Positions 1 to 40,261 of a DNA stretch of 40,261 bases are shown piece by piece. Source of the DNA: Patescibacteria group bacterium. GTDB taxonomy: Bacteria > Patescibacteriota > Minisyncoccia > UBA6257 > GWB1-50-10. The stretch covers positions 1 to 40,261 of the forward strand of contig JANBVK010000001.1 in the NCBI GenBank assembly GCA_024239035.1, in the 5' to 3' direction. The translations under genes and the position numbers were made by a program. Every line of letters begins with the position of its first letter. The first letter of the stretch is position 1. The notes beneath the pieces are model-generated. The model worked only from the letters and a program-made list of their open reading frames with translations. It was not told the origin of the DNA and ran no database searches.

Positions 1-1
1 A

Positions 2-826
2 GGTTTCAGCATTCTCATAAACAATGGGGGTGATGAAACATCAGTAAGGACTGTTAATCTTACCCTCTCTGCAGGAGACGACACGGAGTTTGTTGAGTTA
101 TCTGAAAACTCTCTGTTTATTGGGCCTATATCAGATGAACCAGGTAAGACGGGTTTCAGGAGAGACTTGTTCAAACCCACTATGACCTATGTCCTTACTG
201 ATGATCCCGGGGAACACACCATATACGCCAGATTCTACACATCATCCCTTGGCACACCATCAGAGACGGTATCGGACGATATTATACTCATTAAGAGAGA
301 CGACACACCTGAGAGAGACGACACGGTAACTCTACCCCCTCTCCTTACTCAAGAAATGGACTATGGAGCAGCCGGTGACGAGGTAAGCCGTCTCCAAATG
401 TTTCTAGCTGAAGATCCTTCTCTATATCCTGAGGATCAAGTAACCGGTTTCTTTGGATCACTTACCAGAGAAGCAGTCAAAAGGTTTCAATGCAAGCATC
501 AGATCATCTGTGAAGGAGATCCTCTCCCCGGCTACGGGAGAGTAGGACCAAGCACCCTCAAGAAGTTAAATGAGCTAATTCAAGCAAAAGCGAAAGAAGC
601 TCCTCCCTCGTCACCTAAAGAAACAGAGATAGAACTAGAATTAGAAGAAGACATAGAAGTTCTGGAAACCCGCGTCCAGACTCTCCAGAGACAGACGCTG
701 GAACTCCTTAACAAAATCATTGAAACCCTCCAAAGGAATATTGAGGCTCTGCAGGATAAATTTTCTAGAGCAACAAAAGAGATAAACGCTTTTGCCGGCC
801 TCCTATTTTCTGTATTCAACTTCTAG
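2..826 (+). CDS. Peptidoglycan-binding domain protein (PG_binding_1-like), 5'-truncated by the window edge
   Basis: Frame is open from base 2 to TAG at 824-826. Contains G..GDEVSRLQ.FL...YPE..VTGFFG.LT..AVKRFQ and GYGRVGPST, typical PG-binding motifs, followed by a C-terminal coiled coil. Confidence 0.75.
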   Translation, partial: GFSILINNGGDETSVRTVNLTLSAGDDTEFVELSENSLFIGPISDEPGKTGFRRDLFKPTMTYVLTDDPGEHTIYARFYTSSLGTPSETVSDDIILIKRDDTPERDDTVTLPPLLTQEMDYGAAGDEVSRLQMFLAEDPSLYPEDQVTGFFGSLTREAVKRFQCKHQIICEGDPLPGYGRVGPSTLKKLNELIQAKAKEAPPSSPKETEIELELEEDIEVLETRVQTLQRQTLELLNKIIETLQRNIEALQDKFSRATKEINAFAGLLFSVFNF

Positions 827-889
827 CGCTTACTAAGCGTAAGATTGACACGTAAAAGCTAAACGTTGTAAGCTAAAAGCTACTTATTT

Positions 890-1444
890 ATGTTAGCGAT
901 AAAATTCAGACGACAAGGCAAAAAACATCAGGCCTCTTACCGGGTCGTGGTTGCTGAGAAACGTTCTAAATTGCGGGGACGGTTTGTTGATGATTTAGGT
1001 TGGTTTGACCCTCACAGTAAAAAGTTTGATATAAAGAAAGAAAAAGTGGAACACTGGATAAAAGTTGGCGCTAAACCCACCGACAGCGTCCATAACCTCT
1101 TAGTAAAAGCAGAGATTATCAAAGCTCCGAAAATTTCAGTTCACAGCAGGAAACCGAAGAAATTAAAAGATAAAGCTCCGGCGCCCGAAAGCAAGATTCT
1201 TGACCAGAGCGTTGGAGAAACTGAAGTGAAAGAAGACGTGAAGCCGGAAGAAGTGGAGGAGAAGAAAAAACCCGCCTCCGCTCCGGCTACGGCGGGCAAG
1301 GAGGAAGAGAAAGTAGTTAAAGAAAAACCCGAAGCAAAAGCAGAAACGGAAGTAAAAGCGAAACAAGAAGAAAAAAAAGAAACGGCTGTGGCCAAGCCTT
1401 CAGACGATGAGAAAAAGGAGAGTAAGGAGGGTAAGGAGAGTTGA
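890..1444 (+). CDS. rpsP: 30S ribosomal protein S16 with a long charged C-terminal tail
   Basis: MLAIKFRRQGKKHQASYRVVVAEKR...GRFVDDLGWFDP...WIKVGAKPTDSV; sits in the rpsP-KH-trmD context. Confidence 0.97.
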   Translation: MLAIKFRRQGKKHQASYRVVVAEKRSKLRGRFVDDLGWFDPHSKKFDIKKEKVEHWIKVGAKPTDSVHNLLVKAEIIKAPKISVHSRKPKKLKDKAPAPESKILDQSVGETEVKEDVKPEEVEEKKKPASAPATAGKEEEKVVKEKPEAKAETEVKAKQEEKKETAVAKPSDDEKKESKEGKES

Positions 1445-1469
1445 CTTTTTAGGAATAGTCTGGTAAGAT
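1441..1469 (+). promoter_or_regulatory. Sigma70-type promoter for the KH gene
   Basis: TTGACT-17 bp-TAAGAT with an extended -10 TG. Confidence 0.6.
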
Positions 1470-1537
1470 TGGTTAATTAGCAATAATCTAGAAAAGGTCG
1501 AAAAGTAAGATAAACAGAAAAGTTAGTAGGATAGACT

Positions 1538-1825
1538 ATGCCTAACAACACCGTAGATCAAGAATTTCTTGAATATCTGATTAAGTCTATTGTTGATCAT
1601 CCCGATGACGTGAAGGTTGATCGCAAAGTAGATGAGATGGGAGTGTTGCTTTTACTTAAAGTTAATCCCCAAGACATGGGACAGGTTGTCGGTCGTCAGG
1701 GTTCAACCGCCAATGCGATTCGCAGTCTTCTTCGTATAGTAGGTATCAAGAATAATGCGCGGGTGAATTTGAAGATTGAAGAGCCGGAAGGTTCCACTAG
1801 AGCTCCTAGAACTGAAACTAAGTAA
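1538..1825 (+). CDS. khpA: KH-domain RNA-binding protein (KhpA/UPF0109)
   Basis: EFLEYLIKSIVDHPDDV...DMGQVVGRQGSTANAIRSLL (GxxG KH loop); lies between rpsP and trmD. Confidence 0.9.
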   Translation: MPNNTVDQEFLEYLIKSIVDHPDDVKVDRKVDEMGVLLLLKVNPQDMGQVVGRQGSTANAIRSLLRIVGIKNNARVNLKIEEPEGSTRAPRTETK

Positions 1826-1856
1826 GGCAGGTACGCTCTAATATAAAATCTTTTAG

Positions 1857-1891
1857 GAAAAACTGAGCCACTTATTTCGGCTCAGTTTTTC
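1857..1891 (+). terminator. Intrinsic terminator, probably bidirectional
   Basis: GAAAAACTGAGCC-loop-GGCTCAGTTTTTC. Confidence 0.75.
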
Positions 1892-1961
1892 TATTAAGTG
1901 GTGACTAGCGTAAAAACCGAGGTTTTTGCTTTGTGTGAGTAAGTTGTGGTGTAATAAAATT

Positions 1962-2660
1962 ATGATCACATTTGACGTAATAACCATTTTCCCGGAAGTG
2001 TTTGATCCTTATTTGAAAACCTCTATTTTAGGAAGAGCCCAAAAGAAAAAATTGATTAAGGTTAATTTGATAAATCTTCGCCGCTTTACGACTGATAATC
2101 ACAGGACGGTTGATGATACGCCGTTCGGCGGGGGACCGGGAATGGTTTTAAAGATTGAGCCGATATACAAAGCGGTTCAATCGTTGAAAGCTAAAAGCCG
2201 CAAAATCCTGCCTGCCGGCAGGCAGGTAAAAACTAGAGTGATACTGTTCTCCCCCCGAGGTAAAAAATTTAATCAAAAGACAGCAAAGAGATTAAGTAAG
2301 TACGATCAGCTGATTCTAATCAGCGGGCGTTACGAAGGAGTGGATGAAAGAGTGGCTAAACACATTGCTGACGAAGAAATATCGATAGGCGACTATATAC
2401 TCTCCGGCGGTGAACTGCCGGCGCTGGTGTTAATTGAGGCGGTGAGTCGCCATGTCTCCGGAGTGCTTGGAAAGAAAGAATCTTTAGAAGAGATAAAGGG
2501 GTCGTACCCTGTTTATACCCGGCCTGCAGAATTTACGCCAAAAGATAGTTCGACTAGCTCACCACAAGGAAAAACCCGACGCGGATTAAAAGTTCCTAAA
2601 GTTCTGTTATCAGGAAACCATAAAAAAATAGATGAATGGAGAAAAAAACATTCGTCTTAG
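1962..2660 (+). CDS. trmD: tRNA (guanine37-N1)-methyltransferase
   Basis: FDVITIFPE, VDDTPFGGGPGMV, SGRYEGVDER, SIGDYILSGGELPA, YTRP, VPKVLLSGNH. ATG 1962 preferred over TTG 1926. Confidence 0.97.
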   Translation: MITFDVITIFPEVFDPYLKTSILGRAQKKKLIKVNLINLRRFTTDNHRTVDDTPFGGGPGMVLKIEPIYKAVQSLKAKSRKILPAGRQVKTRVILFSPRGKKFNQKTAKRLSKYDQLILISGRYEGVDERVAKHIADEEISIGDYILSGGELPALVLIEAVSRHVSGVLGKKESLEEIKGSYPVYTRPAEFTPKDSSTSSPQGKTRRGLKVPKVLLSGNHKKIDEWRKKHSS

Positions 2661-2677
2661 TATAATTGTGCGGGGTT

Positions 2678-2706
2678 TTGACACAGTAGAAATTTTCAGT
2701 TAGCAT
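2678..2706 (+). promoter_or_regulatory. Sigma70-type promoter for rpsB, near-leaderless
   Basis: TTGACA-17 bp-TAGCAT, ending 9 nt before ATG 2716. Confidence 0.6.
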
Positions 2707-2715
2707 GTAAATTCT

Positions 2716-3450
2716 ATGGATATTACTTTAAATGAAACAGTGCTGTCAGAGATGGCGGAATTTGGGGTTATCTACGGCCACAAAAAATCAAAAACTCACC
2801 CTCTTATGAAACCGGTCATTATAGATAACAGAAACGAAATAGAATTATTGGATCCTGAAGCGGTGGTCAGCAGCTTAAGTAGGGCAATTGAATTTTTAAC
2901 CTTAAAAGCAAAGCAGGGAATGTTGATGCTCTTGGTTGGTACATTACCATCGGCAAAAGAAACAGTTGAAAAGTTTGCGCTGGAGTTTAAGTTTCCTTAT
3001 GTGACAAATCGCTGGCTTGGGGGAACGCTGACAAATTTTAAAGTAATTCATGAGCGGAATTTATATTACCAGGAGCTGAAAGTGAAAAAAGAGAAGGGGG
3101 AATTGGTCAAATATACCAAAAAAGAACAGCTTAAGTTCAGCCGTGAAATTGAAAAACTTAAAAGAAACTTTGAAGGACTGGTTCCTCTTAATAGATTACC
3201 GGATGTCCTTTTCATAGTTGATATAGAAAAACATGATACGGCGGTGAAAGAAGCCCGTCATCTTGGTATTCCGGTAGTCGCAATAGTTGACACTGACGAT
3301 GACCCGAGATTAGTGCAGTACCCAATTTTTGCAAGTGATCACAGTAAAAAAGGTATAGAATGGGTTATGGAGAATGTAAGAAAAAACTTAAGCGGGGTTA
3401 GCAAAGAAGAAGACCCCGGTGATAGTGAGAAAACAAAGAGTGAAGACTGA
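2716..3450 (+). CDS. rpsB: 30S ribosomal protein S2
   Basis: GVIYGH...HP.M, RWLGGTLTNF, LPDVLFIVD, AVKEA..LGIPVVAIVDTDDDP. Confidence 0.97.
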   Translation: MDITLNETVLSEMAEFGVIYGHKKSKTHPLMKPVIIDNRNEIELLDPEAVVSSLSRAIEFLTLKAKQGMLMLLVGTLPSAKETVEKFALEFKFPYVTNRWLGGTLTNFKVIHERNLYYQELKVKKEKGELVKYTKKEQLKFSREIEKLKRNFEGLVPLNRLPDVLFIVDIEKHDTAVKEARHLGIPVVAIVDTDDDPRLVQYPIFASDHSKKGIEWVMENVRKNLSGVSKEEDPGDSEKTKSED

Positions 3451-3880
3451 CGTTAAAAAATTGCGGGAGGCGACAGGGGCAGGCGTTATGGAGTGTAAGA
3501 GAGCTTTGGATAAAAGCGGGGGAGACTTTGATAAAGCTCTTCAAGTTATTCAAGAGCGGGGAGTTGTCACAGCCGGAAAGAAAAGCGAGAGAAAAACCGG
3601 TGCCGGCATTTTAGAGTCTTATGTCCATAACGGCCGAGTGGGCGTGCTTCTGGAAATTAGATCCGAGACAGACTTTGTCGCCCGATCAAAAGATTTCCGT
3701 GAATTGGCTCATAGTCTGGCAATGCAGATAGCTGCCATGGTACCGAATGACGTTGAAGAACTTCTCGGACAGTTATATATTAAAGATGAGTCCGTGAAAG
3801 TGGAGGACGTAGTGAAACAACTAATAGCGAAAGTTGGCGAGAATGTTAAAATAGAAAGGTTTTGCAGGTACGAAATCTAG
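3440..3880 (+). CDS. tsf: Elongation factor Ts (short form)
   Basis: VKKLREATGAGVMECKRAL, YVHNGRVGVLLE..SETDFVA, GENVKIERF. GTG 3440 chosen as start; start is uncertain. Confidence 0.95.
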   Translation: MKTDVKKLREATGAGVMECKRALDKSGGDFDKALQVIQERGVVTAGKKSERKTGAGILESYVHNGRVGVLLEIRSETDFVARSKDFRELAHSLAMQIAAMVPNDVEELLGQLYIKDESVKVEDVVKQLIAKVGENVKIERFCRYEI

Positions 3881-3881
3881 T

Positions 3882-4211
3882 ATGTTCAAATTCATCATAG
3901 AAATGTTAATAATGGTAAGCTTGGGTACTATTTTGTATTTACTTGCCAGAACGATGCCGAGGGTTGATGATAGAGAAACGGATATCCCATCCTTAAAAAC
4001 TCACTGGATAATGGGCTATTTAGAGAAAGCTGACCAAAGGCTAAAATTCTATTGGGAGAAAACCTTACGCCGGTCGGGTATTGTCATATTGAAATTGGAC
4101 AATGCAATAAACAAAAAATTGAGCCGTCTTAAGAAAGAAAATGCAAAGGAGAGCACCTTTTCAATAACAGAAACAGAGGGAGACAAAAAGGAGGATAAAG
4201 ATGCTGTTTAA
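3882..4211 (+). CDS. Hypothetical protein with an N-terminal transmembrane helix
   Basis: Starts 1 nt after tsf; hydrophobic N-terminus. Confidence 0.75.
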   Translation: MFKFIIEMLIMVSLGTILYLLARTMPRVDDRETDIPSLKTHWIMGYLEKADQRLKFYWEKTLRRSGIVILKLDNAINKKLSRLKKENAKESTFSITETEGDKKEDKDAV

Positions 4212-4216
4212 TTAAT

Positions 4217-4299
4217 GCGCAGGTGGTAGAGTGGTCAATTACACGAGTCTGTAAAACTCGCGCCTTAGGGCTACGCAGGTTCGAATCCTGCCCTGCGCA
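4217..4299 (+). tRNA. tRNA-Tyr(GTA)
   Basis: Acceptor GCGCAGG/CCTGCGC, anticodon arm CGAGT-CTGTAAA-ACTCG, long variable arm, T-loop TTCGAAT. Confidence 0.97.
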
Positions 4300-4474
4300 C
4301 ATGAAAACCCCGACCCCCGCTTAAGACACCTGTCGGGTTTCTTAGCTCCCTTCGGTCGGATCTTCCAGCAGCTGGGTTTTCATTCTGACTTCCTCTTATT
4401 AGGAAATCAGGGTGGTTTGAACGGAGAAGGTCTACCTGCGCACACTTCAACCATTTTTTTATTTGATTTACTCT

Positions 4475-4514
4475 TGTCCTCACTTCGTCCACATATGTGG
4501 ACGAAGTGAGGACA
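4475..4514. repeat. Perfect 40-bp palindrome
   Basis: TGTCCTCACTTCGTCCACAT|ATGTGGACGAAGTGAGGACA; a partial copy lies at 21793-21820. Confidence 0.9.
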
Positions 4515-4617
4515 GTGATGGTTTTGTGTTTCTCTTTGCATCTGATAATACTTATTGTTACTATATTTGTAGTAAGAAATCGGCTCTTTGCATAACTTCA
4601 AAAACAGGAGGTGACTC

Positions 4618-5106
4618 TTGGAAAAGGCGGGCATTGTAGCATTTGCGTTCGGAACTCCGCACACCATCAGTTCCAACCAGCGTATCGCTCGCATCGCCTC
4701 ACAGATGGCGCATGCACTCGATATTCCTGTGTACACACAGTTCGATATTCACTGTGAACCAGGGGTCGAAGTGGAGTACACCAGCGAGCCAGGCGATCCG
4801 CCGCCGACTCTCCGGATAGCGAGAGGTGCCGTTCAATGGGCTAAGCAGCGAGAGTTTAGAGAACTCTGGATTGTCGCCGCTAAGCCGCATCTCTGGCGTT
4901 GTATTAGGGACCTCACCTATGCAGTACGGAAAGCCAGAGTAGAGATTAAAGTCCTCGTCTGCAAAGAAATCGAACAGTCCACTGAAAGCGACTGGTTCTG
5001 CCCGGACTCGACGCAGGCGCGCACTCGTTCCTGGGAGAATTGGTATGGCAGGGAACGAATCCTCAAGCTTATGCCGATATTTCTCTATAAGTATTTGGCG
5101 AGTTGA
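4618..5106 (+). CDS. Hypothetical protein
   Basis: 162-aa ORF; SD AGGAGGTG before the TTG start; followed by a terminator. Confidence 0.75.
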   Translation: MEKAGIVAFAFGTPHTISSNQRIARIASQMAHALDIPVYTQFDIHCEPGVEVEYTSEPGDPPPTLRIARGAVQWAKQREFRELWIVAAKPHLWRCIRDLTYAVRKARVEIKVLVCKEIEQSTESDWFCPDSTQARTRSWENWYGRERILKLMPIFLYKYLAS

Positions 5107-5126
5107 TGCGAAGGCTGGTCGCTAAT

Positions 5127-5168
5127 CGAACCCCTCGTGGTTTAACCACTTGGGGTTCGCCTTTTTTT
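5127..5168 (+). terminator. Intrinsic terminator
   Basis: CGAACCCC...GGGGTTCG followed by a T-tract. Confidence 0.75.
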
Positions 5169-5176
5169 ATTTTGAT

Positions 5177-5210
5177 AGAATTTGCCGCCGAGAGTAAAAC
5201 CTGATAATCT
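5177..5210 (+). promoter_or_regulatory. Promoter for purH; duplicate of the tRNA-Thr promoter
   Basis: TTGCCG-17-TAATCT with TG extension; 27/32 identical to 6973-7004. Confidence 0.6.
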
Positions 5211-5294
5211 TTGAACCAGTTAATTGGCAGTTTATATGATGGAATCTGTTGTTTTGATGATTTCCTACTCTCTCACTGATAATGAGGTGTTGAA

Positions 5295-6893
5295 ATGAGG
5301 AACGCGATTATTTCGGTTTATCGCAAAGACGGTATCGTTGAATTCGCCCGGGAGCTTGTAGCGCTCGATTGGCGCATCATTTCCTCGGACGGCACTGCGA
5401 GGGTGCTCCGGGAAGCGGGGGTTGAGGTGACGGACGTCGCTGATATTTCCGGGTTTCCTCCGATGCTCGGCCACCGCGTGGTCACCCTCGTTCCGCAAAT
5501 CCACGGCGGCCTGCTTGCAACGGAGGCACAGCGGGAGGAACTTGATCAACTGGGATTTCCGTGGATTGATCTTGCTTGCGTGGACCTTTACCCATTAAAA
5601 GAGGAGGTGCGGCGGCAGGGCGCGACTCGCGAGTCGGTTATTGAGAAAACTGACATCGGAGGTCTCGCTCTAATTCGTTCGGCTGCCAAGGGCCGCCGTA
5701 TCGTCATAGTGGATCCTGAAGACCGCGAGATGGTGGTCCAGTGGCTCAAAGAAGGTGAATCGGACGGAGATGTTTCAAGGGATATGCTTGCTGCGAGAGC
5801 TGAAGCAATTGCAGCCGACTATTGTTTGGAGTCCGCCCGTTACCTTTCTGAGGGAGCCATCGATGGCGTAATCGGTGACGAGATACGGTTCTGCGAATAT
5901 GGCGAAAATGCCTGGCAGACACCTGCTAATCTCTTCACTTGCGGCACTGGTGATTCTCTTGCACTTGACTGCTTCAAATTTGTTGAGGGCGGTGCGCCCA
6001 GTTTCAATAACTGGTGTGATGTGGATCGTCTGTTGCAAACCATCACTCACATCGCGGCTGCCTACGAGACAAACGGGATGTCGGCACCCTTCATAGCTGT
6101 GGGGGTCAAGCACGGTAATTCTTGTGGAGCGGCGACGGCGGATAACGTGATTGAGGCACTCCGCAGGATGATCATAGGCGATCCCCTAGCGCTCTTTGGG
6201 GGATTGGTCATGACGAATTTCCCCATCGGTGAGGAAGAGGCCGTCTACCTCCGTCGGTGGAATATGACCGGAGCAGGAAAAAGGCTCCTTGACGGCGTGT
6301 TTGCTCCTTCGTTTAGCGATGAGGCAAAGAAGGAACTCAAACGGAAGAGGGGCAAATGCCGCTTACTTGAAAACCCCGCGCTTGCCAGTCTCGGTTCTGA
6401 TTCGCTTGATTCTGGTTTGCGTTTCCGGTACGTGCGCGGCGGGTTCTTGCGGCAACCCAACTATACCTATGTGCTTGACCTGAACGATTCGGATATTGAG
6501 TGTGTGGGTACACCTTTGTTTTCCGCTGCGTTGCAGGATATTCTTCTTGCATGGGCGGTGGGAAGCACAAGCAACTCGAACACGGTCACGCTTGCGAAAG
6601 ATGGTGCCGTGATTGGGAACGGTACAGGCCGACAGGATCGAGTGGGTGCGGCGGAGCTCGCGGTAACGCTAGCTGAGCGAAGTGGGCACGACATCCATGG
6701 CGCAGTTGCTTACTCGGACAGTTTCTTCCCGTTCTCGGACGGACCCAGTGTTCTCATAAAGGCGGGGGTGAAAGCTATTCTTGCCTCAAAGGGGTCTGTG
6801 AACGACGAAGCGATCCGAGATGTGTGCCGGAAGGGTGGGGTAACTCTTTATCTTATCCCTGACCAAAAGGGCCGCGGGTTCTTTGGTCACTAG
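5295..6893 (+). CDS. purH: Bifunctional AICAR transformylase / IMP cyclohydrolase (divergent)
   Basis: ISVYRKDGIVEFA, GTARVL, GFPPML.HRV.TL.P.IHGGLL, IEKTDIGG..LIRSAAK, YGEN, SFNN, KHGNSCG, SDSFFPF.D, GS.ND. Confidence 0.93.
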   Translation: MRNAIISVYRKDGIVEFARELVALDWRIISSDGTARVLREAGVEVTDVADISGFPPMLGHRVVTLVPQIHGGLLATEAQREELDQLGFPWIDLACVDLYPLKEEVRRQGATRESVIEKTDIGGLALIRSAAKGRRIVIVDPEDREMVVQWLKEGESDGDVSRDMLAARAEAIAADYCLESARYLSEGAIDGVIGDEIRFCEYGENAWQTPANLFTCGTGDSLALDCFKFVEGGAPSFNNWCDVDRLLQTITHIAAAYETNGMSAPFIAVGVKHGNSCGAATADNVIEALRRMIIGDPLALFGGLVMTNFPIGEEEAVYLRRWNMTGAGKRLLDGVFAPSFSDEAKKELKRKRGKCRLLENPALASLGSDSLDSGLRFRYVRGGFLRQPNYTYVLDLNDSDIECVGTPLFSAALQDILLAWAVGSTSNSNTVTLAKDGAVIGNGTGRQDRVGAAELAVTLAERSGHDIHGAVAYSDSFFPFSDGPSVLIKAGVKAILASKGSVNDEAIRDVCRKGGVTLYLIPDQKGRGFFGH

Positions 6894-6918
6894 ACGGACA
6901 ATGTAGCACAAGTAATTC

Positions 6919-6956
6919 AAAGGGGTGTTGTCGGTAATGCGATGGCACCTCTTTTT
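6919..6956 (+). terminator. Intrinsic terminator after purH
   Basis: AAAGGGGTGTTGTCG/CGATGGCACCTCTTT stem followed by a T-tract. Confidence 0.75.
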
Positions 6957-6972
6957 CTTTTTGATTTGTAAA

Positions 6973-7006
6973 AGAATTTGCCGCCAAAGTTAAAATCTGA
7001 TAATTT
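6973..7006 (+). promoter_or_regulatory. Promoter for the tRNA-Thr pair
   Basis: TTGCCG-17-TAATTT with TG extension, ending 12 nt before the tRNA. Confidence 0.6.
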
Positions 7007-7018
7007 TAGAGCACGTGT

Positions 7019-7093
7019 GCCACCTTAGCTCAGCGGCAGAGCAACTGTTTTGTAAACAGTAGGTCCACGGTTCGAATCCGTGAGGTGGCTCCA
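7019..7093 (+). tRNA. tRNA-Thr(TGT)
   Basis: Acceptor GCCACCT/AGGTGGC, anticodon loop TTTGTAA, T-loop TTCGAAT, encoded CCA. Confidence 0.97.
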
Positions 7094-7223
7094 GGTACTT
7101 GCCCGTAGCAAGTACGAAAGGGGGTCGGGGAAAAGCGGAAGGGTTTCCCCGTGTCGGAATGAGCGAGCAAAGCGAGCGGACACAAAACCGAGGGTTTTGT
7201 GGGAGCGAATGAAGATGAGCGAT

Positions 7224-7295
7224 GCCAGGGTAGCTCAGTGGCAGAGCAACTGCATGGTAAGCAGTAGGTCGGGAGTTCGATCCTCCCCTCTGGCT
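7224..7295 (+). tRNA. tRNA-Thr(GGT)
   Basis: Acceptor GCCAGGG/CTCTGGC, anticodon loop ATGGTAA, T-loop TTCGATC. Confidence 0.96.
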
Positions 7296-7398
7296 CAGGG
7301 ATTTTACTTGAATTAAAGAAACCCCTCGGTACACTCGGGGTGCTCATAATTCTAGATAATTTTTTGCGTTTAAGCGCAAAAAATTATAGAATTATGGC

Positions 7399-7569
7399 AT
7401 GGCAAAGGGGAAATTTACAGAACAATTAGTGCGGCTTAGGTGTACTGCCTGCAAGAAGGTTAATTACAATAAGCGCAAGAATAAAAAGACGGTGGAGCGG
7501 AAACTTGAATTAAAGAAGTTTTGTCGTTGGTGTAGGAAGCATAAAACTCATAAGGAGAGTAAGAAGTAA
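7399..7569 (+). CDS. rpmG: 50S ribosomal protein L33 (zinc-ribbon type); host 5' part plus phage-supplied 3' part
   Basis: Missing from the ORF track (56 aa): MAKGKFTEQLVRLRCTACKKVNYNKRKNKKTVERKLELKKFCRWCRKHKTHKESKK; CxxC...LELKKFCxxC.KH..HKE signature. Confidence 0.96.
   Translation: MAKGKFTEQLVRLRCTACKKVNYNKRKNKKTVERKLELKKFCRWCRKHKTHKESKK
7513..7535 (+). repeat. attL core inside rpmG
   Basis: AAGAAGTTTTGTCGTTGGTGTAG, 22/23 identical to 39620-39642. Confidence 0.9.
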
Positions 7570-7588
7570 GAAAAAATCTCCTTTAAAG

Positions 7589-7616
7589 AAATGCCCCGTG
7601 GAAACGGGGCATTTTT
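7589..7616 (+). terminator. Phage-supplied intrinsic terminator after the repaired rpmG
   Basis: AAATGCCCCG-TGGAAA-CGGGGCATTT followed by TT. Confidence 0.85.
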
Positions 7617-7685
7617 GTTGTCCGATCTCGTCAAAGGTCGCGCTGATGCCGAGCGATATCGGTAAGACTAGCAACTATTATAAAC

Positions 7686-7856
7686 GTGAAACGTATTAAT
7701 GGTGTAACCATTCTCGACGGCAGTGATATAAAAAACCACTGCGGCCGGCACCGACGAAAATGGAATTACTGCAAACACAAGAGACAATTTTGTAGTTGTA
7801 AAGAGTGCCAAAAAGATGCGGTGAGATTCATCGCACTCAATCAAGTAAATCAATGA
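7686..7856 (+). CDS. Small Cys/His-rich phage protein (56 aa)
   Basis: Not in the ORF track. GTG start, MKRINGVTILDGSDIKNHCGRHRRKWNYCKHKRQFCSCKECQKD...; its stop overlaps the next start (ATGA). Confidence 0.6.
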   Translation: MKRINGVTILDGSDIKNHCGRHRRKWNYCKHKRQFCSCKECQKDAVRFIALNQVNQ

Positions 7857-9064
7857 TCAATAATTCACAACAGAGTCGAGTACCCAGTAATTTCTTCACC
7901 GAAGCCGAGAACACCAAACCATACTTCAAAGCTGGGCTGCAAGGGTTAGCCGGCTCCGGCAAAACTTACACATCCGCTTTAATCGCCAAAGGCCTCCACG
8001 CACGGATCAAATCAGAAAAACCGGTTGTCATATTCGATACAGAGAAAGCCGCGAAATTCTTAAAGCCGATGTTCGCGGAGGCGAAGATTCCCGTCCTTGT
8101 AAGGGAATCAAAATCACTAACCGATCTCATGGAGGCGATGCGTATGATGCGAGAAGAGGGCTTATCCGATATTCTTATCATCGATTCTATCTCCCACGTC
8201 TGGGAAAACTTTCTTGGTGCATACAAGAAAAAAATCGGCCGTGCCAACTTCCAATTCCAGGACTGGGGCCTGATTAAGCCGGCCTGGAAAGAAAGTTTTT
8301 CGGATCCGTTCGTAGGTGATCCATACCACATCATTATGTGTGGCAGAGCGGGTTACGAATACGGCTATGAGATGAACGAGGACACTCATAAAAAGGAGCT
8401 CCGAAAAACCGGCATCAAGATGAAGGTGGAGGGCGAGACCGCCTACGAGCCGGATCTTCTCATTCAAATGGAGCGCTTTCAGGAAATGGAGGGTAATAGT
8501 CTGAAGCGCGTGATCCGCACCGCGACGGTTATAAAAGACCGATCGACGGTAACCGATGGCAAGGTGTTCGAGAACCCTACCTACGAACATTTCGCGCCGG
8601 CCGTCGAGGTGATGCTCTCTGATCCATTCGCTAAAGCCGGGAACTTGTTGCCTGAGGGCGACCCGGCCGCCATGATCCGCACCGAAGAAGAAAAGTGGGA
8701 GTACCGCCGAGAACTCAAAACTCTCCTCGAGGAAATTGAAGGCCTCCTAAATAGAGTCTTCCCAAGTTCAGTGGGTAAGGACCGGGCGAACAAACTAAGC
8801 TCTCTCGATATGGCTTTCGGCACCACGTCCGAAACGGCCATGAAAGAAATGAGGCCGGACGAATTGCGCGAAGGCTTCCGAAAACTAATGGACATCCTGG
8901 TCGAGGCAGGATCCGCCTATTGGTCGGAACGAGACAGTCGAAGGATTCTAAATATCGGCAAGGATCCCGCCGCCACACCGCCTAGTGAGCTGAAAGACGG
9001 AGAACCGCCCGAAAGCGTCTCAAAACCGCCGAAGAAAAAGGATAAGGCTCCTGAAGCCAAGTAG
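7853..9064 (+). CDS. Phage AAA ATPase (AAA_24 / Sak4-like recombination protein)
   Basis: Walker A GLAGSGKT, VIFDTE, Walker B ILIIDSISH, YEPD, VIKDR. ATG 7853 inferred from the ATGA overlap. Confidence 0.8.
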   Translation: MINNSQQSRVPSNFFTEAENTKPYFKAGLQGLAGSGKTYTSALIAKGLHARIKSEKPVVIFDTEKAAKFLKPMFAEAKIPVLVRESKSLTDLMEAMRMMREEGLSDILIIDSISHVWENFLGAYKKKIGRANFQFQDWGLIKPAWKESFSDPFVGDPYHIIMCGRAGYEYGYEMNEDTHKKELRKTGIKMKVEGETAYEPDLLIQMERFQEMEGNSLKRVIRTATVIKDRSTVTDGKVFENPTYEHFAPAVEVMLSDPFAKAGNLLPEGDPAAMIRTEEEKWEYRRELKTLLEEIEGLLNRVFPSSVGKDRANKLSSLDMAFGTTSETAMKEMRPDELREGFRKLMDILVEAGSAYWSERDSRRILNIGKDPAATPPSELKDGEPPESVSKPPKKKDKAPEAK

Positions 9065-9080
9065 AAATTGGCTCTCGACT

Positions 9081-9473
9081 TTGCCCTCACGCTCTCGCGA
9101 TGAGGGCAAAGATGGGGAGCTAAAAATAAACCCCCATATAGCCGGGACTGTGGATAAACAAGAAGATCAAAGAAGAATACCACCGCACGTTGAACGAGTT
9201 ATTAGTAATGTGTTTCAACTTCTCGTAAAACATCCGGTGTTGTTCGGAGTAGAAAAGCGGAAAAGAGCAATTTGGAGATACTGGCAGGAGTATGACGGCG
9301 TGAAAAACAGCATTGGCTATCCTAAATTTGCGAATCTCACTCACACAGAAACTATTGCGCGCGCCATAAGATATTGGAATGAAAACGAAATAAGACGTCA
9401 AAGGGTAATGAATGAAGCAGAAAAACATCAACAAGACCAATCCTTAGCACGCTTAAAAGAGTCTGTGAGTTAA
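9081..9473 (+). CDS. Hypothetical phage protein; true start possibly GTG 9150
   Basis: Co-oriented ORF ending 1 nt before the replication gene; TTG 9081 lies inside a strong hairpin. Confidence 0.65.
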   Translation: MPSRSRDEGKDGELKINPHIAGTVDKQEDQRRIPPHVERVISNVFQLLVKHPVLFGVEKRKRAIWRYWQEYDGVKNSIGYPKFANLTHTETIARAIRYWNENEIRRQRVMNEAEKHQQDQSLARLKESVS

Positions 9474-9474
9474 T

Positions 9475-10509
9475 ATGGAAAATAAAAAACACAAAAGTAT
9501 TCTTCCAAACACAACTCAGGTCCCGCATCTTATTATTCGGACATGGATGCCACGACTTAAAGATACGGAGTTGCGCATACTTCTTGTAATTACTGATCAA
9601 ACTCTCGGCTGGATTGAAGATCGGGCAACCGGCCGGCGCAAAGAACAGGATTGGATATCGCATTATCAACTCTGTAAGAAATCGGGAAGGGCAAGCAGAT
9701 CAGTTTCACGAGCAGCTAAAGTGCTTATTGAAAAACATAGGATAGTCGGGGCGTACGATGAGCAAGGAAACGCCCTGGATACGGCGGGAAAGCGCCAAAA
9801 ATGCGGGTATAGGATTTATTACCGCCTAGCCCTCCATTTGCCTCCTATGACCATTTTTGATACCCCTGCCAAAAGTGCTGGGGTAGCAGATAAGCACCTA
9901 CCCCTGCCAAAAGTGCGTTCGCCAAAAGTGCGAACTACAAAAGTAACCGTTATTACAAAAGGGGTTTTGTCTAAAAAAGACAAAACCTTGCGAACGGCAG
10001 AGCCGATCGCCTCTAAAAGTAAAAATTTAAAAGAAAACAAGAGATCACTGCACAGTCAATTCATAGAATTTTGGCACGAGACAACTCAGCGTGCGCGCGG
10101 TATAAAGCCGGTTATCACAGGCAAGGATGCCCGGAACCTAAAGAGAGTATTGGATATGGGTATTTTGAACCAGTACCGGCTGGAGCAGCTGGCCGCCTAC
10201 TTCCTGGCGCATCCGACGTTTAGGAAATTTAGTCCATCGATTGCGACGTTCCTTTCAGCTGGTATTTTGAACGGTCTAATGAATCGCATGGAGAATGATC
10301 CTAATTTTTGGAAGGAACTTGAGGTGTTTGCAATGCGGCACCTAAAACCGCCGAGCTTCGGAAAAACATTTACAGAAGAAAATCCAAGCGAAATGATCGA
10401 GCGCTTGGCACGATTAAAAGCAAAACTCTTTAAAGAGCCGTTTACTCCAGCTGAGCGCACGAAGTTTCAAGAGGAGGCCGCGGTGGAGGAAAGAGCAGCA
10501 AGAACATGA
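9475..10509 (+). CDS. Phage replication initiator (lambda O-like N-terminal winged helix)
   Basis: NTTQVP...L...ELRILLVI.DQT.GW...K..DWIS..QL...SG; internal iteron-like repeats at 9861-9961. Confidence 0.75.
   Translation: MENKKHKSILPNTTQVPHLIIRTWMPRLKDTELRILLVITDQTLGWIEDRATGRRKEQDWISHYQLCKKSGRASRSVSRAAKVLIEKHRIVGAYDEQGNALDTAGKRQKCGYRIYYRLALHLPPMTIFDTPAKSAGVADKHLPLPKVRSPKVRTTKVTVITKGVLSKKDKTLRTAEPIASKSKNLKENKRSLHSQFIEFWHETTQRARGIKPVITGKDARNLKRVLDMGILNQYRLEQLAAYFLAHPTFRKFSPSIATFLSAGILNGLMNRMENDPNFWKELEVFAMRHLKPPSFGKTFTEENPSEMIERLARLKAKLFKEPFTPAERTKFQEEAAVEERAART
9861..9961 (+). repeat. Iteron-like repeats, putative phage origin
   Basis: TACCCCTGCCAAAAGTGC at 9861 and 9899, GCCAAAAGTGCG at 9921, CAAAAG cores at 9938 and 9956. 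Confidence 0.7.
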
Positions 10510-10670
10510 ATGGCAGTAAAAGGTCGAACCATAAAAAAACAAGTAAACAGGGCCGGCAACGGTTCAGGATGATTACTGATACCCAATCAAATTAGTAATT
10601 AGAAATCTTCTTTGTCATTACATCGCCGCGTAAGCTCCAAAAATCCGAAAGAGGCCTGAAAGAATTTTAC

Positions 10671-10946
10671 ATGTATAAAGAAATCATAAAAAAATATCTG
10701 ATAATCGTTATAACCATTTTCCTGTTCGGTTTCGCGGCGGGGATGTTGGTTAGCATTCCTTTCCGGCCGGATCCCGAAATCATAGTTAAGGAAAAGCCCT
10801 GCACTCTGAACCAACAGATCCTAGACGTGATCAGGACAGAGGAGACACTGAAGTCGCAGCTGTGCATCAGGAACGGTCAGCTGCCTGACAGGAGTATTTA
10901 TAACGGGGAGTTCAAAGGTTGTGTTCCACCACCGGAAGGATTTTAA
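10671..10946 (+). CDS. Hypothetical membrane-anchored protein
   Basis: Single N-terminal hydrophobic helix. Confidence 0.7.
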   Translation: MYKEIIKKYLIIVITIFLFGFAAGMLVSIPFRPDPEIIVKEKPCTLNQQILDVIRTEETLKSQLCIRNGQLPDRSIYNGEFKGCVPPPEGF

Positions 10947-11007
10947 GTGGAGATAAAGTCAAAACATAACAAGTAATTAAAGTCGTAAATCAATAAAAAA
11001 TAAAACA

Positions 11008-12402
11008 ATGACTATAAAATTAATAAAAATTACAGAGTGCTGTGAGTCAAAAACGAACACTCGCGGCAAGGATGCGTTCCAAGGCCCGGCGTTCAACGAT
11101 CTTGTGGCGAGTATCAAAGAGAAAGGGGTAATAGTGCCGGTGATTGTCCGGGAAACAAGCTCAAGTAACAGATCAGTCGCTTACGAAGTTGTCGCTGGGA
11201 GTCGCCGGCTCCAAGCGGCAGCTATTGCGGACTTACAGCAAATCCCAGCAGACGTGCGGGAGCTGTCCGACGTCGAGGCCAGGGAGATACAAATCATAGA
11301 GAACTTACAGCGCGAAGACATCCACCCCGTTGCCGAGGGGGAGGAGTATCGCAAACTTATAGAAGTGTCGGGATATGAGGTGAAGGACGTAGCCGCGAAA
11401 GTGGGCAAGTCGGAGAGCTATGTTCGGCAGCGATTACTGCTTACCAATCTCACCAAAGCTGCTTCGAAGGAGTATCGGGCCGGGAAAATAGACTACGGCC
11501 GCGCGGTTTTGGTAGCGGGGCTTAGCCCCAACGACCAGGAAACGGTTATAAAAGAAATAAAGAGCGGGTGGAATGCACCGACTGCAGTGGCTCTTAAGGA
11601 GCTTATAGAAAGAGAGATATACAAACCTCTCGCAAGTCAGCCGTGGCTCCACGATAAGAAAGTGGCCGAAGCCGTCGGACCATGCAAGGAGTGCCCGCCA
11701 AACAGGAGCGATCTCTTTGGAGAAATAAAAGACGGCCAGTGCACAGACTTAGTTTGTTGGAAGCGCAAGATGGATCTTTATGTCGATTACCGCAAAGGGG
11801 GAATTAAGGATCTTATCCTCGTTAGAAAGGACTACGGATCGGCAAGCAAAGGCGTTCTCTCCCGCAGCAACTATGAGTCCTTGGGCTCGAAGAAGAAACA
11901 ACATTGCAGTTATGCTAGGCAAGCCATCGCGGTAGAGGGACCGGGAGCCGGAAGTATCTTTTGGATCTGTGCTGATGGCAGTTGTAAAAAGCATCACTAC
12001 TCGTTCACGTCTTATGAGCAGACGCCGGCTGAAAAGAAAAGACGGAAGAAGCAACTCCAGCGCGTGCAGGCAGAAAAAGACAAAGAGGATAAGAGAATCT
12101 TAATAGCGCTCAAAAAAGTGAGGTGGCCGATGTCAAAGAAGGTCCTGGACGCGATACTCGAGAAGCAACTGGGACGAGGTCCGCAAATCCTCCGGCCGGT
12201 CATGAACCGCCACAAGTTGAAGATAAAATTGGTAACGCGCAAGAACTGGGAAGGCAAGATGGTCAAGGAACGCGATGTTGGGGCGACACTCCGGGACGCT
12301 GCAAAGAATATGAAGCCGCGTGAGAGGCTGCAGCTGGTGATCGAGATCATCCTGGAGGACTCCTGGGAAGAGGCGAGGGAGAAAATAATCAAGATGCTAT
12401 GA
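11008..12402 (+). CDS. ParB/RepB/Spo0J-family protein with a Cys-rich central region
   Basis: LVASIKEKGVIVPVIVR, YEVVAGSRRLQAA, IIENLQREDI, HTH VAAKVGKSESYV; C..CP...C....C cluster. Confidence 0.88.
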   Translation: MTIKLIKITECCESKTNTRGKDAFQGPAFNDLVASIKEKGVIVPVIVRETSSSNRSVAYEVVAGSRRLQAAAIADLQQIPADVRELSDVEAREIQIIENLQREDIHPVAEGEEYRKLIEVSGYEVKDVAAKVGKSESYVRQRLLLTNLTKAASKEYRAGKIDYGRAVLVAGLSPNDQETVIKEIKSGWNAPTAVALKELIEREIYKPLASQPWLHDKKVAEAVGPCKECPPNRSDLFGEIKDGQCTDLVCWKRKMDLYVDYRKGGIKDLILVRKDYGSASKGVLSRSNYESLGSKKKQHCSYARQAIAVEGPGAGSIFWICADGSCKKHHYSFTSYEQTPAEKKRRKKQLQRVQAEKDKEDKRILIALKKVRWPMSKKVLDAILEKQLGRGPQILRPVMNRHKLKIKLVTRKNWEGKMVKERDVGATLRDAAKNMKPRERLQLVIEIILEDSWEEAREKIIKML

Positions 12403-12794
12403 GTATAGAAGAAACAATTAAAAAAGCGATAGAGGGTGGGTATGGAATGCTCGGATGGAAAAACTATCAGGAACTTATTGTTGGACAACACGATGACCCT
12501 CAAGCGAAAGATGGTTTTTGGAATGTTTATCTTCATTGGAAAGGTAACAATCAAAATATCCTTAGCAGAAAAATAATGGTTGAGAGAATTTTCCTCGACC
12601 CCAAATTCTGGCAATCACTCGGTAAGGCGTTGGGGTGGAAAAACCAATTAGGAAGTTGCCCATTGAACTGTGAATGTGAGGGTGGAATTGTTAATTGTGG
12701 GTGGAAAGGTGAATCGTGGCTCTACTATTGGCATCGCTTCACAGACCACCTCGCCGAAGAAAAACCAATAGAAGAATTTTTTAAGGAATTATGA
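12399..12794 (+). CDS. Hypothetical phage protein
   Basis: ATGA overlaps at both ends. Confidence 0.75.
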   Translation: MSIEETIKKAIEGGYGMLGWKNYQELIVGQHDDPQAKDGFWNVYLHWKGNNQNILSRKIMVERIFLDPKFWQSLGKALGWKNQLGSCPLNCECEGGIVNCGWKGESWLYYWHRFTDHLAEEKPIEEFFKEL

Positions 12795-14605
12795 GTAAAA
12801 TCAAACTTAAAATTTCAAAAGAGATCTCTCTGCCGCTTGAAATAGTTACCCAAGTTATTGCCATTCTTGCAAAGCGCCGTGCTGGCAAGAGCTACATGAT
12901 GCGCCGGCTAGTTGAGCAACTTTTCACGTCGGGACAGCAAGTCATTCTCGTGGATCCGAAAGGCGACCAGTGGGGCATACGTTCCTCGTCAGATGGCAAA
13001 AAGCCAGGTCTTCCTATTGTTATTCTCGGTGGCGAGCATGGTGATGCGCCGCTTGAAGTGAACGCTGGTGAAGTAGTGGCCAAACTCATCGTAGAAGAAC
13101 AGGTTAGTGTTCTGCTTGACTTATCGCCGTTTCGCAAACATGAGGTGGCGACGTTCATGACGGCGTTATTGGAGAATATTTACCGCCTCAAAGCGCGGGA
13201 AATCTATCGTACTCCTTGCATGATAGTGATAGACGAGGCAGACGCCATAGCACCCCAAAAACCTCAGAAAGGCGAGGAGCGCATGCTTGGCGCCGCAGAG
13301 GACATCGTACGCCGCGGAGGCCAACGAGGGATAGGATGTACGTTAGTAACCCAACGTTCAGCCGTGCTTAATAAAAATGTTCTTACGCAGGCGCAGATGC
13401 TTGTAGTGTTGCGAACCATAGCGCCACAAGATCTCGCTGCTATGAAAGCGTGGATAGATGTTCATGGCTCTCCAGAACAAGGTAAGACGCTAATGGATTC
13501 CCTACCTTCCTTACCTGTTGGGGATGCGTGGTTTTGGTCTCCTGGCTGGCCCACAGATGAGGGTATTTTCAAGCGCACACATGTGCTCCCCATTAATACG
13601 TTTGACTCCGCGGCTACCCCGAAGTCGGGCGAAAGGAAAGTTGTGCCTAAAAATCTCGCCGACGTTAATCTAAATGTTTTGAAAAAACAGATGGCCGCGA
13701 CGATAGAGAAAGCGAAGAACGAAAATCCGAAGGTGTTGCATAGACGCATTGCCGAGCTTGAACGGGAAATGAAAACTCATAAGTGCCCGGCCGTAAAACA
13801 GCAACCAGTAAAGATCGAACGTATCGAGATCCCCACGATTGGAAAGCGAGCTCTTGAGAAGTTTGAGAAAAGCGAAAAGGAAATCAGAGCGATGCTCAAA
13901 AAGACTAGAGAGCTTTCTATTATGGCCGATAAATCTGCAACATCGATTCTGTCAGCGATGGATATTCTCTCCAAAGAAGTTCATAAAGTTGCGCAAAAAG
14001 CGTCGGCAATGGCAATGCCGCCTGCCGGCAGGCAGGCAGGCCCTGAACGGGCGCCCGTTCAGGTAGAAAAAAAGCAGCACATCGAGGTTCCCCCGCGGGG
14101 GCCCGGGTTCGAGTCCCGGCCGGCGCTCACAGATGAAGATGAATCAGGACCGCTCAATCAAGGTGAGAGGAAAGTTTTAATTGCTATCGCCCAGCATGTA
14201 GATGGAGTTAAAACCGAACATATTGCGGTGCTAACTAGCTATAAAAAGACCTCTCGCCGTGTTTATCTCCAAAAGCTTTCACAGCGTGGATATATTACGA
14301 AGTCAGACAATAATTTCTTTGCAACCGATATCGGTATAGCAGCACTTGGCTCTGATTTTAAGTCGCTTCCGATTGGATCTGAACTGCGTGAACATTTGAA
14401 ACAGACATTACCTGAAGGAGAGGCAAAGATATTTAACGTGCTCATTGAGCGTTATCCGGATGGAGTAAATCGTGAAGAACTTATGGATCTGACCGGATAT
14501 AAAAAAACATCCATGAGAGTTTATTTCCAAAGACTCAGCGCGCGAAAAGTAATTGAAGTTATTGAGGGCGAGGCAAAGGTCGCAGATAAATTGTTTGAAC
14601 AATAA
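12791..14605 (+). CDS. HerA/FtsK-superfamily ATPase (DUF87/DUF853-like) with two C-terminal winged-helix-like repeats
   Basis: ILAKRRAGKS (Walker A), VILVDPKGD, MIVIDEA (Walker B), RRGGQRG, VTQR. Two repeats GE.K...LT.YKKTS.RVY.Q.LS at the C-terminus. Confidence 0.85.
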   Translation: MSKIKLKISKEISLPLEIVTQVIAILAKRRAGKSYMMRRLVEQLFTSGQQVILVDPKGDQWGIRSSSDGKKPGLPIVILGGEHGDAPLEVNAGEVVAKLIVEEQVSVLLDLSPFRKHEVATFMTALLENIYRLKAREIYRTPCMIVIDEADAIAPQKPQKGEERMLGAAEDIVRRGGQRGIGCTLVTQRSAVLNKNVLTQAQMLVVLRTIAPQDLAAMKAWIDVHGSPEQGKTLMDSLPSLPVGDAWFWSPGWPTDEGIFKRTHVLPINTFDSAATPKSGERKVVPKNLADVNLNVLKKQMAATIEKAKNENPKVLHRRIAELEREMKTHKCPAVKQQPVKIERIEIPTIGKRALEKFEKSEKEIRAMLKKTRELSIMADKSATSILSAMDILSKEVHKVAQKASAMAMPPAGRQAGPERAPVQVEKKQHIEVPPRGPGFESRPALTDEDESGPLNQGERKVLIAIAQHVDGVKTEHIAVLTSYKKTSRRVYLQKLSQRGYITKSDNNFFATDIGIAALGSDFKSLPIGSELREHLKQTLPEGEAKIFNVLIERYPDGVNREELMDLTGYKKTSMRVYFQRLSARKVIEVIEGEAKVADKLFEQ

Positions 14606-14615
14606 AAATAAAATC

Positions 14616-14891
14616 ATGGCAAAAGTAAGAGCATATATAAGAGTCGGAAAATCAAAAAGAATTGACTATAAAGTCAGTGCTTCTCCGAAGCCGAATTACG
14701 CCCCACTTGAATCGTTGAGAGGTATGAGGAAAGAATTTCAGCCAACAGTGGCATTCGCAGTGGATTTTGATATTCCGGACGAACTTTTTGAACAGGCAGA
14801 AAAGTTAATCGGGGAGGTTAAGGTTTCTGCGGATCAGGCGACGATAGCGGCAGATATTTCTAAAGACACAAAGATTGAACCAAAAACATGA
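14616..14891 (+). CDS. Hypothetical phage protein
   Basis: ATG 14616 after an A-rich spacer; co-oriented. Confidence 0.7.
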   Translation: MAKVRAYIRVGKSKRIDYKVSASPKPNYAPLESLRGMRKEFQPTVAFAVDFDIPDELFEQAEKLIGEVKVSADQATIAADISKDTKIEPKT

Positions 14892-15141
14892 AGGAATTAG
14901 AAGAATCATGAGAACAGCCATTACAAGAGCAGTGGAGGAAATTAGAACTCAATATAATTTGAGCGATGAGGTTATTGCTGATGAGTTTTCAAGGATGGTT
15001 AAAATCAATCTCCCGGCAATAAAAAAGGAAATTGCAATTAAATTTTATACTCCAAAAGCCGATATTAAAAAACAAATTCGCCAGGCATTAAAAGAAGAAA
15101 AATTAACGCAAAAATCTTTTAAACAAAATCGTCTAATTTAA
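14875..15141 (+). CDS. Hypothetical phage protein; start may be ATG 14908
   Basis: Co-oriented and tightly packed. Confidence 0.6.
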   Translation: MNQKHEGIRRIMRTAITRAVEEIRTQYNLSDEVIADEFSRMVKINLPAIKKEIAIKFYTPKADIKKQIRQALKEEKLTQKSFKQNRLI

Positions 15142-15143
15142 AC

Positions 15144-15389
15144 ATGATTGAAATACCAAAAGGGAAATGGGACGAAAAAGGGACGTATAGGCAGGTTTTC
15201 TTAATAGACCAAGGAAACAGGCCAAGCGTTAATCTTTGTTGTCCTAGTTGTGGCGGGACGGCAGGACTGCATGATCACGAAATAGCAGACGATGGAACAG
15301 TCAATCCAAGCGTTCAATGCCCGTACGAGGGGTGTAAATTTCATGAATATATCAGGTTAAAAGATTGGAAAGGTCGATTACAAAAATAA
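15144..15389 (+). CDS. Small putative Zn-binding protein (DUF6527-like pattern)
   Basis: CPSCGG...TVNPSVQCP..GC.FH. Confidence 0.65.
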   Translation: MIEIPKGKWDEKGTYRQVFLIDQGNRPSVNLCCPSCGGTAGLHDHEIADDGTVNPSVQCPYEGCKFHEYIRLKDWKGRLQK

Positions 15390-15399
15390 AATCACAAAC

Positions 15400-15615
15400 A
15401 TGAATCAAAAGTTCTTTATAGCGGAGAATGGCAATCTCGTTGTTCTTTACATAAATGAAGCAGGCACGAGGCATGTTGCCGTTTGCGAGCCGATTGAGGA
15501 CGTTGTTTTTCTTTCGGTAGTCAAAGAAGGCAGAAAAGTAGGGAAAGGTCAGCGGCTCTGTAAAAAATGCGGGCAGCCAGGACACACGAAACGAACTTGC
15601 CCGAAGCGAGGATAA
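15400..15615 (+). CDS. Small protein with a C-terminal CCHC zinc knuckle
   Basis: CKKCGQPGHTKRTC matches C-x2-C-x4-H-x4-C. Confidence 0.75.
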   Translation: MNQKFFIAENGNLVVLYINEAGTRHVAVCEPIEDVVFLSVVKEGRKVGKGQRLCKKCGQPGHTKRTCPKRG

Positions 15616-15623
15616 GAAAAGCC

Positions 15624-15980
15624 ATGAATAAAAAAGTATTAGATCAACTAACCGATGAGCTTTTTGCGTTGGTAGGCGACGAAGATCTTGACGACGAAAA
15701 GCTGCGAGAGGCGTCAGAGGGTCTTTTGCCCTCATTGTGCGATGCGTTGCATGAAGCAGGGTATGGTACGCGGTGGTTCAAAATCTGGAGCAATGAACAC
15801 CGCGCCTGGTGGAAACCGGGCCGCCACGGCTACACGACAAACCGGAAAGAAGCAGGCGCGTACCCCTTTAATGAAGCGTGCGAGATATTGGAAAGCGCGA
15901 ACATCGGATTGCACGATGTGCCCAATGAGGCAATGGTCGAGATAGTAGCCGACGAGCCGGCAGCAAAAAGTATAGGTTAG
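15624..15980 (+). CDS. Hypothetical phage protein
   Basis: ATG 15624; WSNEHRAWWKP...GYT....AGAY segment. Confidence 0.7.
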   Translation: MNKKVLDQLTDELFALVGDEDLDDEKLREASEGLLPSLCDALHEAGYGTRWFKIWSNEHRAWWKPGRHGYTTNRKEAGAYPFNEACEILESANIGLHDVPNEAMVEIVADEPAAKSIG

Positions 15981-16041
15981 ACATATCTGGCGCAACTCTT
16001 ATCTATCACTTTTAAGAATTGCGCCAGGTAAGAAGCATCAG

Positions 16042-16428
16042 ATGAATAAAGAAATAAATACACACAATCTTATAGTTAATTTTGGAAAACATAAGGGGCA
16101 ACGTTGGACGCGGATACCAATTTCTTACTTACAATGGCTCGCGAATGAAGTAGATAGCGAGAAAGGCGAGATAGCCAAAGCTGAATTAAAGCGGCGGGGA
16201 GTTACTATGCCGACCTCACTGAGATTAAGCGGGCATTCAATAGACAGGGCTTCGCAAATAACAACAGTGTGGGCGAAAGAGGGTGTGTATAGTTGGCTGC
16301 AAAAAACAGGCGAGGAGGCCCTAAAGGAGGCGGCCGGAAAAGAAGAAGTGAGTTATAAGCATTTTAAATTTGTATTTGTTTATGGAGAGTATTACCCGAC
16401 TTTAAAAACTATTATCCAAAAAAAGTAA
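16042..16428 (+). CDS. DUF3820-like protein
   Basis: N-terminal FGKHKG......P.SYL.WL motif. Confidence 0.7.
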   Translation: MNKEINTHNLIVNFGKHKGQRWTRIPISYLQWLANEVDSEKGEIAKAELKRRGVTMPTSLRLSGHSIDRASQITTVWAKEGVYSWLQKTGEEALKEAAGKEEVSYKHFKFVFVYGEYYPTLKTIIQKK

Positions 16429-16433
16429 TTCCA

Positions 16434-16862
16434 ATGATTATTAAATTCACAATTCACGGCAACCAAGAGTATTACAACGGGAATCCTGTGCCGTTCCAGC
16501 GGATGCTGAATTATGCCTGGCGGCGCGCATCGACTCGATATGTGGAATGGCAGCAGTACGTTCGCGATCAATACTTCGAAACCCGCAGAGCGCTCGGGCT
16601 GCAGGCAATAATTAGTGACAATGGTGACCCTAACGGGATTGAGATGGTGCGTACTACCGAAATTAAACCGTTCAACACAAAACGGAAAGCACAGATGGAT
16701 ATTGAGATTTATTGGAAAAATAACGCGCATGGCGATCCCGACAATGTGTGGAAGGGGGTGGCTGATGCGTTGTTTAAAGACGACAAGAACCTCGACGGTT
16801 CGTTCAAAAGTCAAGTGGCCAAGAATAAGAAAGGTCGTGTCGAGGTGAAAATTACCATCTAG
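16434..16862 (+). CDS. RusA-family Holliday junction resolvase
   Basis: GDPDNVWKGVADAL..DD catalytic motif and C-terminal GRVEVKI. Confidence 0.85.
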   Translation: MIIKFTIHGNQEYYNGNPVPFQRMLNYAWRRASTRYVEWQQYVRDQYFETRRALGLQAIISDNGDPNGIEMVRTTEIKPFNTKRKAQMDIEIYWKNNAHGDPDNVWKGVADALFKDDKNLDGSFKSQVAKNKKGRVEVKITI

Positions 16863-16864
16863 CC

Positions 16865-17182
16865 ATGCTAAAAAAACAACACGTGTGGGTCCATGACCGG
16901 ACCAACAAAGGAACGTACAAACCGAACACTCACCCGCTTGAGAAATTTGAGTTGAATGAAGACCCAAAGCTTAAAGGAAAAGCGTGCAAGATCTGCGGAC
17001 AGAAAGAAACTAATCACTACGCAGGCGGTGAGGATCACTCACACTGCATCATAGAGTGTGAGAACTGCGGCATGCCCTGGAGGTGCGATGTTGAAATACC
17101 GAAGGATCGCCTGGAGTGCAGCAATAAGCGAGTCGACATACATCCAGAATCAATACGGCCAGTAGGCCTAAAAAAGAAATGA
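16865..17182 (+). CDS. Hypothetical Cys-rich protein
   Basis: CKICG, CENCG; ATGA overlap with the next gene. Confidence 0.7.
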   Translation: MLKKQHVWVHDRTNKGTYKPNTHPLEKFELNEDPKLKGKACKICGQKETNHYAGGEDHSHCIIECENCGMPWRCDVEIPKDRLECSNKRVDIHPESIRPVGLKKK

Positions 17183-17544
17183 TCCAATTCCTAAAGAAAA
17201 AATCATATAAAAGGAAACTTATCGCTCAGCTTGAACAAAAGGCATACAGCAAGGGCGTAGAAGCGTGTTACCAGGAGAGCATCCTTCGTGATTTGTTAAA
17301 GCTGGTTGAGCACGAAACCAAGCGCGCAGAGGAGAAAAATACAGAGCTTAAAAAACTCGCTTTCTCTCATACTCGCGAAGATCGTGAAAAAATAAAAATT
17401 CTTGGAAAAGAGCATACCGATATCATCGAGCACATCAAGCAGTACAACCAAAACGTAGCCTTAATGCGCGAGCATATTGCCACTGAACAATCCCAAGCTG
17501 CACAATCCCGGGACAAGGCAAAGTTTATTAAGGAGAACTTATGA
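17179..17544 (+). CDS. Hypothetical coiled-coil protein
   Basis: ATGA overlaps at both ends. Confidence 0.7.
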   Translation: MIQFLKKKSYKRKLIAQLEQKAYSKGVEACYQESILRDLLKLVEHETKRAEEKNTELKKLAFSHTREDREKIKILGKEHTDIIEHIKQYNQNVALMREHIATEQSQAAQSRDKAKFIKENL

Positions 17545-17720
17545 AGGATAAGAGTACGATATTACCAGCGAATCAAAAACCCCGCATTAAGTTCGTGAAA
17601 AAAGCCGGCCTCTGGTGCAGGACAACATGGGTCGACGATAAACAGAAACAAGAATGGTTTAAGGAGAAGCCCATCGAGAAAAAACCGGAAAGTAAAATAG
17701 AACACCATGATGAGTTTTAA
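17541..17720 (+). CDS. Small hypothetical protein (59 aa)
   Basis: Not in the ORF track. MKDKSTILPANQKPRIKFVKKAGLWCRTTW...; ATGA overlap upstream, TAATG overlap downstream. Confidence 0.7.
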   Translation: MKDKSTILPANQKPRIKFVKKAGLWCRTTWVDDKQKQEWFKEKPIEKKPESKIEHHDEF

Positions 17721-19003
17721 TGAAAATTGAACAGATAAAAATTAAGGATATCCGTTTTTCGGAATACAATCCGCGGAAGATTACTGATACGGAGCTCACG
17801 AAACTATGTGAGAGCATCCGCATGTTCGGGTTCGTTAACCCGGTAGTGGTAAATACACATACCTGCGAGAAATGCGCCGACCGGAACCTCGTGCTTATTG
17901 GTGGGCATCAGAGAGTCAAAGCGGCCGAATCTGAAGGAATGGATGAAGTGCCGACGGTAAAAGTAGATCTTCACCTCGAGCAGGAGAAGATCTTAAACCT
18001 ATCACTAAACAGGATCGGCGGTGCGTGGGACGCTGACAAGCTGGCGGATCTAATTTTGGATATCAGAGGATCAAGCATACTTCCCATGTCGGGATTCAAT
18101 GAAGATGAGATCAGTCGTATACTCGATAGCAGGCTTATTGATGATACCGATTATGGGAACGAGGAGACAATCCCCGAAGATCATGATTCGCAAATCGGCG
18201 AAGTGTACGATCTTGGGGTTCACCGGCTTGTGTGCGGCGACTCAACCGACCCTAAAACGTTTGATCTCCTCCTCGGTGATGAAAAGGCGGACATGGTATG
18301 GACTGATCCGCCATACAACGTTGCTTATGAGAGCCGCGGAAAAAGATTAAGAGAGGAAAACAAGTCAACCATTAAGAATAACGACCTACCACCCGAACAG
18401 TTCCAGGAGCTTATTGATAAATCGTTTTTTAACATGCTGCAGTGCGCAAAAAGCGGAGCGGTGTTTTATATCTGCTCGGGTTGGTCAAGTTATCCGGTGT
18501 TTTTCGAGCAACTCAAAAAACACGGATTCAAGTTGTCAGGTACGATCGTATGGGTTAAAAATATCGCATCGAAGGGATGGGGCGATTATGACTACAAGCA
18601 TGAATGGATTGTCCGGGCCCGGAAAAAAGAAGAAAAGGAAAAAGTAAAGGGAGTAAGCATTATTTACGGTTGGAAAGAAGGGTCAGCACATAAATTCTTC
18701 GGCAGTAGGGACGAGTTTGACGTGTGGGAGATGCCGCGCAAAGCGGTGATGCAATACCTGCACCCCACCGAAAAACCCGACTGGCTGCCTATGCGGGCGA
18801 TCCGCAACTCCTCAAAACGCGGGGATATTATTCTTGATCCGTACACAGGGTCGGGCAGTGTAATGCTTGCAGCGGAGAAAACCGGCCGGCGGGCGTACAT
18901 GATTGAATACGATCCGCGGTTCTGCGATGTTATCCGGCGGCGGTACGAAACAATATTGAGAAAAAATCAGGAAATTAAAGGTCGACCGCAAAATAATCAG
19001 TGA
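17720..19003 (+). CDS. ParB-N domain fused to an N6/N4 DNA methyltransferase (beta-class order)
   Basis: YNPR...SI..FGFV.PVVV...IGGHQR; catalytic DPPY; HPTEKP; SAM motif ILDPYTGSGS. Confidence 0.92.
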   Translation: MKIEQIKIKDIRFSEYNPRKITDTELTKLCESIRMFGFVNPVVVNTHTCEKCADRNLVLIGGHQRVKAAESEGMDEVPTVKVDLHLEQEKILNLSLNRIGGAWDADKLADLILDIRGSSILPMSGFNEDEISRILDSRLIDDTDYGNEETIPEDHDSQIGEVYDLGVHRLVCGDSTDPKTFDLLLGDEKADMVWTDPPYNVAYESRGKRLREENKSTIKNNDLPPEQFQELIDKSFFNMLQCAKSGAVFYICSGWSSYPVFFEQLKKHGFKLSGTIVWVKNIASKGWGDYDYKHEWIVRARKKEEKEKVKGVSIIYGWKEGSAHKFFGSRDEFDVWEMPRKAVMQYLHPTEKPDWLPMRAIRNSSKRGDIILDPYTGSGSVMLAAEKTGRRAYMIEYDPRFCDVIRRRYETILRKNQEIKGRPQNNQ

Positions 19004-19013
19004 CAAAACCACT

Positions 19014-19226
19014 ATGTATATTGTGATTATTAAAAAACTCGTAAAAGATAAGAGGAAGCAGGGAGGAGTCGAGGTTGAACAGACAATTGAGCAGACAATC
19101 TTTGAACAACGCATCGAGAACGAGAACTTTGACCCTAAAAAGGTGATTGCTGCAGTTAACAGTTTTGAGTACCGGGAACCTCAGAAAAACCCGAGTTCAG
19201 GAAATCAGAGCCCACCAGGTAGCTGA
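19014..19226 (+). CDS. Hypothetical phage protein
   Basis: 70-aa co-oriented ORF preceded by the AAAGGTCG motif. Confidence 0.65.
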   Translation: MYIVIIKKLVKDKRKQGGVEVEQTIEQTIFEQRIENENFDPKKVIAAVNSFEYREPQKNPSSGNQSPPGS

Positions 19227-19261
19227 TAAAAAGATAAAACCACCAAAAACCACAATCATTA

Positions 19262-19855
19262 ATGCCAAGTAGACCAAAGGAAGTAGAACAAAATCTAAGG
19301 CGGGTTATTCGTGATGCAATTGTATACGATCCGCTTATTTCTGTGCGAGGTCTCCAGGACATTTTATTAAAGCAGGGTTTCAAGACGACTAGAGAGAATG
19401 TGCTTGACTGGCACTACGTTGCAAATCTCGTCCGCAAAGTGAGGAGGGAGTCTGTCGAGAAGTCTGATAAAAAAAGACTGCAAACGCGTTTCGGTGAGCT
19501 TAGTGAGAAATACCGTGTTATCTCTGAGCGGTTGATCCGGATAGCGTTTTACACCAAAGAAATGAGGCAGCTAGGTATGAAGCCGCCGAGTTATGATGAG
19601 CAGATGAAAGCCCTGGACATGATTTTCAAGCTTGACCTGGCCATTCTGCAAGCGGAGATGGATGCAGGTATCTACCAGCGAAAACTCGGATCAATGGATA
19701 TAACAACCCCAATACCGCTCGACAACGCAGTAAAACTTAACATGCTGCAGGTTTTTCATCATTGGGGTCTTATTAAAGAACCACCAAAGAGAATAGATAT
19801 TAATGATAGCCGAGACATTAAAACAATTTCAGAGCCAACAAAACCTAAGTCCTGA
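19262..19855 (+). CDS. Putative terminase small subunit
   Basis: Size and position immediately upstream of, and overlapping, TerL; positional inference only. Confidence 0.55.
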   Translation: MPSRPKEVEQNLRRVIRDAIVYDPLISVRGLQDILLKQGFKTTRENVLDWHYVANLVRKVRRESVEKSDKKRLQTRFGELSEKYRVISERLIRIAFYTKEMRQLGMKPPSYDEQMKALDMIFKLDLAILQAEMDAGIYQRKLGSMDITTPIPLDNAVKLNMLQVFHHWGLIKEPPKRIDINDSRDIKTISEPTKPKS

Positions 19856-21260
19856 AGAATTAGGACAACTTCTTGAGCATCCGGAAGTTAGAAAAGAACT
19901 CCGAAAAACTTACAAGGGGTTTTGTTTTGTATATTCTTCGCATTATTTAAGATTACCTCCCGCTGAATTTCACCCGGAAATGATTGATCTTTTAGGCGAC
20001 TGGCTGGAAGACATGCTCGCACTCGTCGCTTTTAGAGGATCAGCGAAGACAACTCTTGGAAACACATTGCTTACTTTATGGGCAGCTCTTGAAAAAGAAA
20101 GTCCATTCATACTGCCATTTAACGAAACTGGTGACGTTGCAGTTTTAAATATCGCAAACATTCGTCACGAGCTTGAGAACAACGAGCTTCTCATCCAGGA
20201 CTACGGCGATATGAGCAAGGGGATTAGCAAAAACAGGAGCTGGACAAAGCTTAATCTTCTTCTCGCAAACGGCGTGCGCATTATGGGACGTTCACGGGGG
20301 CAAAAAGTCCGCGGACTTATACATCGCGGCCACCGTCCCAGCTTTGTGATTATTGATGACCCGGAGGAACTCCACAAAGTAAAAGGTGAAGCATACCGGG
20401 AGAGAACGGAACAGTGGCTGCGCTCAGACGTAATACCTGCGATTGATGAGTTTGGTTCGCGGTTAATATTACTCCTTAATCTTCTTCACCGTGATTCACT
20501 AGCAGCGCGCATTAAAAACGATCCACTCTTTACTTATAGAGAATATCCAGTCCTTGACGAGAAAGACAATATTATGTGGAAGGGAAAGTACCCGGACATG
20601 GAAGCGATAAAAAAACAGGAGCAAAAGGTTACGTCTTTAAAAAAGGGATCGCGGGGCACGTGGATGCGGGAGTACATGCTCAAAGTTATCTCGGAAGAAG
20701 AACAGGTAATTAAGGAGGAGTGGATCAGACGTTACGATAAAGTACCAACTGAAGCTATAAAGAGCGGGGTGGGGGTTGACCTTGCAATCAGCAAAAAGGA
20801 TACGGCCAACAAAACGGCAATGGTATCGGGAGTGCTCGCGTTTGTTGATGGCATGCCGAAAATCTATGTTCTCCCAAATCCAGTTAACGCTAGATTCACT
20901 TTTAACGAAACTATGAGTGAGATGAGAAGCATTGCTCTAGGACTCCGGATCTACGCTCCGCCGATGTTTTTTATAGAAGATGTGGCGTTCCAAAAAGCAG
21001 CAATTCAAGAAGCAGAACGCAAGATGATCGCTGTTAAAGGGATGAAACCGGGAAGTGACAAGAGATCGCGACTTGGAACTGCATCGGTTTATGTACAAAA
21101 CGGCACAGTGTTGTTTCCTAAAAAAGGTTGTGAAGATTTAATTGATCAACTCATCGGTTTTGGCGTAGAAGATGATGACGACTTGGCCGATGGATTTGTA
21201 TACATGGTGCTCGGGCTGGCCGAGGAGGGCCTTGAACAAGATGGAGTAGTAATGTTATGA
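19803..21260 (+). CDS. terL: Terminase large subunit
   Basis: Walker A FRGSAKT, Walker B VIIDDPE, nuclease GVDLA and DDLAD. Confidence 0.92.
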   Translation: MIAETLKQFQSQQNLSPEELGQLLEHPEVRKELRKTYKGFCFVYSSHYLRLPPAEFHPEMIDLLGDWLEDMLALVAFRGSAKTTLGNTLLTLWAALEKESPFILPFNETGDVAVLNIANIRHELENNELLIQDYGDMSKGISKNRSWTKLNLLLANGVRIMGRSRGQKVRGLIHRGHRPSFVIIDDPEELHKVKGEAYRERTEQWLRSDVIPAIDEFGSRLILLLNLLHRDSLAARIKNDPLFTYREYPVLDEKDNIMWKGKYPDMEAIKKQEQKVTSLKKGSRGTWMREYMLKVISEEEQVIKEEWIRRYDKVPTEAIKSGVGVDLAISKKDTANKTAMVSGVLAFVDGMPKIYVLPNPVNARFTFNETMSEMRSIALGLRIYAPPMFFIEDVAFQKAAIQEAERKMIAVKGMKPGSDKRSRLGTASVYVQNGTVLFPKKGCEDLIDQLIGFGVEDDDDLADGFVYMVLGLAEEGLEQDGVVML

Positions 21261-21466
21261 ACGGTAAGAAACCAACAACAAGAACTATGCGCGAGGTACC
21301 GGACGAGTGGGACCGGCTGATGCGTGTCGCCGCGGCGATTAATTACGGATCCGCAAAGGTGGTATTTAAAGATGGCAAGCCGGTGCGGATTGATGCGGCC
21401 ATAAAGCAAATAAAACTCGATAGCGAGGATGATTTTAATGAAGGATTGAAAACGATACCGCTTTAA
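21257..21466 (+). CDS. Small DUF2292/YezD-like protein, candidate RNA-binding regulator
   Basis: AAAINYGSAKVVFKDGKPVRID...QIKL resembles the YezD pattern I.YG.V.I...DG....I.....K. ATGA-coupled to terL. Confidence 0.6.
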   Translation: MNGKKPTTRTMREVPDEWDRLMRVAAAINYGSAKVVFKDGKPVRIDAAIKQIKLDSEDDFNEGLKTIPL

Positions 21467-21480
21467 AGTATTGTGGTATC

Positions 21481-21780
21481 ATGGATGAGGAACAAAAAAG
21501 GAGAGCTCATCAAGCGCTCAAAGAGATAGAAGATATTTTAAAAGGAGTAACGGATCTATACCCCATTTACAAAGAAGCAGTCGCGGAGGGGGAGAAAGGA
21601 AGTGGCTTGAGATCTCTAAGGATATTAAAGAAAGTCAGCGGAATTATTAAAAATTACAGCATGGGGAATGCAGATCTTAAACTAGGAAGATTAATGGATT
21701 TCTTTGGTAGTATAATCACTGGTAAAGCAAGAAGCGCTGCGAGCGAAATTGATCAGCCGGACGAGGAGAAAGACGATTAA
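21481..21780 (+). CDS. Hypothetical phage protein
   Basis: 99-aa co-oriented ORF. Confidence 0.65.
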   Translation: MDEEQKRRAHQALKEIEDILKGVTDLYPIYKEAVAEGEKGSGLRSLRILKKVSGIIKNYSMGNADLKLGRLMDFFGSIITGKARSAASEIDQPDEEKDD

Positions 21781-21866
21781 TTATCTTCAAAACGTCCACA
21801 TATGTGGACAAAGTGAGGACGCTTAAAGTCGCCTGTTTTTTATCCACAGACAAAACAGAGTGGATT

Positions 21867-21991
21867 TGTTATAATAAAAGCGTAAATTAACAATTCATTC
21901 CCAGCTCGGGGATGGGTCCGAGTGGAGCAACCATAGGACTTGTGACCTTGCCTTTCTATTTAGAGGCTCGTGTCACGAGTCCTTTTTTATT
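21867..21991 (+). promoter_or_regulatory. Late promoter and attenuator leader, copy A, upstream of the portal
   Basis: TGtTATAAT; hairpin; core GTCCGAGTGGAGCAACCATAGGAC (21916-21939) overlapping terminator AGGACTTGTGAC/GTCACGAGTCCT plus T-tract. Confidence 0.8.
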
Positions 21992-22000
21992 TGCGTTTCT

Positions 22001-24205
22001 ATGGATGTTTTTATCAACAAACTTCTTGGTAAGGTAGGTCTTGTTCGTAAGTCAAGCATATCTACCTCATCTTCGTTGGGCGGCTCAGACCCTTTTGCGA
22101 TTTGGCGTGGCTCAAAAAAAATCTCAGTTGAAAAAGCAATGGGGGTGTACAGCGGTTGGGTTTACACTGCTGTGCGGGCAATTGCGGAAGAAATAGGGCG
22201 CATTCCTTTCCATTTATTTCAGATAAAGAAGGATGGATCGATTGAGGAGCTGTTCGATCATGATCTTCTTAATCTCTTGTTCGCTCCGAATCCGCATCAC
22301 ACAGGATACGAGCTGAAGTACAACACACTCGCACACCTCGAGCTCGGTGGGAATTCATATTGGTTACTTGACGGCGTTAAAAATGATACCGACCAACCGC
22401 GCAATATTTATTGGCTGAGTCCTAAGTACATGACGGTTGAGAAGGGCGAGATTCCTGAGATTGTAAAAGGTTACACTTACCGCATCGGATCAAAAACTAC
22501 AAAGTATCAGCCGCACGAAATTCTTCACATCCGTTATCCCGATCCCAACGATCCCTTTGAGGGTATCGGAACGGTGCAGTCAATCGCGCAATGGATCGAT
22601 GCGGATAACTATGCTACTGAATTCAATCGCCGCTTTTTCTTAAATGGTGCTCGGATCGGCGGATTTCTTGAGTCGGAAAACGCGCGCACTCCCGAACAGT
22701 TAGAATTTTTGAAAAAATCTTTTGAAGAAATTTATAAGGGTGTTGAGAACGCGTACAAGATAGCGGCGTTGCCGAAAGGGACAAGTTATAAAGAAGGTCA
22801 GTCAAAGATTAAGGACATGGACTTTGCGAATCTGCAGCGTGATAGCCGGGATAAGATACTCGCAGGATTCCGGGTGCCGAAAACTACCCTGGGCGCTGCC
22901 GAGAGCGACACTAACCGCGCCACTGCAGAGACCGCCGATTTCGTTTTCGCTGCCCGGACAATCAAACCCAAAATGGAACTGCTTGTTACATTTTTGAACG
23001 AGCGATTGGTGCCGCGATACGGTGACGACATATATCTCGACTTTGATAATCCAGTACCAGAGAACCGGGAACAGCGGATTAAAGAAATGGAAGCGGCCAC
23101 CGGCAAACAACCAGTGATAAGTATTAACGAGGCGCGCGAACAATACTTTACGCTGCCGCCTATTGAAAACGGTGATGCCGTAAGAGGCGACTTAATGAAA
23201 CAGCCGATCGGTGAACCCGAAAAGCGGCGGAAGAATGTGGTAAACATTAAAACCAAAAACGGCAGGACGATACCGAAAACAAGATTCGCCTTAAATCTGA
23301 AACGCAGAAAAGACGCATCGAAAGAGATCGCGGGTTGTCTCGTTGATGAGGTGAAAAAAATCGGAGAAGATGCAGAAAAGATAAAAGAAAGAGCGCAGCA
23401 GGGGATCGCAGAACTAAACGACGAACAGTACGAAGCTATCTGGAAAGTATTTATCACACGCATATCGCCATTTGAGAAGCGGCAAGTAGAGGCGTTGCGA
23501 GATTTCAACAGTAAGCAAAAAGATGAAGTGCTTAAGAATCTTGAGAGTGCTCTCAAGGCCCTCCCGGCAGAGAAAGCGATCAACCCCGATGATTTATTTA
23601 AAAAGGGTGAATGGGTTGGCGTGCTCGTTGATTTAGAGACACCAATCCTTACTGAACTCTATGAAGAGGAAGGATCCGCGGCTGCTGAGTTTCTGGGATT
23701 TGATGATTTAAACATTCTCACGCCCGCAAACAAAAAAGCGTTAGATGAGTCCGTTGAGCTCATGGCCGAATCCTACAACGAATCAACGCTGAAACTCCTT
23801 AAAAAGAAGCTTGAGGAAGGCCAGCGCGAGGGGTTGCCTCTTGAGGAGTTGAAGGAAACGGTCCGCAGCGTGTATGCCTTCAGTGATGAAGTGCGGGCAG
23901 AACGGGTTGCCCGGACAGAGACGTTTAGAATCGCTAACAAAGCGACAAAAGATGCCTGGAAAGAAACAGAAGTTGTAAAAACTATCAAGTGGTACACAGC
24001 TCAAGATGAACGGGTTGATCCTGAAATCTGTGCGCCGCTCCATGGGAAAGTGATCTCAATTGAAGATAACTTTTTCAATAAGGGAGATGAAATAGAACTC
24101 AGTAATGGTGGAACATTTAAGGTCGATTATGACGACGTGGGAAGTCCACCCATCCACGTCAGTTGCCGATGCTATATGAGACCGGAAGAAATAAGCATCG
24201 ATTAA
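22001..24205 (+). CDS. HK97-family portal protein fused to a MuF (head morphogenesis) domain
   Basis: VYTAVRAIA, PNP..TG, LGGN.Y, EILHIR, FF.NGA..GG, FRVP..LG; C-terminal RAERVARTE, KW....DERV...C..LHG, PPIH..CRC. Confidence 0.92.
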   Translation: MDVFINKLLGKVGLVRKSSISTSSSLGGSDPFAIWRGSKKISVEKAMGVYSGWVYTAVRAIAEEIGRIPFHLFQIKKDGSIEELFDHDLLNLLFAPNPHHTGYELKYNTLAHLELGGNSYWLLDGVKNDTDQPRNIYWLSPKYMTVEKGEIPEIVKGYTYRIGSKTTKYQPHEILHIRYPDPNDPFEGIGTVQSIAQWIDADNYATEFNRRFFLNGARIGGFLESENARTPEQLEFLKKSFEEIYKGVENAYKIAALPKGTSYKEGQSKIKDMDFANLQRDSRDKILAGFRVPKTTLGAAESDTNRATAETADFVFAARTIKPKMELLVTFLNERLVPRYGDDIYLDFDNPVPENREQRIKEMEAATGKQPVISINEAREQYFTLPPIENGDAVRGDLMKQPIGEPEKRRKNVVNIKTKNGRTIPKTRFALNLKRRKDASKEIAGCLVDEVKKIGEDAEKIKERAQQGIAELNDEQYEAIWKVFITRISPFEKRQVEALRDFNSKQKDEVLKNLESALKALPAEKAINPDDLFKKGEWVGVLVDLETPILTELYEEEGSAAAEFLGFDDLNILTPANKKALDESVELMAESYNESTLKLLKKKLEEGQREGLPLEELKETVRSVYAFSDEVRAERVARTETFRIANKATKDAWKETEVVKTIKWYTAQDERVDPEICAPLHGKVISIEDNFFNKGDEIELSNGGTFKVDYDDVGSPPIHVSCRCYMRPEEISID

Positions 24206-24237
24206 GTCGAATAAACCAATAACTAAATTAAAATATT

Positions 24238-25398
24238 ATGAACGAAAAATTTAAAAAACTAACAGAGGAAATAAAGCAGAAACTTGAGGTACGCTTCAAA
24301 AGCGAGGAGGTGCAAAAGTCTATTGCAGTAATAAAAGAAGCCGAGGATACGGGGACGTTTGAGGTAATCATTTCAACCGCAGACGTTGACCGTGCGGGAG
24401 AGTCAATCAAACAAGAGGGTTGGGAACTCAGTTTTTATAAGAAGAATCCGATCGTCCTTTGGGCTCATGGTTACGATAGTTTGCCGATCGGTCTCACTGA
24501 GAGCATTGAGGTCCGCGATGGAAAATTGATTGCTAAAGGTAAGTTCGCGCCAAAAGAGGCCAATCCGTTCGCCGAGCAGATCCGCCGGCTATATGACCTT
24601 AAATTTATACGCACGGCAAGCGTCGGATTCATTCCGAAAGAAATGGAGGACAACGTAATCACAAAAGCAGAGCTTCTTGAGTGGAGCTTCGTTCCTATTC
24701 CTGCCAACCCCCAGGCGGTATCGCTTTTGACCGCTCAAAAATTAGATGTGGCAGAACTCGTCACAAAAGGAATTGTTATTAAGGAGGAAAGTGGAGATCA
24801 ACCGCCAGCAAAAAAGAAAGGAGAAATCTCAGACGAAGTGGAAGCAGGAGACAATTTAGACGAGAAATTTGGGAAATTAGATAAGGTATTCGATATCATA
24901 AATGCCTTCCTTGATGTTTATCTCCAGGACACAACCCCTGTTGGAAAATTTAATGATCTTCTCGCAGAGACAATAAAGCTGCTGCAAAAACTTATTGAAG
25001 GAGACGTAAAGGATACGGATGGTGAGGTAGAAAAAAGCATTAAGCTGGCCGGTTCACAGCGTATTCACGAGATGATCCGAGAGTTATACAAAAAAAAGGA
25101 CGATAAGAACAATAAGATCTCTTCCAAAGAAACGATAATTAATCAGTTAGAAAAAATAGTCGTTGCCTTGCGGGAACTGCCCAACGCAGCCACCCCGAAG
25201 GGTGACGCATCCGAGGAGCATCCACGAAGCGTGGATGGGATAAAAAAAAGGCCGAAGGATGCGGGAGTTGGTGACGGGCATGAGTTTAACGACTTTATAT
25301 TCGCGCGCGAACTCTTGCGTTCGTTTGATGAAAAGCTCAATGACGCTCTCGAACGCTTTAATAAAAAAGCACGAGAACGTTTTGAGTTAAAAAAATAG
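24238..25398 (+). CDS. HK97-family prohead protease with C-terminal extension
   Basis: DR.GE.I, NPIVLWAH, PIG, ASVGF.P, ELLE.S.VP.PANP.A. Confidence 0.9.
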   Translation: MNEKFKKLTEEIKQKLEVRFKSEEVQKSIAVIKEAEDTGTFEVIISTADVDRAGESIKQEGWELSFYKKNPIVLWAHGYDSLPIGLTESIEVRDGKLIAKGKFAPKEANPFAEQIRRLYDLKFIRTASVGFIPKEMEDNVITKAELLEWSFVPIPANPQAVSLLTAQKLDVAELVTKGIVIKEESGDQPPAKKKGEISDEVEAGDNLDEKFGKLDKVFDIINAFLDVYLQDTTPVGKFNDLLAETIKLLQKLIEGDVKDTDGEVEKSIKLAGSQRIHEMIRELYKKKDDKNNKISSKETIINQLEKIVVALRELPNAATPKGDASEEHPRSVDGIKKRPKDAGVGDGHEFNDFIFARELLRSFDEKLNDALERFNKKARERFELKK

Positions 25399-25400
25399 AT

Positions 25401-26594
25401 ATGAACGAAAAACAGTTAGAAGTACTTAGGGAACAGATGGCTTCTGTAATCGATAAAGTGATGGAAGAACGCCTTAGGCCGATTATCGGTGAGGAGGTTG
25501 CCGGTCAGGTGAAAAAGATTGTTGAGGATCTTCGCCTTGAGCGTGCGCTCTCTGGTAAAGACAAGACAGGTCTTTCTGATTCGATGAAAAGGGACTTTGT
25601 GAAAGTAGCGCAAGCTACCGCTTTAGGTGAGAAAATTGACAGCAAAGCAAACGAAGCTCTTATCGAAGAGCAGGATAACCGCGGTGGTTACCTTGTGGCG
25701 ACCGAAGTGGCGAACGCAATTCTTCGGATTGCGGCATCTGTCGGGCTTATTTCTTCTCAGGCCCAGCGATGGCCAATGAGCACGGACGAGAAACTCATTC
25801 CTAAATACACAGGAGCGTTCCTTGAAGGTGAATTCCTCGGCGTTGATGTGGCCGGTTCTGTTACGGGCATTACCTTTGCACAGGCACGACTCATCATCAA
25901 GAAATGGCAGCTTGCATTTGTGGTTGGAAACGATCTTTTGGCGGACGCGGGCGTTGACCTTGCTGACTGGCTTCTTGCCCTGGGCGGTGAGGCGCTGGCA
26001 AACATGTTTGACAAGCAGGGGTTCGCGGGAACCGGTGCACCATTTGTTGGTTTGCTTGAGAGCTCTGACGTTACGGTCTTTACTCTACCAACTGGTGAGG
26101 ACACTTTTGCTGAGTTCGATCCAGTTACGGACGCATCTGATGTTATTGCGCAGGTTGAGGAATCTGTCCTTAATGAATCTGCTTGGTACATGGAGCGAAC
26201 CGTATGGGCAAAGATTCGTGCAAAGAAAGATTCAAATGGGCAGCCATTACTTTCTTTGGGCGGGCAGCCATCAATGGCAGTTATACAGAACAACCCGACG
26301 GGCGGTGGCGTAAAGATAGCAGGTGAGATGATGGGTTATCCAGTGTTCACCAACCGGCATTTCCCAGCAAACTCTGCATCGGCCGTAAGCACAAAGTTTA
26401 TGGTCTTCGGCAACATGAAGGCGATGGCTATCGGTGACAGAGGTGAGATGCGGGTTGAGGAATTTCGGTCAGGTGATTTCGGTGGAAAGGAAATTGCGCG
26501 AGCGGATCAGCGGGCACTTATTTATAAGAGGCGCCTTGCTCTTACGATTGCTCTCGGCGCAGCATTCGCTGTAGTAAAGACAGCTGCATCCTAG
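25401..26594 (+). CDS. Major capsid protein (HK97 fold)
   Basis: GGYLV.TE, G.GAPF.GLL, KDSNGQP, MGYPV, FGN; follows the protease. Confidence 0.93.
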   Translation: MNEKQLEVLREQMASVIDKVMEERLRPIIGEEVAGQVKKIVEDLRLERALSGKDKTGLSDSMKRDFVKVAQATALGEKIDSKANEALIEEQDNRGGYLVATEVANAILRIAASVGLISSQAQRWPMSTDEKLIPKYTGAFLEGEFLGVDVAGSVTGITFAQARLIIKKWQLAFVVGNDLLADAGVDLADWLLALGGEALANMFDKQGFAGTGAPFVGLLESSDVTVFTLPTGEDTFAEFDPVTDASDVIAQVEESVLNESAWYMERTVWAKIRAKKDSNGQPLLSLGGQPSMAVIQNNPTGGGVKIAGEMMGYPVFTNRHFPANSASAVSTKFMVFGNMKAMAIGDRGEMRVEEFRSGDFGGKEIARADQRALIYKRRLALTIALGAAFAVVKTAAS

Positions 26595-26726
26595 GCTTAA
26601 GCAATAACTCTCTCTTAGCCGTGCTGATCCTCGGCGCGGCTATCAGAGAATTAGATCCAAACAGAGAATTAGATCCAAAAGTTATTAATCGAAAGGTCGA
26701 AATTTAATTAATTACTATTTATTTAC

Positions 26727-27122
26727 ATGAGCGATGTAACAAGAAAATACCGAGTTTTGAAACCAATCGGCTTTGACGGCAGGAAGGAAGTCGGAGAGAT
26801 CCTTGAGATCGACGAAGTTGTTGCGCAAAACATCGGTACGGATTATCTCGAAGAAGTGAAGGAAGGCGGAGGCGAGGGTAATCCTGCTCCCGCTAGTCCT
26901 GGTGAAGGTGAGCCAGCGGTTAATGGTGAGCCCTCAGTCGGCGGTGAAGGCGGTGAAGTGACAAAATCACAGTACAAGGTTCTTAAAGAGCTAGAGTATC
27001 CGGAAGGGACAGCACATGAGGAAGGCGCAGTTCTTGAATTAACAGATGAGGAAGCAGGCAAGTTTGCAGAAGGATCGATTGAAAAAGTAGAAGCTGGGGA
27101 GAGCGGAGGCAAGGGTAATTAA
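26727..27122 (+). CDS. Head-associated hypothetical protein with an internally duplicated small domain
   Basis: KYRVLKPI...VGEILEID and QYKVLKEL...EGAVLELT, separated by a Gly/Pro/Glu linker. Confidence 0.75.
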   Translation: MSDVTRKYRVLKPIGFDGRKEVGEILEIDEVVAQNIGTDYLEEVKEGGGEGNPAPASPGEGEPAVNGEPSVGGEGGEVTKSQYKVLKELEYPEGTAHEEGAVLELTDEEAGKFAEGSIEKVEAGESGGKGN

Positions 27123-27247
27123 TAATAGCGTCCCAAACGATTAAGTTCGTGCTGGAGTCCCTGCTACGTCTGACACAGGCGCGGCAAAAAGTCGAGGGAC
27201 GAGGCGGGTGTCAACCCAAGGACGCTTAAGCGAAAGACAAAATAATA

Positions 27248-27646
27248 ATGAGAAGTTTATACGATGCAATTAAGTTCGTTACCACGCTCGTAGCAGCATC
27301 ACGAACGGCTGATGCTAACGGTGCGGCTGTTGATACCCAAGGGTTTAACAGCGCTGTTGCAGTGATTGATGTCGGTGTAGTTGATGAAACGACAGGAGAT
27401 GAAACCTACCTCTTTAAAGTTCAGGAAAGCGATACCTCTGGAGGTTCTTACGCCGATGTTACAGGTGCTTCATTGACAGTCACCGTAGCGAACGACAATA
27501 AAGCACATAAGATTCGTATTGTAGGCATTGGTTCTAATCGCAAGCGATGGTTGCGTGTGATATTGGACGTTGCTGGTACAACGCCAATCTGTCCATCGAG
27601 CGTTGTTATTGCACTTGGCCGCGCCTACCAGGAGCCACTAGCGTAG
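27248..27646 (+). CDS. Putative capsid decoration/cement-type structural protein
   Basis: Beta-rich: ANG.AVDT.GF, VQESD....Y.DV.GA, KR.LRV. Positional inference. Confidence 0.6.
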   Translation: MRSLYDAIKFVTTLVAASRTADANGAAVDTQGFNSAVAVIDVGVVDETTGDETYLFKVQESDTSGGSYADVTGASLTVTVANDNKAHKIRIVGIGSNRKRWLRVILDVAGTTPICPSSVVIALGRAYQEPLA

Positions 27647-27741
27647 GCAATCTTACCAAGGATTGAACTCTAGCTACGCGTCCTCTTTTCCGGTCATTGG
27701 AGGGGACGCGAAGCGAGGGCTGAACCCTCAGAATTAAAAAC

Positions 27742-28380
27742 ATGGCGGAGAAACTACTTGCATATGCGCTGACCACAGTGCAAAGAGTTAAGGACAGAAT
27801 GAGTATAAGTGTTACTGATAGTGACACGCTTATTCAGCGGCTCATAAATGGGGTAACTGATTTCGTAGAAGGTGAATGCAACAGGCGATTTAAGGAAGAT
27901 ACCTACACCAACGAGGTCTACACGATTCACGGCGGGAAACGGGAGTTCGTGTTTTTAAAGCAAGCGCCTGTCTCCGTCCTTACTACGCTTGAATACCGGG
28001 CAGGAACACCCGGGAACCCGAACTACACCGCGTTCATCCGCGACAACTATGAGCTCCTGGAAGCCGGCAAGTCGGGAATCATAAAGATATTCGGCGGTGT
28101 TCCAAGGGGCATTGACTCAATCCGGGCAACGTATACTGCAGGATACAAAATCAATTTCGCAAACGCAGGTGATGCCGGTGATACAACTCCGACTCATACT
28201 TTACCTGCAGACTTAAGTGATCTCTGCGAACGATTGGTAGTGCGCTGGTTTAAAAAGCGGGATCAGGCCGGGAAAGAATCGCAAGCATTTGAAGGGGGAA
28301 CAATTACGTGGAAAGATCTTCTCGATAGCGAGGACCGGGACACTATTGCGCGATACGTACGGCTCGCACCATTTGTATAA
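27742..28380 (+). CDS. Head-tail connector/adaptor
   Basis: LTT..RVK.......D.LI..LI.......E..CNR.F, P, TYTAGY, LP.DL. Confidence 0.8.
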   Translation: MAEKLLAYALTTVQRVKDRMSISVTDSDTLIQRLINGVTDFVEGECNRRFKEDTYTNEVYTIHGGKREFVFLKQAPVSVLTTLEYRAGTPGNPNYTAFIRDNYELLEAGKSGIIKIFGGVPRGIDSIRATYTAGYKINFANAGDAGDTTPTHTLPADLSDLCERLVVRWFKKRDQAGKESQAFEGGTITWKDLLDSEDRDTIARYVRLAPFV

Positions 28381-28383
28381 ATC

Positions 28384-28842
28384 ATGAGTGAAATAAGAAT
28401 AAAAATTAAAGGATTAAACAGATTGCAAAGGGCGCTCAGGGAGTCGCCGAGGATTAGCGAACCGATCCTTCAGAGAACCATAGATGCGAGCCAGGCAGTA
28501 ATGGCAAAGCATACTGTGCGCGGGGTTGTGCCGTGGAAAACGGGGAATTTGCTGCAGTCGTTTCGGTTTAGTCGTGGCCGGCTCAGAGCACGATGGTTTC
28601 CAAAGGCAAATTACGCGCTTTTTGTCCATGAGGGTACGCGGCCGCACACTATACGAGTGAGGAATAAGCGGGTGCTTGCAAATAAAAAAACAGGCCAGAT
28701 ATTCGGGACCGTTGTTAATCACCCCGGGATGAAGCCAAACCGGTATATGAATCGGATTGTAGATCGATCAGAGAGAGACATTAAAACATTGTTCCAAAGG
28801 GCGGCGGAGAAAATAGCGAGCGCGATAGCAAGAAAAATTTAA
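28384..28842 (+). CDS. HK97 gp10-like neck/tail-completion protein
   Basis: VP.KTG.L..S, YA.FVHEGT, HPG.KPN.YM. Confidence 0.8.
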   Translation: MSEIRIKIKGLNRLQRALRESPRISEPILQRTIDASQAVMAKHTVRGVVPWKTGNLLQSFRFSRGRLRARWFPKANYALFVHEGTRPHTIRVRNKRVLANKKTGQIFGTVVNHPGMKPNRYMNRIVDRSERDIKTLFQRAAEKIASAIARKI

Positions 28843-28843
28843 A

Positions 28844-29278
28844 ATGCTTACCGACATAAAAAATGAAATAAAAACTTTGCTTGATGCGCTCAAAACTGCA
28901 GGGACGCTCGGCTTTGTAATATCTACCGACTTTAAAAAGGACATTACCGATTACAATATCGGCAAATACCCCGCCGCGATTCTTGCTGCACCTTCAATTT
29001 CAAGTGAGGTGATCACCAACAGAGATAATTTAAGGACTTACAAATTTGACATTCTAATCCTAGAGAAGGGCGAAAACGTAACGTCGGCAAACCAAATCGA
29101 AACCCTTGTCGAGACAATTATTGATAAATTTGATAATGACCCAACGCTCAATGGGAAAGCGGACGGTGGGGTCGAGCCGTCCACATCAGAGCCCGAGGCG
29201 ACAACGATCGGTGACCAAACATACATTGCGTTTATCGTAACAATCCGCGCCCGGGCCACAAAAGCATTAACGTTTTAA
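28844..29278 (+). CDS. Putative tail terminator
   Basis: Size and position; YPA, DPTL.G motifs. Confidence 0.6.
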   Translation: MLTDIKNEIKTLLDALKTAGTLGFVISTDFKKDITDYNIGKYPAAILAAPSISSEVITNRDNLRTYKFDILILEKGENVTSANQIETLVETIIDKFDNDPTLNGKADGGVEPSTSEPEATTIGDQTYIAFIVTIRARATKALTF

Positions 29279-29282
29279 TCAT

Positions 29283-29447
29283 ATAATTGAAAAAGCGCAG
29301 AACAAACAAATAACGCAGCCGGACAAGGAGCAGCTGCAAGAGTTCCATTTCTCGGGTGGTTTGGAATATAAACCCCTCACGGTAAGAGCGAAAAACCGCG
29401 AGGAAGCTGAGAAGCTTTGGAAGGAACAACGTAAAAAGGTCGAGTAA
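29283..29447 (+). CDS. Small hypothetical protein with an ATA (non-canonical or mutated) start
   Basis: A 54-codon open frame fills the gap: (I)IEKAQNKQITQPDKEQLQEFHFSGGLEYKPLTVRAKNREEAEKLWKEQRKKVE. No early ATG/GTG/TTG. Confidence 0.5.
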   Translation: MIEKAQNKQITQPDKEQLQEFHFSGGLEYKPLTVRAKNREEAEKLWKEQRKKVE

Positions 29448-29469
29448 AACAAAATAATAAAATATAACC

Positions 29470-30447
29470 ATGAAAGGAATTGGAAAATTATTTCAACTGG
29501 GCATCACTAAGGAGGCGGTGCGGGGCACTGCGGAAGCGGCCACCACATACTGGATTCCGTGGTCAGAGCTTTCAATTGATGAAGCTGATGCGAAAGTTGC
29601 CGATGAGCAAAGCCGCGGAGTGATTGAGGATTCAGTAGGGGCTGAGATTGTAAAGCAATGGGCAGAGGGTAACCTTACCGCGCCAATTGCTGATAAACAT
29701 TTCCCGTTAGTTCTGCTTTCGGCGCTCGGAAGCATCGCGAGTGCTATTAAAGAAACCACTGCTTATAACCATACCGTGACAGTACAGCAAGGGGCGCAGC
29801 ATCAGAGCTTAACTCTGTTTGTTGATGATCCGCTCGGCGCGCAGGATTACAAACACGCGCTTGGTGTGGTGCAATCCCTTCAGATTCGCTACGAGAGAGA
29901 CAAATTTATTGACTACGTCGTGAGTCTACTTGCAAAGAAGGGGGCAACGGCAACGCTTACGCCAGCAAACACAACTGAGAACCGTTTTCTACCACAGCAC
30001 TTAACTTTCAAACTCGCTGCTAATCTGGCAGGGCTTGACGCTGCTCAAGCGACGAAGGTCAAGTTACTTACCTTGACGATTGATAAGAACCTTGAATCTG
30101 ATGACGTACTCGGAAATAAAGAGCCGGAGGACTTCCTTAATAAACAACTCACGATATCAGGTGAAGTTGAGGCAATCTGGGAGAATGAGACCGACTTCAA
30201 AAATGCAGCGGTTGCAGGAACACCGAAGGCAATGCGGATTGACCTCAAGAACAGCGATGTCACGATTGGTGCTTCATCAAACCCGCAAATTAAGATTGAT
30301 CTTGCAAAAGTGGTCTTTGAACCAGTGAGCCGGGCAATCACACTAGGAGATATTGTCACGCAGCGGCTCGCGTTCAAAGCACACTACTCGATATCGGATA
30401 GCAAGATGATCGAAATCGTTGCGACAAACGAAGTAACAAGTTACTAA
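29470..30447 (+). CDS. Major tail (tube) protein
   Basis: GI.KE..RGT N-terminus, beta-rich; position before chaperone and tape measure. Confidence 0.8.
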   Translation: MKGIGKLFQLGITKEAVRGTAEAATTYWIPWSELSIDEADAKVADEQSRGVIEDSVGAEIVKQWAEGNLTAPIADKHFPLVLLSALGSIASAIKETTAYNHTVTVQQGAQHQSLTLFVDDPLGAQDYKHALGVVQSLQIRYERDKFIDYVVSLLAKKGATATLTPANTTENRFLPQHLTFKLAANLAGLDAAQATKVKLLTLTIDKNLESDDVLGNKEPEDFLNKQLTISGEVEAIWENETDFKNAAVAGTPKAMRIDLKNSDVTIGASSNPQIKIDLAKVVFEPVSRAITLGDIVTQRLAFKAHYSISDSKMIEIVATNEVTSY

Positions 30448-30473
30448 TCAAAACCCCGCTCATTGGAGCGGGG
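30447..30473 (-). terminator. Terminator for the minus-strand moron
   Basis: Minus strand CCCCGCT-CCAATG-AGCGGGG followed by TTTTGATT. Confidence 0.6.
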
Positions 30474-30502
30474 GAGAGAGCTAAGTTCTTTGAATCACGT
30501 AA

Positions 30503-30850
30503 TCATGGAGAATAATTAATATCTGGTGTCAGGGATTTTGCAAGACCGTTATCTGCAAAAATACTGCTTGCTGTTACAATCCACCGAGCACCAATCGAGT
30601 CAGTAACGATAAAACCTTCTCCGCCTAGATTACGTTCTGCAAGACCACTGAAAGCATAGTTTGGATTAAGAGAGATGATATGTTCTGCGTTGTTTAAAAT
30701 GAGTTGATTAACTCTATTTACTGCCTTAGGTCCAGTAAGATCTGCTGAATTAAAAAGCGAATCAAGAATAATGATTAGTAAAATAAATCCAATAAAATAT
30801 ATTAGCCAACGGAACCACCGTTTCCCCCATAATGATTTCTTATTATCCAT
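30503..30850 (-). CDS. Moron: single-pass membrane protein
   Basis: Only credible minus-strand gene in the prophage. KKSLWGKRWFRW followed by a TM helix; AT-rich; own terminator. Confidence 0.8.
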   Translation of the reverse strand: MDNKKSLWGKRWFRWLIYFIGFILLIIILDSLFNSADLTGPKAVNRVNQLILNNAEHIISLNPNYAFSGLAERNLGGEGFIVTDSIGARWIVTASSIFADNGLAKSLTPDINYSP

Positions 30851-30902
30851 AAAAATAAAAACAAATATAAAGGTCGACTCTTAATTATTAACTATCATAT
30901 TT

Positions 30903-31226
30903 ATGCCTCAATTACAAGATACCCGGAAAACCGTTAATGTAAAACTTCAGGCCATCGAAGGTGGCGAAGTGAGCGTTTACACCTCTCTACTTGCGAGCGA
31001 TATTGAGAAATTTGATCAGGTAGACGATGCCAGTGACAGCAAAAAGATTGTGCCCTTAGTAACTATGCTTATTAAGGACTGGAATTTGACCAATGATAAA
31101 GACGAAGTACTACCAATCACTGAGGAGAACGTGCGTAAACTCGATATCAGGGATGTTAAAGTGATCCTCGATCAACTGAAAGAAATCACGGCTTTTTTAA
31201 CCGAAGGCGCGGTTGGGAAAAAATAA
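30903..31226 (+). CDS. Tail assembly chaperone (gpG-like)
   Basis: IKDWNLT...E.LPITEEN..KL; lies between tube and tape measure. Confidence 0.8.
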   Translation: MPQLQDTRKTVNVKLQAIEGGEVSVYTSLLASDIEKFDQVDDASDSKKIVPLVTMLIKDWNLTNDKDEVLPITEENVRKLDIRDVKVILDQLKEITAFLTEGAVGKK

Positions 31227-31336
31227 AAACACTTATCTGTTTTAAGATGAAGTGGACAGAGCAAGAATTTTTGAACCAGCGCCTAGATTTTATAGAAGGA
31301 ATTGCGGAGCATATGCGTAATAGACAGAAAAAATAA
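31199..31336 (+). CDS. -1 frameshift extension of the tail chaperone (gpGT-like)
   Basis: In-phase slippery T TTT TTA at 31193-31199. The -1 frame reads NRRRGWEKIKTLICFKMKWTEQEFLNQRLDFIEG... to TAA, 1 nt before the tape-measure ATG. Confidence 0.8.
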   Translation, partial: NRRRGWEKIKTLICFKMKWTEQEFLNQRLDFIEGIAEHMRNRQKK

Positions 31337-31337
31337 A

Positions 31338-32810
31338 ATGGCGAGTACGGTCATCCAAATTTTATTACAAGCGCGAGATGAAGCATCAGCAAAGATGCGG
31401 GGGCTTTCGGGTTCTATAAGGAAACTCGGCGGTGTTGTTAAATCTTTTATTCCCGTACTGGGAGTTATTGGACTGGGTCTTGCTTTCAAAAATATTATAC
31501 AAAGCGCTGCAGAATTTGAGCAGCAAATGTCAAATATAGCAACGCTCATTAGCGGTGATTCAACCGAAGCCATTAAAGGATTCACAAAAGGTATACAGGA
31601 ATTGTCAAAGGTAATTCCCAAAGACCCTAAAGAACTCGGAGCGGCTGCATACCAGATTGTGTCGGCCGGAATATCAGATGTGAATGAAGCGCTTGATGTG
31701 CTGAAGTCATCGTCGCGTTTGGCCGTAGCGGGTCTTGGTACAACTGAAGAAGCGACCGACTTGCTCACTTCAGCTCTCAATGCTTTCGGAATTAGCTCTG
31801 ACAAGTCGGAAGAGACTGCAGCAATTCTTTTTAACACCGTAAAGCAGGGAAAAACAACGGTTGCGCAGCTCTCCCGGGCATTCGGTATGGTTGCGCCGAT
31901 AGCGGCCGAGATGGGAGTCTCTTTAGAAGAATTACAAGCAGCAACCGCAGCTCTCACCCTCACAGGTCTACAAACGTCCGTTGCACAAACTCAACTGAGA
32001 GCGGCAATGGCGTCGCTTATGAAACCGACCAAGGAGGCAAAAGATCTCTTTGACTCGCTGGGCGTCGTATCATTCAAGCAGCTCATAGACAAATCAGGCG
32101 GGCTAGTAGGCGCTTTTGAAAAATTAAAAGAGGCAGCAGCCGGAAATGAGGAAGCGCTTGCCAAAGCTGCAGGATCGGTAGAAGGACTAAATGCCATCCT
32201 TTCTTTAACAGGATCGCAAAGTGAAGCTTTTGCTAAAACAATGGAATCAACGAAAGATGCAACCGTTAATTTTGATGAGGCTGTTCAAAAACAAAACGAG
32301 ACAGCTAAGGCACAATTTCAGCTTTTGAAAAATAAGCTCAATGTTGAATTACAAAAGTTAGCGCTTATTATTCTGCCAGCTTTAGTGGAAATAATGAAAG
32401 TCCTTCCTACTATTGTTAACGCATTTTTTATAAAACCATTCAACGATGCAACTGAAGCAGTCGCTAATGTTATTTTCAAAGTCATGCAGGCGATCGATGC
32501 TATGAGAAGATTTAGAAGTAGTGTTTCGGGCGCGATAAGCTCTGCGTCCTCAAGTGTGAGTGGGTTTGTTTCTAATGTCTTGGGTGGTGCGCGAAATGTG
32601 CTCGGGCTTCAGCACGGCGGTATTGTGACCCGGCCGACTCTCGCTATGATCGGCGAGGCGGGACCGGAAGCTGTAATTCCGTTACGGGGCGCGGCCGGCA
32701 TTGGTGGAATCACCATCAACATGAGCGGAACGTTCATGACGGCCAGAGAGGCAGCGCTTGAATTTGCAAATGAAATCGCAAACGAAATAAAACGGCAGAT
32801 AAGGGTATAA
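31338..32810 (+). CDS. Tape measure protein (TP901-type), short (490 aa)
   Basis: I.L.ARD.AS, FE..MSN, AAYQIVSAG, GKTT..QL, C-terminal GGIVTRPTLAMIGEAGPEAVIPL. Confidence 0.92.
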   Translation: MASTVIQILLQARDEASAKMRGLSGSIRKLGGVVKSFIPVLGVIGLGLAFKNIIQSAAEFEQQMSNIATLISGDSTEAIKGFTKGIQELSKVIPKDPKELGAAAYQIVSAGISDVNEALDVLKSSSRLAVAGLGTTEEATDLLTSALNAFGISSDKSEETAAILFNTVKQGKTTVAQLSRAFGMVAPIAAEMGVSLEELQAATAALTLTGLQTSVAQTQLRAAMASLMKPTKEAKDLFDSLGVVSFKQLIDKSGGLVGAFEKLKEAAAGNEEALAKAAGSVEGLNAILSLTGSQSEAFAKTMESTKDATVNFDEAVQKQNETAKAQFQLLKNKLNVELQKLALIILPALVEIMKVLPTIVNAFFIKPFNDATEAVANVIFKVMQAIDAMRRFRSSVSGAISSASSSVSGFVSNVLGGARNVLGLQHGGIVTRPTLAMIGEAGPEAVIPLRGAAGIGGITINMSGTFMTAREAALEFANEIANEIKRQIRV

Positions 32811-32813
32811 ATT

Positions 32814-34238
32814 ATGGCACTTGTTCTCAAAATAAATACCATCGACAGGAATGACCATATTGCCTGGGATACGCTTACCAAGAGTGAACGGCTGACAAAA
32901 GAGCCCGATATCCTGCAGTTTAACATTAGAGAAACGCCCTCAAAGACGATCCCTGCGCTCGGAGATTCGGTAGAGCTCCTAGAGGACGCAGTAAAGATAT
33001 TTGGCGGCATCATTACCGAAAGGTTGGAGAACGTCATTGGCGGCCGGCTCATCGGGTACAAGATTAGATGCAAGGATCACCACCACACCCTCGACAAGGA
33101 GCTCGTAGTAAAGAGCTACGAAAACCAGACAGCCCGCGCGATCATTCTTGATATCATTACAACCTTCACCGACGGCTCATTTACAACAGCGAACGTCCCG
33201 ACAAGCACGCCGACTATAGGCTCAATAAAATTCAACTACGAGCCGGTAAGTAAAGCGATCCAAAAGATTGCTGATCTTATTAACTGGGATTGGTATGTTG
33301 ACTACGATAAGGACATTAATTTCTTTGATGATCAGACAAATACCGCGCCCTTTGATGTTGAGGATTCAAATGACAAGATAGAGTGGCCAACGTTGAAGTT
33401 AGAGCGCAATATTCACGAACTCAAGAATTCAATCATTGTACGCGGCGGGAAATATAAAAGCACAATTGCCGAAGCTGATGCCGTTGATAAATACGATGCA
33501 GACGGTCTGCAGCGGACATTCCCGCTTGTGTACCGATACAGCAACATCAGCGTTAAAGTCGCGGGAGCTGCGAAGACGGTCGGTACGGACTTCCTTAGTG
33601 ATCCTCTGGCATTTGATTGCCTTTACAATTTCCAGGAAAAACTGATTAAGTTCCGTGAGAACAACAAACCTGCGGTAGGGGATGATGTAGTAGTTTTTGG
33701 CGATTCCCACATACCACTGATCGCAAAAGTGCGGGACCAGATAAGCGTTTCAACTTACGGCGAGTATCAGCACATAATTGTTAAAAAGAACATTATTTCA
33801 ATCACTGAAGCGCAGCAGCTGGCAAAGTCAGAGCTGCGGCGGTGGTCAGACGGCTTATATGAGGTGCGGTTCAGGACAACCGAAACGGGTTTGAAAACCG
33901 GGCAGCAGATACGCATTAACAGCACGATTCGCGGCATTGACAAGAAATTTAAAATAAACGGGATTACGGGGAAAGCCCGGGGGAGTGATCATATGGAATA
34001 CCAAGCGTTTCTCTTGGCATCGGGCGATGTAACCTTTACGGACATGATGGTGGGGCTGCTTGGAAAGGACAGGGAGAACATTGATGTTGCCGATGATGAA
34101 GTGTTGCAGAGGCTTGAGATATTTCCCGAGACAATCAATATTGGCGAATTAGTGACCACAATTAAAAAATCACCTCCCTACACGTGGGGAGTGGGTGGAT
34201 CAAATGACTTCAAATGGAACTTTGCGACATGGGCATAA
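32814..34238 (+). CDS. Tail tip/hub protein
   Basis: Position after the tape measure; WYVD.DK...FF, N.I.V.GG, GL..GQ.I.I. Confidence 0.7.
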   Translation: MALVLKINTIDRNDHIAWDTLTKSERLTKEPDILQFNIRETPSKTIPALGDSVELLEDAVKIFGGIITERLENVIGGRLIGYKIRCKDHHHTLDKELVVKSYENQTARAIILDIITTFTDGSFTTANVPTSTPTIGSIKFNYEPVSKAIQKIADLINWDWYVDYDKDINFFDDQTNTAPFDVEDSNDKIEWPTLKLERNIHELKNSIIVRGGKYKSTIAEADAVDKYDADGLQRTFPLVYRYSNISVKVAGAAKTVGTDFLSDPLAFDCLYNFQEKLIKFRENNKPAVGDDVVVFGDSHIPLIAKVRDQISVSTYGEYQHIIVKKNIISITEAQQLAKSELRRWSDGLYEVRFRTTETGLKTGQQIRINSTIRGIDKKFKINGITGKARGSDHMEYQAFLLASGDVTFTDMMVGLLGKDRENIDVADDEVLQRLEIFPETINIGELVTTIKKSPPYTWGVGGSNDFKWNFATWA

Positions 34239-34732
34239 AGAAACACAATCTAATAAAACTACCTGATAGCTTCGGAGTCCGTGGCAGAATTATTATTAGA
34301 ACTTATAGGGTGGGGACAAAGAAACTTCTTCGCGAATTGATAGTTCCTAACCTTGTGGTTTCAAGCTCTGATCATGGGCGTAACTTGATAGCCCAGCGGC
34401 TAGCCGGCACGAACACCTATACCCTCAATATCACCCACGGTGAGATCGGAACGGGCACAGCAACGCCCTTAAACAACGATACTGCTCTCCAGACCCCGAC
34501 CTTAAGAAAAGCAAAGACACTTGAATCAGTGAGTAATAATATCGTTACTATTCAATTCTTTATGTCAGACGCAGAACTTGCAGATGGCACATACAACGAA
34601 TTCGGGACGTTCGTGGACGGATCGGCAACAATCGGGACAGGACAACTGTTTAACAGAGCATTATTTGCGACTCCCTACATAAAAGCAAGCGGCGAGGATA
34701 CTACCGTAGAGGTTGAATTCACGATCACGTAG
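34214..34732 (+). CDS. Tail/baseplate structural protein; start may be ATG 34229
   Basis: NLVV..GR, IGTGT.TP...DTAL, EFG.F, LFNR. Confidence 0.7.
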   Translation: MELCDMGIKKHNLIKLPDSFGVRGRIIIRTYRVGTKKLLRELIVPNLVVSSSDHGRNLIAQRLAGTNTYTLNITHGEIGTGTATPLNNDTALQTPTLRKAKTLESVSNNIVTIQFFMSDAELADGTYNEFGTFVDGSATIGTGQLFNRALFATPYIKASGEDTTVEVEFTIT

Positions 34733-34735
34733 ATG

Positions 34736-34860
34736 TGGTATAATTAGGACATATAATTGAAAATCAATACTCGCGATAGGCGAGTTTGAGTCTAAGTGGA
34801 ATAACCATAGGACTCGCGGTTTACCTGATCTCCAGGATAAGCTGCGGGTCCCTTTTATTT
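34736..34860 (+). promoter_or_regulatory. Late promoter and attenuator leader, copy B, upstream of tail fibre and lysis genes
   Basis: TGgTATAAT; hairpin; core GTCTAAGTGGAATAACCATAGGAC (34790-34813) overlapping terminator GGACTCGCGGTTTA/TAAGCTGCGGGTCC plus CTTTTATTT. Confidence 0.8.
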
Positions 34861-34865
34861 AAACC

Positions 34866-36824
34866 ATGGCACGCAGCGCAGAAGTCAATATAGGAGATAA
34901 CGCATTAGCAGCTCAATACAATAATCTCCGCAAGGATGCGATTGCGGCGGCGCATTTGCTTGCCCACGAGCAGGCAACTCCTGATCTCACTCTTAAAGTT
35001 GAATCGGGAGTTTATTATATTGGTTCAACGCGCGTTGCGTTTGCGGGCGGGAACAGTCCCTCTTTTGTTGCACCGACTACAAACCCCCGCATTGACCTTC
35101 TTGTGATTGACAGCGCAGGAGTGCTCTCGATTGTCCAGGGCACGGAAGCGCCGAGCCCGAGCATACCGACCTACCCGCAGGATAAGGTAACTCTTTGTGA
35201 AGTGTTTAACCGCGTTGGCGAAACAAGCATTAAAGACATAGATGATACATCGAACGGTTACATTCAGCGGGACGTCCGCCCATTTTTAGGGAAATCCTTT
35301 GATCCAGCAAGCGTGGATCAGGACATTATTCCTGCAACCGACGATACCCACGATCTAGGAAGCGCAGCAAAACAATGGGCTGAGGTCCGAACCGTCAAAA
35401 TTTTCGTGGATGGCGCGGAAATGAAAGGGACACTTGAATCGTTTACTGCAGGCGAAAATCTTACCATCGGTGATCCCGCTGGCGTTGCATCTGGAAATAA
35501 GGTAAAGAAGGCATTTAATTACGGCGCAGCACTAGGGTCAGAGACAGTATTTAAAGCAACTGCAACCACAAACGTTGCGGCTGCACAAATTGCCGATGAT
35601 AAGTTCGTTCTTGCTTACTGGGACGGCACAAATGTAAGAGCAAGAGTGGCAACGGTATCGGGCACCACGCCTAGTTTCGGAACGGAAGTGACTATCAGCG
35701 GCGTAGCGTCGCAACCTGTCATAGATGTTTGTAAATTAGACACCGATAAATTTGTAGTTGTTTACTCACAAGGAAACCGAACGCGACTCGGTCGCCCCTG
35801 TTCGGTATCAGGAACAACTATTACACTCGGGACAATCAAAGATTTCGGCGACTTTCCAAGCGCGGACACATCAATTATAAAATGCGCCCAGCTTGATGTT
35901 GACAAATTTGTTGTGATGGCGGGAGCGCTGGACACAGCAGTAGTAATCTGGGCAAATACTGTAAGCGCATTAGTAATCACAAAAGGTAGTGACACTGCTC
36001 TTGGAATGGGAGCGCCGCCGACAGACAGCAAACACAATGCAAACGCTTCGCTTGCACAGGTTGACACCGATAAATTTGTGGCTGCATATCGAAAGGTGTC
36101 CGACAACGATGGCTATGTAAAAATAGGGACCGTAAGCGGAACAATCATCACGCTCGGAGGAGAGACGTCTTTCAACGCAGCCGATACGAGCGAGATTGAC
36201 GCTGTATGCCCGACCACCACCAATCTCATTGTCTCTTACAAAGACGAAGGTAATTCAAACCAGGGGACTCTGGTTGCAGCGACAATATCAGGCACTACGC
36301 CAACTTTTGGGAGCGAGGTGGTTTTTGAAACAGGCATTACTAATTTTACTTCAATAGCGAAAGTAGGCAGTAAGACAGTCGTCATTGCCTACCAAGACGC
36401 GGGAGACTCGAATCATGGAAAGGTGGTATCGGCAAAGATAAACGGGAATACGGTGAGCGGCGTAGGGACGGGCTTGGCGATTACTACGTTTAACGCGGCA
36501 ACCACGACCTACATTGCGATAGCAGACACAAATTCAACAGGATCGTTTATTGTGGGCTATCGCGATGAAGGCAATTCAAACCAGGGGACGGCCGTTGTTG
36601 GTGAAGGTGACACCGTTCAAAACTTTACTGGAATTGTACAAGCAACGGTAACTTCTGGTAATCCTGTCGACGTGAAACTGATCGGGACAGACAGCAACCA
36701 GAGCGGATTGACTACGGGACAAAAGTATTTCGCTGTTGACGGAGCATTAAGCACCAGTAATGAGAATGGCGATGATTCTAAGGTTGGCTGGGCAAAGACG
36801 GCAACCTCGATCGTAATAACATAA
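34866..36824 (+). CDS. Tail fibre / receptor-binding protein with about 50-aa repeats (beta-propeller-like)
   Basis: N-terminal NPRIDL.V; repeats D.DKFVV.Y and VSGT.IT.G.E. Confidence 0.75.
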   Translation: MARSAEVNIGDNALAAQYNNLRKDAIAAAHLLAHEQATPDLTLKVESGVYYIGSTRVAFAGGNSPSFVAPTTNPRIDLLVIDSAGVLSIVQGTEAPSPSIPTYPQDKVTLCEVFNRVGETSIKDIDDTSNGYIQRDVRPFLGKSFDPASVDQDIIPATDDTHDLGSAAKQWAEVRTVKIFVDGAEMKGTLESFTAGENLTIGDPAGVASGNKVKKAFNYGAALGSETVFKATATTNVAAAQIADDKFVLAYWDGTNVRARVATVSGTTPSFGTEVTISGVASQPVIDVCKLDTDKFVVVYSQGNRTRLGRPCSVSGTTITLGTIKDFGDFPSADTSIIKCAQLDVDKFVVMAGALDTAVVIWANTVSALVITKGSDTALGMGAPPTDSKHNANASLAQVDTDKFVAAYRKVSDNDGYVKIGTVSGTIITLGGETSFNAADTSEIDAVCPTTTNLIVSYKDEGNSNQGTLVAATISGTTPTFGSEVVFETGITNFTSIAKVGSKTVVIAYQDAGDSNHGKVVSAKINGNTVSGVGTGLAITTFNAATTTYIAIADTNSTGSFIVGYRDEGNSNQGTAVVGEGDTVQNFTGIVQATVTSGNPVDVKLIGTDSNQSGLTTGQKYFAVDGALSTSNENGDDSKVGWAKTATSIVIT

Positions 36825-36834
36825 TCAAATAAAC

Positions 36835-37068
36835 ATGGATAACCAAAATCTGCACAACGAAATAATGCGTGCCATCGGACATCTTGAGGGGACAGTTAAA
36901 GAAGGATTCAAAAATACAGAGAACCATTTTAAATCAATAAACGGAAAGGTTGAAAGACATGACAAGGAAATTAATGCTCTAAAAACAAAAGCCACTATCC
37001 TTTGGGGCGGGGCAACTTTGACGGCAATTGCAGTCTGGGAGTTCATTAAAAGTAAAATTTACAGATAA
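36835..37068 (+). CDS. Holin-like small protein (coiled coil plus C-terminal TM)
   Basis: INGKV..H...I followed by a hydrophobic helix; precedes the endolysin. Confidence 0.6.
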   Translation: MDNQNLHNEIMRAIGHLEGTVKEGFKNTENHFKSINGKVERHDKEINALKTKATILWGGATLTAIAVWEFIKSKIYR

Positions 37069-37070
37069 AA

Positions 37071-37685
37071 ATGAGAACGCTTCAACTATATTATTCTTTA
37101 CACCCCTGGACGGTTGCCCAAAAATTCGGCCTAAACGGCGAATTCTATCGCAAGAATGGAATAAACATCAAAGGCCATAACGGCATCGATGCGGTCCGGG
37201 GCGGCGGCCACGAAATTCACGCCGCAAATGTCCGGGCCGCCCACGACGGAGTAGTCACTTACGTCGGTGTGGACAACAAAGAAGGATACGGCGTCGTGAT
37301 AAGGACCAAAAAACAGTTTCTCGATGTGAACGGTCAGCCGCATTTCTGGAAAACGATCTACTGGCATCTCCTACCGAACATTCCGGTCAAAGTCGGACAA
37401 GAAGTGAAAATCGGCGACATACTCGGCGAAGCCGACAATACCGGTTTCAGCTTTGGCAGTCATCTCCATTTCGGCTTGAAGCCGATTTACCAGGGCGAAA
37501 ACGACTGGACGTGGTTCAATCTCGATCAAAGCAATGGTTATTTTGGAGCGGTGGATCCCGAGCCGTACTTTACTGGATTGACTGCCTATGATCTCACGAC
37601 AAAGTTCCGCGACATCGCAAAGATTCTCAAAGAGATATTTAACTTGATAATGAGCTTCAAAAAGATAGTTTCTAAAAGGTCGTAA
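37071..37685 (+). CDS. M23-family peptidase, putative endolysin
   Basis: HNGID (HxxxD), YWHL, V..GQ.V..G..LG..DNTG.S.GSHLHF (HxH). Confidence 0.9.
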   Translation: MRTLQLYYSLHPWTVAQKFGLNGEFYRKNGINIKGHNGIDAVRGGGHEIHAANVRAAHDGVVTYVGVDNKEGYGVVIRTKKQFLDVNGQPHFWKTIYWHLLPNIPVKVGQEVKIGDILGEADNTGFSFGSHLHFGLKPIYQGENDWTWFNLDQSNGYFGAVDPEPYFTGLTAYDLTTKFRDIAKILKEIFNLIMSFKKIVSKRS

Positions 37686-37698
37686 TAAAAAATTCACC

Positions 37699-37977
37699 AT
37701 GGAAATAGGAAACATTCAAGAACTCTGGTCTGTAATCGGAGCCTATGCGTTAACTGGCGTGATCGTAACGACACTGATTCAGGTTACGAAAGAATGGATT
37801 AGCTCCCGGCGCGGTAAAGTATTTTGGGCAATTATCATATCGCTTGCTGCCGGCGTCGGCATTTACTTCCTGAATCTCCTGCCCGGCTCGTGGCTCGTGA
37901 TGCTCGCTGGCATTTATGGATCGGCCAATACGTTCTATTTACTGTTTTTCAAATCAAAGGAAGACAAGGGGACTTAG
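37699..37977 (+). CDS. Putative holin
   Basis: 92 aa with 2-3 TM helices and a charged C-terminus; follows the endolysin. Confidence 0.7.
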   Translation: MEIGNIQELWSVIGAYALTGVIVTTLIQVTKEWISSRRGKVFWAIIISLAAGVGIYFLNLLPGSWLVMLAGIYGSANTFYLLFFKSKEDKGT

Positions 37978-37980
37978 TGC

Positions 37981-38009
37981 TTGACACGCAAAGTACCGCG
38001 CTCTATACT
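37981..38009 (+). promoter_or_regulatory. Sigma70 promoter for the integrase
   Basis: TTGACA-17 bp-TATACT. Confidence 0.85.
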
Positions 38010-38034
38010 CCTTACCACAATTAAAAAACCTATT

Positions 38035-38197
38035 GTCCCGGAAGGGATCACCCGCAGCGGCGGGAGATATGACCGATGGGGTTCAAAATTGCCGAGAGAG
38101 GCAATATAATGATAACGCGATGGCGAAAGCTGTCGTAGTGCCTTGCAAGGCGCGCACGAACCCACCGTTGAGTCATATCGCGGTGGGTTTCGTGTTT
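38035..38197 (+). promoter_or_regulatory. Highly structured integrase 5' leader with two mutually exclusive folds
   Basis: 38066-38084 can pair with 38158-38179; alternatively 38155-38167 pairs with 38181-38194. Several small internal hairpins. Confidence 0.6.
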
Positions 38198-39160
38198 ATG
38201 AAATTCAGTGATGCAATAGAAAAATTTATTAACAGATCTGATTTAGAGAGAGCAGAAGGAACTGTAAAAGCGTATGAACAAGATCTCAAGAGATTCTGCG
38301 TCTTCACGCACAACCCTATCATCACAGAGATAACAGAAGAGAATGTGGTGGCGTACTTCCGGTTGCTCATCGAGTTGAAATACAAAAAGAATGCGTTTAT
38401 TCCCATACAACAATCCTTAATAAACTTCTTTAGATATTGGAGGAGAAAGGGACTTTACGTTCTGGATCACGAATTGATCCCCCGGACCAAAAAAGAATTC
38501 AGGATGCCGGATGTCGCCACAGAGGAAGATTACAGGAAGATGTTGGCGGCCATTCCTCAAGACACCAACCAGGCATTCCACATCAGGAACCGCGCCATGG
38601 TCATGTTCCTTGAAGCGACCGGCTGTCGCAACGGTGAGATGTGCTCTCTCAATATTGGTGATTCTAACTCTAGTCAAATCAAAAAAAATTACCTCGATCT
38701 AAGAAATCAAAAAGCATTGATCGAGACAGAAAAGAATAGAGGCAGTAGGCCCATTAGAGAGATATATTGGAAGGACAGCAAAGAAACTCACGAGGCGTTA
38801 TTAAAATGGATCGCAAGACGTTCTGAAATGAAAAAACATATAGTTTTTAAGGACCCTGACGCTCTCTTCGTAGGTTGTATGGGCTGGCAAGTAGGGAAAC
38901 GGCTGATGAACAGTGCAGTATGTATTGCGCTGCGCAAAATTTCAAGGAGTGCCGGGCTTACTTACAATTTTCATCCTCACATGCTCCGCCATAAATTCGG
39001 GCACGATCTTAATCGTGAAGGAGCAAATGCCTTTACAATTGCCGGGCTATTAGGACATGTTTTAGTAGAGAGTTCAAAAATTTATACGGAGATGGATAAT
39101 AAAGAGAGGCAAGAGGCGTATGTGAAATATAAGGGGGACCGGCACAAGAAAGACCAGTAG
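38198..39160 (+). CDS. int: Tyrosine recombinase (integrase)
   Basis: RNRAM..FL.ATGCR.GE (R), KN (K), HPHMLRH (HxxR), LLGH, IYT (Y); adjacent to attR. ATG 38198 preferred. Confidence 0.95.
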   Translation: MKFSDAIEKFINRSDLERAEGTVKAYEQDLKRFCVFTHNPIITEITEENVVAYFRLLIELKYKKNAFIPIQQSLINFFRYWRRKGLYVLDHELIPRTKKEFRMPDVATEEDYRKMLAAIPQDTNQAFHIRNRAMVMFLEATGCRNGEMCSLNIGDSNSSQIKKNYLDLRNQKALIETEKNRGSRPIREIYWKDSKETHEALLKWIARRSEMKKHIVFKDPDALFVGCMGWQVGKRLMNSAVCIALRKISRSAGLTYNFHPHMLRHKFGHDLNREGANAFTIAGLLGHVLVESSKIYTEMDNKERQEAYVKYKGDRHKKDQ

Positions 39161-39179
39161 CTGTCCACAACCTACTCAC

Positions 39180-39207
39180 TTGACTCGTTAGGAGTAGGTA
39201 TTAGAAT
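39180..39207 (+). promoter_or_regulatory. Promoter P1 of the small HTH-like gene, with a repeated operator-like motif in the spacer
   Basis: TTGACT-16-TAGAAT; spacer contains CGTTAGGAGT. Confidence 0.6.
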
Positions 39208-39215
39208 TATGGCAT

Positions 39216-39467
39216 ATGAAACCAAAAGTAAACCGAAATGAGGAAATTGTTGCGCTCCACGATCATGACCCTATTAAGTATTCTTTTGGCAATCTTGCGA
39301 AAAAATACAGGAATTCAAAGACAAAAAAGCCACTTTCTAAACAAACAATTTACGAGATTTATATTCGAGAAAAAGCAAGGCGTGGAAATAAGAGTGCGCT
39401 TAATTCATCACTCGTGAAAAACAAGTATCCGCAGTTTTTGAAGCGTAAGGAGTTATCCACAGTTTGA
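39216..39467 (+). CDS. Small basic HTH-like protein (candidate repressor or excisionase)
   Basis: RNEEIV.L...YSFGNLAKKY...LSKQTIYEIY.RE; lies between int and attR. Confidence 0.7.
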   Translation: MKPKVNRNEEIVALHDHDPIKYSFGNLAKKYRNSKTKKPLSKQTIYEIYIREKARRGNKSALNSSLVKNKYPQFLKRKELSTV

Positions 39468-39470
39468 TAT

Positions 39471-39498
39471 TTGATATCGTAAGGAGTATAAGTATACT
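39471..39498 (+). promoter_or_regulatory. Promoter P2 facing attR and tRNA-Trp
   Basis: TTGATA-16-TATACT; spacer contains CGTAAGGAGT; DnaA box TTATCCACA at 39453-39461. Confidence 0.6.
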
Positions 39499-39619
39499 AA
39501 AAATAAGAAAGCACATTAGAAATCAAATAAAATAAATTGCTCGCCTGCCGAGTTCGTGACTGTGGCCACAGTCATGGGTTCAGCAGACGAGCAACATGGG
39601 GCATTTCTGCTCCTGCACT

Positions 39620-39676
39620 AAGAAGTTTTGCCGTTGGTGTAGAAAACACCAAACTCACAAAGAGAGCAAGAAGTAG
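39620..39676 (+). pseudogene. rpmG: attR: displaced original 3' end of rpmG
   Basis: Encodes KKFCRWCRKHQTHKESKK-stop; 48/57 nt identical to 7513-7569. Confidence 0.92.
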
Positions 39677-39688
39677 TTTTCTGTCTTA

Positions 39689-39759
39689 GGGGGTATAGTT
39701 CAATGGCAGAACGGCGGTCTCCAAAACCGTTAATCTGGGTTCGAATCCTAGTACCCCCG
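39689..39759 (+). tRNA. tRNA-Trp(CCA)
   Basis: Acceptor GGGGGTA/TACCCCC, anticodon arm GCGGT-CTCCAAA-ACCGT, T-loop TTCGAAT. Confidence 0.97.
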
Positions 39760-39768
39760 CAAATTTTG

Positions 39769-39795
39769 AAGACGTCCCCTTGTGGGACGTTTTTG
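39769..39795 (+). terminator. Hairpin/terminator after tRNA-Trp
   Basis: AAGACGTCCC-CTTGT-GGGACGTTTT. Confidence 0.6.
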
Positions 39796-39914
39796 AAATT
39801 TTGTAGTGGGATTTGAACAGGGAAAAGCTTGAAATTCACCTACCTCTCCAATACCACAAACTCCGCCTCGGGGAGGGTATTAGAACTTTTTAGGATCTAT
39901 TCTAAAATTAGAAT

Positions 39915-40261
39915 ATGGAATATAAGCTTACATACTTTATAGTGGGCATTGGATTCTTGTTATTATGGTTATTCCTTTTTTTATGGCGTAAAGATACTAG
40001 AAAGGAAATGCTCAGTATGTCTGTTATTTTGGGAATTTTAGGGCCCATATCTAACTCATTATTTATTAAAGATTGGTGGACTCCTTTAACAATAGATGGC
40101 ACAGGTGTTGGTCTCATTGATTCTATATTAGTCGGATTTGCGATCGGTGGCATAGTTGGTGTTATTTATGAGGATATATTTAGAAAAAAACACAGGAGAG
40201 ATAAAAGATTAATCTCAAATAAAGAGCGGGTGTTATTTTATCTAATGGTCCCAGTTTCTTT
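39915..40261 (+). CDS. Polytopic membrane protein (lycopene-cyclase-domain-like), 3'-truncated by the window edge
   Basis: Open to the window end: MEYKLTYFIVGIGFLLLWLFLFLWRKDTRKEML...DWW.P...F.IGGI..VIYE; TAAAAT ends 6 nt before the ATG. Confidence 0.7.
   Translation, partial: MEYKLTYFIVGIGFLLLWLFLFLWRKDTRKEMLSMSVILGILGPISNSLFIKDWWTPLTIDGTGVGLIDSILVGFAIGGIVGVIYEDIFRKKHRRDKRLISNKERVLFYLMVPVS

Follow-up and report, generated by a model that had tools for sequence, protein, structure and literature searches.

A temperate siphovirus-like phage probably integrated into the 3′ part of the ribosomal protein gene rpmG of a Patescibacteria-like bacterium and kept the gene whole

Introduction

Integrases of phages and genomic islands target the 3′ ends of tRNA and tmRNA genes; attP supplies the target's 3′ end, the gene is rebuilt upon integration, and the integrase gene adjoins the att site. 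Among protein-coding targets, the 3′ part of Escherichia coli icd receives phage 21 and the element e14, which bring in diverged, mostly synonymous replacement codons. In two papers about streptococcal ICEs and IMEs, the 3′ end of rpmG, the gene of ribosomal protein L33, is a documented target of tyrosine integrases (PMC4701971, PMC5357655). These papers assign the rpmG-targeting integrases to the families Tyr_6 and Tyr_10 (PMC5357655) and describe several unrelated integrase families, tandem accretions, and decayed elements at this site (PMC4701971, PMC5357655). Prophages of Patescibacteria/CPR bacteria are now reported in numbers (PMC12911398, PMC12455944, bioRxiv 10.1101/2024.03.08.584096). 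Thus, a sequence-only reading of the present locus, which had called a ribosomal-protein target unusual and intact CPR prophages scarce, overstated both points. Here we describe this locus and compare it with the known systems.

Results

The window, that is, the whole stretch of DNA that was analyzed, spans 40,261 nucleotides; its features are collected in Table 1. The final 18 codons of rpmG together with the stop codon occurred twice, 32,107 bp apart, and the two copies were identical at 48 of 57 nt. The nine differences comprised seven synonymous third-position transitions, a first-position A/C change that gives K49 in the left copy and Q49 in the right copy, and TAA (left) versus TAG (right) at the stop codon. 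Similarity started abruptly at 7513/39620 and ended at the stop codon, and in the whole 794,594-bp assembly only these two places matched rpmG DNA (E 1.3e-85 for the full gene and 1.6e-12 for the fragment). The left copy completes rpmG and precedes a terminator; the gene product aligned over its full length (residues 1–56) with L33 of 29 relatives, and the Pfam match ran end to end. The right copy, at which the open frame is only 38 aa, precedes tRNA-Trp. This arrangement, first read from the letters of the sequence, was reproduced by computation.

Table 1. Features of the prophage and of its junctions with rpmG and tRNA-Trp (positions in the window)
Feature	Position	Strand	Evidence or remark
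rpmG (ribosomal protein L33, 56 aa)	7399..7569	+	Pfam PF00471 Ribosomal_L33, E 4.9e-16; presumed hybrid gene: host codons 1-38, then left att repeat
attL repeat, last 18 codons and stop, K49/TAA	7513..7569	+	probable element side of crossover, by comparison with G408
Probable core/crossover region	7513..7535	+	two identical 11-nt blocks, one mismatch between; 22/23 nt identical
Prophage body	7570..39619	+	Pfam and PHROGs annotation; nearly all genes on + strand
Intrinsic terminator hairpin inside element (P′ arm)	7587..7616	+	18 nt past rpmG stop; 13-bp stem and T-run
Sak4-like/AAA_24 ATPase, first gene at left end	7805..9064	+	phrog_1366 E 6.9e-46, phrog_124; 58% identical to first gene of G408
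Replication initiator O-like protein	9475..10509	+	phrog_678 E 2.1e-07
ParB-N-fused DNA methyltransferase	17720..19003	+	phrog_498 E 6e-118, PF01555
Terminase large subunit (TerL)	19803..21260	+	phrog_38 E 3e-53
Portal protein fused to Mu-F-like domain	22001..24205	+	PF04860 E 5.5e-61, PF04233
Prohead protease	24238..25398	+	phrog_80
HK97-type major capsid protein	25401..26594	+	PF05065 E 1.6e-26
Tail module	29470..34238	+	PF18906 E 2.4e-16, PF10145 E 6.1e-33, phrog_991, phrog_1887
Tail tube	29470..30447	+	
ORF of 115 aa, hydrophobic N-terminal segment	30503..30850	-	sole sizeable minus-strand ORF inside prophage; possible moron
Chaperone-like ORF	30903..31226	+	
Tape measure	31302..32810	+	
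Distal tail protein	32814..34238	+	
M23 peptidase, lysin candidate	37071..37685	+	PF01551 E 7.2e-14; phrog_7767/3578 for lysis pair 37071..37977
Small hydrophobic ORF, holin candidate	37699..37977	+	putative holin
Tyrosine integrase, 375 aa	38033..39160	+	PF00589 E 5e-25, phrog_1 E 2.6e-29
Promoter-like site P1, TTGACT-N16-TAGAAT	39180..39207	+	upstream of orf83; CGTWRGGAGT motif in spacer; block-wise conserved in G408
orf83, small basic helical protein adjoining integrase	39216..39467	+	37% identical to same-place ORF in G408
Promoter-like site P2, TTGATA-N16-TATACT	39471..39498	+	points outward to attR/tRNA-Trp; CGTWRGGAGT in spacer; block conserved in G408; putative function
Imperfect palindrome, 29-nt arms, P arm	39537..39594	+	
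attR repeat, presumed displaced native rpmG 3′ end, Q49/TAG, gene fragment	39620..39676	+	upstream of tRNA-Trp as in relatives
tRNA-Trp(CCA)	39689..39760	+	12 nt after right repeat copy

Seven of the eight sense-codon differences between the copies are synonymous, and the synonymous fraction expected for this repeat is 0.147 of all possible single changes and 0.33 of transitions. With p = 0.30, seven or more synonymous changes among eight have a binomial probability of 0.0013, and with p = 0.40 one of 0.0085. Constraint at the protein level is evident from the substitutions; it may have acted on the phage's copy or on the gene of a previous host, and the pattern fits either. Of the earlier claim that attP carries an L33 C terminus under purifying selection, the constraint itself stood, whereas its site and the attP content are matters of interpretation. 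The two copies were also each other's closest match, with 46 of 54 nt identical as compared with at most 40 of 54 for either against any of the 29 relatives, and they have in common an x49-T50 state that is rare among relatives.

The host is a small-genome CPR/Patescibacteria-like bacterium from marine sediment. Its assembly has 99.68% completeness, and the genomes of 400 sampled species of the order range from 0.3 to 1.5 Mb. A search for ribosomal protein L30 (PF00327) was negative in the host genome and positive in 13 of 14 control genomes; to our knowledge, L30 absence is a CPR-wide trait. In 26 of 29 comparison loci, all from other genera of the same order, tRNA-Trp lies downstream of rpmG. 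This points to the right copy as the native end that was displaced, and agrees with the earlier proposal that tRNA-Trp has been uncoupled from rpmG. Within 1 kb, no second rpmG 3′ copy was found in 27 of the 29 loci, where the background local score was at most 26, versus 44–46 in two scar loci. Phage-free relatives with both rpmG segments, which the sequence-only reading had regarded as evidence against itself, do formally occur (G006, G009, and G210). However, their duplicates are separated by 30–95 nt and are bounded differently; the most plausible reading is that other elements, since decayed, left these scars at this site, which would make the rpmG end a recurrent target. An identical core lies at the left edge in both the G009 and G210 scars, and the copy that completes the gene in G009 is the atypical one.

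Between the two copies lies a complete-looking prophage with phage modules and a tyrosine integrase, as had been recognized at first sight; the element, including one repeat copy, measures 32,107 bp. It carries the complete HK97-type tailed-phage set of terminase, portal, prohead protease, HK97-fold capsid, tail tube, and tape measure. Judged by its gene content, the element is a tailed phage (Caudoviricetes, HK97-type), predicted to be siphovirus-like because no sheath protein was found among the prophage ORFs with Pfam and PHROGs. The portal showed 47–58% identity to 13 IMG/VR loci, and the minus-strand ORF had no Pfam or PHROGs family match. A distance of 460 nt separates the end of the integrase gene from attR, and the integrase aligned to XerA (5hxy) over the catalytic domain, with the R, H-x-x-R, and H...Y boxes kept. 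No closer relative of this integrase was found in viral contigs or metagenome contigs, while genome contigs gave one 24%-identical match (a Roseburia record). Six homologues (35–42% identity) were present in the 400 genomes of the order; none of them adjoins an L33 fragment or a tRNA.

The arms of the element were compared with those of an IMG/VR record of 35,358 bp rated 100% complete (IMGVR_UViG_3300025323_000018, hereafter G408). This record is colinear with the prophage, the Sak4-like gene being first and the integrase and an orf83 homologue last; 15 of 42 prophage ORFs had matches in the parts of the record compared, with identities of 55% for portal, 66% for capsid, and 40% for integrase. 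The P1/P2 promoter blocks of the prophage, CGTWRGGAGT motif included, and its P′ terminator recur in G408. The prophage terminator hairpin has a dG of -21.3 kcal/mol (z -4.33; 0 of 200 shuffles equally stable), and its conservation at the left end of G408 gave a local score of 31, a value that none of 2000 shuffles (mean 13.7) attained. Moreover, a 23-nt imperfect repeat lies approximately 88 nt from each end of G408, where the first 23 repeat nt of the prophage stand, and the spacing from core to P′ terminator is approximately 55 nt in G408 and 52 nt in the prophage. Given this same arm architecture, crossover most likely fell within the leftmost ~23 nt of the repeat, in which the identical 11-nt blocks occupy offsets 0–10 and 12–22. 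That the replacing rpmG end is element-borne is likewise most likely, and rests on this placement. In contrast to the prophage, the end repeat of G408 is of another sequence, its right flank opens straight into a NUDIX-like ORF, and no L33 fragment was found in it. G408 thus appears to use another target, and rpmG targeting is seen in one member of the phage lineage.

At the right end, the prophage carries two promoter-like sites around orf83; such calls are consensus matches only, five being found versus 1.9 expected. The AF2 model of orf83 is all-helical (pLDDT 74.7) and gave no fold or family match, and the protein is a candidate regulator or directionality factor. The fold of 39500–39690 had a z of -4.66. 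The tRNA-Trp gene is single in the assembly, being 1 of 46 tRNAs (aragorn, whole genome).

Discussion

These data make it highly probable that a tyrosine integrase inserted a temperate siphovirus-like phage into the 3′ part of rpmG, the gene being kept whole by a phage-borne end. A phage of ~32.1 kb would have entered through its own tyrosine integrase, with strand exchange most likely at codons 39–46, within ~23 nt of the left edge of the 57-nt repeat. To the left of the crossover, rpmG codons 1–38 would be host DNA; in attL, everything to its right, from the other codons through the stop to the strong terminator, would be phage DNA (P′ arm). L33 would therefore still be full length, the conservative replacement Q49K being its single change, and transcripts of rpmG would end before the phage genes. 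What had been the rpmG 3′ end would persist at attR as a nonfunctional remnant, situated 12 nt upstream of tRNA-Trp. By this event the genome's only tRNA-Trp would lose the rpmG promoter, and is now most likely transcribed from the prophage right end, either from the outward P2 or by int-orf83 read-through. The repeat, the gene content of the prophage with its integrase, the native order of rpmG and tRNA-Trp, the conserved arms, and the bridged attL were observed, whereas the exact crossover, attP content, promoter function, and any present inducibility are inferences.

Strand exchange could instead have taken place close to the stop codon, at the repeat's right edge. In that case the left copy would be the host's own, and the phage would have brought the right copy on its P arm as a stretch of rpmG from a previous host (e.g., acquired by imprecise excision); the phage would then repair nothing. 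Identical blocks at repeat offsets 31–37 and 48–55 (8 nt) offer alternative crossover positions in principle, the latter block in favor of the right edge, and mostly synonymous differences would fit divergence between two hosts' genes equally. Nevertheless, this is improbable, since the longest identical stretch (22/23 nt) is at the left edge, where the 23-nt repeat of G408 and the scar cores of G009 and G210 also lie, and since a right-edge crossover would leave ~20 nt to the P′ terminator, in disagreement with the conserved spacing; the atypical gene-completing copy of G009 points the same way. We give hardly any credence to the view that the 57-nt repeat arose by target-site or tandem duplication with later divergence, and not as a phage-borne gene end. 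Phage-free duplicate rpmG ends in three relatives could be quoted for it, but those differ in boundaries and are missing in 27 of 29 loci. Moreover, an untranslated copy would drift at all codon positions, contrary to the seven of eight synonymous sense differences, and 16% divergence implies an age at which a 32-kb prophage should decay, yet no decay is seen.

Because this is a metagenome assembly, and the sequence was found only in one run, the probable source sample, as contigs, a chimera or duplication artefact, with phage DNA misjoined into a host contig at a short shared sequence, has to be weighed as well. It is very improbable: a Logan contig of run X1 (13,198 nt), an independent assembly of the same sample by a second assembler, matched 7231–20000 with 0 differences and thus bridges attL, and the element is flanked on either side by host genes in a 621-kb contig. 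The two copies are no collapsed repeat either, because nine positions differ. Of greater weight, but still on the doubtful side, is the possibility that the element entered by the same mechanism and is now a fixed, non-inducible cryptic prophage. Consistent with this, the depth inside is close to that of the host flank (20.7 for the Logan contig versus 19–26.4), no loose ends or alternative joints at 7513–7570 were among those listed for run X1 contigs, and Pfam, PHROGs, and fold/family searches recognized no repressor or excisionase. Neither attP nor attB forms were seen in contigs of the probable source run, the exact 28-nt P-arm/core pattern was absent from metagenome contigs, and a search of 400 other genomes of the order gave no related portal. 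On the other hand, contigs cannot show rare excision, all recognizable prophage genes are open and in compact order, the integrase catalytic boxes are kept, and size and gene order are as in IMG/VR relatives rated complete.

Beyond the sequence-only reading, the present analysis places the sole tRNA-Trp behind an outward phage promoter-like site and suggests rpmG as a recurrent target in relatives. A bolder and rather unlikely extension is that the prophage, by splitting rpmG from tRNA-Trp, controls the sole tRNA-Trp via a conserved operator-bearing P2, and that, as the scars in three relatives would show, integrases of several specificities have long and repeatedly landed at rpmG/tRNA-Trp throughout this CPR order. 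If so, tryptophan decoding and host growth would be tied to the prophage regulatory state, making the host dependent on the lysogen.

The element adds a case of classical gene-restoring integration, of which there are few descriptions for this site and this host group. As in tRNA/tmRNA integration, the gene appears to be rebuilt from an attP-borne end and the integrase lies beside att; however, the target is protein-coding and 12 nt upstream of a tRNA, which is intact but left without its upstream operon. With phage 21 and e14 in icd it has in common the 3′ part of an essential protein-coding gene and an apparently element-borne, diverged and mostly synonymous replacement end, whereas target gene, host, and integrase lineage differ, and the displaced end here also takes along the sole tRNA-Trp gene of the cell. 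In target and enzyme class, it resembles the streptococcal ICEs and IMEs, which use the same end of the same gene, a tyrosine integrase, and direct repeats within the target gene. Those elements reach the site with several unrelated integrase families, and at least two crossover points are suggested here by the scars, at codons 39–42 for the prophage and at approximately codons 43–48 for G006, G009, and G210. In contrast to them, which are conjugative or mobilizable elements of Firmicutes, the present element is a tailed prophage in a CPR-like bacterium.

Duplication of the rpmG 3′ end around the prophage

The last 18 codons and the stop codon of rpmG (left repeat, attL) recur 32,107 bp away (right repeat, attR), and these were the only two places with matches to rpmG DNA in the whole assembly (794,594 bp, 12 contigs, 99.68% complete), of whose 621-kb contig the window is the first 40 kb. 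The similarity starts exactly at 7513/39620 and ends with the stop codon. The copies are identical at 48 of 57 nt, and the nine differences are seven synonymous third-position transitions, one A/C difference at a first codon position that gives K49 in the left copy and Q49 in the right one, and a change of stop codon (TAA versus TAG); the sequence-only reading had described positions, differences, and residue 49 correctly in every detail. Of the single-base changes possible in the repeat codons, a fraction of just 0.147 is synonymous, and of the transitions 0.33; seven synonymous differences out of eight are therefore improbable without protein-level selection (binomial P = 0.0013 at p = 0.30 and 0.0085 at p = 0.40). 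The synonymous pattern shows a protein-level constraint on the repeat, yet it would be the same for selection in lysogens and for divergence of two host genes before capture. Thus, of the earlier proposal that an L33 C terminus is under purifying selection on attP (the excised form), the constraint on the protein stood, whereas its action in lysogens was inseparable from earlier host-gene divergence. Furthermore, the copies are closer to each other (46/54 nt) than either is to the genes of 29 relatives (at most 40/54), and both carry an unusual pair at residues 49-50 (K-T and Q-T), where 27 of the 29 relatives have T at 49. Taken together, these two observations suggest that the phage-borne rpmG end originated in a host close to this one, or has kept pace with such a host.

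Features of the window and their family matches
Feature	Position (strand)	Description
EF-Ts ORF	3419-3880	153 aa; short form or truncated call
Possible acquired insertion	4301-7018	2.7 kb, GC 0.52-0.53
ORF in insertion	4618-5106	unknown, 162 aa
Direct repeat, 54 nt	5161-5214, 6957-7010	76% identical, flanks purH
purH	5295-6893	bifunctional AICARFT/IMPCHase
rpmG	7399-7569	56 codons; Pfam Ribosomal_L33, E 4.9e-16
attL	7513-7569	left repeat
Terminator hairpin	7587-7616	dG -21.3 kcal/mol, z -4.33
Replication/DNA metabolism		Sak4-like ATPase, replication-O-like protein, ParB, HerA-like ATPase, RusA, ParB-fused DNA methyltransferase; Pfam + PHROGs
Large terminase		packaging; phrog_38, E 3e-53
Portal fused to Mu-F domain		head; PF04860, E 5.5e-61
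Prohead protease, HK97-type capsid protein		head; Pfam + PHROGs
Head-tail adaptors, tail tube, tape measure, distal tail proteins		neck/tail; Pfam + PHROGs
M23 peptidase, then small hydrophobic ORF		lysis; Pfam + PHROGs
Sole sizeable minus-strand prophage ORF	30503-30850 (-)	115 aa, hydrophobic N-terminal segment; between tail tube and tape measure
Tyrosine integrase	38033-39160	375 aa; PF00589, E 5e-25
P1	39180-39207	sigma-70-like site before orf83; CGTWRGGAGT motif in spacer
orf83	39216-39467 (+)	small ORF beside integrase
P2	39471-39498	sigma-70-like site after orf83, facing outward; CGTWRGGAGT motif in spacer
Palindrome	39537-39594	29-nt arms; between P2 and tRNA-Trp
attR	39620-39676	right repeat
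tRNA-Trp(CCA)	39689-39760	

A search for L33 in 40 other genomes of the order, all from other genera, gave 29 loci. tRNA-Trp lay downstream of rpmG in 26 of these (on the same strand in 25), within roughly 70 nt in about 12 by coordinates read by eye, and was absent from the 1.5-kb flank in three. As tRNA-Trp starts only 12 nt after the right copy in the window, the right copy together with tRNA-Trp is the ancestral arrangement. As described from the sequence alone, the right copy precedes tRNA-Trp and the left one is followed by a terminator. For any crossover inside the repeat, everything between 7569 and 39620, terminator included, is element DNA.

Gene content and relatives of the phage

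Almost all ORFs from 7805 to 39467 were on the plus strand, and Pfam and PHROGs searches revealed a coherent tailed-phage genome. Since no sheath protein was matched among the prophage ORFs in either collection, the phage was called siphovirus-like; a repressor or excisionase was likewise not recognized. The integrase aligned to the solved structure of the tyrosine recombinase XerA (5hxy) over the catalytic domain and retains all its boxes (arginine, H-x-x-R, and H...Y). For orf83, all Pfam matches were below threshold, and Foldseek with its AF2 model (pLDDT 74.7) found no PDB match at E ≤ 0.001. The minus-strand ORF matched no family; it is a candidate for a moron or a gene of lysogenic conversion. 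An Atlas search with a 652-aa tail protein returned viral clusters only (scores ≤ 0.85), and Rfam found nothing in the window beyond four tRNAs.

Cultured phages were distant (portal identity ≤ 30%, best match Geobacillus phage GBK2), and portals 47-58% identical were found in 13 IMG/VR loci. One of these, the IMG/VR record G408 (IMGVR_UViG_3300025323_000018; 35,358 bp, rated 100% complete), was colinear with the prophage, having a Sak4-like gene at its left end and, at the right, an integrase and a small ORF that are 40% and 37% identical to the prophage integrase and orf83, respectively; 15 of the 42 prophage ORFs matched the parts of G408 compared, that is, all but its middle 11.6 kb. On the integrase side, the promoter-like P1 and P2 blocks with the CGTWRGGAGT motif were kept in G408 despite neighboring proteins being only 37-40% identical. 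The terminator on the opposite side was also common to both (local score 31 versus a shuffle mean of 13.7, sd 2.1; 0 of 2000 shuffles reached this score). A 23-nt imperfect repeat lies about 88 nt from each contig end of G408 (loci L087 1-240 and L099 2430-3022), and a NUDIX-like ORF begins at the repeat in the right flank. G408 thus looks like a provirus that integrated directly ahead of a host gene, its outward-facing P2 being placed to drive that gene. A decayed L33 end in G408 was considered and dropped, as 658 of 2000 shuffles scored equally when the rpmG-like part of the P′ side (element side of attL) was compared with its left end; L33 had no match in five IMG/VR relatives. Another relative, G409 (IMGVR_UViG_3300027819_000004, locus L090; 36,067 bp, portal 51% identical), had direct terminal repeats and no integrase match, and from this record the phage lineage may include nonintegrating members.

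With the integrase as a single query, viral, metagenome, and genome contigs yielded no usable relative, the lone match being from Roseburia at 24% identity, and TerL found no match in viral contigs. The 16-nt P1 operator/promoter motif had 24 matches in viral contigs, with int and orf83 homologues only in G408 itself, and the exact 28-nt stretch across the P arm (element side of attR) and core had 0 matches in metagenome contigs. Among 400 genomes of the order, no other genome had a related portal at E ≤ 1e-20, and none of six integrase homologues (35-42% identity) lay within 1.5 kb of an L33 fragment or tRNA; the proposed search for this integrase next to a split rpmG elsewhere was therefore negative (0/6). 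Given these homologues and the lack of related portals, targeting of rpmG within this phage lineage is so far confined to the window.

Other duplications at the rpmG site

A protein-level survey of the 400 genomes found a second L33 match at E ≤ 0.01 in 13 other genomes, of which two were real and most were either noise or pairs of full or near-full copies located on different contigs. G009 (same family; L024, C2) has a full rpmG and, about 30 nt downstream, another C-terminal fragment that abuts tRNA-Trp and whose left edge holds an identical core of 19 nt. In G210 (another family; L071/L078, C29), a full rpmG precedes a hairpin and, after about 95 nt, another fragment, here with an identical core of 22 nt. 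Scanning the 29 loci at the nucleotide level detected G009 again, plus G006 (same family; L004, C19) with two degenerate extra copies; scores were 44-46 in these two versus ≤ 26 in the other 27 loci, and their short spacers looked alike by eye (about 15/18 nt). The repeat boundaries fall at codons ~43-48 in the three genomes versus 39-42 in the window, and we read the duplicates as scars left by different elements, now decayed, that crossed over at another point. No portal was found in the scar genomes, G302, or G039. Although these phage-free relatives retain two rpmG segments, in spirit they do not contradict the integration proposed from the window, because most relatives have a single copy and no duplicate is orthologous to that of the window. 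This evidence makes rpmG/tRNA-Trp a likely recurrent landing site in the order.

The remaining candidates were set aside. In G302, a full rpmG and a fragment lie at separate contig ends and differ upstream of the repeat too, so that two strains in the bin are as likely as a second split lysogen. G039 was ambiguous, merely having a contig start inside rpmG; G070, G217, G232, and G284 had two full or near-full-length copies on different contigs, and the weak second matches of G001, G024, G031, G089, and G398 were noise-like. The second match of G289 lay directly upstream of rpmG.

Crossover point and state of the prophage

Identical blocks long enough for strand exchange occur at repeat offsets 0-10, 12-22, 31-37, and 48-55, and the last of these would permit a crossover at the right edge of the repeat. 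Identity, however, is 22/23 over the first 23 nt versus 26/34 over the rest. The distance from the 23-nt repeat to the terminator is about 55 nt in G408 and 52 nt in the window, whereas with a crossover at the right edge it would shrink to about 20 nt. The identical cores of the scars are likewise at the left edge, and the atypical copy in G009 is the gene-completing one. We infer from repeat identity, arm spacing, and scar cores that the crossover probably took place at the left edge, and consider the right edge very improbable. With a left-edge crossover, attL would consist of host codons 1-38, the core, and the phage-borne remainder with its terminator, and attR of the phage P arm, the core, and the native remainder. 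The GGGGCATTT motif was not called an arm-type site, as two of its three occurrences are the terminator arms and three matches were reached in 2 of 100 shuffles.

The stretch was found in only one public run, X1, a marine sediment metagenome containing 0.98 of the sampled words and probably the source sample; X2 and X3 contain next to none of it, which has no bearing on habitat or absence. A 13,198-nt Logan contig of X1 spans 7231-20000 with no difference, so that attL was bridged by a second assembler, albeit from the same data as the assembly and hence not as independent support. Depth inside and outside the prophage, a comparison proposed earlier, could be made at the contig level, at which rare excision is not visible: it was 20.7 for the attL-bridging contig versus 26.4, 19.7, and 19.0 for host-flank contigs. 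Among the joints and loose ends listed for X1, none fell at 7513-7570. These even depths and the lack of a listed joint would also suit a prophage that is no longer inducible, a state that we regard as rather unlikely, and contigs would in any case hide rare excision.

Consequences for L33 and tRNA-Trp

L33 is still full length, with one conservative change, and rpmG transcription reaches a strong terminator ahead of the phage genes. The displaced tRNA-Trp is the only one among 46 tRNA genes in this 99.7%-complete genome. The native gap of 12 nt leaves hardly any room for a promoter of its own, so the prophage has cut it off from the operon upstream. Between the integrase and tRNA-Trp no terminator-like site turned up, and P2, or read-through from int-orf83, is predicted to drive tRNA-Trp now; the promoters were called by consensus match alone (5 found versus 1.9 expected). 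Displaced to behind a phage promoter, the single-copy tRNA-Trp offers a case in which the rewiring of an essential host gene by a prophage can be tested.

Host identity and left flank

The assembly (0.79 Mb) lies within the 0.3-1.5 Mb range of 400 sampled species of the order. Ribosomal protein L30 was not found in its genome by a search that was positive in 13 of 14 control genomes, and absence of L30 is known as a CPR-wide trait; a CPR host is thus probable and well supported. Past tRNA-Trp, the right flank had no synteny with relatives.

In the left flank, the GC-rich stretch (genome contigs, 0.32-0.44) parts tRNA-Tyr from tRNA-Thr(tgt), which lie 15-900 nt apart in several relatives, and looks like a horizontally acquired insertion. 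It carries purH and the unknown ORF; the second copy of the direct repeat is just upstream of tRNA-Thr, and Logan contigs of X1 break at both tRNAs. Logan depth was 26.4 at 1-4329 versus 19.0-20.7 over the purH island, rpmG, and prophage (4341-20000); this drop could reflect k-mers that the conserved ribosomal genes share with related strains, or part of the population may lack the downstream region. The EF-Ts ORF matched positions 1-76 only of the 204-position Pfam EF_TS model.

Comparison with known systems

Elements that insert in the 3′ part of a gene and bring a replacement for the displaced end are classical; phage 21 and e14, both in icd, are examples of such gene-restoring integration. 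The finding is real and its integration mechanism well resolved, and in an uncultured CPR-like bacterium it supplies a prophage att site resolved to the base pair. The displaced tRNA-Trp behind a conserved phage promoter, the recurrent rpmG/tRNA-Trp site, and the integrase/att pair are worth pursuing, the last as a possible means of site-specific integration in bacteria for which genetic tools are lacking.

The earlier view that intact CPR prophages are scarce does not hold against published counts for Patescibacteria, which, as given in the accessible parts of these papers, rest on prediction tools: groundwater MAGs linked to 411 temperate vOTUs (PMC12911398), 10 prophages in 125 genomes (PMC12455944), and two seemingly intact prophages with predicted att sites in Absconditicoccaceae (bioRxiv 10.1101/2024.03.08.584096). 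Those parts give predicted attachment sites in this one paper, and a target gene or junction sequences in none.

A literature search for rpmG with prophage and attB returned ICE/IME papers and reviews only, with no printed prophage in rpmG. According to the available portions of two such papers, the rpmG 3′ end is one of the sites that tyrosine integrases target in streptococcal elements, both ICEs (PMC4701971) and IMEs (PMC5357655). It is used by two unrelated integrase families with opposite architectures, and the site holds tandem accretions and decayed elements. Those elements are conjugative or mobilizable, whereas that of the window is a tailed phage of a very distant host, which extends rpmG as a target from the former to the latter and suggests convergence on ribosomal-protein genes, short and highly conserved, as landing sites.

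Follow-up and report, generated by a model that had tools for sequence, protein, structure and literature searches.

A DUF2292-like small-protein gene exchanged together with a structured leader before the portal gene in phages of CPR bacteria

The interval between terL and the portal gene

The window analysed here is a stretch of 40,261 nucleotides (positions 1 to 40,261 of contig JANBVK010000001.1, assembly GCA_024239035.1, from a Patescibacteria group bacterium), and our subject within it is a 69-amino-acid, DUF2292-like small-protein gene (21257..21466, + strand). The gene is real as first described: the open reading frame (ORF) is in the ORF list, and its translation contains the peptide quoted in the first-pass annotation (INYGSAKVVFKDGKPVRID). 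Immediately upstream lies terL (terminase large subunit; 19803..21260, + strand; phrog_38 at 3e-53), the stop codon of which overlaps the ATG of the small gene as ATGA, and the gene order suggests that the small gene sits on an early/packaging transcript. Downstream follow a 99-amino-acid ORF (21481..21780, + strand), for which profile searches returned no family match, and a 16-nt perfect palindrome (21794..21809) that recurs across the host genome (12 genome sites at up to two mismatches, compared with 0 for a reversed-pattern control).

Next comes a compact switch, behind which the first gene (22001..24205, + strand) encodes a portal protein fused to a Mu-F-like domain (Phage_portal, 5.5e-61; Phage_Mu_F, 9.8e-15). 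The switch includes a sigma-70-type promoter with an extended −10 element (TGTTATAAT; 21847..21875, + strand; 10 of 12 matches plus TG), which is the best promoter-like site of a 10.5-kb scan; just upstream of this late promoter is a TTATCCACA box (21840..21848, + strand) that keeps a fixed distance from the portal gene across loci. Further on lie a 24-nt leader hairpin (hairpin A, or ‘attenuator copy A’; 21916..21939, + strand; 36.8 bits with covariance model R1), composed of P1 (4 bp), a GA bulge opposite A, P2 (4 bp) and a 5-nt loop, and an intrinsic terminator (terminator A; 21936..21991, + strand; fold z of −5.7, with support from a terminator scan and a descriptor), the first four bases of which are the 3′ strand of P1 in hairpin A. 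The leader had been placed about 400 bp downstream of the small gene, in keeping with the 450 nt that we measured from the ORF stop to the start of hairpin A.

A second leader unit is present in the window phage, with an extended −10 element read from the sequence (TGGTATAAT; 34736..34744, + strand), hairpin B (34790..34813, + strand; 38.6 bits with R1), which has an AA bulge and a P2 identical to that of copy A, and terminator B (34810..34860, + strand; fold z of −5.2; descriptor). Behind terminator B are a 652-amino-acid ORF, an M23 peptidase and a holin-like gene (Pfam and PHROGs). Copies A and B are the only occurrences of the leader hairpin in the 794-kb genome, where 0 would be expected by chance; most relatives carry just the portal copy.

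The leader is a structured RNA. Covariation across 22 leader copies includes double changes in six of the nine pairs, and in both window copies, as in 29 copies close to the portal gene, the 3′ strand of P1 forms the beginning of the terminator's 5′ arm. Over 658 kb, a descriptor combining hairpin and terminator gave 35 matches on the portal strand and 0 on the opposite strand, with 29 of the 35 sharing one place, before the portal gene. Rfam returned no family for the leader (the best score, 24.2 bits for RsaOG, fell short of the gathering score of 50). An exact-pattern search of IMG/VR gave four stretches, all within coding sequence and rejected as chance matches, and terL as a single query found no relative in IMG/VR. 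Consistent with the first-pass annotation, the 42 + strand ORFs of 60 amino acids or more, when scanned with Pfam and PHROGs, contained nothing resembling Q, RinA, ArpU or a sigma factor, and none of these was recognisable in the phages of candidate-phyla-radiation (CPR) bacteria analysed here. We know of no established mode of late-gene control in phages of CPR bacteria, and a literature search on late-gene antitermination in Patescibacteria phages returned nothing on a switch of this kind.

A phage branch of DUF2292/YezD-like proteins

The small gene represents a phage branch of DUF2292/YezD-like proteins. That assignment had originally been made by eye, and it stands at the family level but not for the window protein taken by itself, which scores 18.6 bits (E = 0.0014) against Pfam DUF2292 (PF10055; residues 20–47 on profile positions 4–31 of 37), short of the curated gathering cut-off of 22 bits; its score in a six-frame genome search was 18.9 bits. 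An exhaustive phmmer search yielded 49 relatives at E ≤ 1e-3, and DUF2292 was matched at E ≤ 0.01 by 33 of 47 phmmer relatives (best 9e-8). DUF2292 matches were also obtained for 33 of the 75 small proteins encoded between terL and portal (best 8.2e-7), among which every other family was matched by at most four. Relatives scoring above the cut-off include L016 (24.4 bits), L017 (22.2 bits) and P0022 (24.9 bits), and the nearest Atlas clusters carry PF10055 in part, which we treat as a lead only. Two entries of the phmmer list, P0034 and P0049, were discarded as spurious (transglycosylase-associated and hemopexin repeats, respectively). No family was found for the window protein by NCBIfam at E ≤ 1, a word-index protein search returned only the query, tblastn found nothing at E ≤ 1 in 50,697 GenBank phage records, and fused longer forms were absent from 7999 candidates, which is weak evidence.

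Like DUF2292/YezD proteins (55–80 amino acids), the window protein is small and single-domain, with a YG-x-hydrophobic strand followed by a G-K-P turn. Unlike them, the phage branch adds a conserved helix at the N terminus (E-W-x-R-L) and a tail at the C terminus (D-F...L); it is also phage-borne, with a constant place between terL and portal. Cellular, non-phage members of DUF2292 are known too (for example, L016, beside RTX and DUF4352 genes, and YezD of Bacillus subtilis), and OscA of Pseudomonas is said to be a further member. To our knowledge, no molecular function or mechanism has been assigned to DUF2292/YezD. Judged by title and the start of the abstract, none of the papers retrieved for YezD was about YezD, the microbiological ones being B. 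subtilis studies. OscA has been described only as a small protein belonging to a cluster for sulfate transport, with no function assigned (PMC2996968).

The AF2 model of the small protein (pLDDT 70.8) places a helix at residues 16–28, strands at 34–38 and 41–46, and a second helix at 57–65; modelling from the single sequence was poor (pLDDT 52.5). With the former model, Foldseek gave no match in the PDB at E ≤ 0.001 (best 1.6) and a wide structural search reached a Z score of 2.5 at best, while a sequence-profile search of the PDB gave nothing at E below 0.2; these blank searches show neither that the fold is new nor that it is not an RNA-binding one. Across the family, the small protein is not basic (median pI 6.6, median net charge 0), its best-kept residues (W18, G31, E17, E46, D59 and F60) are not Arg or Lys, and no conserved Arg or Lys cluster of the kind found in the arginine-rich motif of lambda N was detected.

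Conserved residues that are acidic or hydrophobic, as at a protein–protein interface, suggest another role for the small protein, as a packaging or head-assembly accessory acting with the terminase or portal, with the leader controlled in some other way, for example, by a host factor; we consider this possible but unlikely. The model for such a role is lambda gpW, a 68-amino-acid head completion protein that is encoded between terL and portal and has the order helix, β-hairpin, helix. The small protein resembles it in size, gene position and, in the AF2 model, order of elements. However, gpW (PF02831) was not matched in Pfam at E ≤ 1. It was also absent from the Foldseek and VIA rows, which were obtained with a model of only moderate confidence. 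Prediction of a complex between the small protein and portal residues 1–480 gave no answer (score 0.00), which speaks neither for nor against binding.

Co-occurrence and exchange of the small gene and the leader

Relatives were sampled as 171 loci drawn by portal homology (129 non-redundant), and 109 of the 171 each hold one small-gene homologue, always on the portal strand, upstream of the portal gene and between terL and portal. The first-pass annotation had proposed co-occurrence with the leader motif as a test of its reading, and gene and leader co-occur almost without exception: of the 107 non-redundant loci for which 1500 nt or more of upstream sequence was available, counting as leader either a model match or a terminator, 65 had both, 38 neither, one the gene only and three the leader or terminator only. 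When ORF families within 10 kb upstream of the portal gene were compared, the small protein was the only one found in all leader-bearing genomes (24 of 24 model-positive and 1 of 13 model-negative genomes); the terL family was found in 23 of 24 and 7 of 13, and a terS-like family in 23 of 24 and 5 of 13. On the portal tree, the small gene changes state at least three times on supported branches, with the leader following in approximately 2.8 of 3 independent pairs and never in the opposite direction, and a tree test of joint change was not significant (median P = 0.25, three supported pairs). Because gene and leader are adjacent, one deletion or recombination tract moves both, and some co-inheritance is expected without any functional link. 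Separately, a 71-amino-acid zinc-knuckle ORF (15400–15615) considered as a rival hairpin binder was set aside, as its family is not one of those widespread among leader-bearing genomes.

The small gene is tied far more tightly to terL than to the leader. Its start lies at −4 nt from terL, as the ATGA overlap, in 35 of 61 loci and at −44 to +14 nt in 57 of 61, and the distance from its stop to the leader ranges from 48 to 2970 nt (mostly 48–125 nt among relatives). This coupling, along with the unvarying position between terL and portal, suits a packaging or head-assembly accessory, and so do two cases of the gene without the leader. One locus (L058, with its duplicate L125) keeps the small gene intact, 22 nt ahead of the portal gene, and has no leader in the whole 7978-nt contig; in an unrelated prophage (L017), a DUF2292-like gene overlaps the end of a different terL family (phrog_675), with no R1 match, and the region downstream of the gene, folded in search of another leader, was not significantly structured (z of −0.10). 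A third locus (L120) has the leader without the small gene, its upstream DNA encoding membrane proteins rather than terL. All three count against an antiterminator role. Against an accessory, two loci nested among carriers (L064 and L130) are without the gene, so that terL abuts portal, although their terL is of the carriers' type and their portal is related; such loss of the gene together with the leader in nested lineages distinguishes it from gpW. The gene also stays through swaps of terL family (phrog_2 in L124, L128, L059 and L109; phrog_38 elsewhere), during which small gene, leader and portal remain together.

A new finding here is that the small gene behaves with the promoter, hairpin and terminator as one discrete unit that can be exchanged, a cassette present in a large group of phages of CPR bacteria. 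Two pairs of near-identical phages reveal its borders. Between L154 and L157, the portal is 97% and terL 81% identical, whereas the small protein is just 39% identical and the leaders are unrelated; blastn homology runs up to the last base ahead of the small gene and picks up again where the portal gene begins. Exchange between L049 and L053 has these borders too, and over both pairs the small protein is 36–39% identical where the portal is 91–97% and terL 81–86% identical. Divergence this strong is not expected of a fitted partner of either portal or terL, and, next to near-identical portals, it sets the small protein further apart from gpW.

As the exchanged cassette takes in the promoter besides the leader, the small protein might instead be a late-promoter regulator that does not bind the hairpin but binds DNA or polymerase in the manner of lambda Q, being loaded at the promoter, with the TTATCCACA box or an ACAATT motif as its site. 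The box, just upstream of the −35 element, is exact in 23 of 74 loci with the small gene, and present at one mismatch in 40 of the 74, compared with 1 of 48 loci without the gene; ACAATT was found in the 70 nt preceding the hairpin in 22 of 66 loci, against approximately 1.5 expected; and a non-basic, acidic conserved surface suits polymerase binding better than RNA binding. Nevertheless, we regard this regulator as quite improbable. The covariation of the hairpin and its consistent overlap with the terminator foot point to a step at the RNA level, no helix-turn-helix or Q-family match was found in Pfam, and one and the same 9-mer box stands in cassettes with strongly differing small proteins (L049 and L053) and recurs in the host genome as a palindrome, which fits a host protein better.

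We give a similarly low probability to a passenger gene whose role has nothing to do with the switch (exclusion, say, or an action directed at the host) and which sits at an operon boundary where phages collect small genes, with the hairpin read by a host factor or acting autonomously. The slot between small gene and leader does gather genes, as illustrated by the 99-amino-acid ORF of the window and by gaps of 330–2970 nt in L049, L026, L028, L176 and L155, and DUF2292 proteins such as L016 and YezD are found in cellular settings. Yet a passenger should be patchily distributed, whereas the gene accompanies every leader in the 24 model-positive genomes and is found in every supported carrier clade, and no insertion separates it from terL.

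A candidate antiterminator of the late operon

We tentatively propose that the small protein is the phage factor that opens the late switch, a role for which it is a plausible and the best candidate. Co-translated with terL from the last part of the upstream operon, the protein would act on transcripts from the constitutive-looking late promoter, either stabilising the weak P1–P2 hairpin or holding RNA polymerase there; the four bases common to P1 and the foot of the terminator stem would thereby be kept unavailable, and polymerase would read on into the portal, head and tail genes. In the window phage, read-through might also reach the tail-fibre and lysis unit behind copy B, and it is from the two leader copies of this phage that the switching of head, tail and lysis genes, as first suggested, would follow. 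That the protein contacts the RNA and that the terminator is read through is what we infer from this arrangement; weighing against both are the non-basic character of the family and the lack of a recognised RNA-binding fold in the searches above.

More broadly, the DUF2292 fold could define a new class of small antiterminator that recognises a bulged hairpin (GA opposite A) and blocks the terminator foot. It would travel in phages of CPR bacteria alongside the RNA it recognises, as an interchangeable specificity cassette that sets the timing of every late gene, and, by extension, cellular YezD and OscA would regulate the operons downstream of them by attenuation; we consider this wider reading doubtful. 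If protein and RNA are indeed a matched pair, DUF2292/YezD would gain a function, the pair would constitute a compact orthogonal transcription switch (a protein of approximately 70 residues and a leader of approximately 90 nt), and the cassettes would supply natural specificity variants that could be tested against each other. Cassette alleles such as those of L154 and L157 make the hypothesis directly testable by a swap of cognate and non-cognate partners.

The proposed switch has partial counterparts in known systems. In the BglG/SacY/LicT antiterminators, the CAT domain binds the RAT hairpin and the bound protein prevents termination; the phage leader similarly has a short imperfect hairpin with an internal loop that overlaps the 5′ foot of the terminator. 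The small protein differs in having no CAT or PRD match in Pfam at E ≤ 1, 69 amino acids leaving no room for PRD domains, and in its helix–hairpin–helix order rather than an all-β dimer, and it would act on the late operon of a phage, which has a promoter of its own. The other parallel is with lambda, in which no conserved gene stands between Q and a late promoter (PR′) that has a promoter-proximal terminator (tR′). The small gene is likewise the last conserved gene of the upstream operon, followed by a strong promoter and a promoter-proximal terminator, and, as in lambdoid phages, regulator and site would be swapped together as a specificity cassette. In contrast to Q, the small protein has no antiterminator match in Pfam or PHROGs and is a third of the size; a covarying RNA hairpin overlaps the terminator here, whereas Q needs none; and terS and terL lie upstream of the switch rather than behind it.

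The small gene and its setting

The first-pass annotation had described a 69-aa gene coupled to the large-terminase gene (terL) and read it as a candidate late antiterminator; its observation as a whole was confirmed, and its interpretation overall is partly supported. The ORF was found exactly as described (21257-21466, + strand, containing INYGSAKVVFKDGKPVRID), its ATG overlapping the stop codon of the preceding large terminase (phrog_38, 3e-53) as ATGA. Downstream follow, in order, a 99-aa ORF (ORF99; no family match in Pfam, PHROGs or NCBIfam), a palindrome, a promoter, the 24-nt leader hairpin (copy A, 21916-21939), its terminator and the portal gene (start 22001, + strand; Phage_portal, 5.5e-61). 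In a promoter scan, this late promoter was the best sigma-70-like one of the region, with TG preceding TATAAT.

The surrounding prophage (~32 kb, all genes on one strand, integrase at 38033-39160) has relatives recorded from Patescibacteria lineages. It is flanked by a 56-nt direct repeat, 86% identical between copies (7513-7568 and 39620-39675), and because the right copy is beside the integrase gene and immediately upstream of a tRNA-Trp gene, the repeats are possible attachment-site remnants. The portal protein (22001-24205, + strand) carries at residues 601-725 a fused Mu-F-like domain for head morphogenesis, an arrangement kept in the sampled relatives. A 71-aa ORF (15400-15615, + strand) has at its C terminus a CCHC zinc knuckle that passes the PF00098 cut-off with 24.7 bits, unusual for a phage; in the 10-kb upstream ORF-family profile it was neither among the widespread families nor conserved in leader-bearing relatives. 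Of two proteins with ParB-N domains (17720-19003 and 11008-12402), one is fused to an N6/N4 DNA methylase (phrog_498, 6e-118), a fusion found again in 18 of 24 leader-bearing relatives.

The small protein had been assigned to DUF2292 by eye. Against PF10055 it scored E = 0.0014 and 18.6 bits (Pfam cut-off, 22 bits), no NCBIfam model matched it, and a word-index protein search returned only the protein itself. Exhaustive phmmer recovered 49 representatives at E ≤ 1e-3, nearly all 48-83 aa long. Because its relatives match the profile (33 of the 47 in alignment A1 at E ≤ 0.01, best 9e-8, and 33 of the 75 proteins in the terL-portal slot of non-redundant loci, at most 4 of which match any other family), the assignment holds as distant homology; judged by these profile comparisons, the protein is a distant DUF2292 homologue but not a member by Pfam's own threshold. 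AlphaFold2 with A1 (pLDDT 70.8 overall, 81-87 over residues 11-40) predicted a helix (16-28), two strands (34-38 and 41-46) and a second helix (57-65), for which Foldseek found no match in the PDB and a wide structural search no fold match (best Z, 2.5). The best-conserved residues of the family are W18, G31, E17, E46, D59 and F60. The searchable literature yielded no molecular mechanism for DUF2292/YezD; OscA, a small protein from a sulfate-transporter cluster, is described as having no known function (PMC2996968).

The family is rare in the phylum (4 of 401 species-representative genomes, that of the window included) and in the class sample (2 of 401 genomes). Two of the three other phylum matches lie directly behind terL: one (L015) in the order phrog_2 terL, leader, phrog_2662 portal, the other (L017) behind a phrog_675 terL, without a leader of the window's type and with an SU10-like portal another 4.7 kb downstream; the third (L016) has a non-phage setting. 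To avoid selection by either the small gene or the leader, loci were sampled by portal homology (71 IMG/VR, 23 genome and 77 metagenome loci; 171 in all, 129 clusters at 97% identity). An iterated small-protein HMM gave exactly one match in each of 109 of these loci, always on the same strand as the portal gene and preceding it by 5-3057 nt.

The leader RNA and its copies

The leader was searched for with a descriptor comprising a first stem, P1 (4 bp), a two-purine bulge, a second stem, P2 (4 bp), a loop of 3-7 nt, an A and the P1 return strand, at which the 5′ arm of the following terminator starts. In the window's 40 kb it identified both known copies, plus one chance hairpin without a terminator; in the IMG/VR loci (658 kb) it matched 35 times on the portal strand versus 0 on the other, with 29 of the 35 at the same pre-portal site. 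In a 22-copy alignment, P1 and P2 vary with compensation (two-sided changes in 6 of 9 pairs, 17 further pair types), and no slid register came close; because a pairing rule had been used to select its rows, the figure of 97.9% paired is circular. R1, a covariance model built from this alignment, located the element ahead of the portal in the majority of loci, and most model-negative carriers of the small gene have, by eye, variants in which the internal loop is AA/AC or GG/A or is missing, or in which P2 has 3 bp. No Rfam family matches the leader. The descriptor matches and the compensated changes together indicate that the leader is a structured RNA. Hairpin and terminator are mutually exclusive, since the 3′ strand of P1 also forms the base of the terminator stem; protein-dependent attenuators such as RAT/CAT follow the same exclusion logic.

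A second promoter-hairpin-terminator unit (copy B, 34736-34860, hairpin from 34790) has an AA bulge, the P2 of copy A and its own extended -10, and precedes a 652-aa ORF that falls in no known family, together with an M23 peptidase and a holin-like gene. These two copies are the only ones in the 794-kb genome; a second copy within reach is absent from most relatives. Among ten complete or near-complete phage records, eight had exactly one R1 match, and the usual arrangement is therefore one gene with one adjoining putative target; two had no match at E ≤ 0.01. Where genomes hold several copies (two in the window, three in L211, two in L216/L217), P2 and loop vary between copies with compensation, and the bulge and first P2 pair are identical within each genome, both patterns resting on three genomes.

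Association of the small gene with the leader

Co-occurrence across phages and metagenome-assembled genomes, proposed in the first-pass annotation as a check, was borne out. Of the 107 non-redundant loci in which 1500 nt or more precede the portal, 65 had both features (46 small gene, R1 hit and terminator; 10 gene and hit only; 9 gene and terminator only) and 38 had neither. One locus (L058) has an intact small gene, its stop 22 nt before the portal, with neither hit nor terminator; two without the gene have a generic terminator (L101, L072), and one has a true leader (L120), its upstream DNA encoding membrane proteins in place of terL. On a portal tree (FastTree, 96 rows), the small gene requires six state changes, three of which fall on supported branches; nested within carrier clades, L064 and L130 have neither feature, terL there abutting the portal. 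The leader followed the gene in ~2.8 of 3 independent pairs and never the opposite, three pairs being too few for significance (median P = 0.25). That the small gene is a passenger of unrelated function we consider quite unlikely.

Evidence that, at the level of comparative genomics, goes beyond position comes from cassette borders, terL swaps, the gene-family profile and copy number. Between L154 and L157, identity is 97% for the portal and 81% for terL but just 39% for the small protein, and the promoter-leader-terminator stretches are unrelated; blastn homology of the pair stops at 4145 (small-gene start, 4146) and returns from 4505 (portal start, 4495). Likewise, L049/L053 homology runs to 3899 (gene start, 3895) and resumes at 4501, the portal start, and the other cassette type is common to L157, L053 and L175 throughout. 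Four loci in separate portal lineages (L124, L128, L059, L109) have a phrog_2 terL, the rest phrog_38; despite these swaps, small gene, leader and portal stay together. The replacement occurred several times, with the junction right at the small-gene start. In 37 genomes for which 7-10 kb upstream could be profiled, the small protein was the only ORF family shared by all 24 model-positive genomes (1 of 13 model-negative), followed by terL (23 of 24; 7 of 13) and a terS-like family (23 of 24; 5 of 13), both of them common without the leader too, and by every remaining family at 18 of 24 or fewer; the profile covers at most 10 kb upstream of the portal and was clustered at BLAST level, which may miss divergent small proteins.

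That the small protein is the factor opening the leader at the RNA level is a tentative reading, to which we give somewhat less than an even chance. Four observations count against it: gene and leader adjoin each other, and neighbouring elements tend to move together through recombination and deletion whatever their function; the family is not basic (median pI 6.6, median net charge 0); in L058 and L017 a gene of this kind lies behind terL without this leader; and the gene is tied much more tightly to terL (gap -4 nt in 35 of 61 loci, -44 to +14 nt in 57 of 61) than to the leader (48 to 2970 nt, insertions all on the leader side). A role in packaging or assembly, which this link to terL favours and the retention of the gene through terL swaps does not, appears improbable, if less so than a passenger.

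Sequence elements near the late promoter

Regulation of the same promoter unit by other means, Q-like or by DNA binding, is a further reading, which we judge to have a low probability. Just upstream of the late-promoter -35 lies a 9-mer box, TTATCCACA (21840-21848), the E. coli DnaA-box consensus. In related loci it sits ~160-180 nt before the portal start, and it was exact in 23 of 74 small-gene loci, or in 40 of 74 when one mismatch was allowed, versus 1 of 48 loci lacking the gene; in the 1.1 Mb of loci examined, the portal strand had 29 copies and the opposite strand 7. Given this distribution, the late promoter may take input from a DNA-binding protein of the host. The 16-nt palindrome, RTCCACATATGTGGAY, is present at 4487-4502 and 21794-21809 and at 10 further host-genome sites (12 occurrences; reversed control, 0). 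One of these copies belongs to the prophage, in the stretch from ORF99 to the late promoter, and the palindrome's half-site is similar to the 9-mer box.

In the 70 nt that precede the hairpin, ACAATT, often as ACAATTTAAA, was found 11-46 nt before it in 22 of 66 non-redundant leaders (~1.5 expected; about 21891-21896 in the window); the motif may act as a linear element in the RNA or as a pause signal resembling a -10. Among other inserts at the switch, a reverse-transcriptase-like ORF (YADD motif, by eye) lies just upstream of the leader in L190 (about 330-1000), and a small four-cysteine ORF lies between terminator and portal in L094 (4280-4483).
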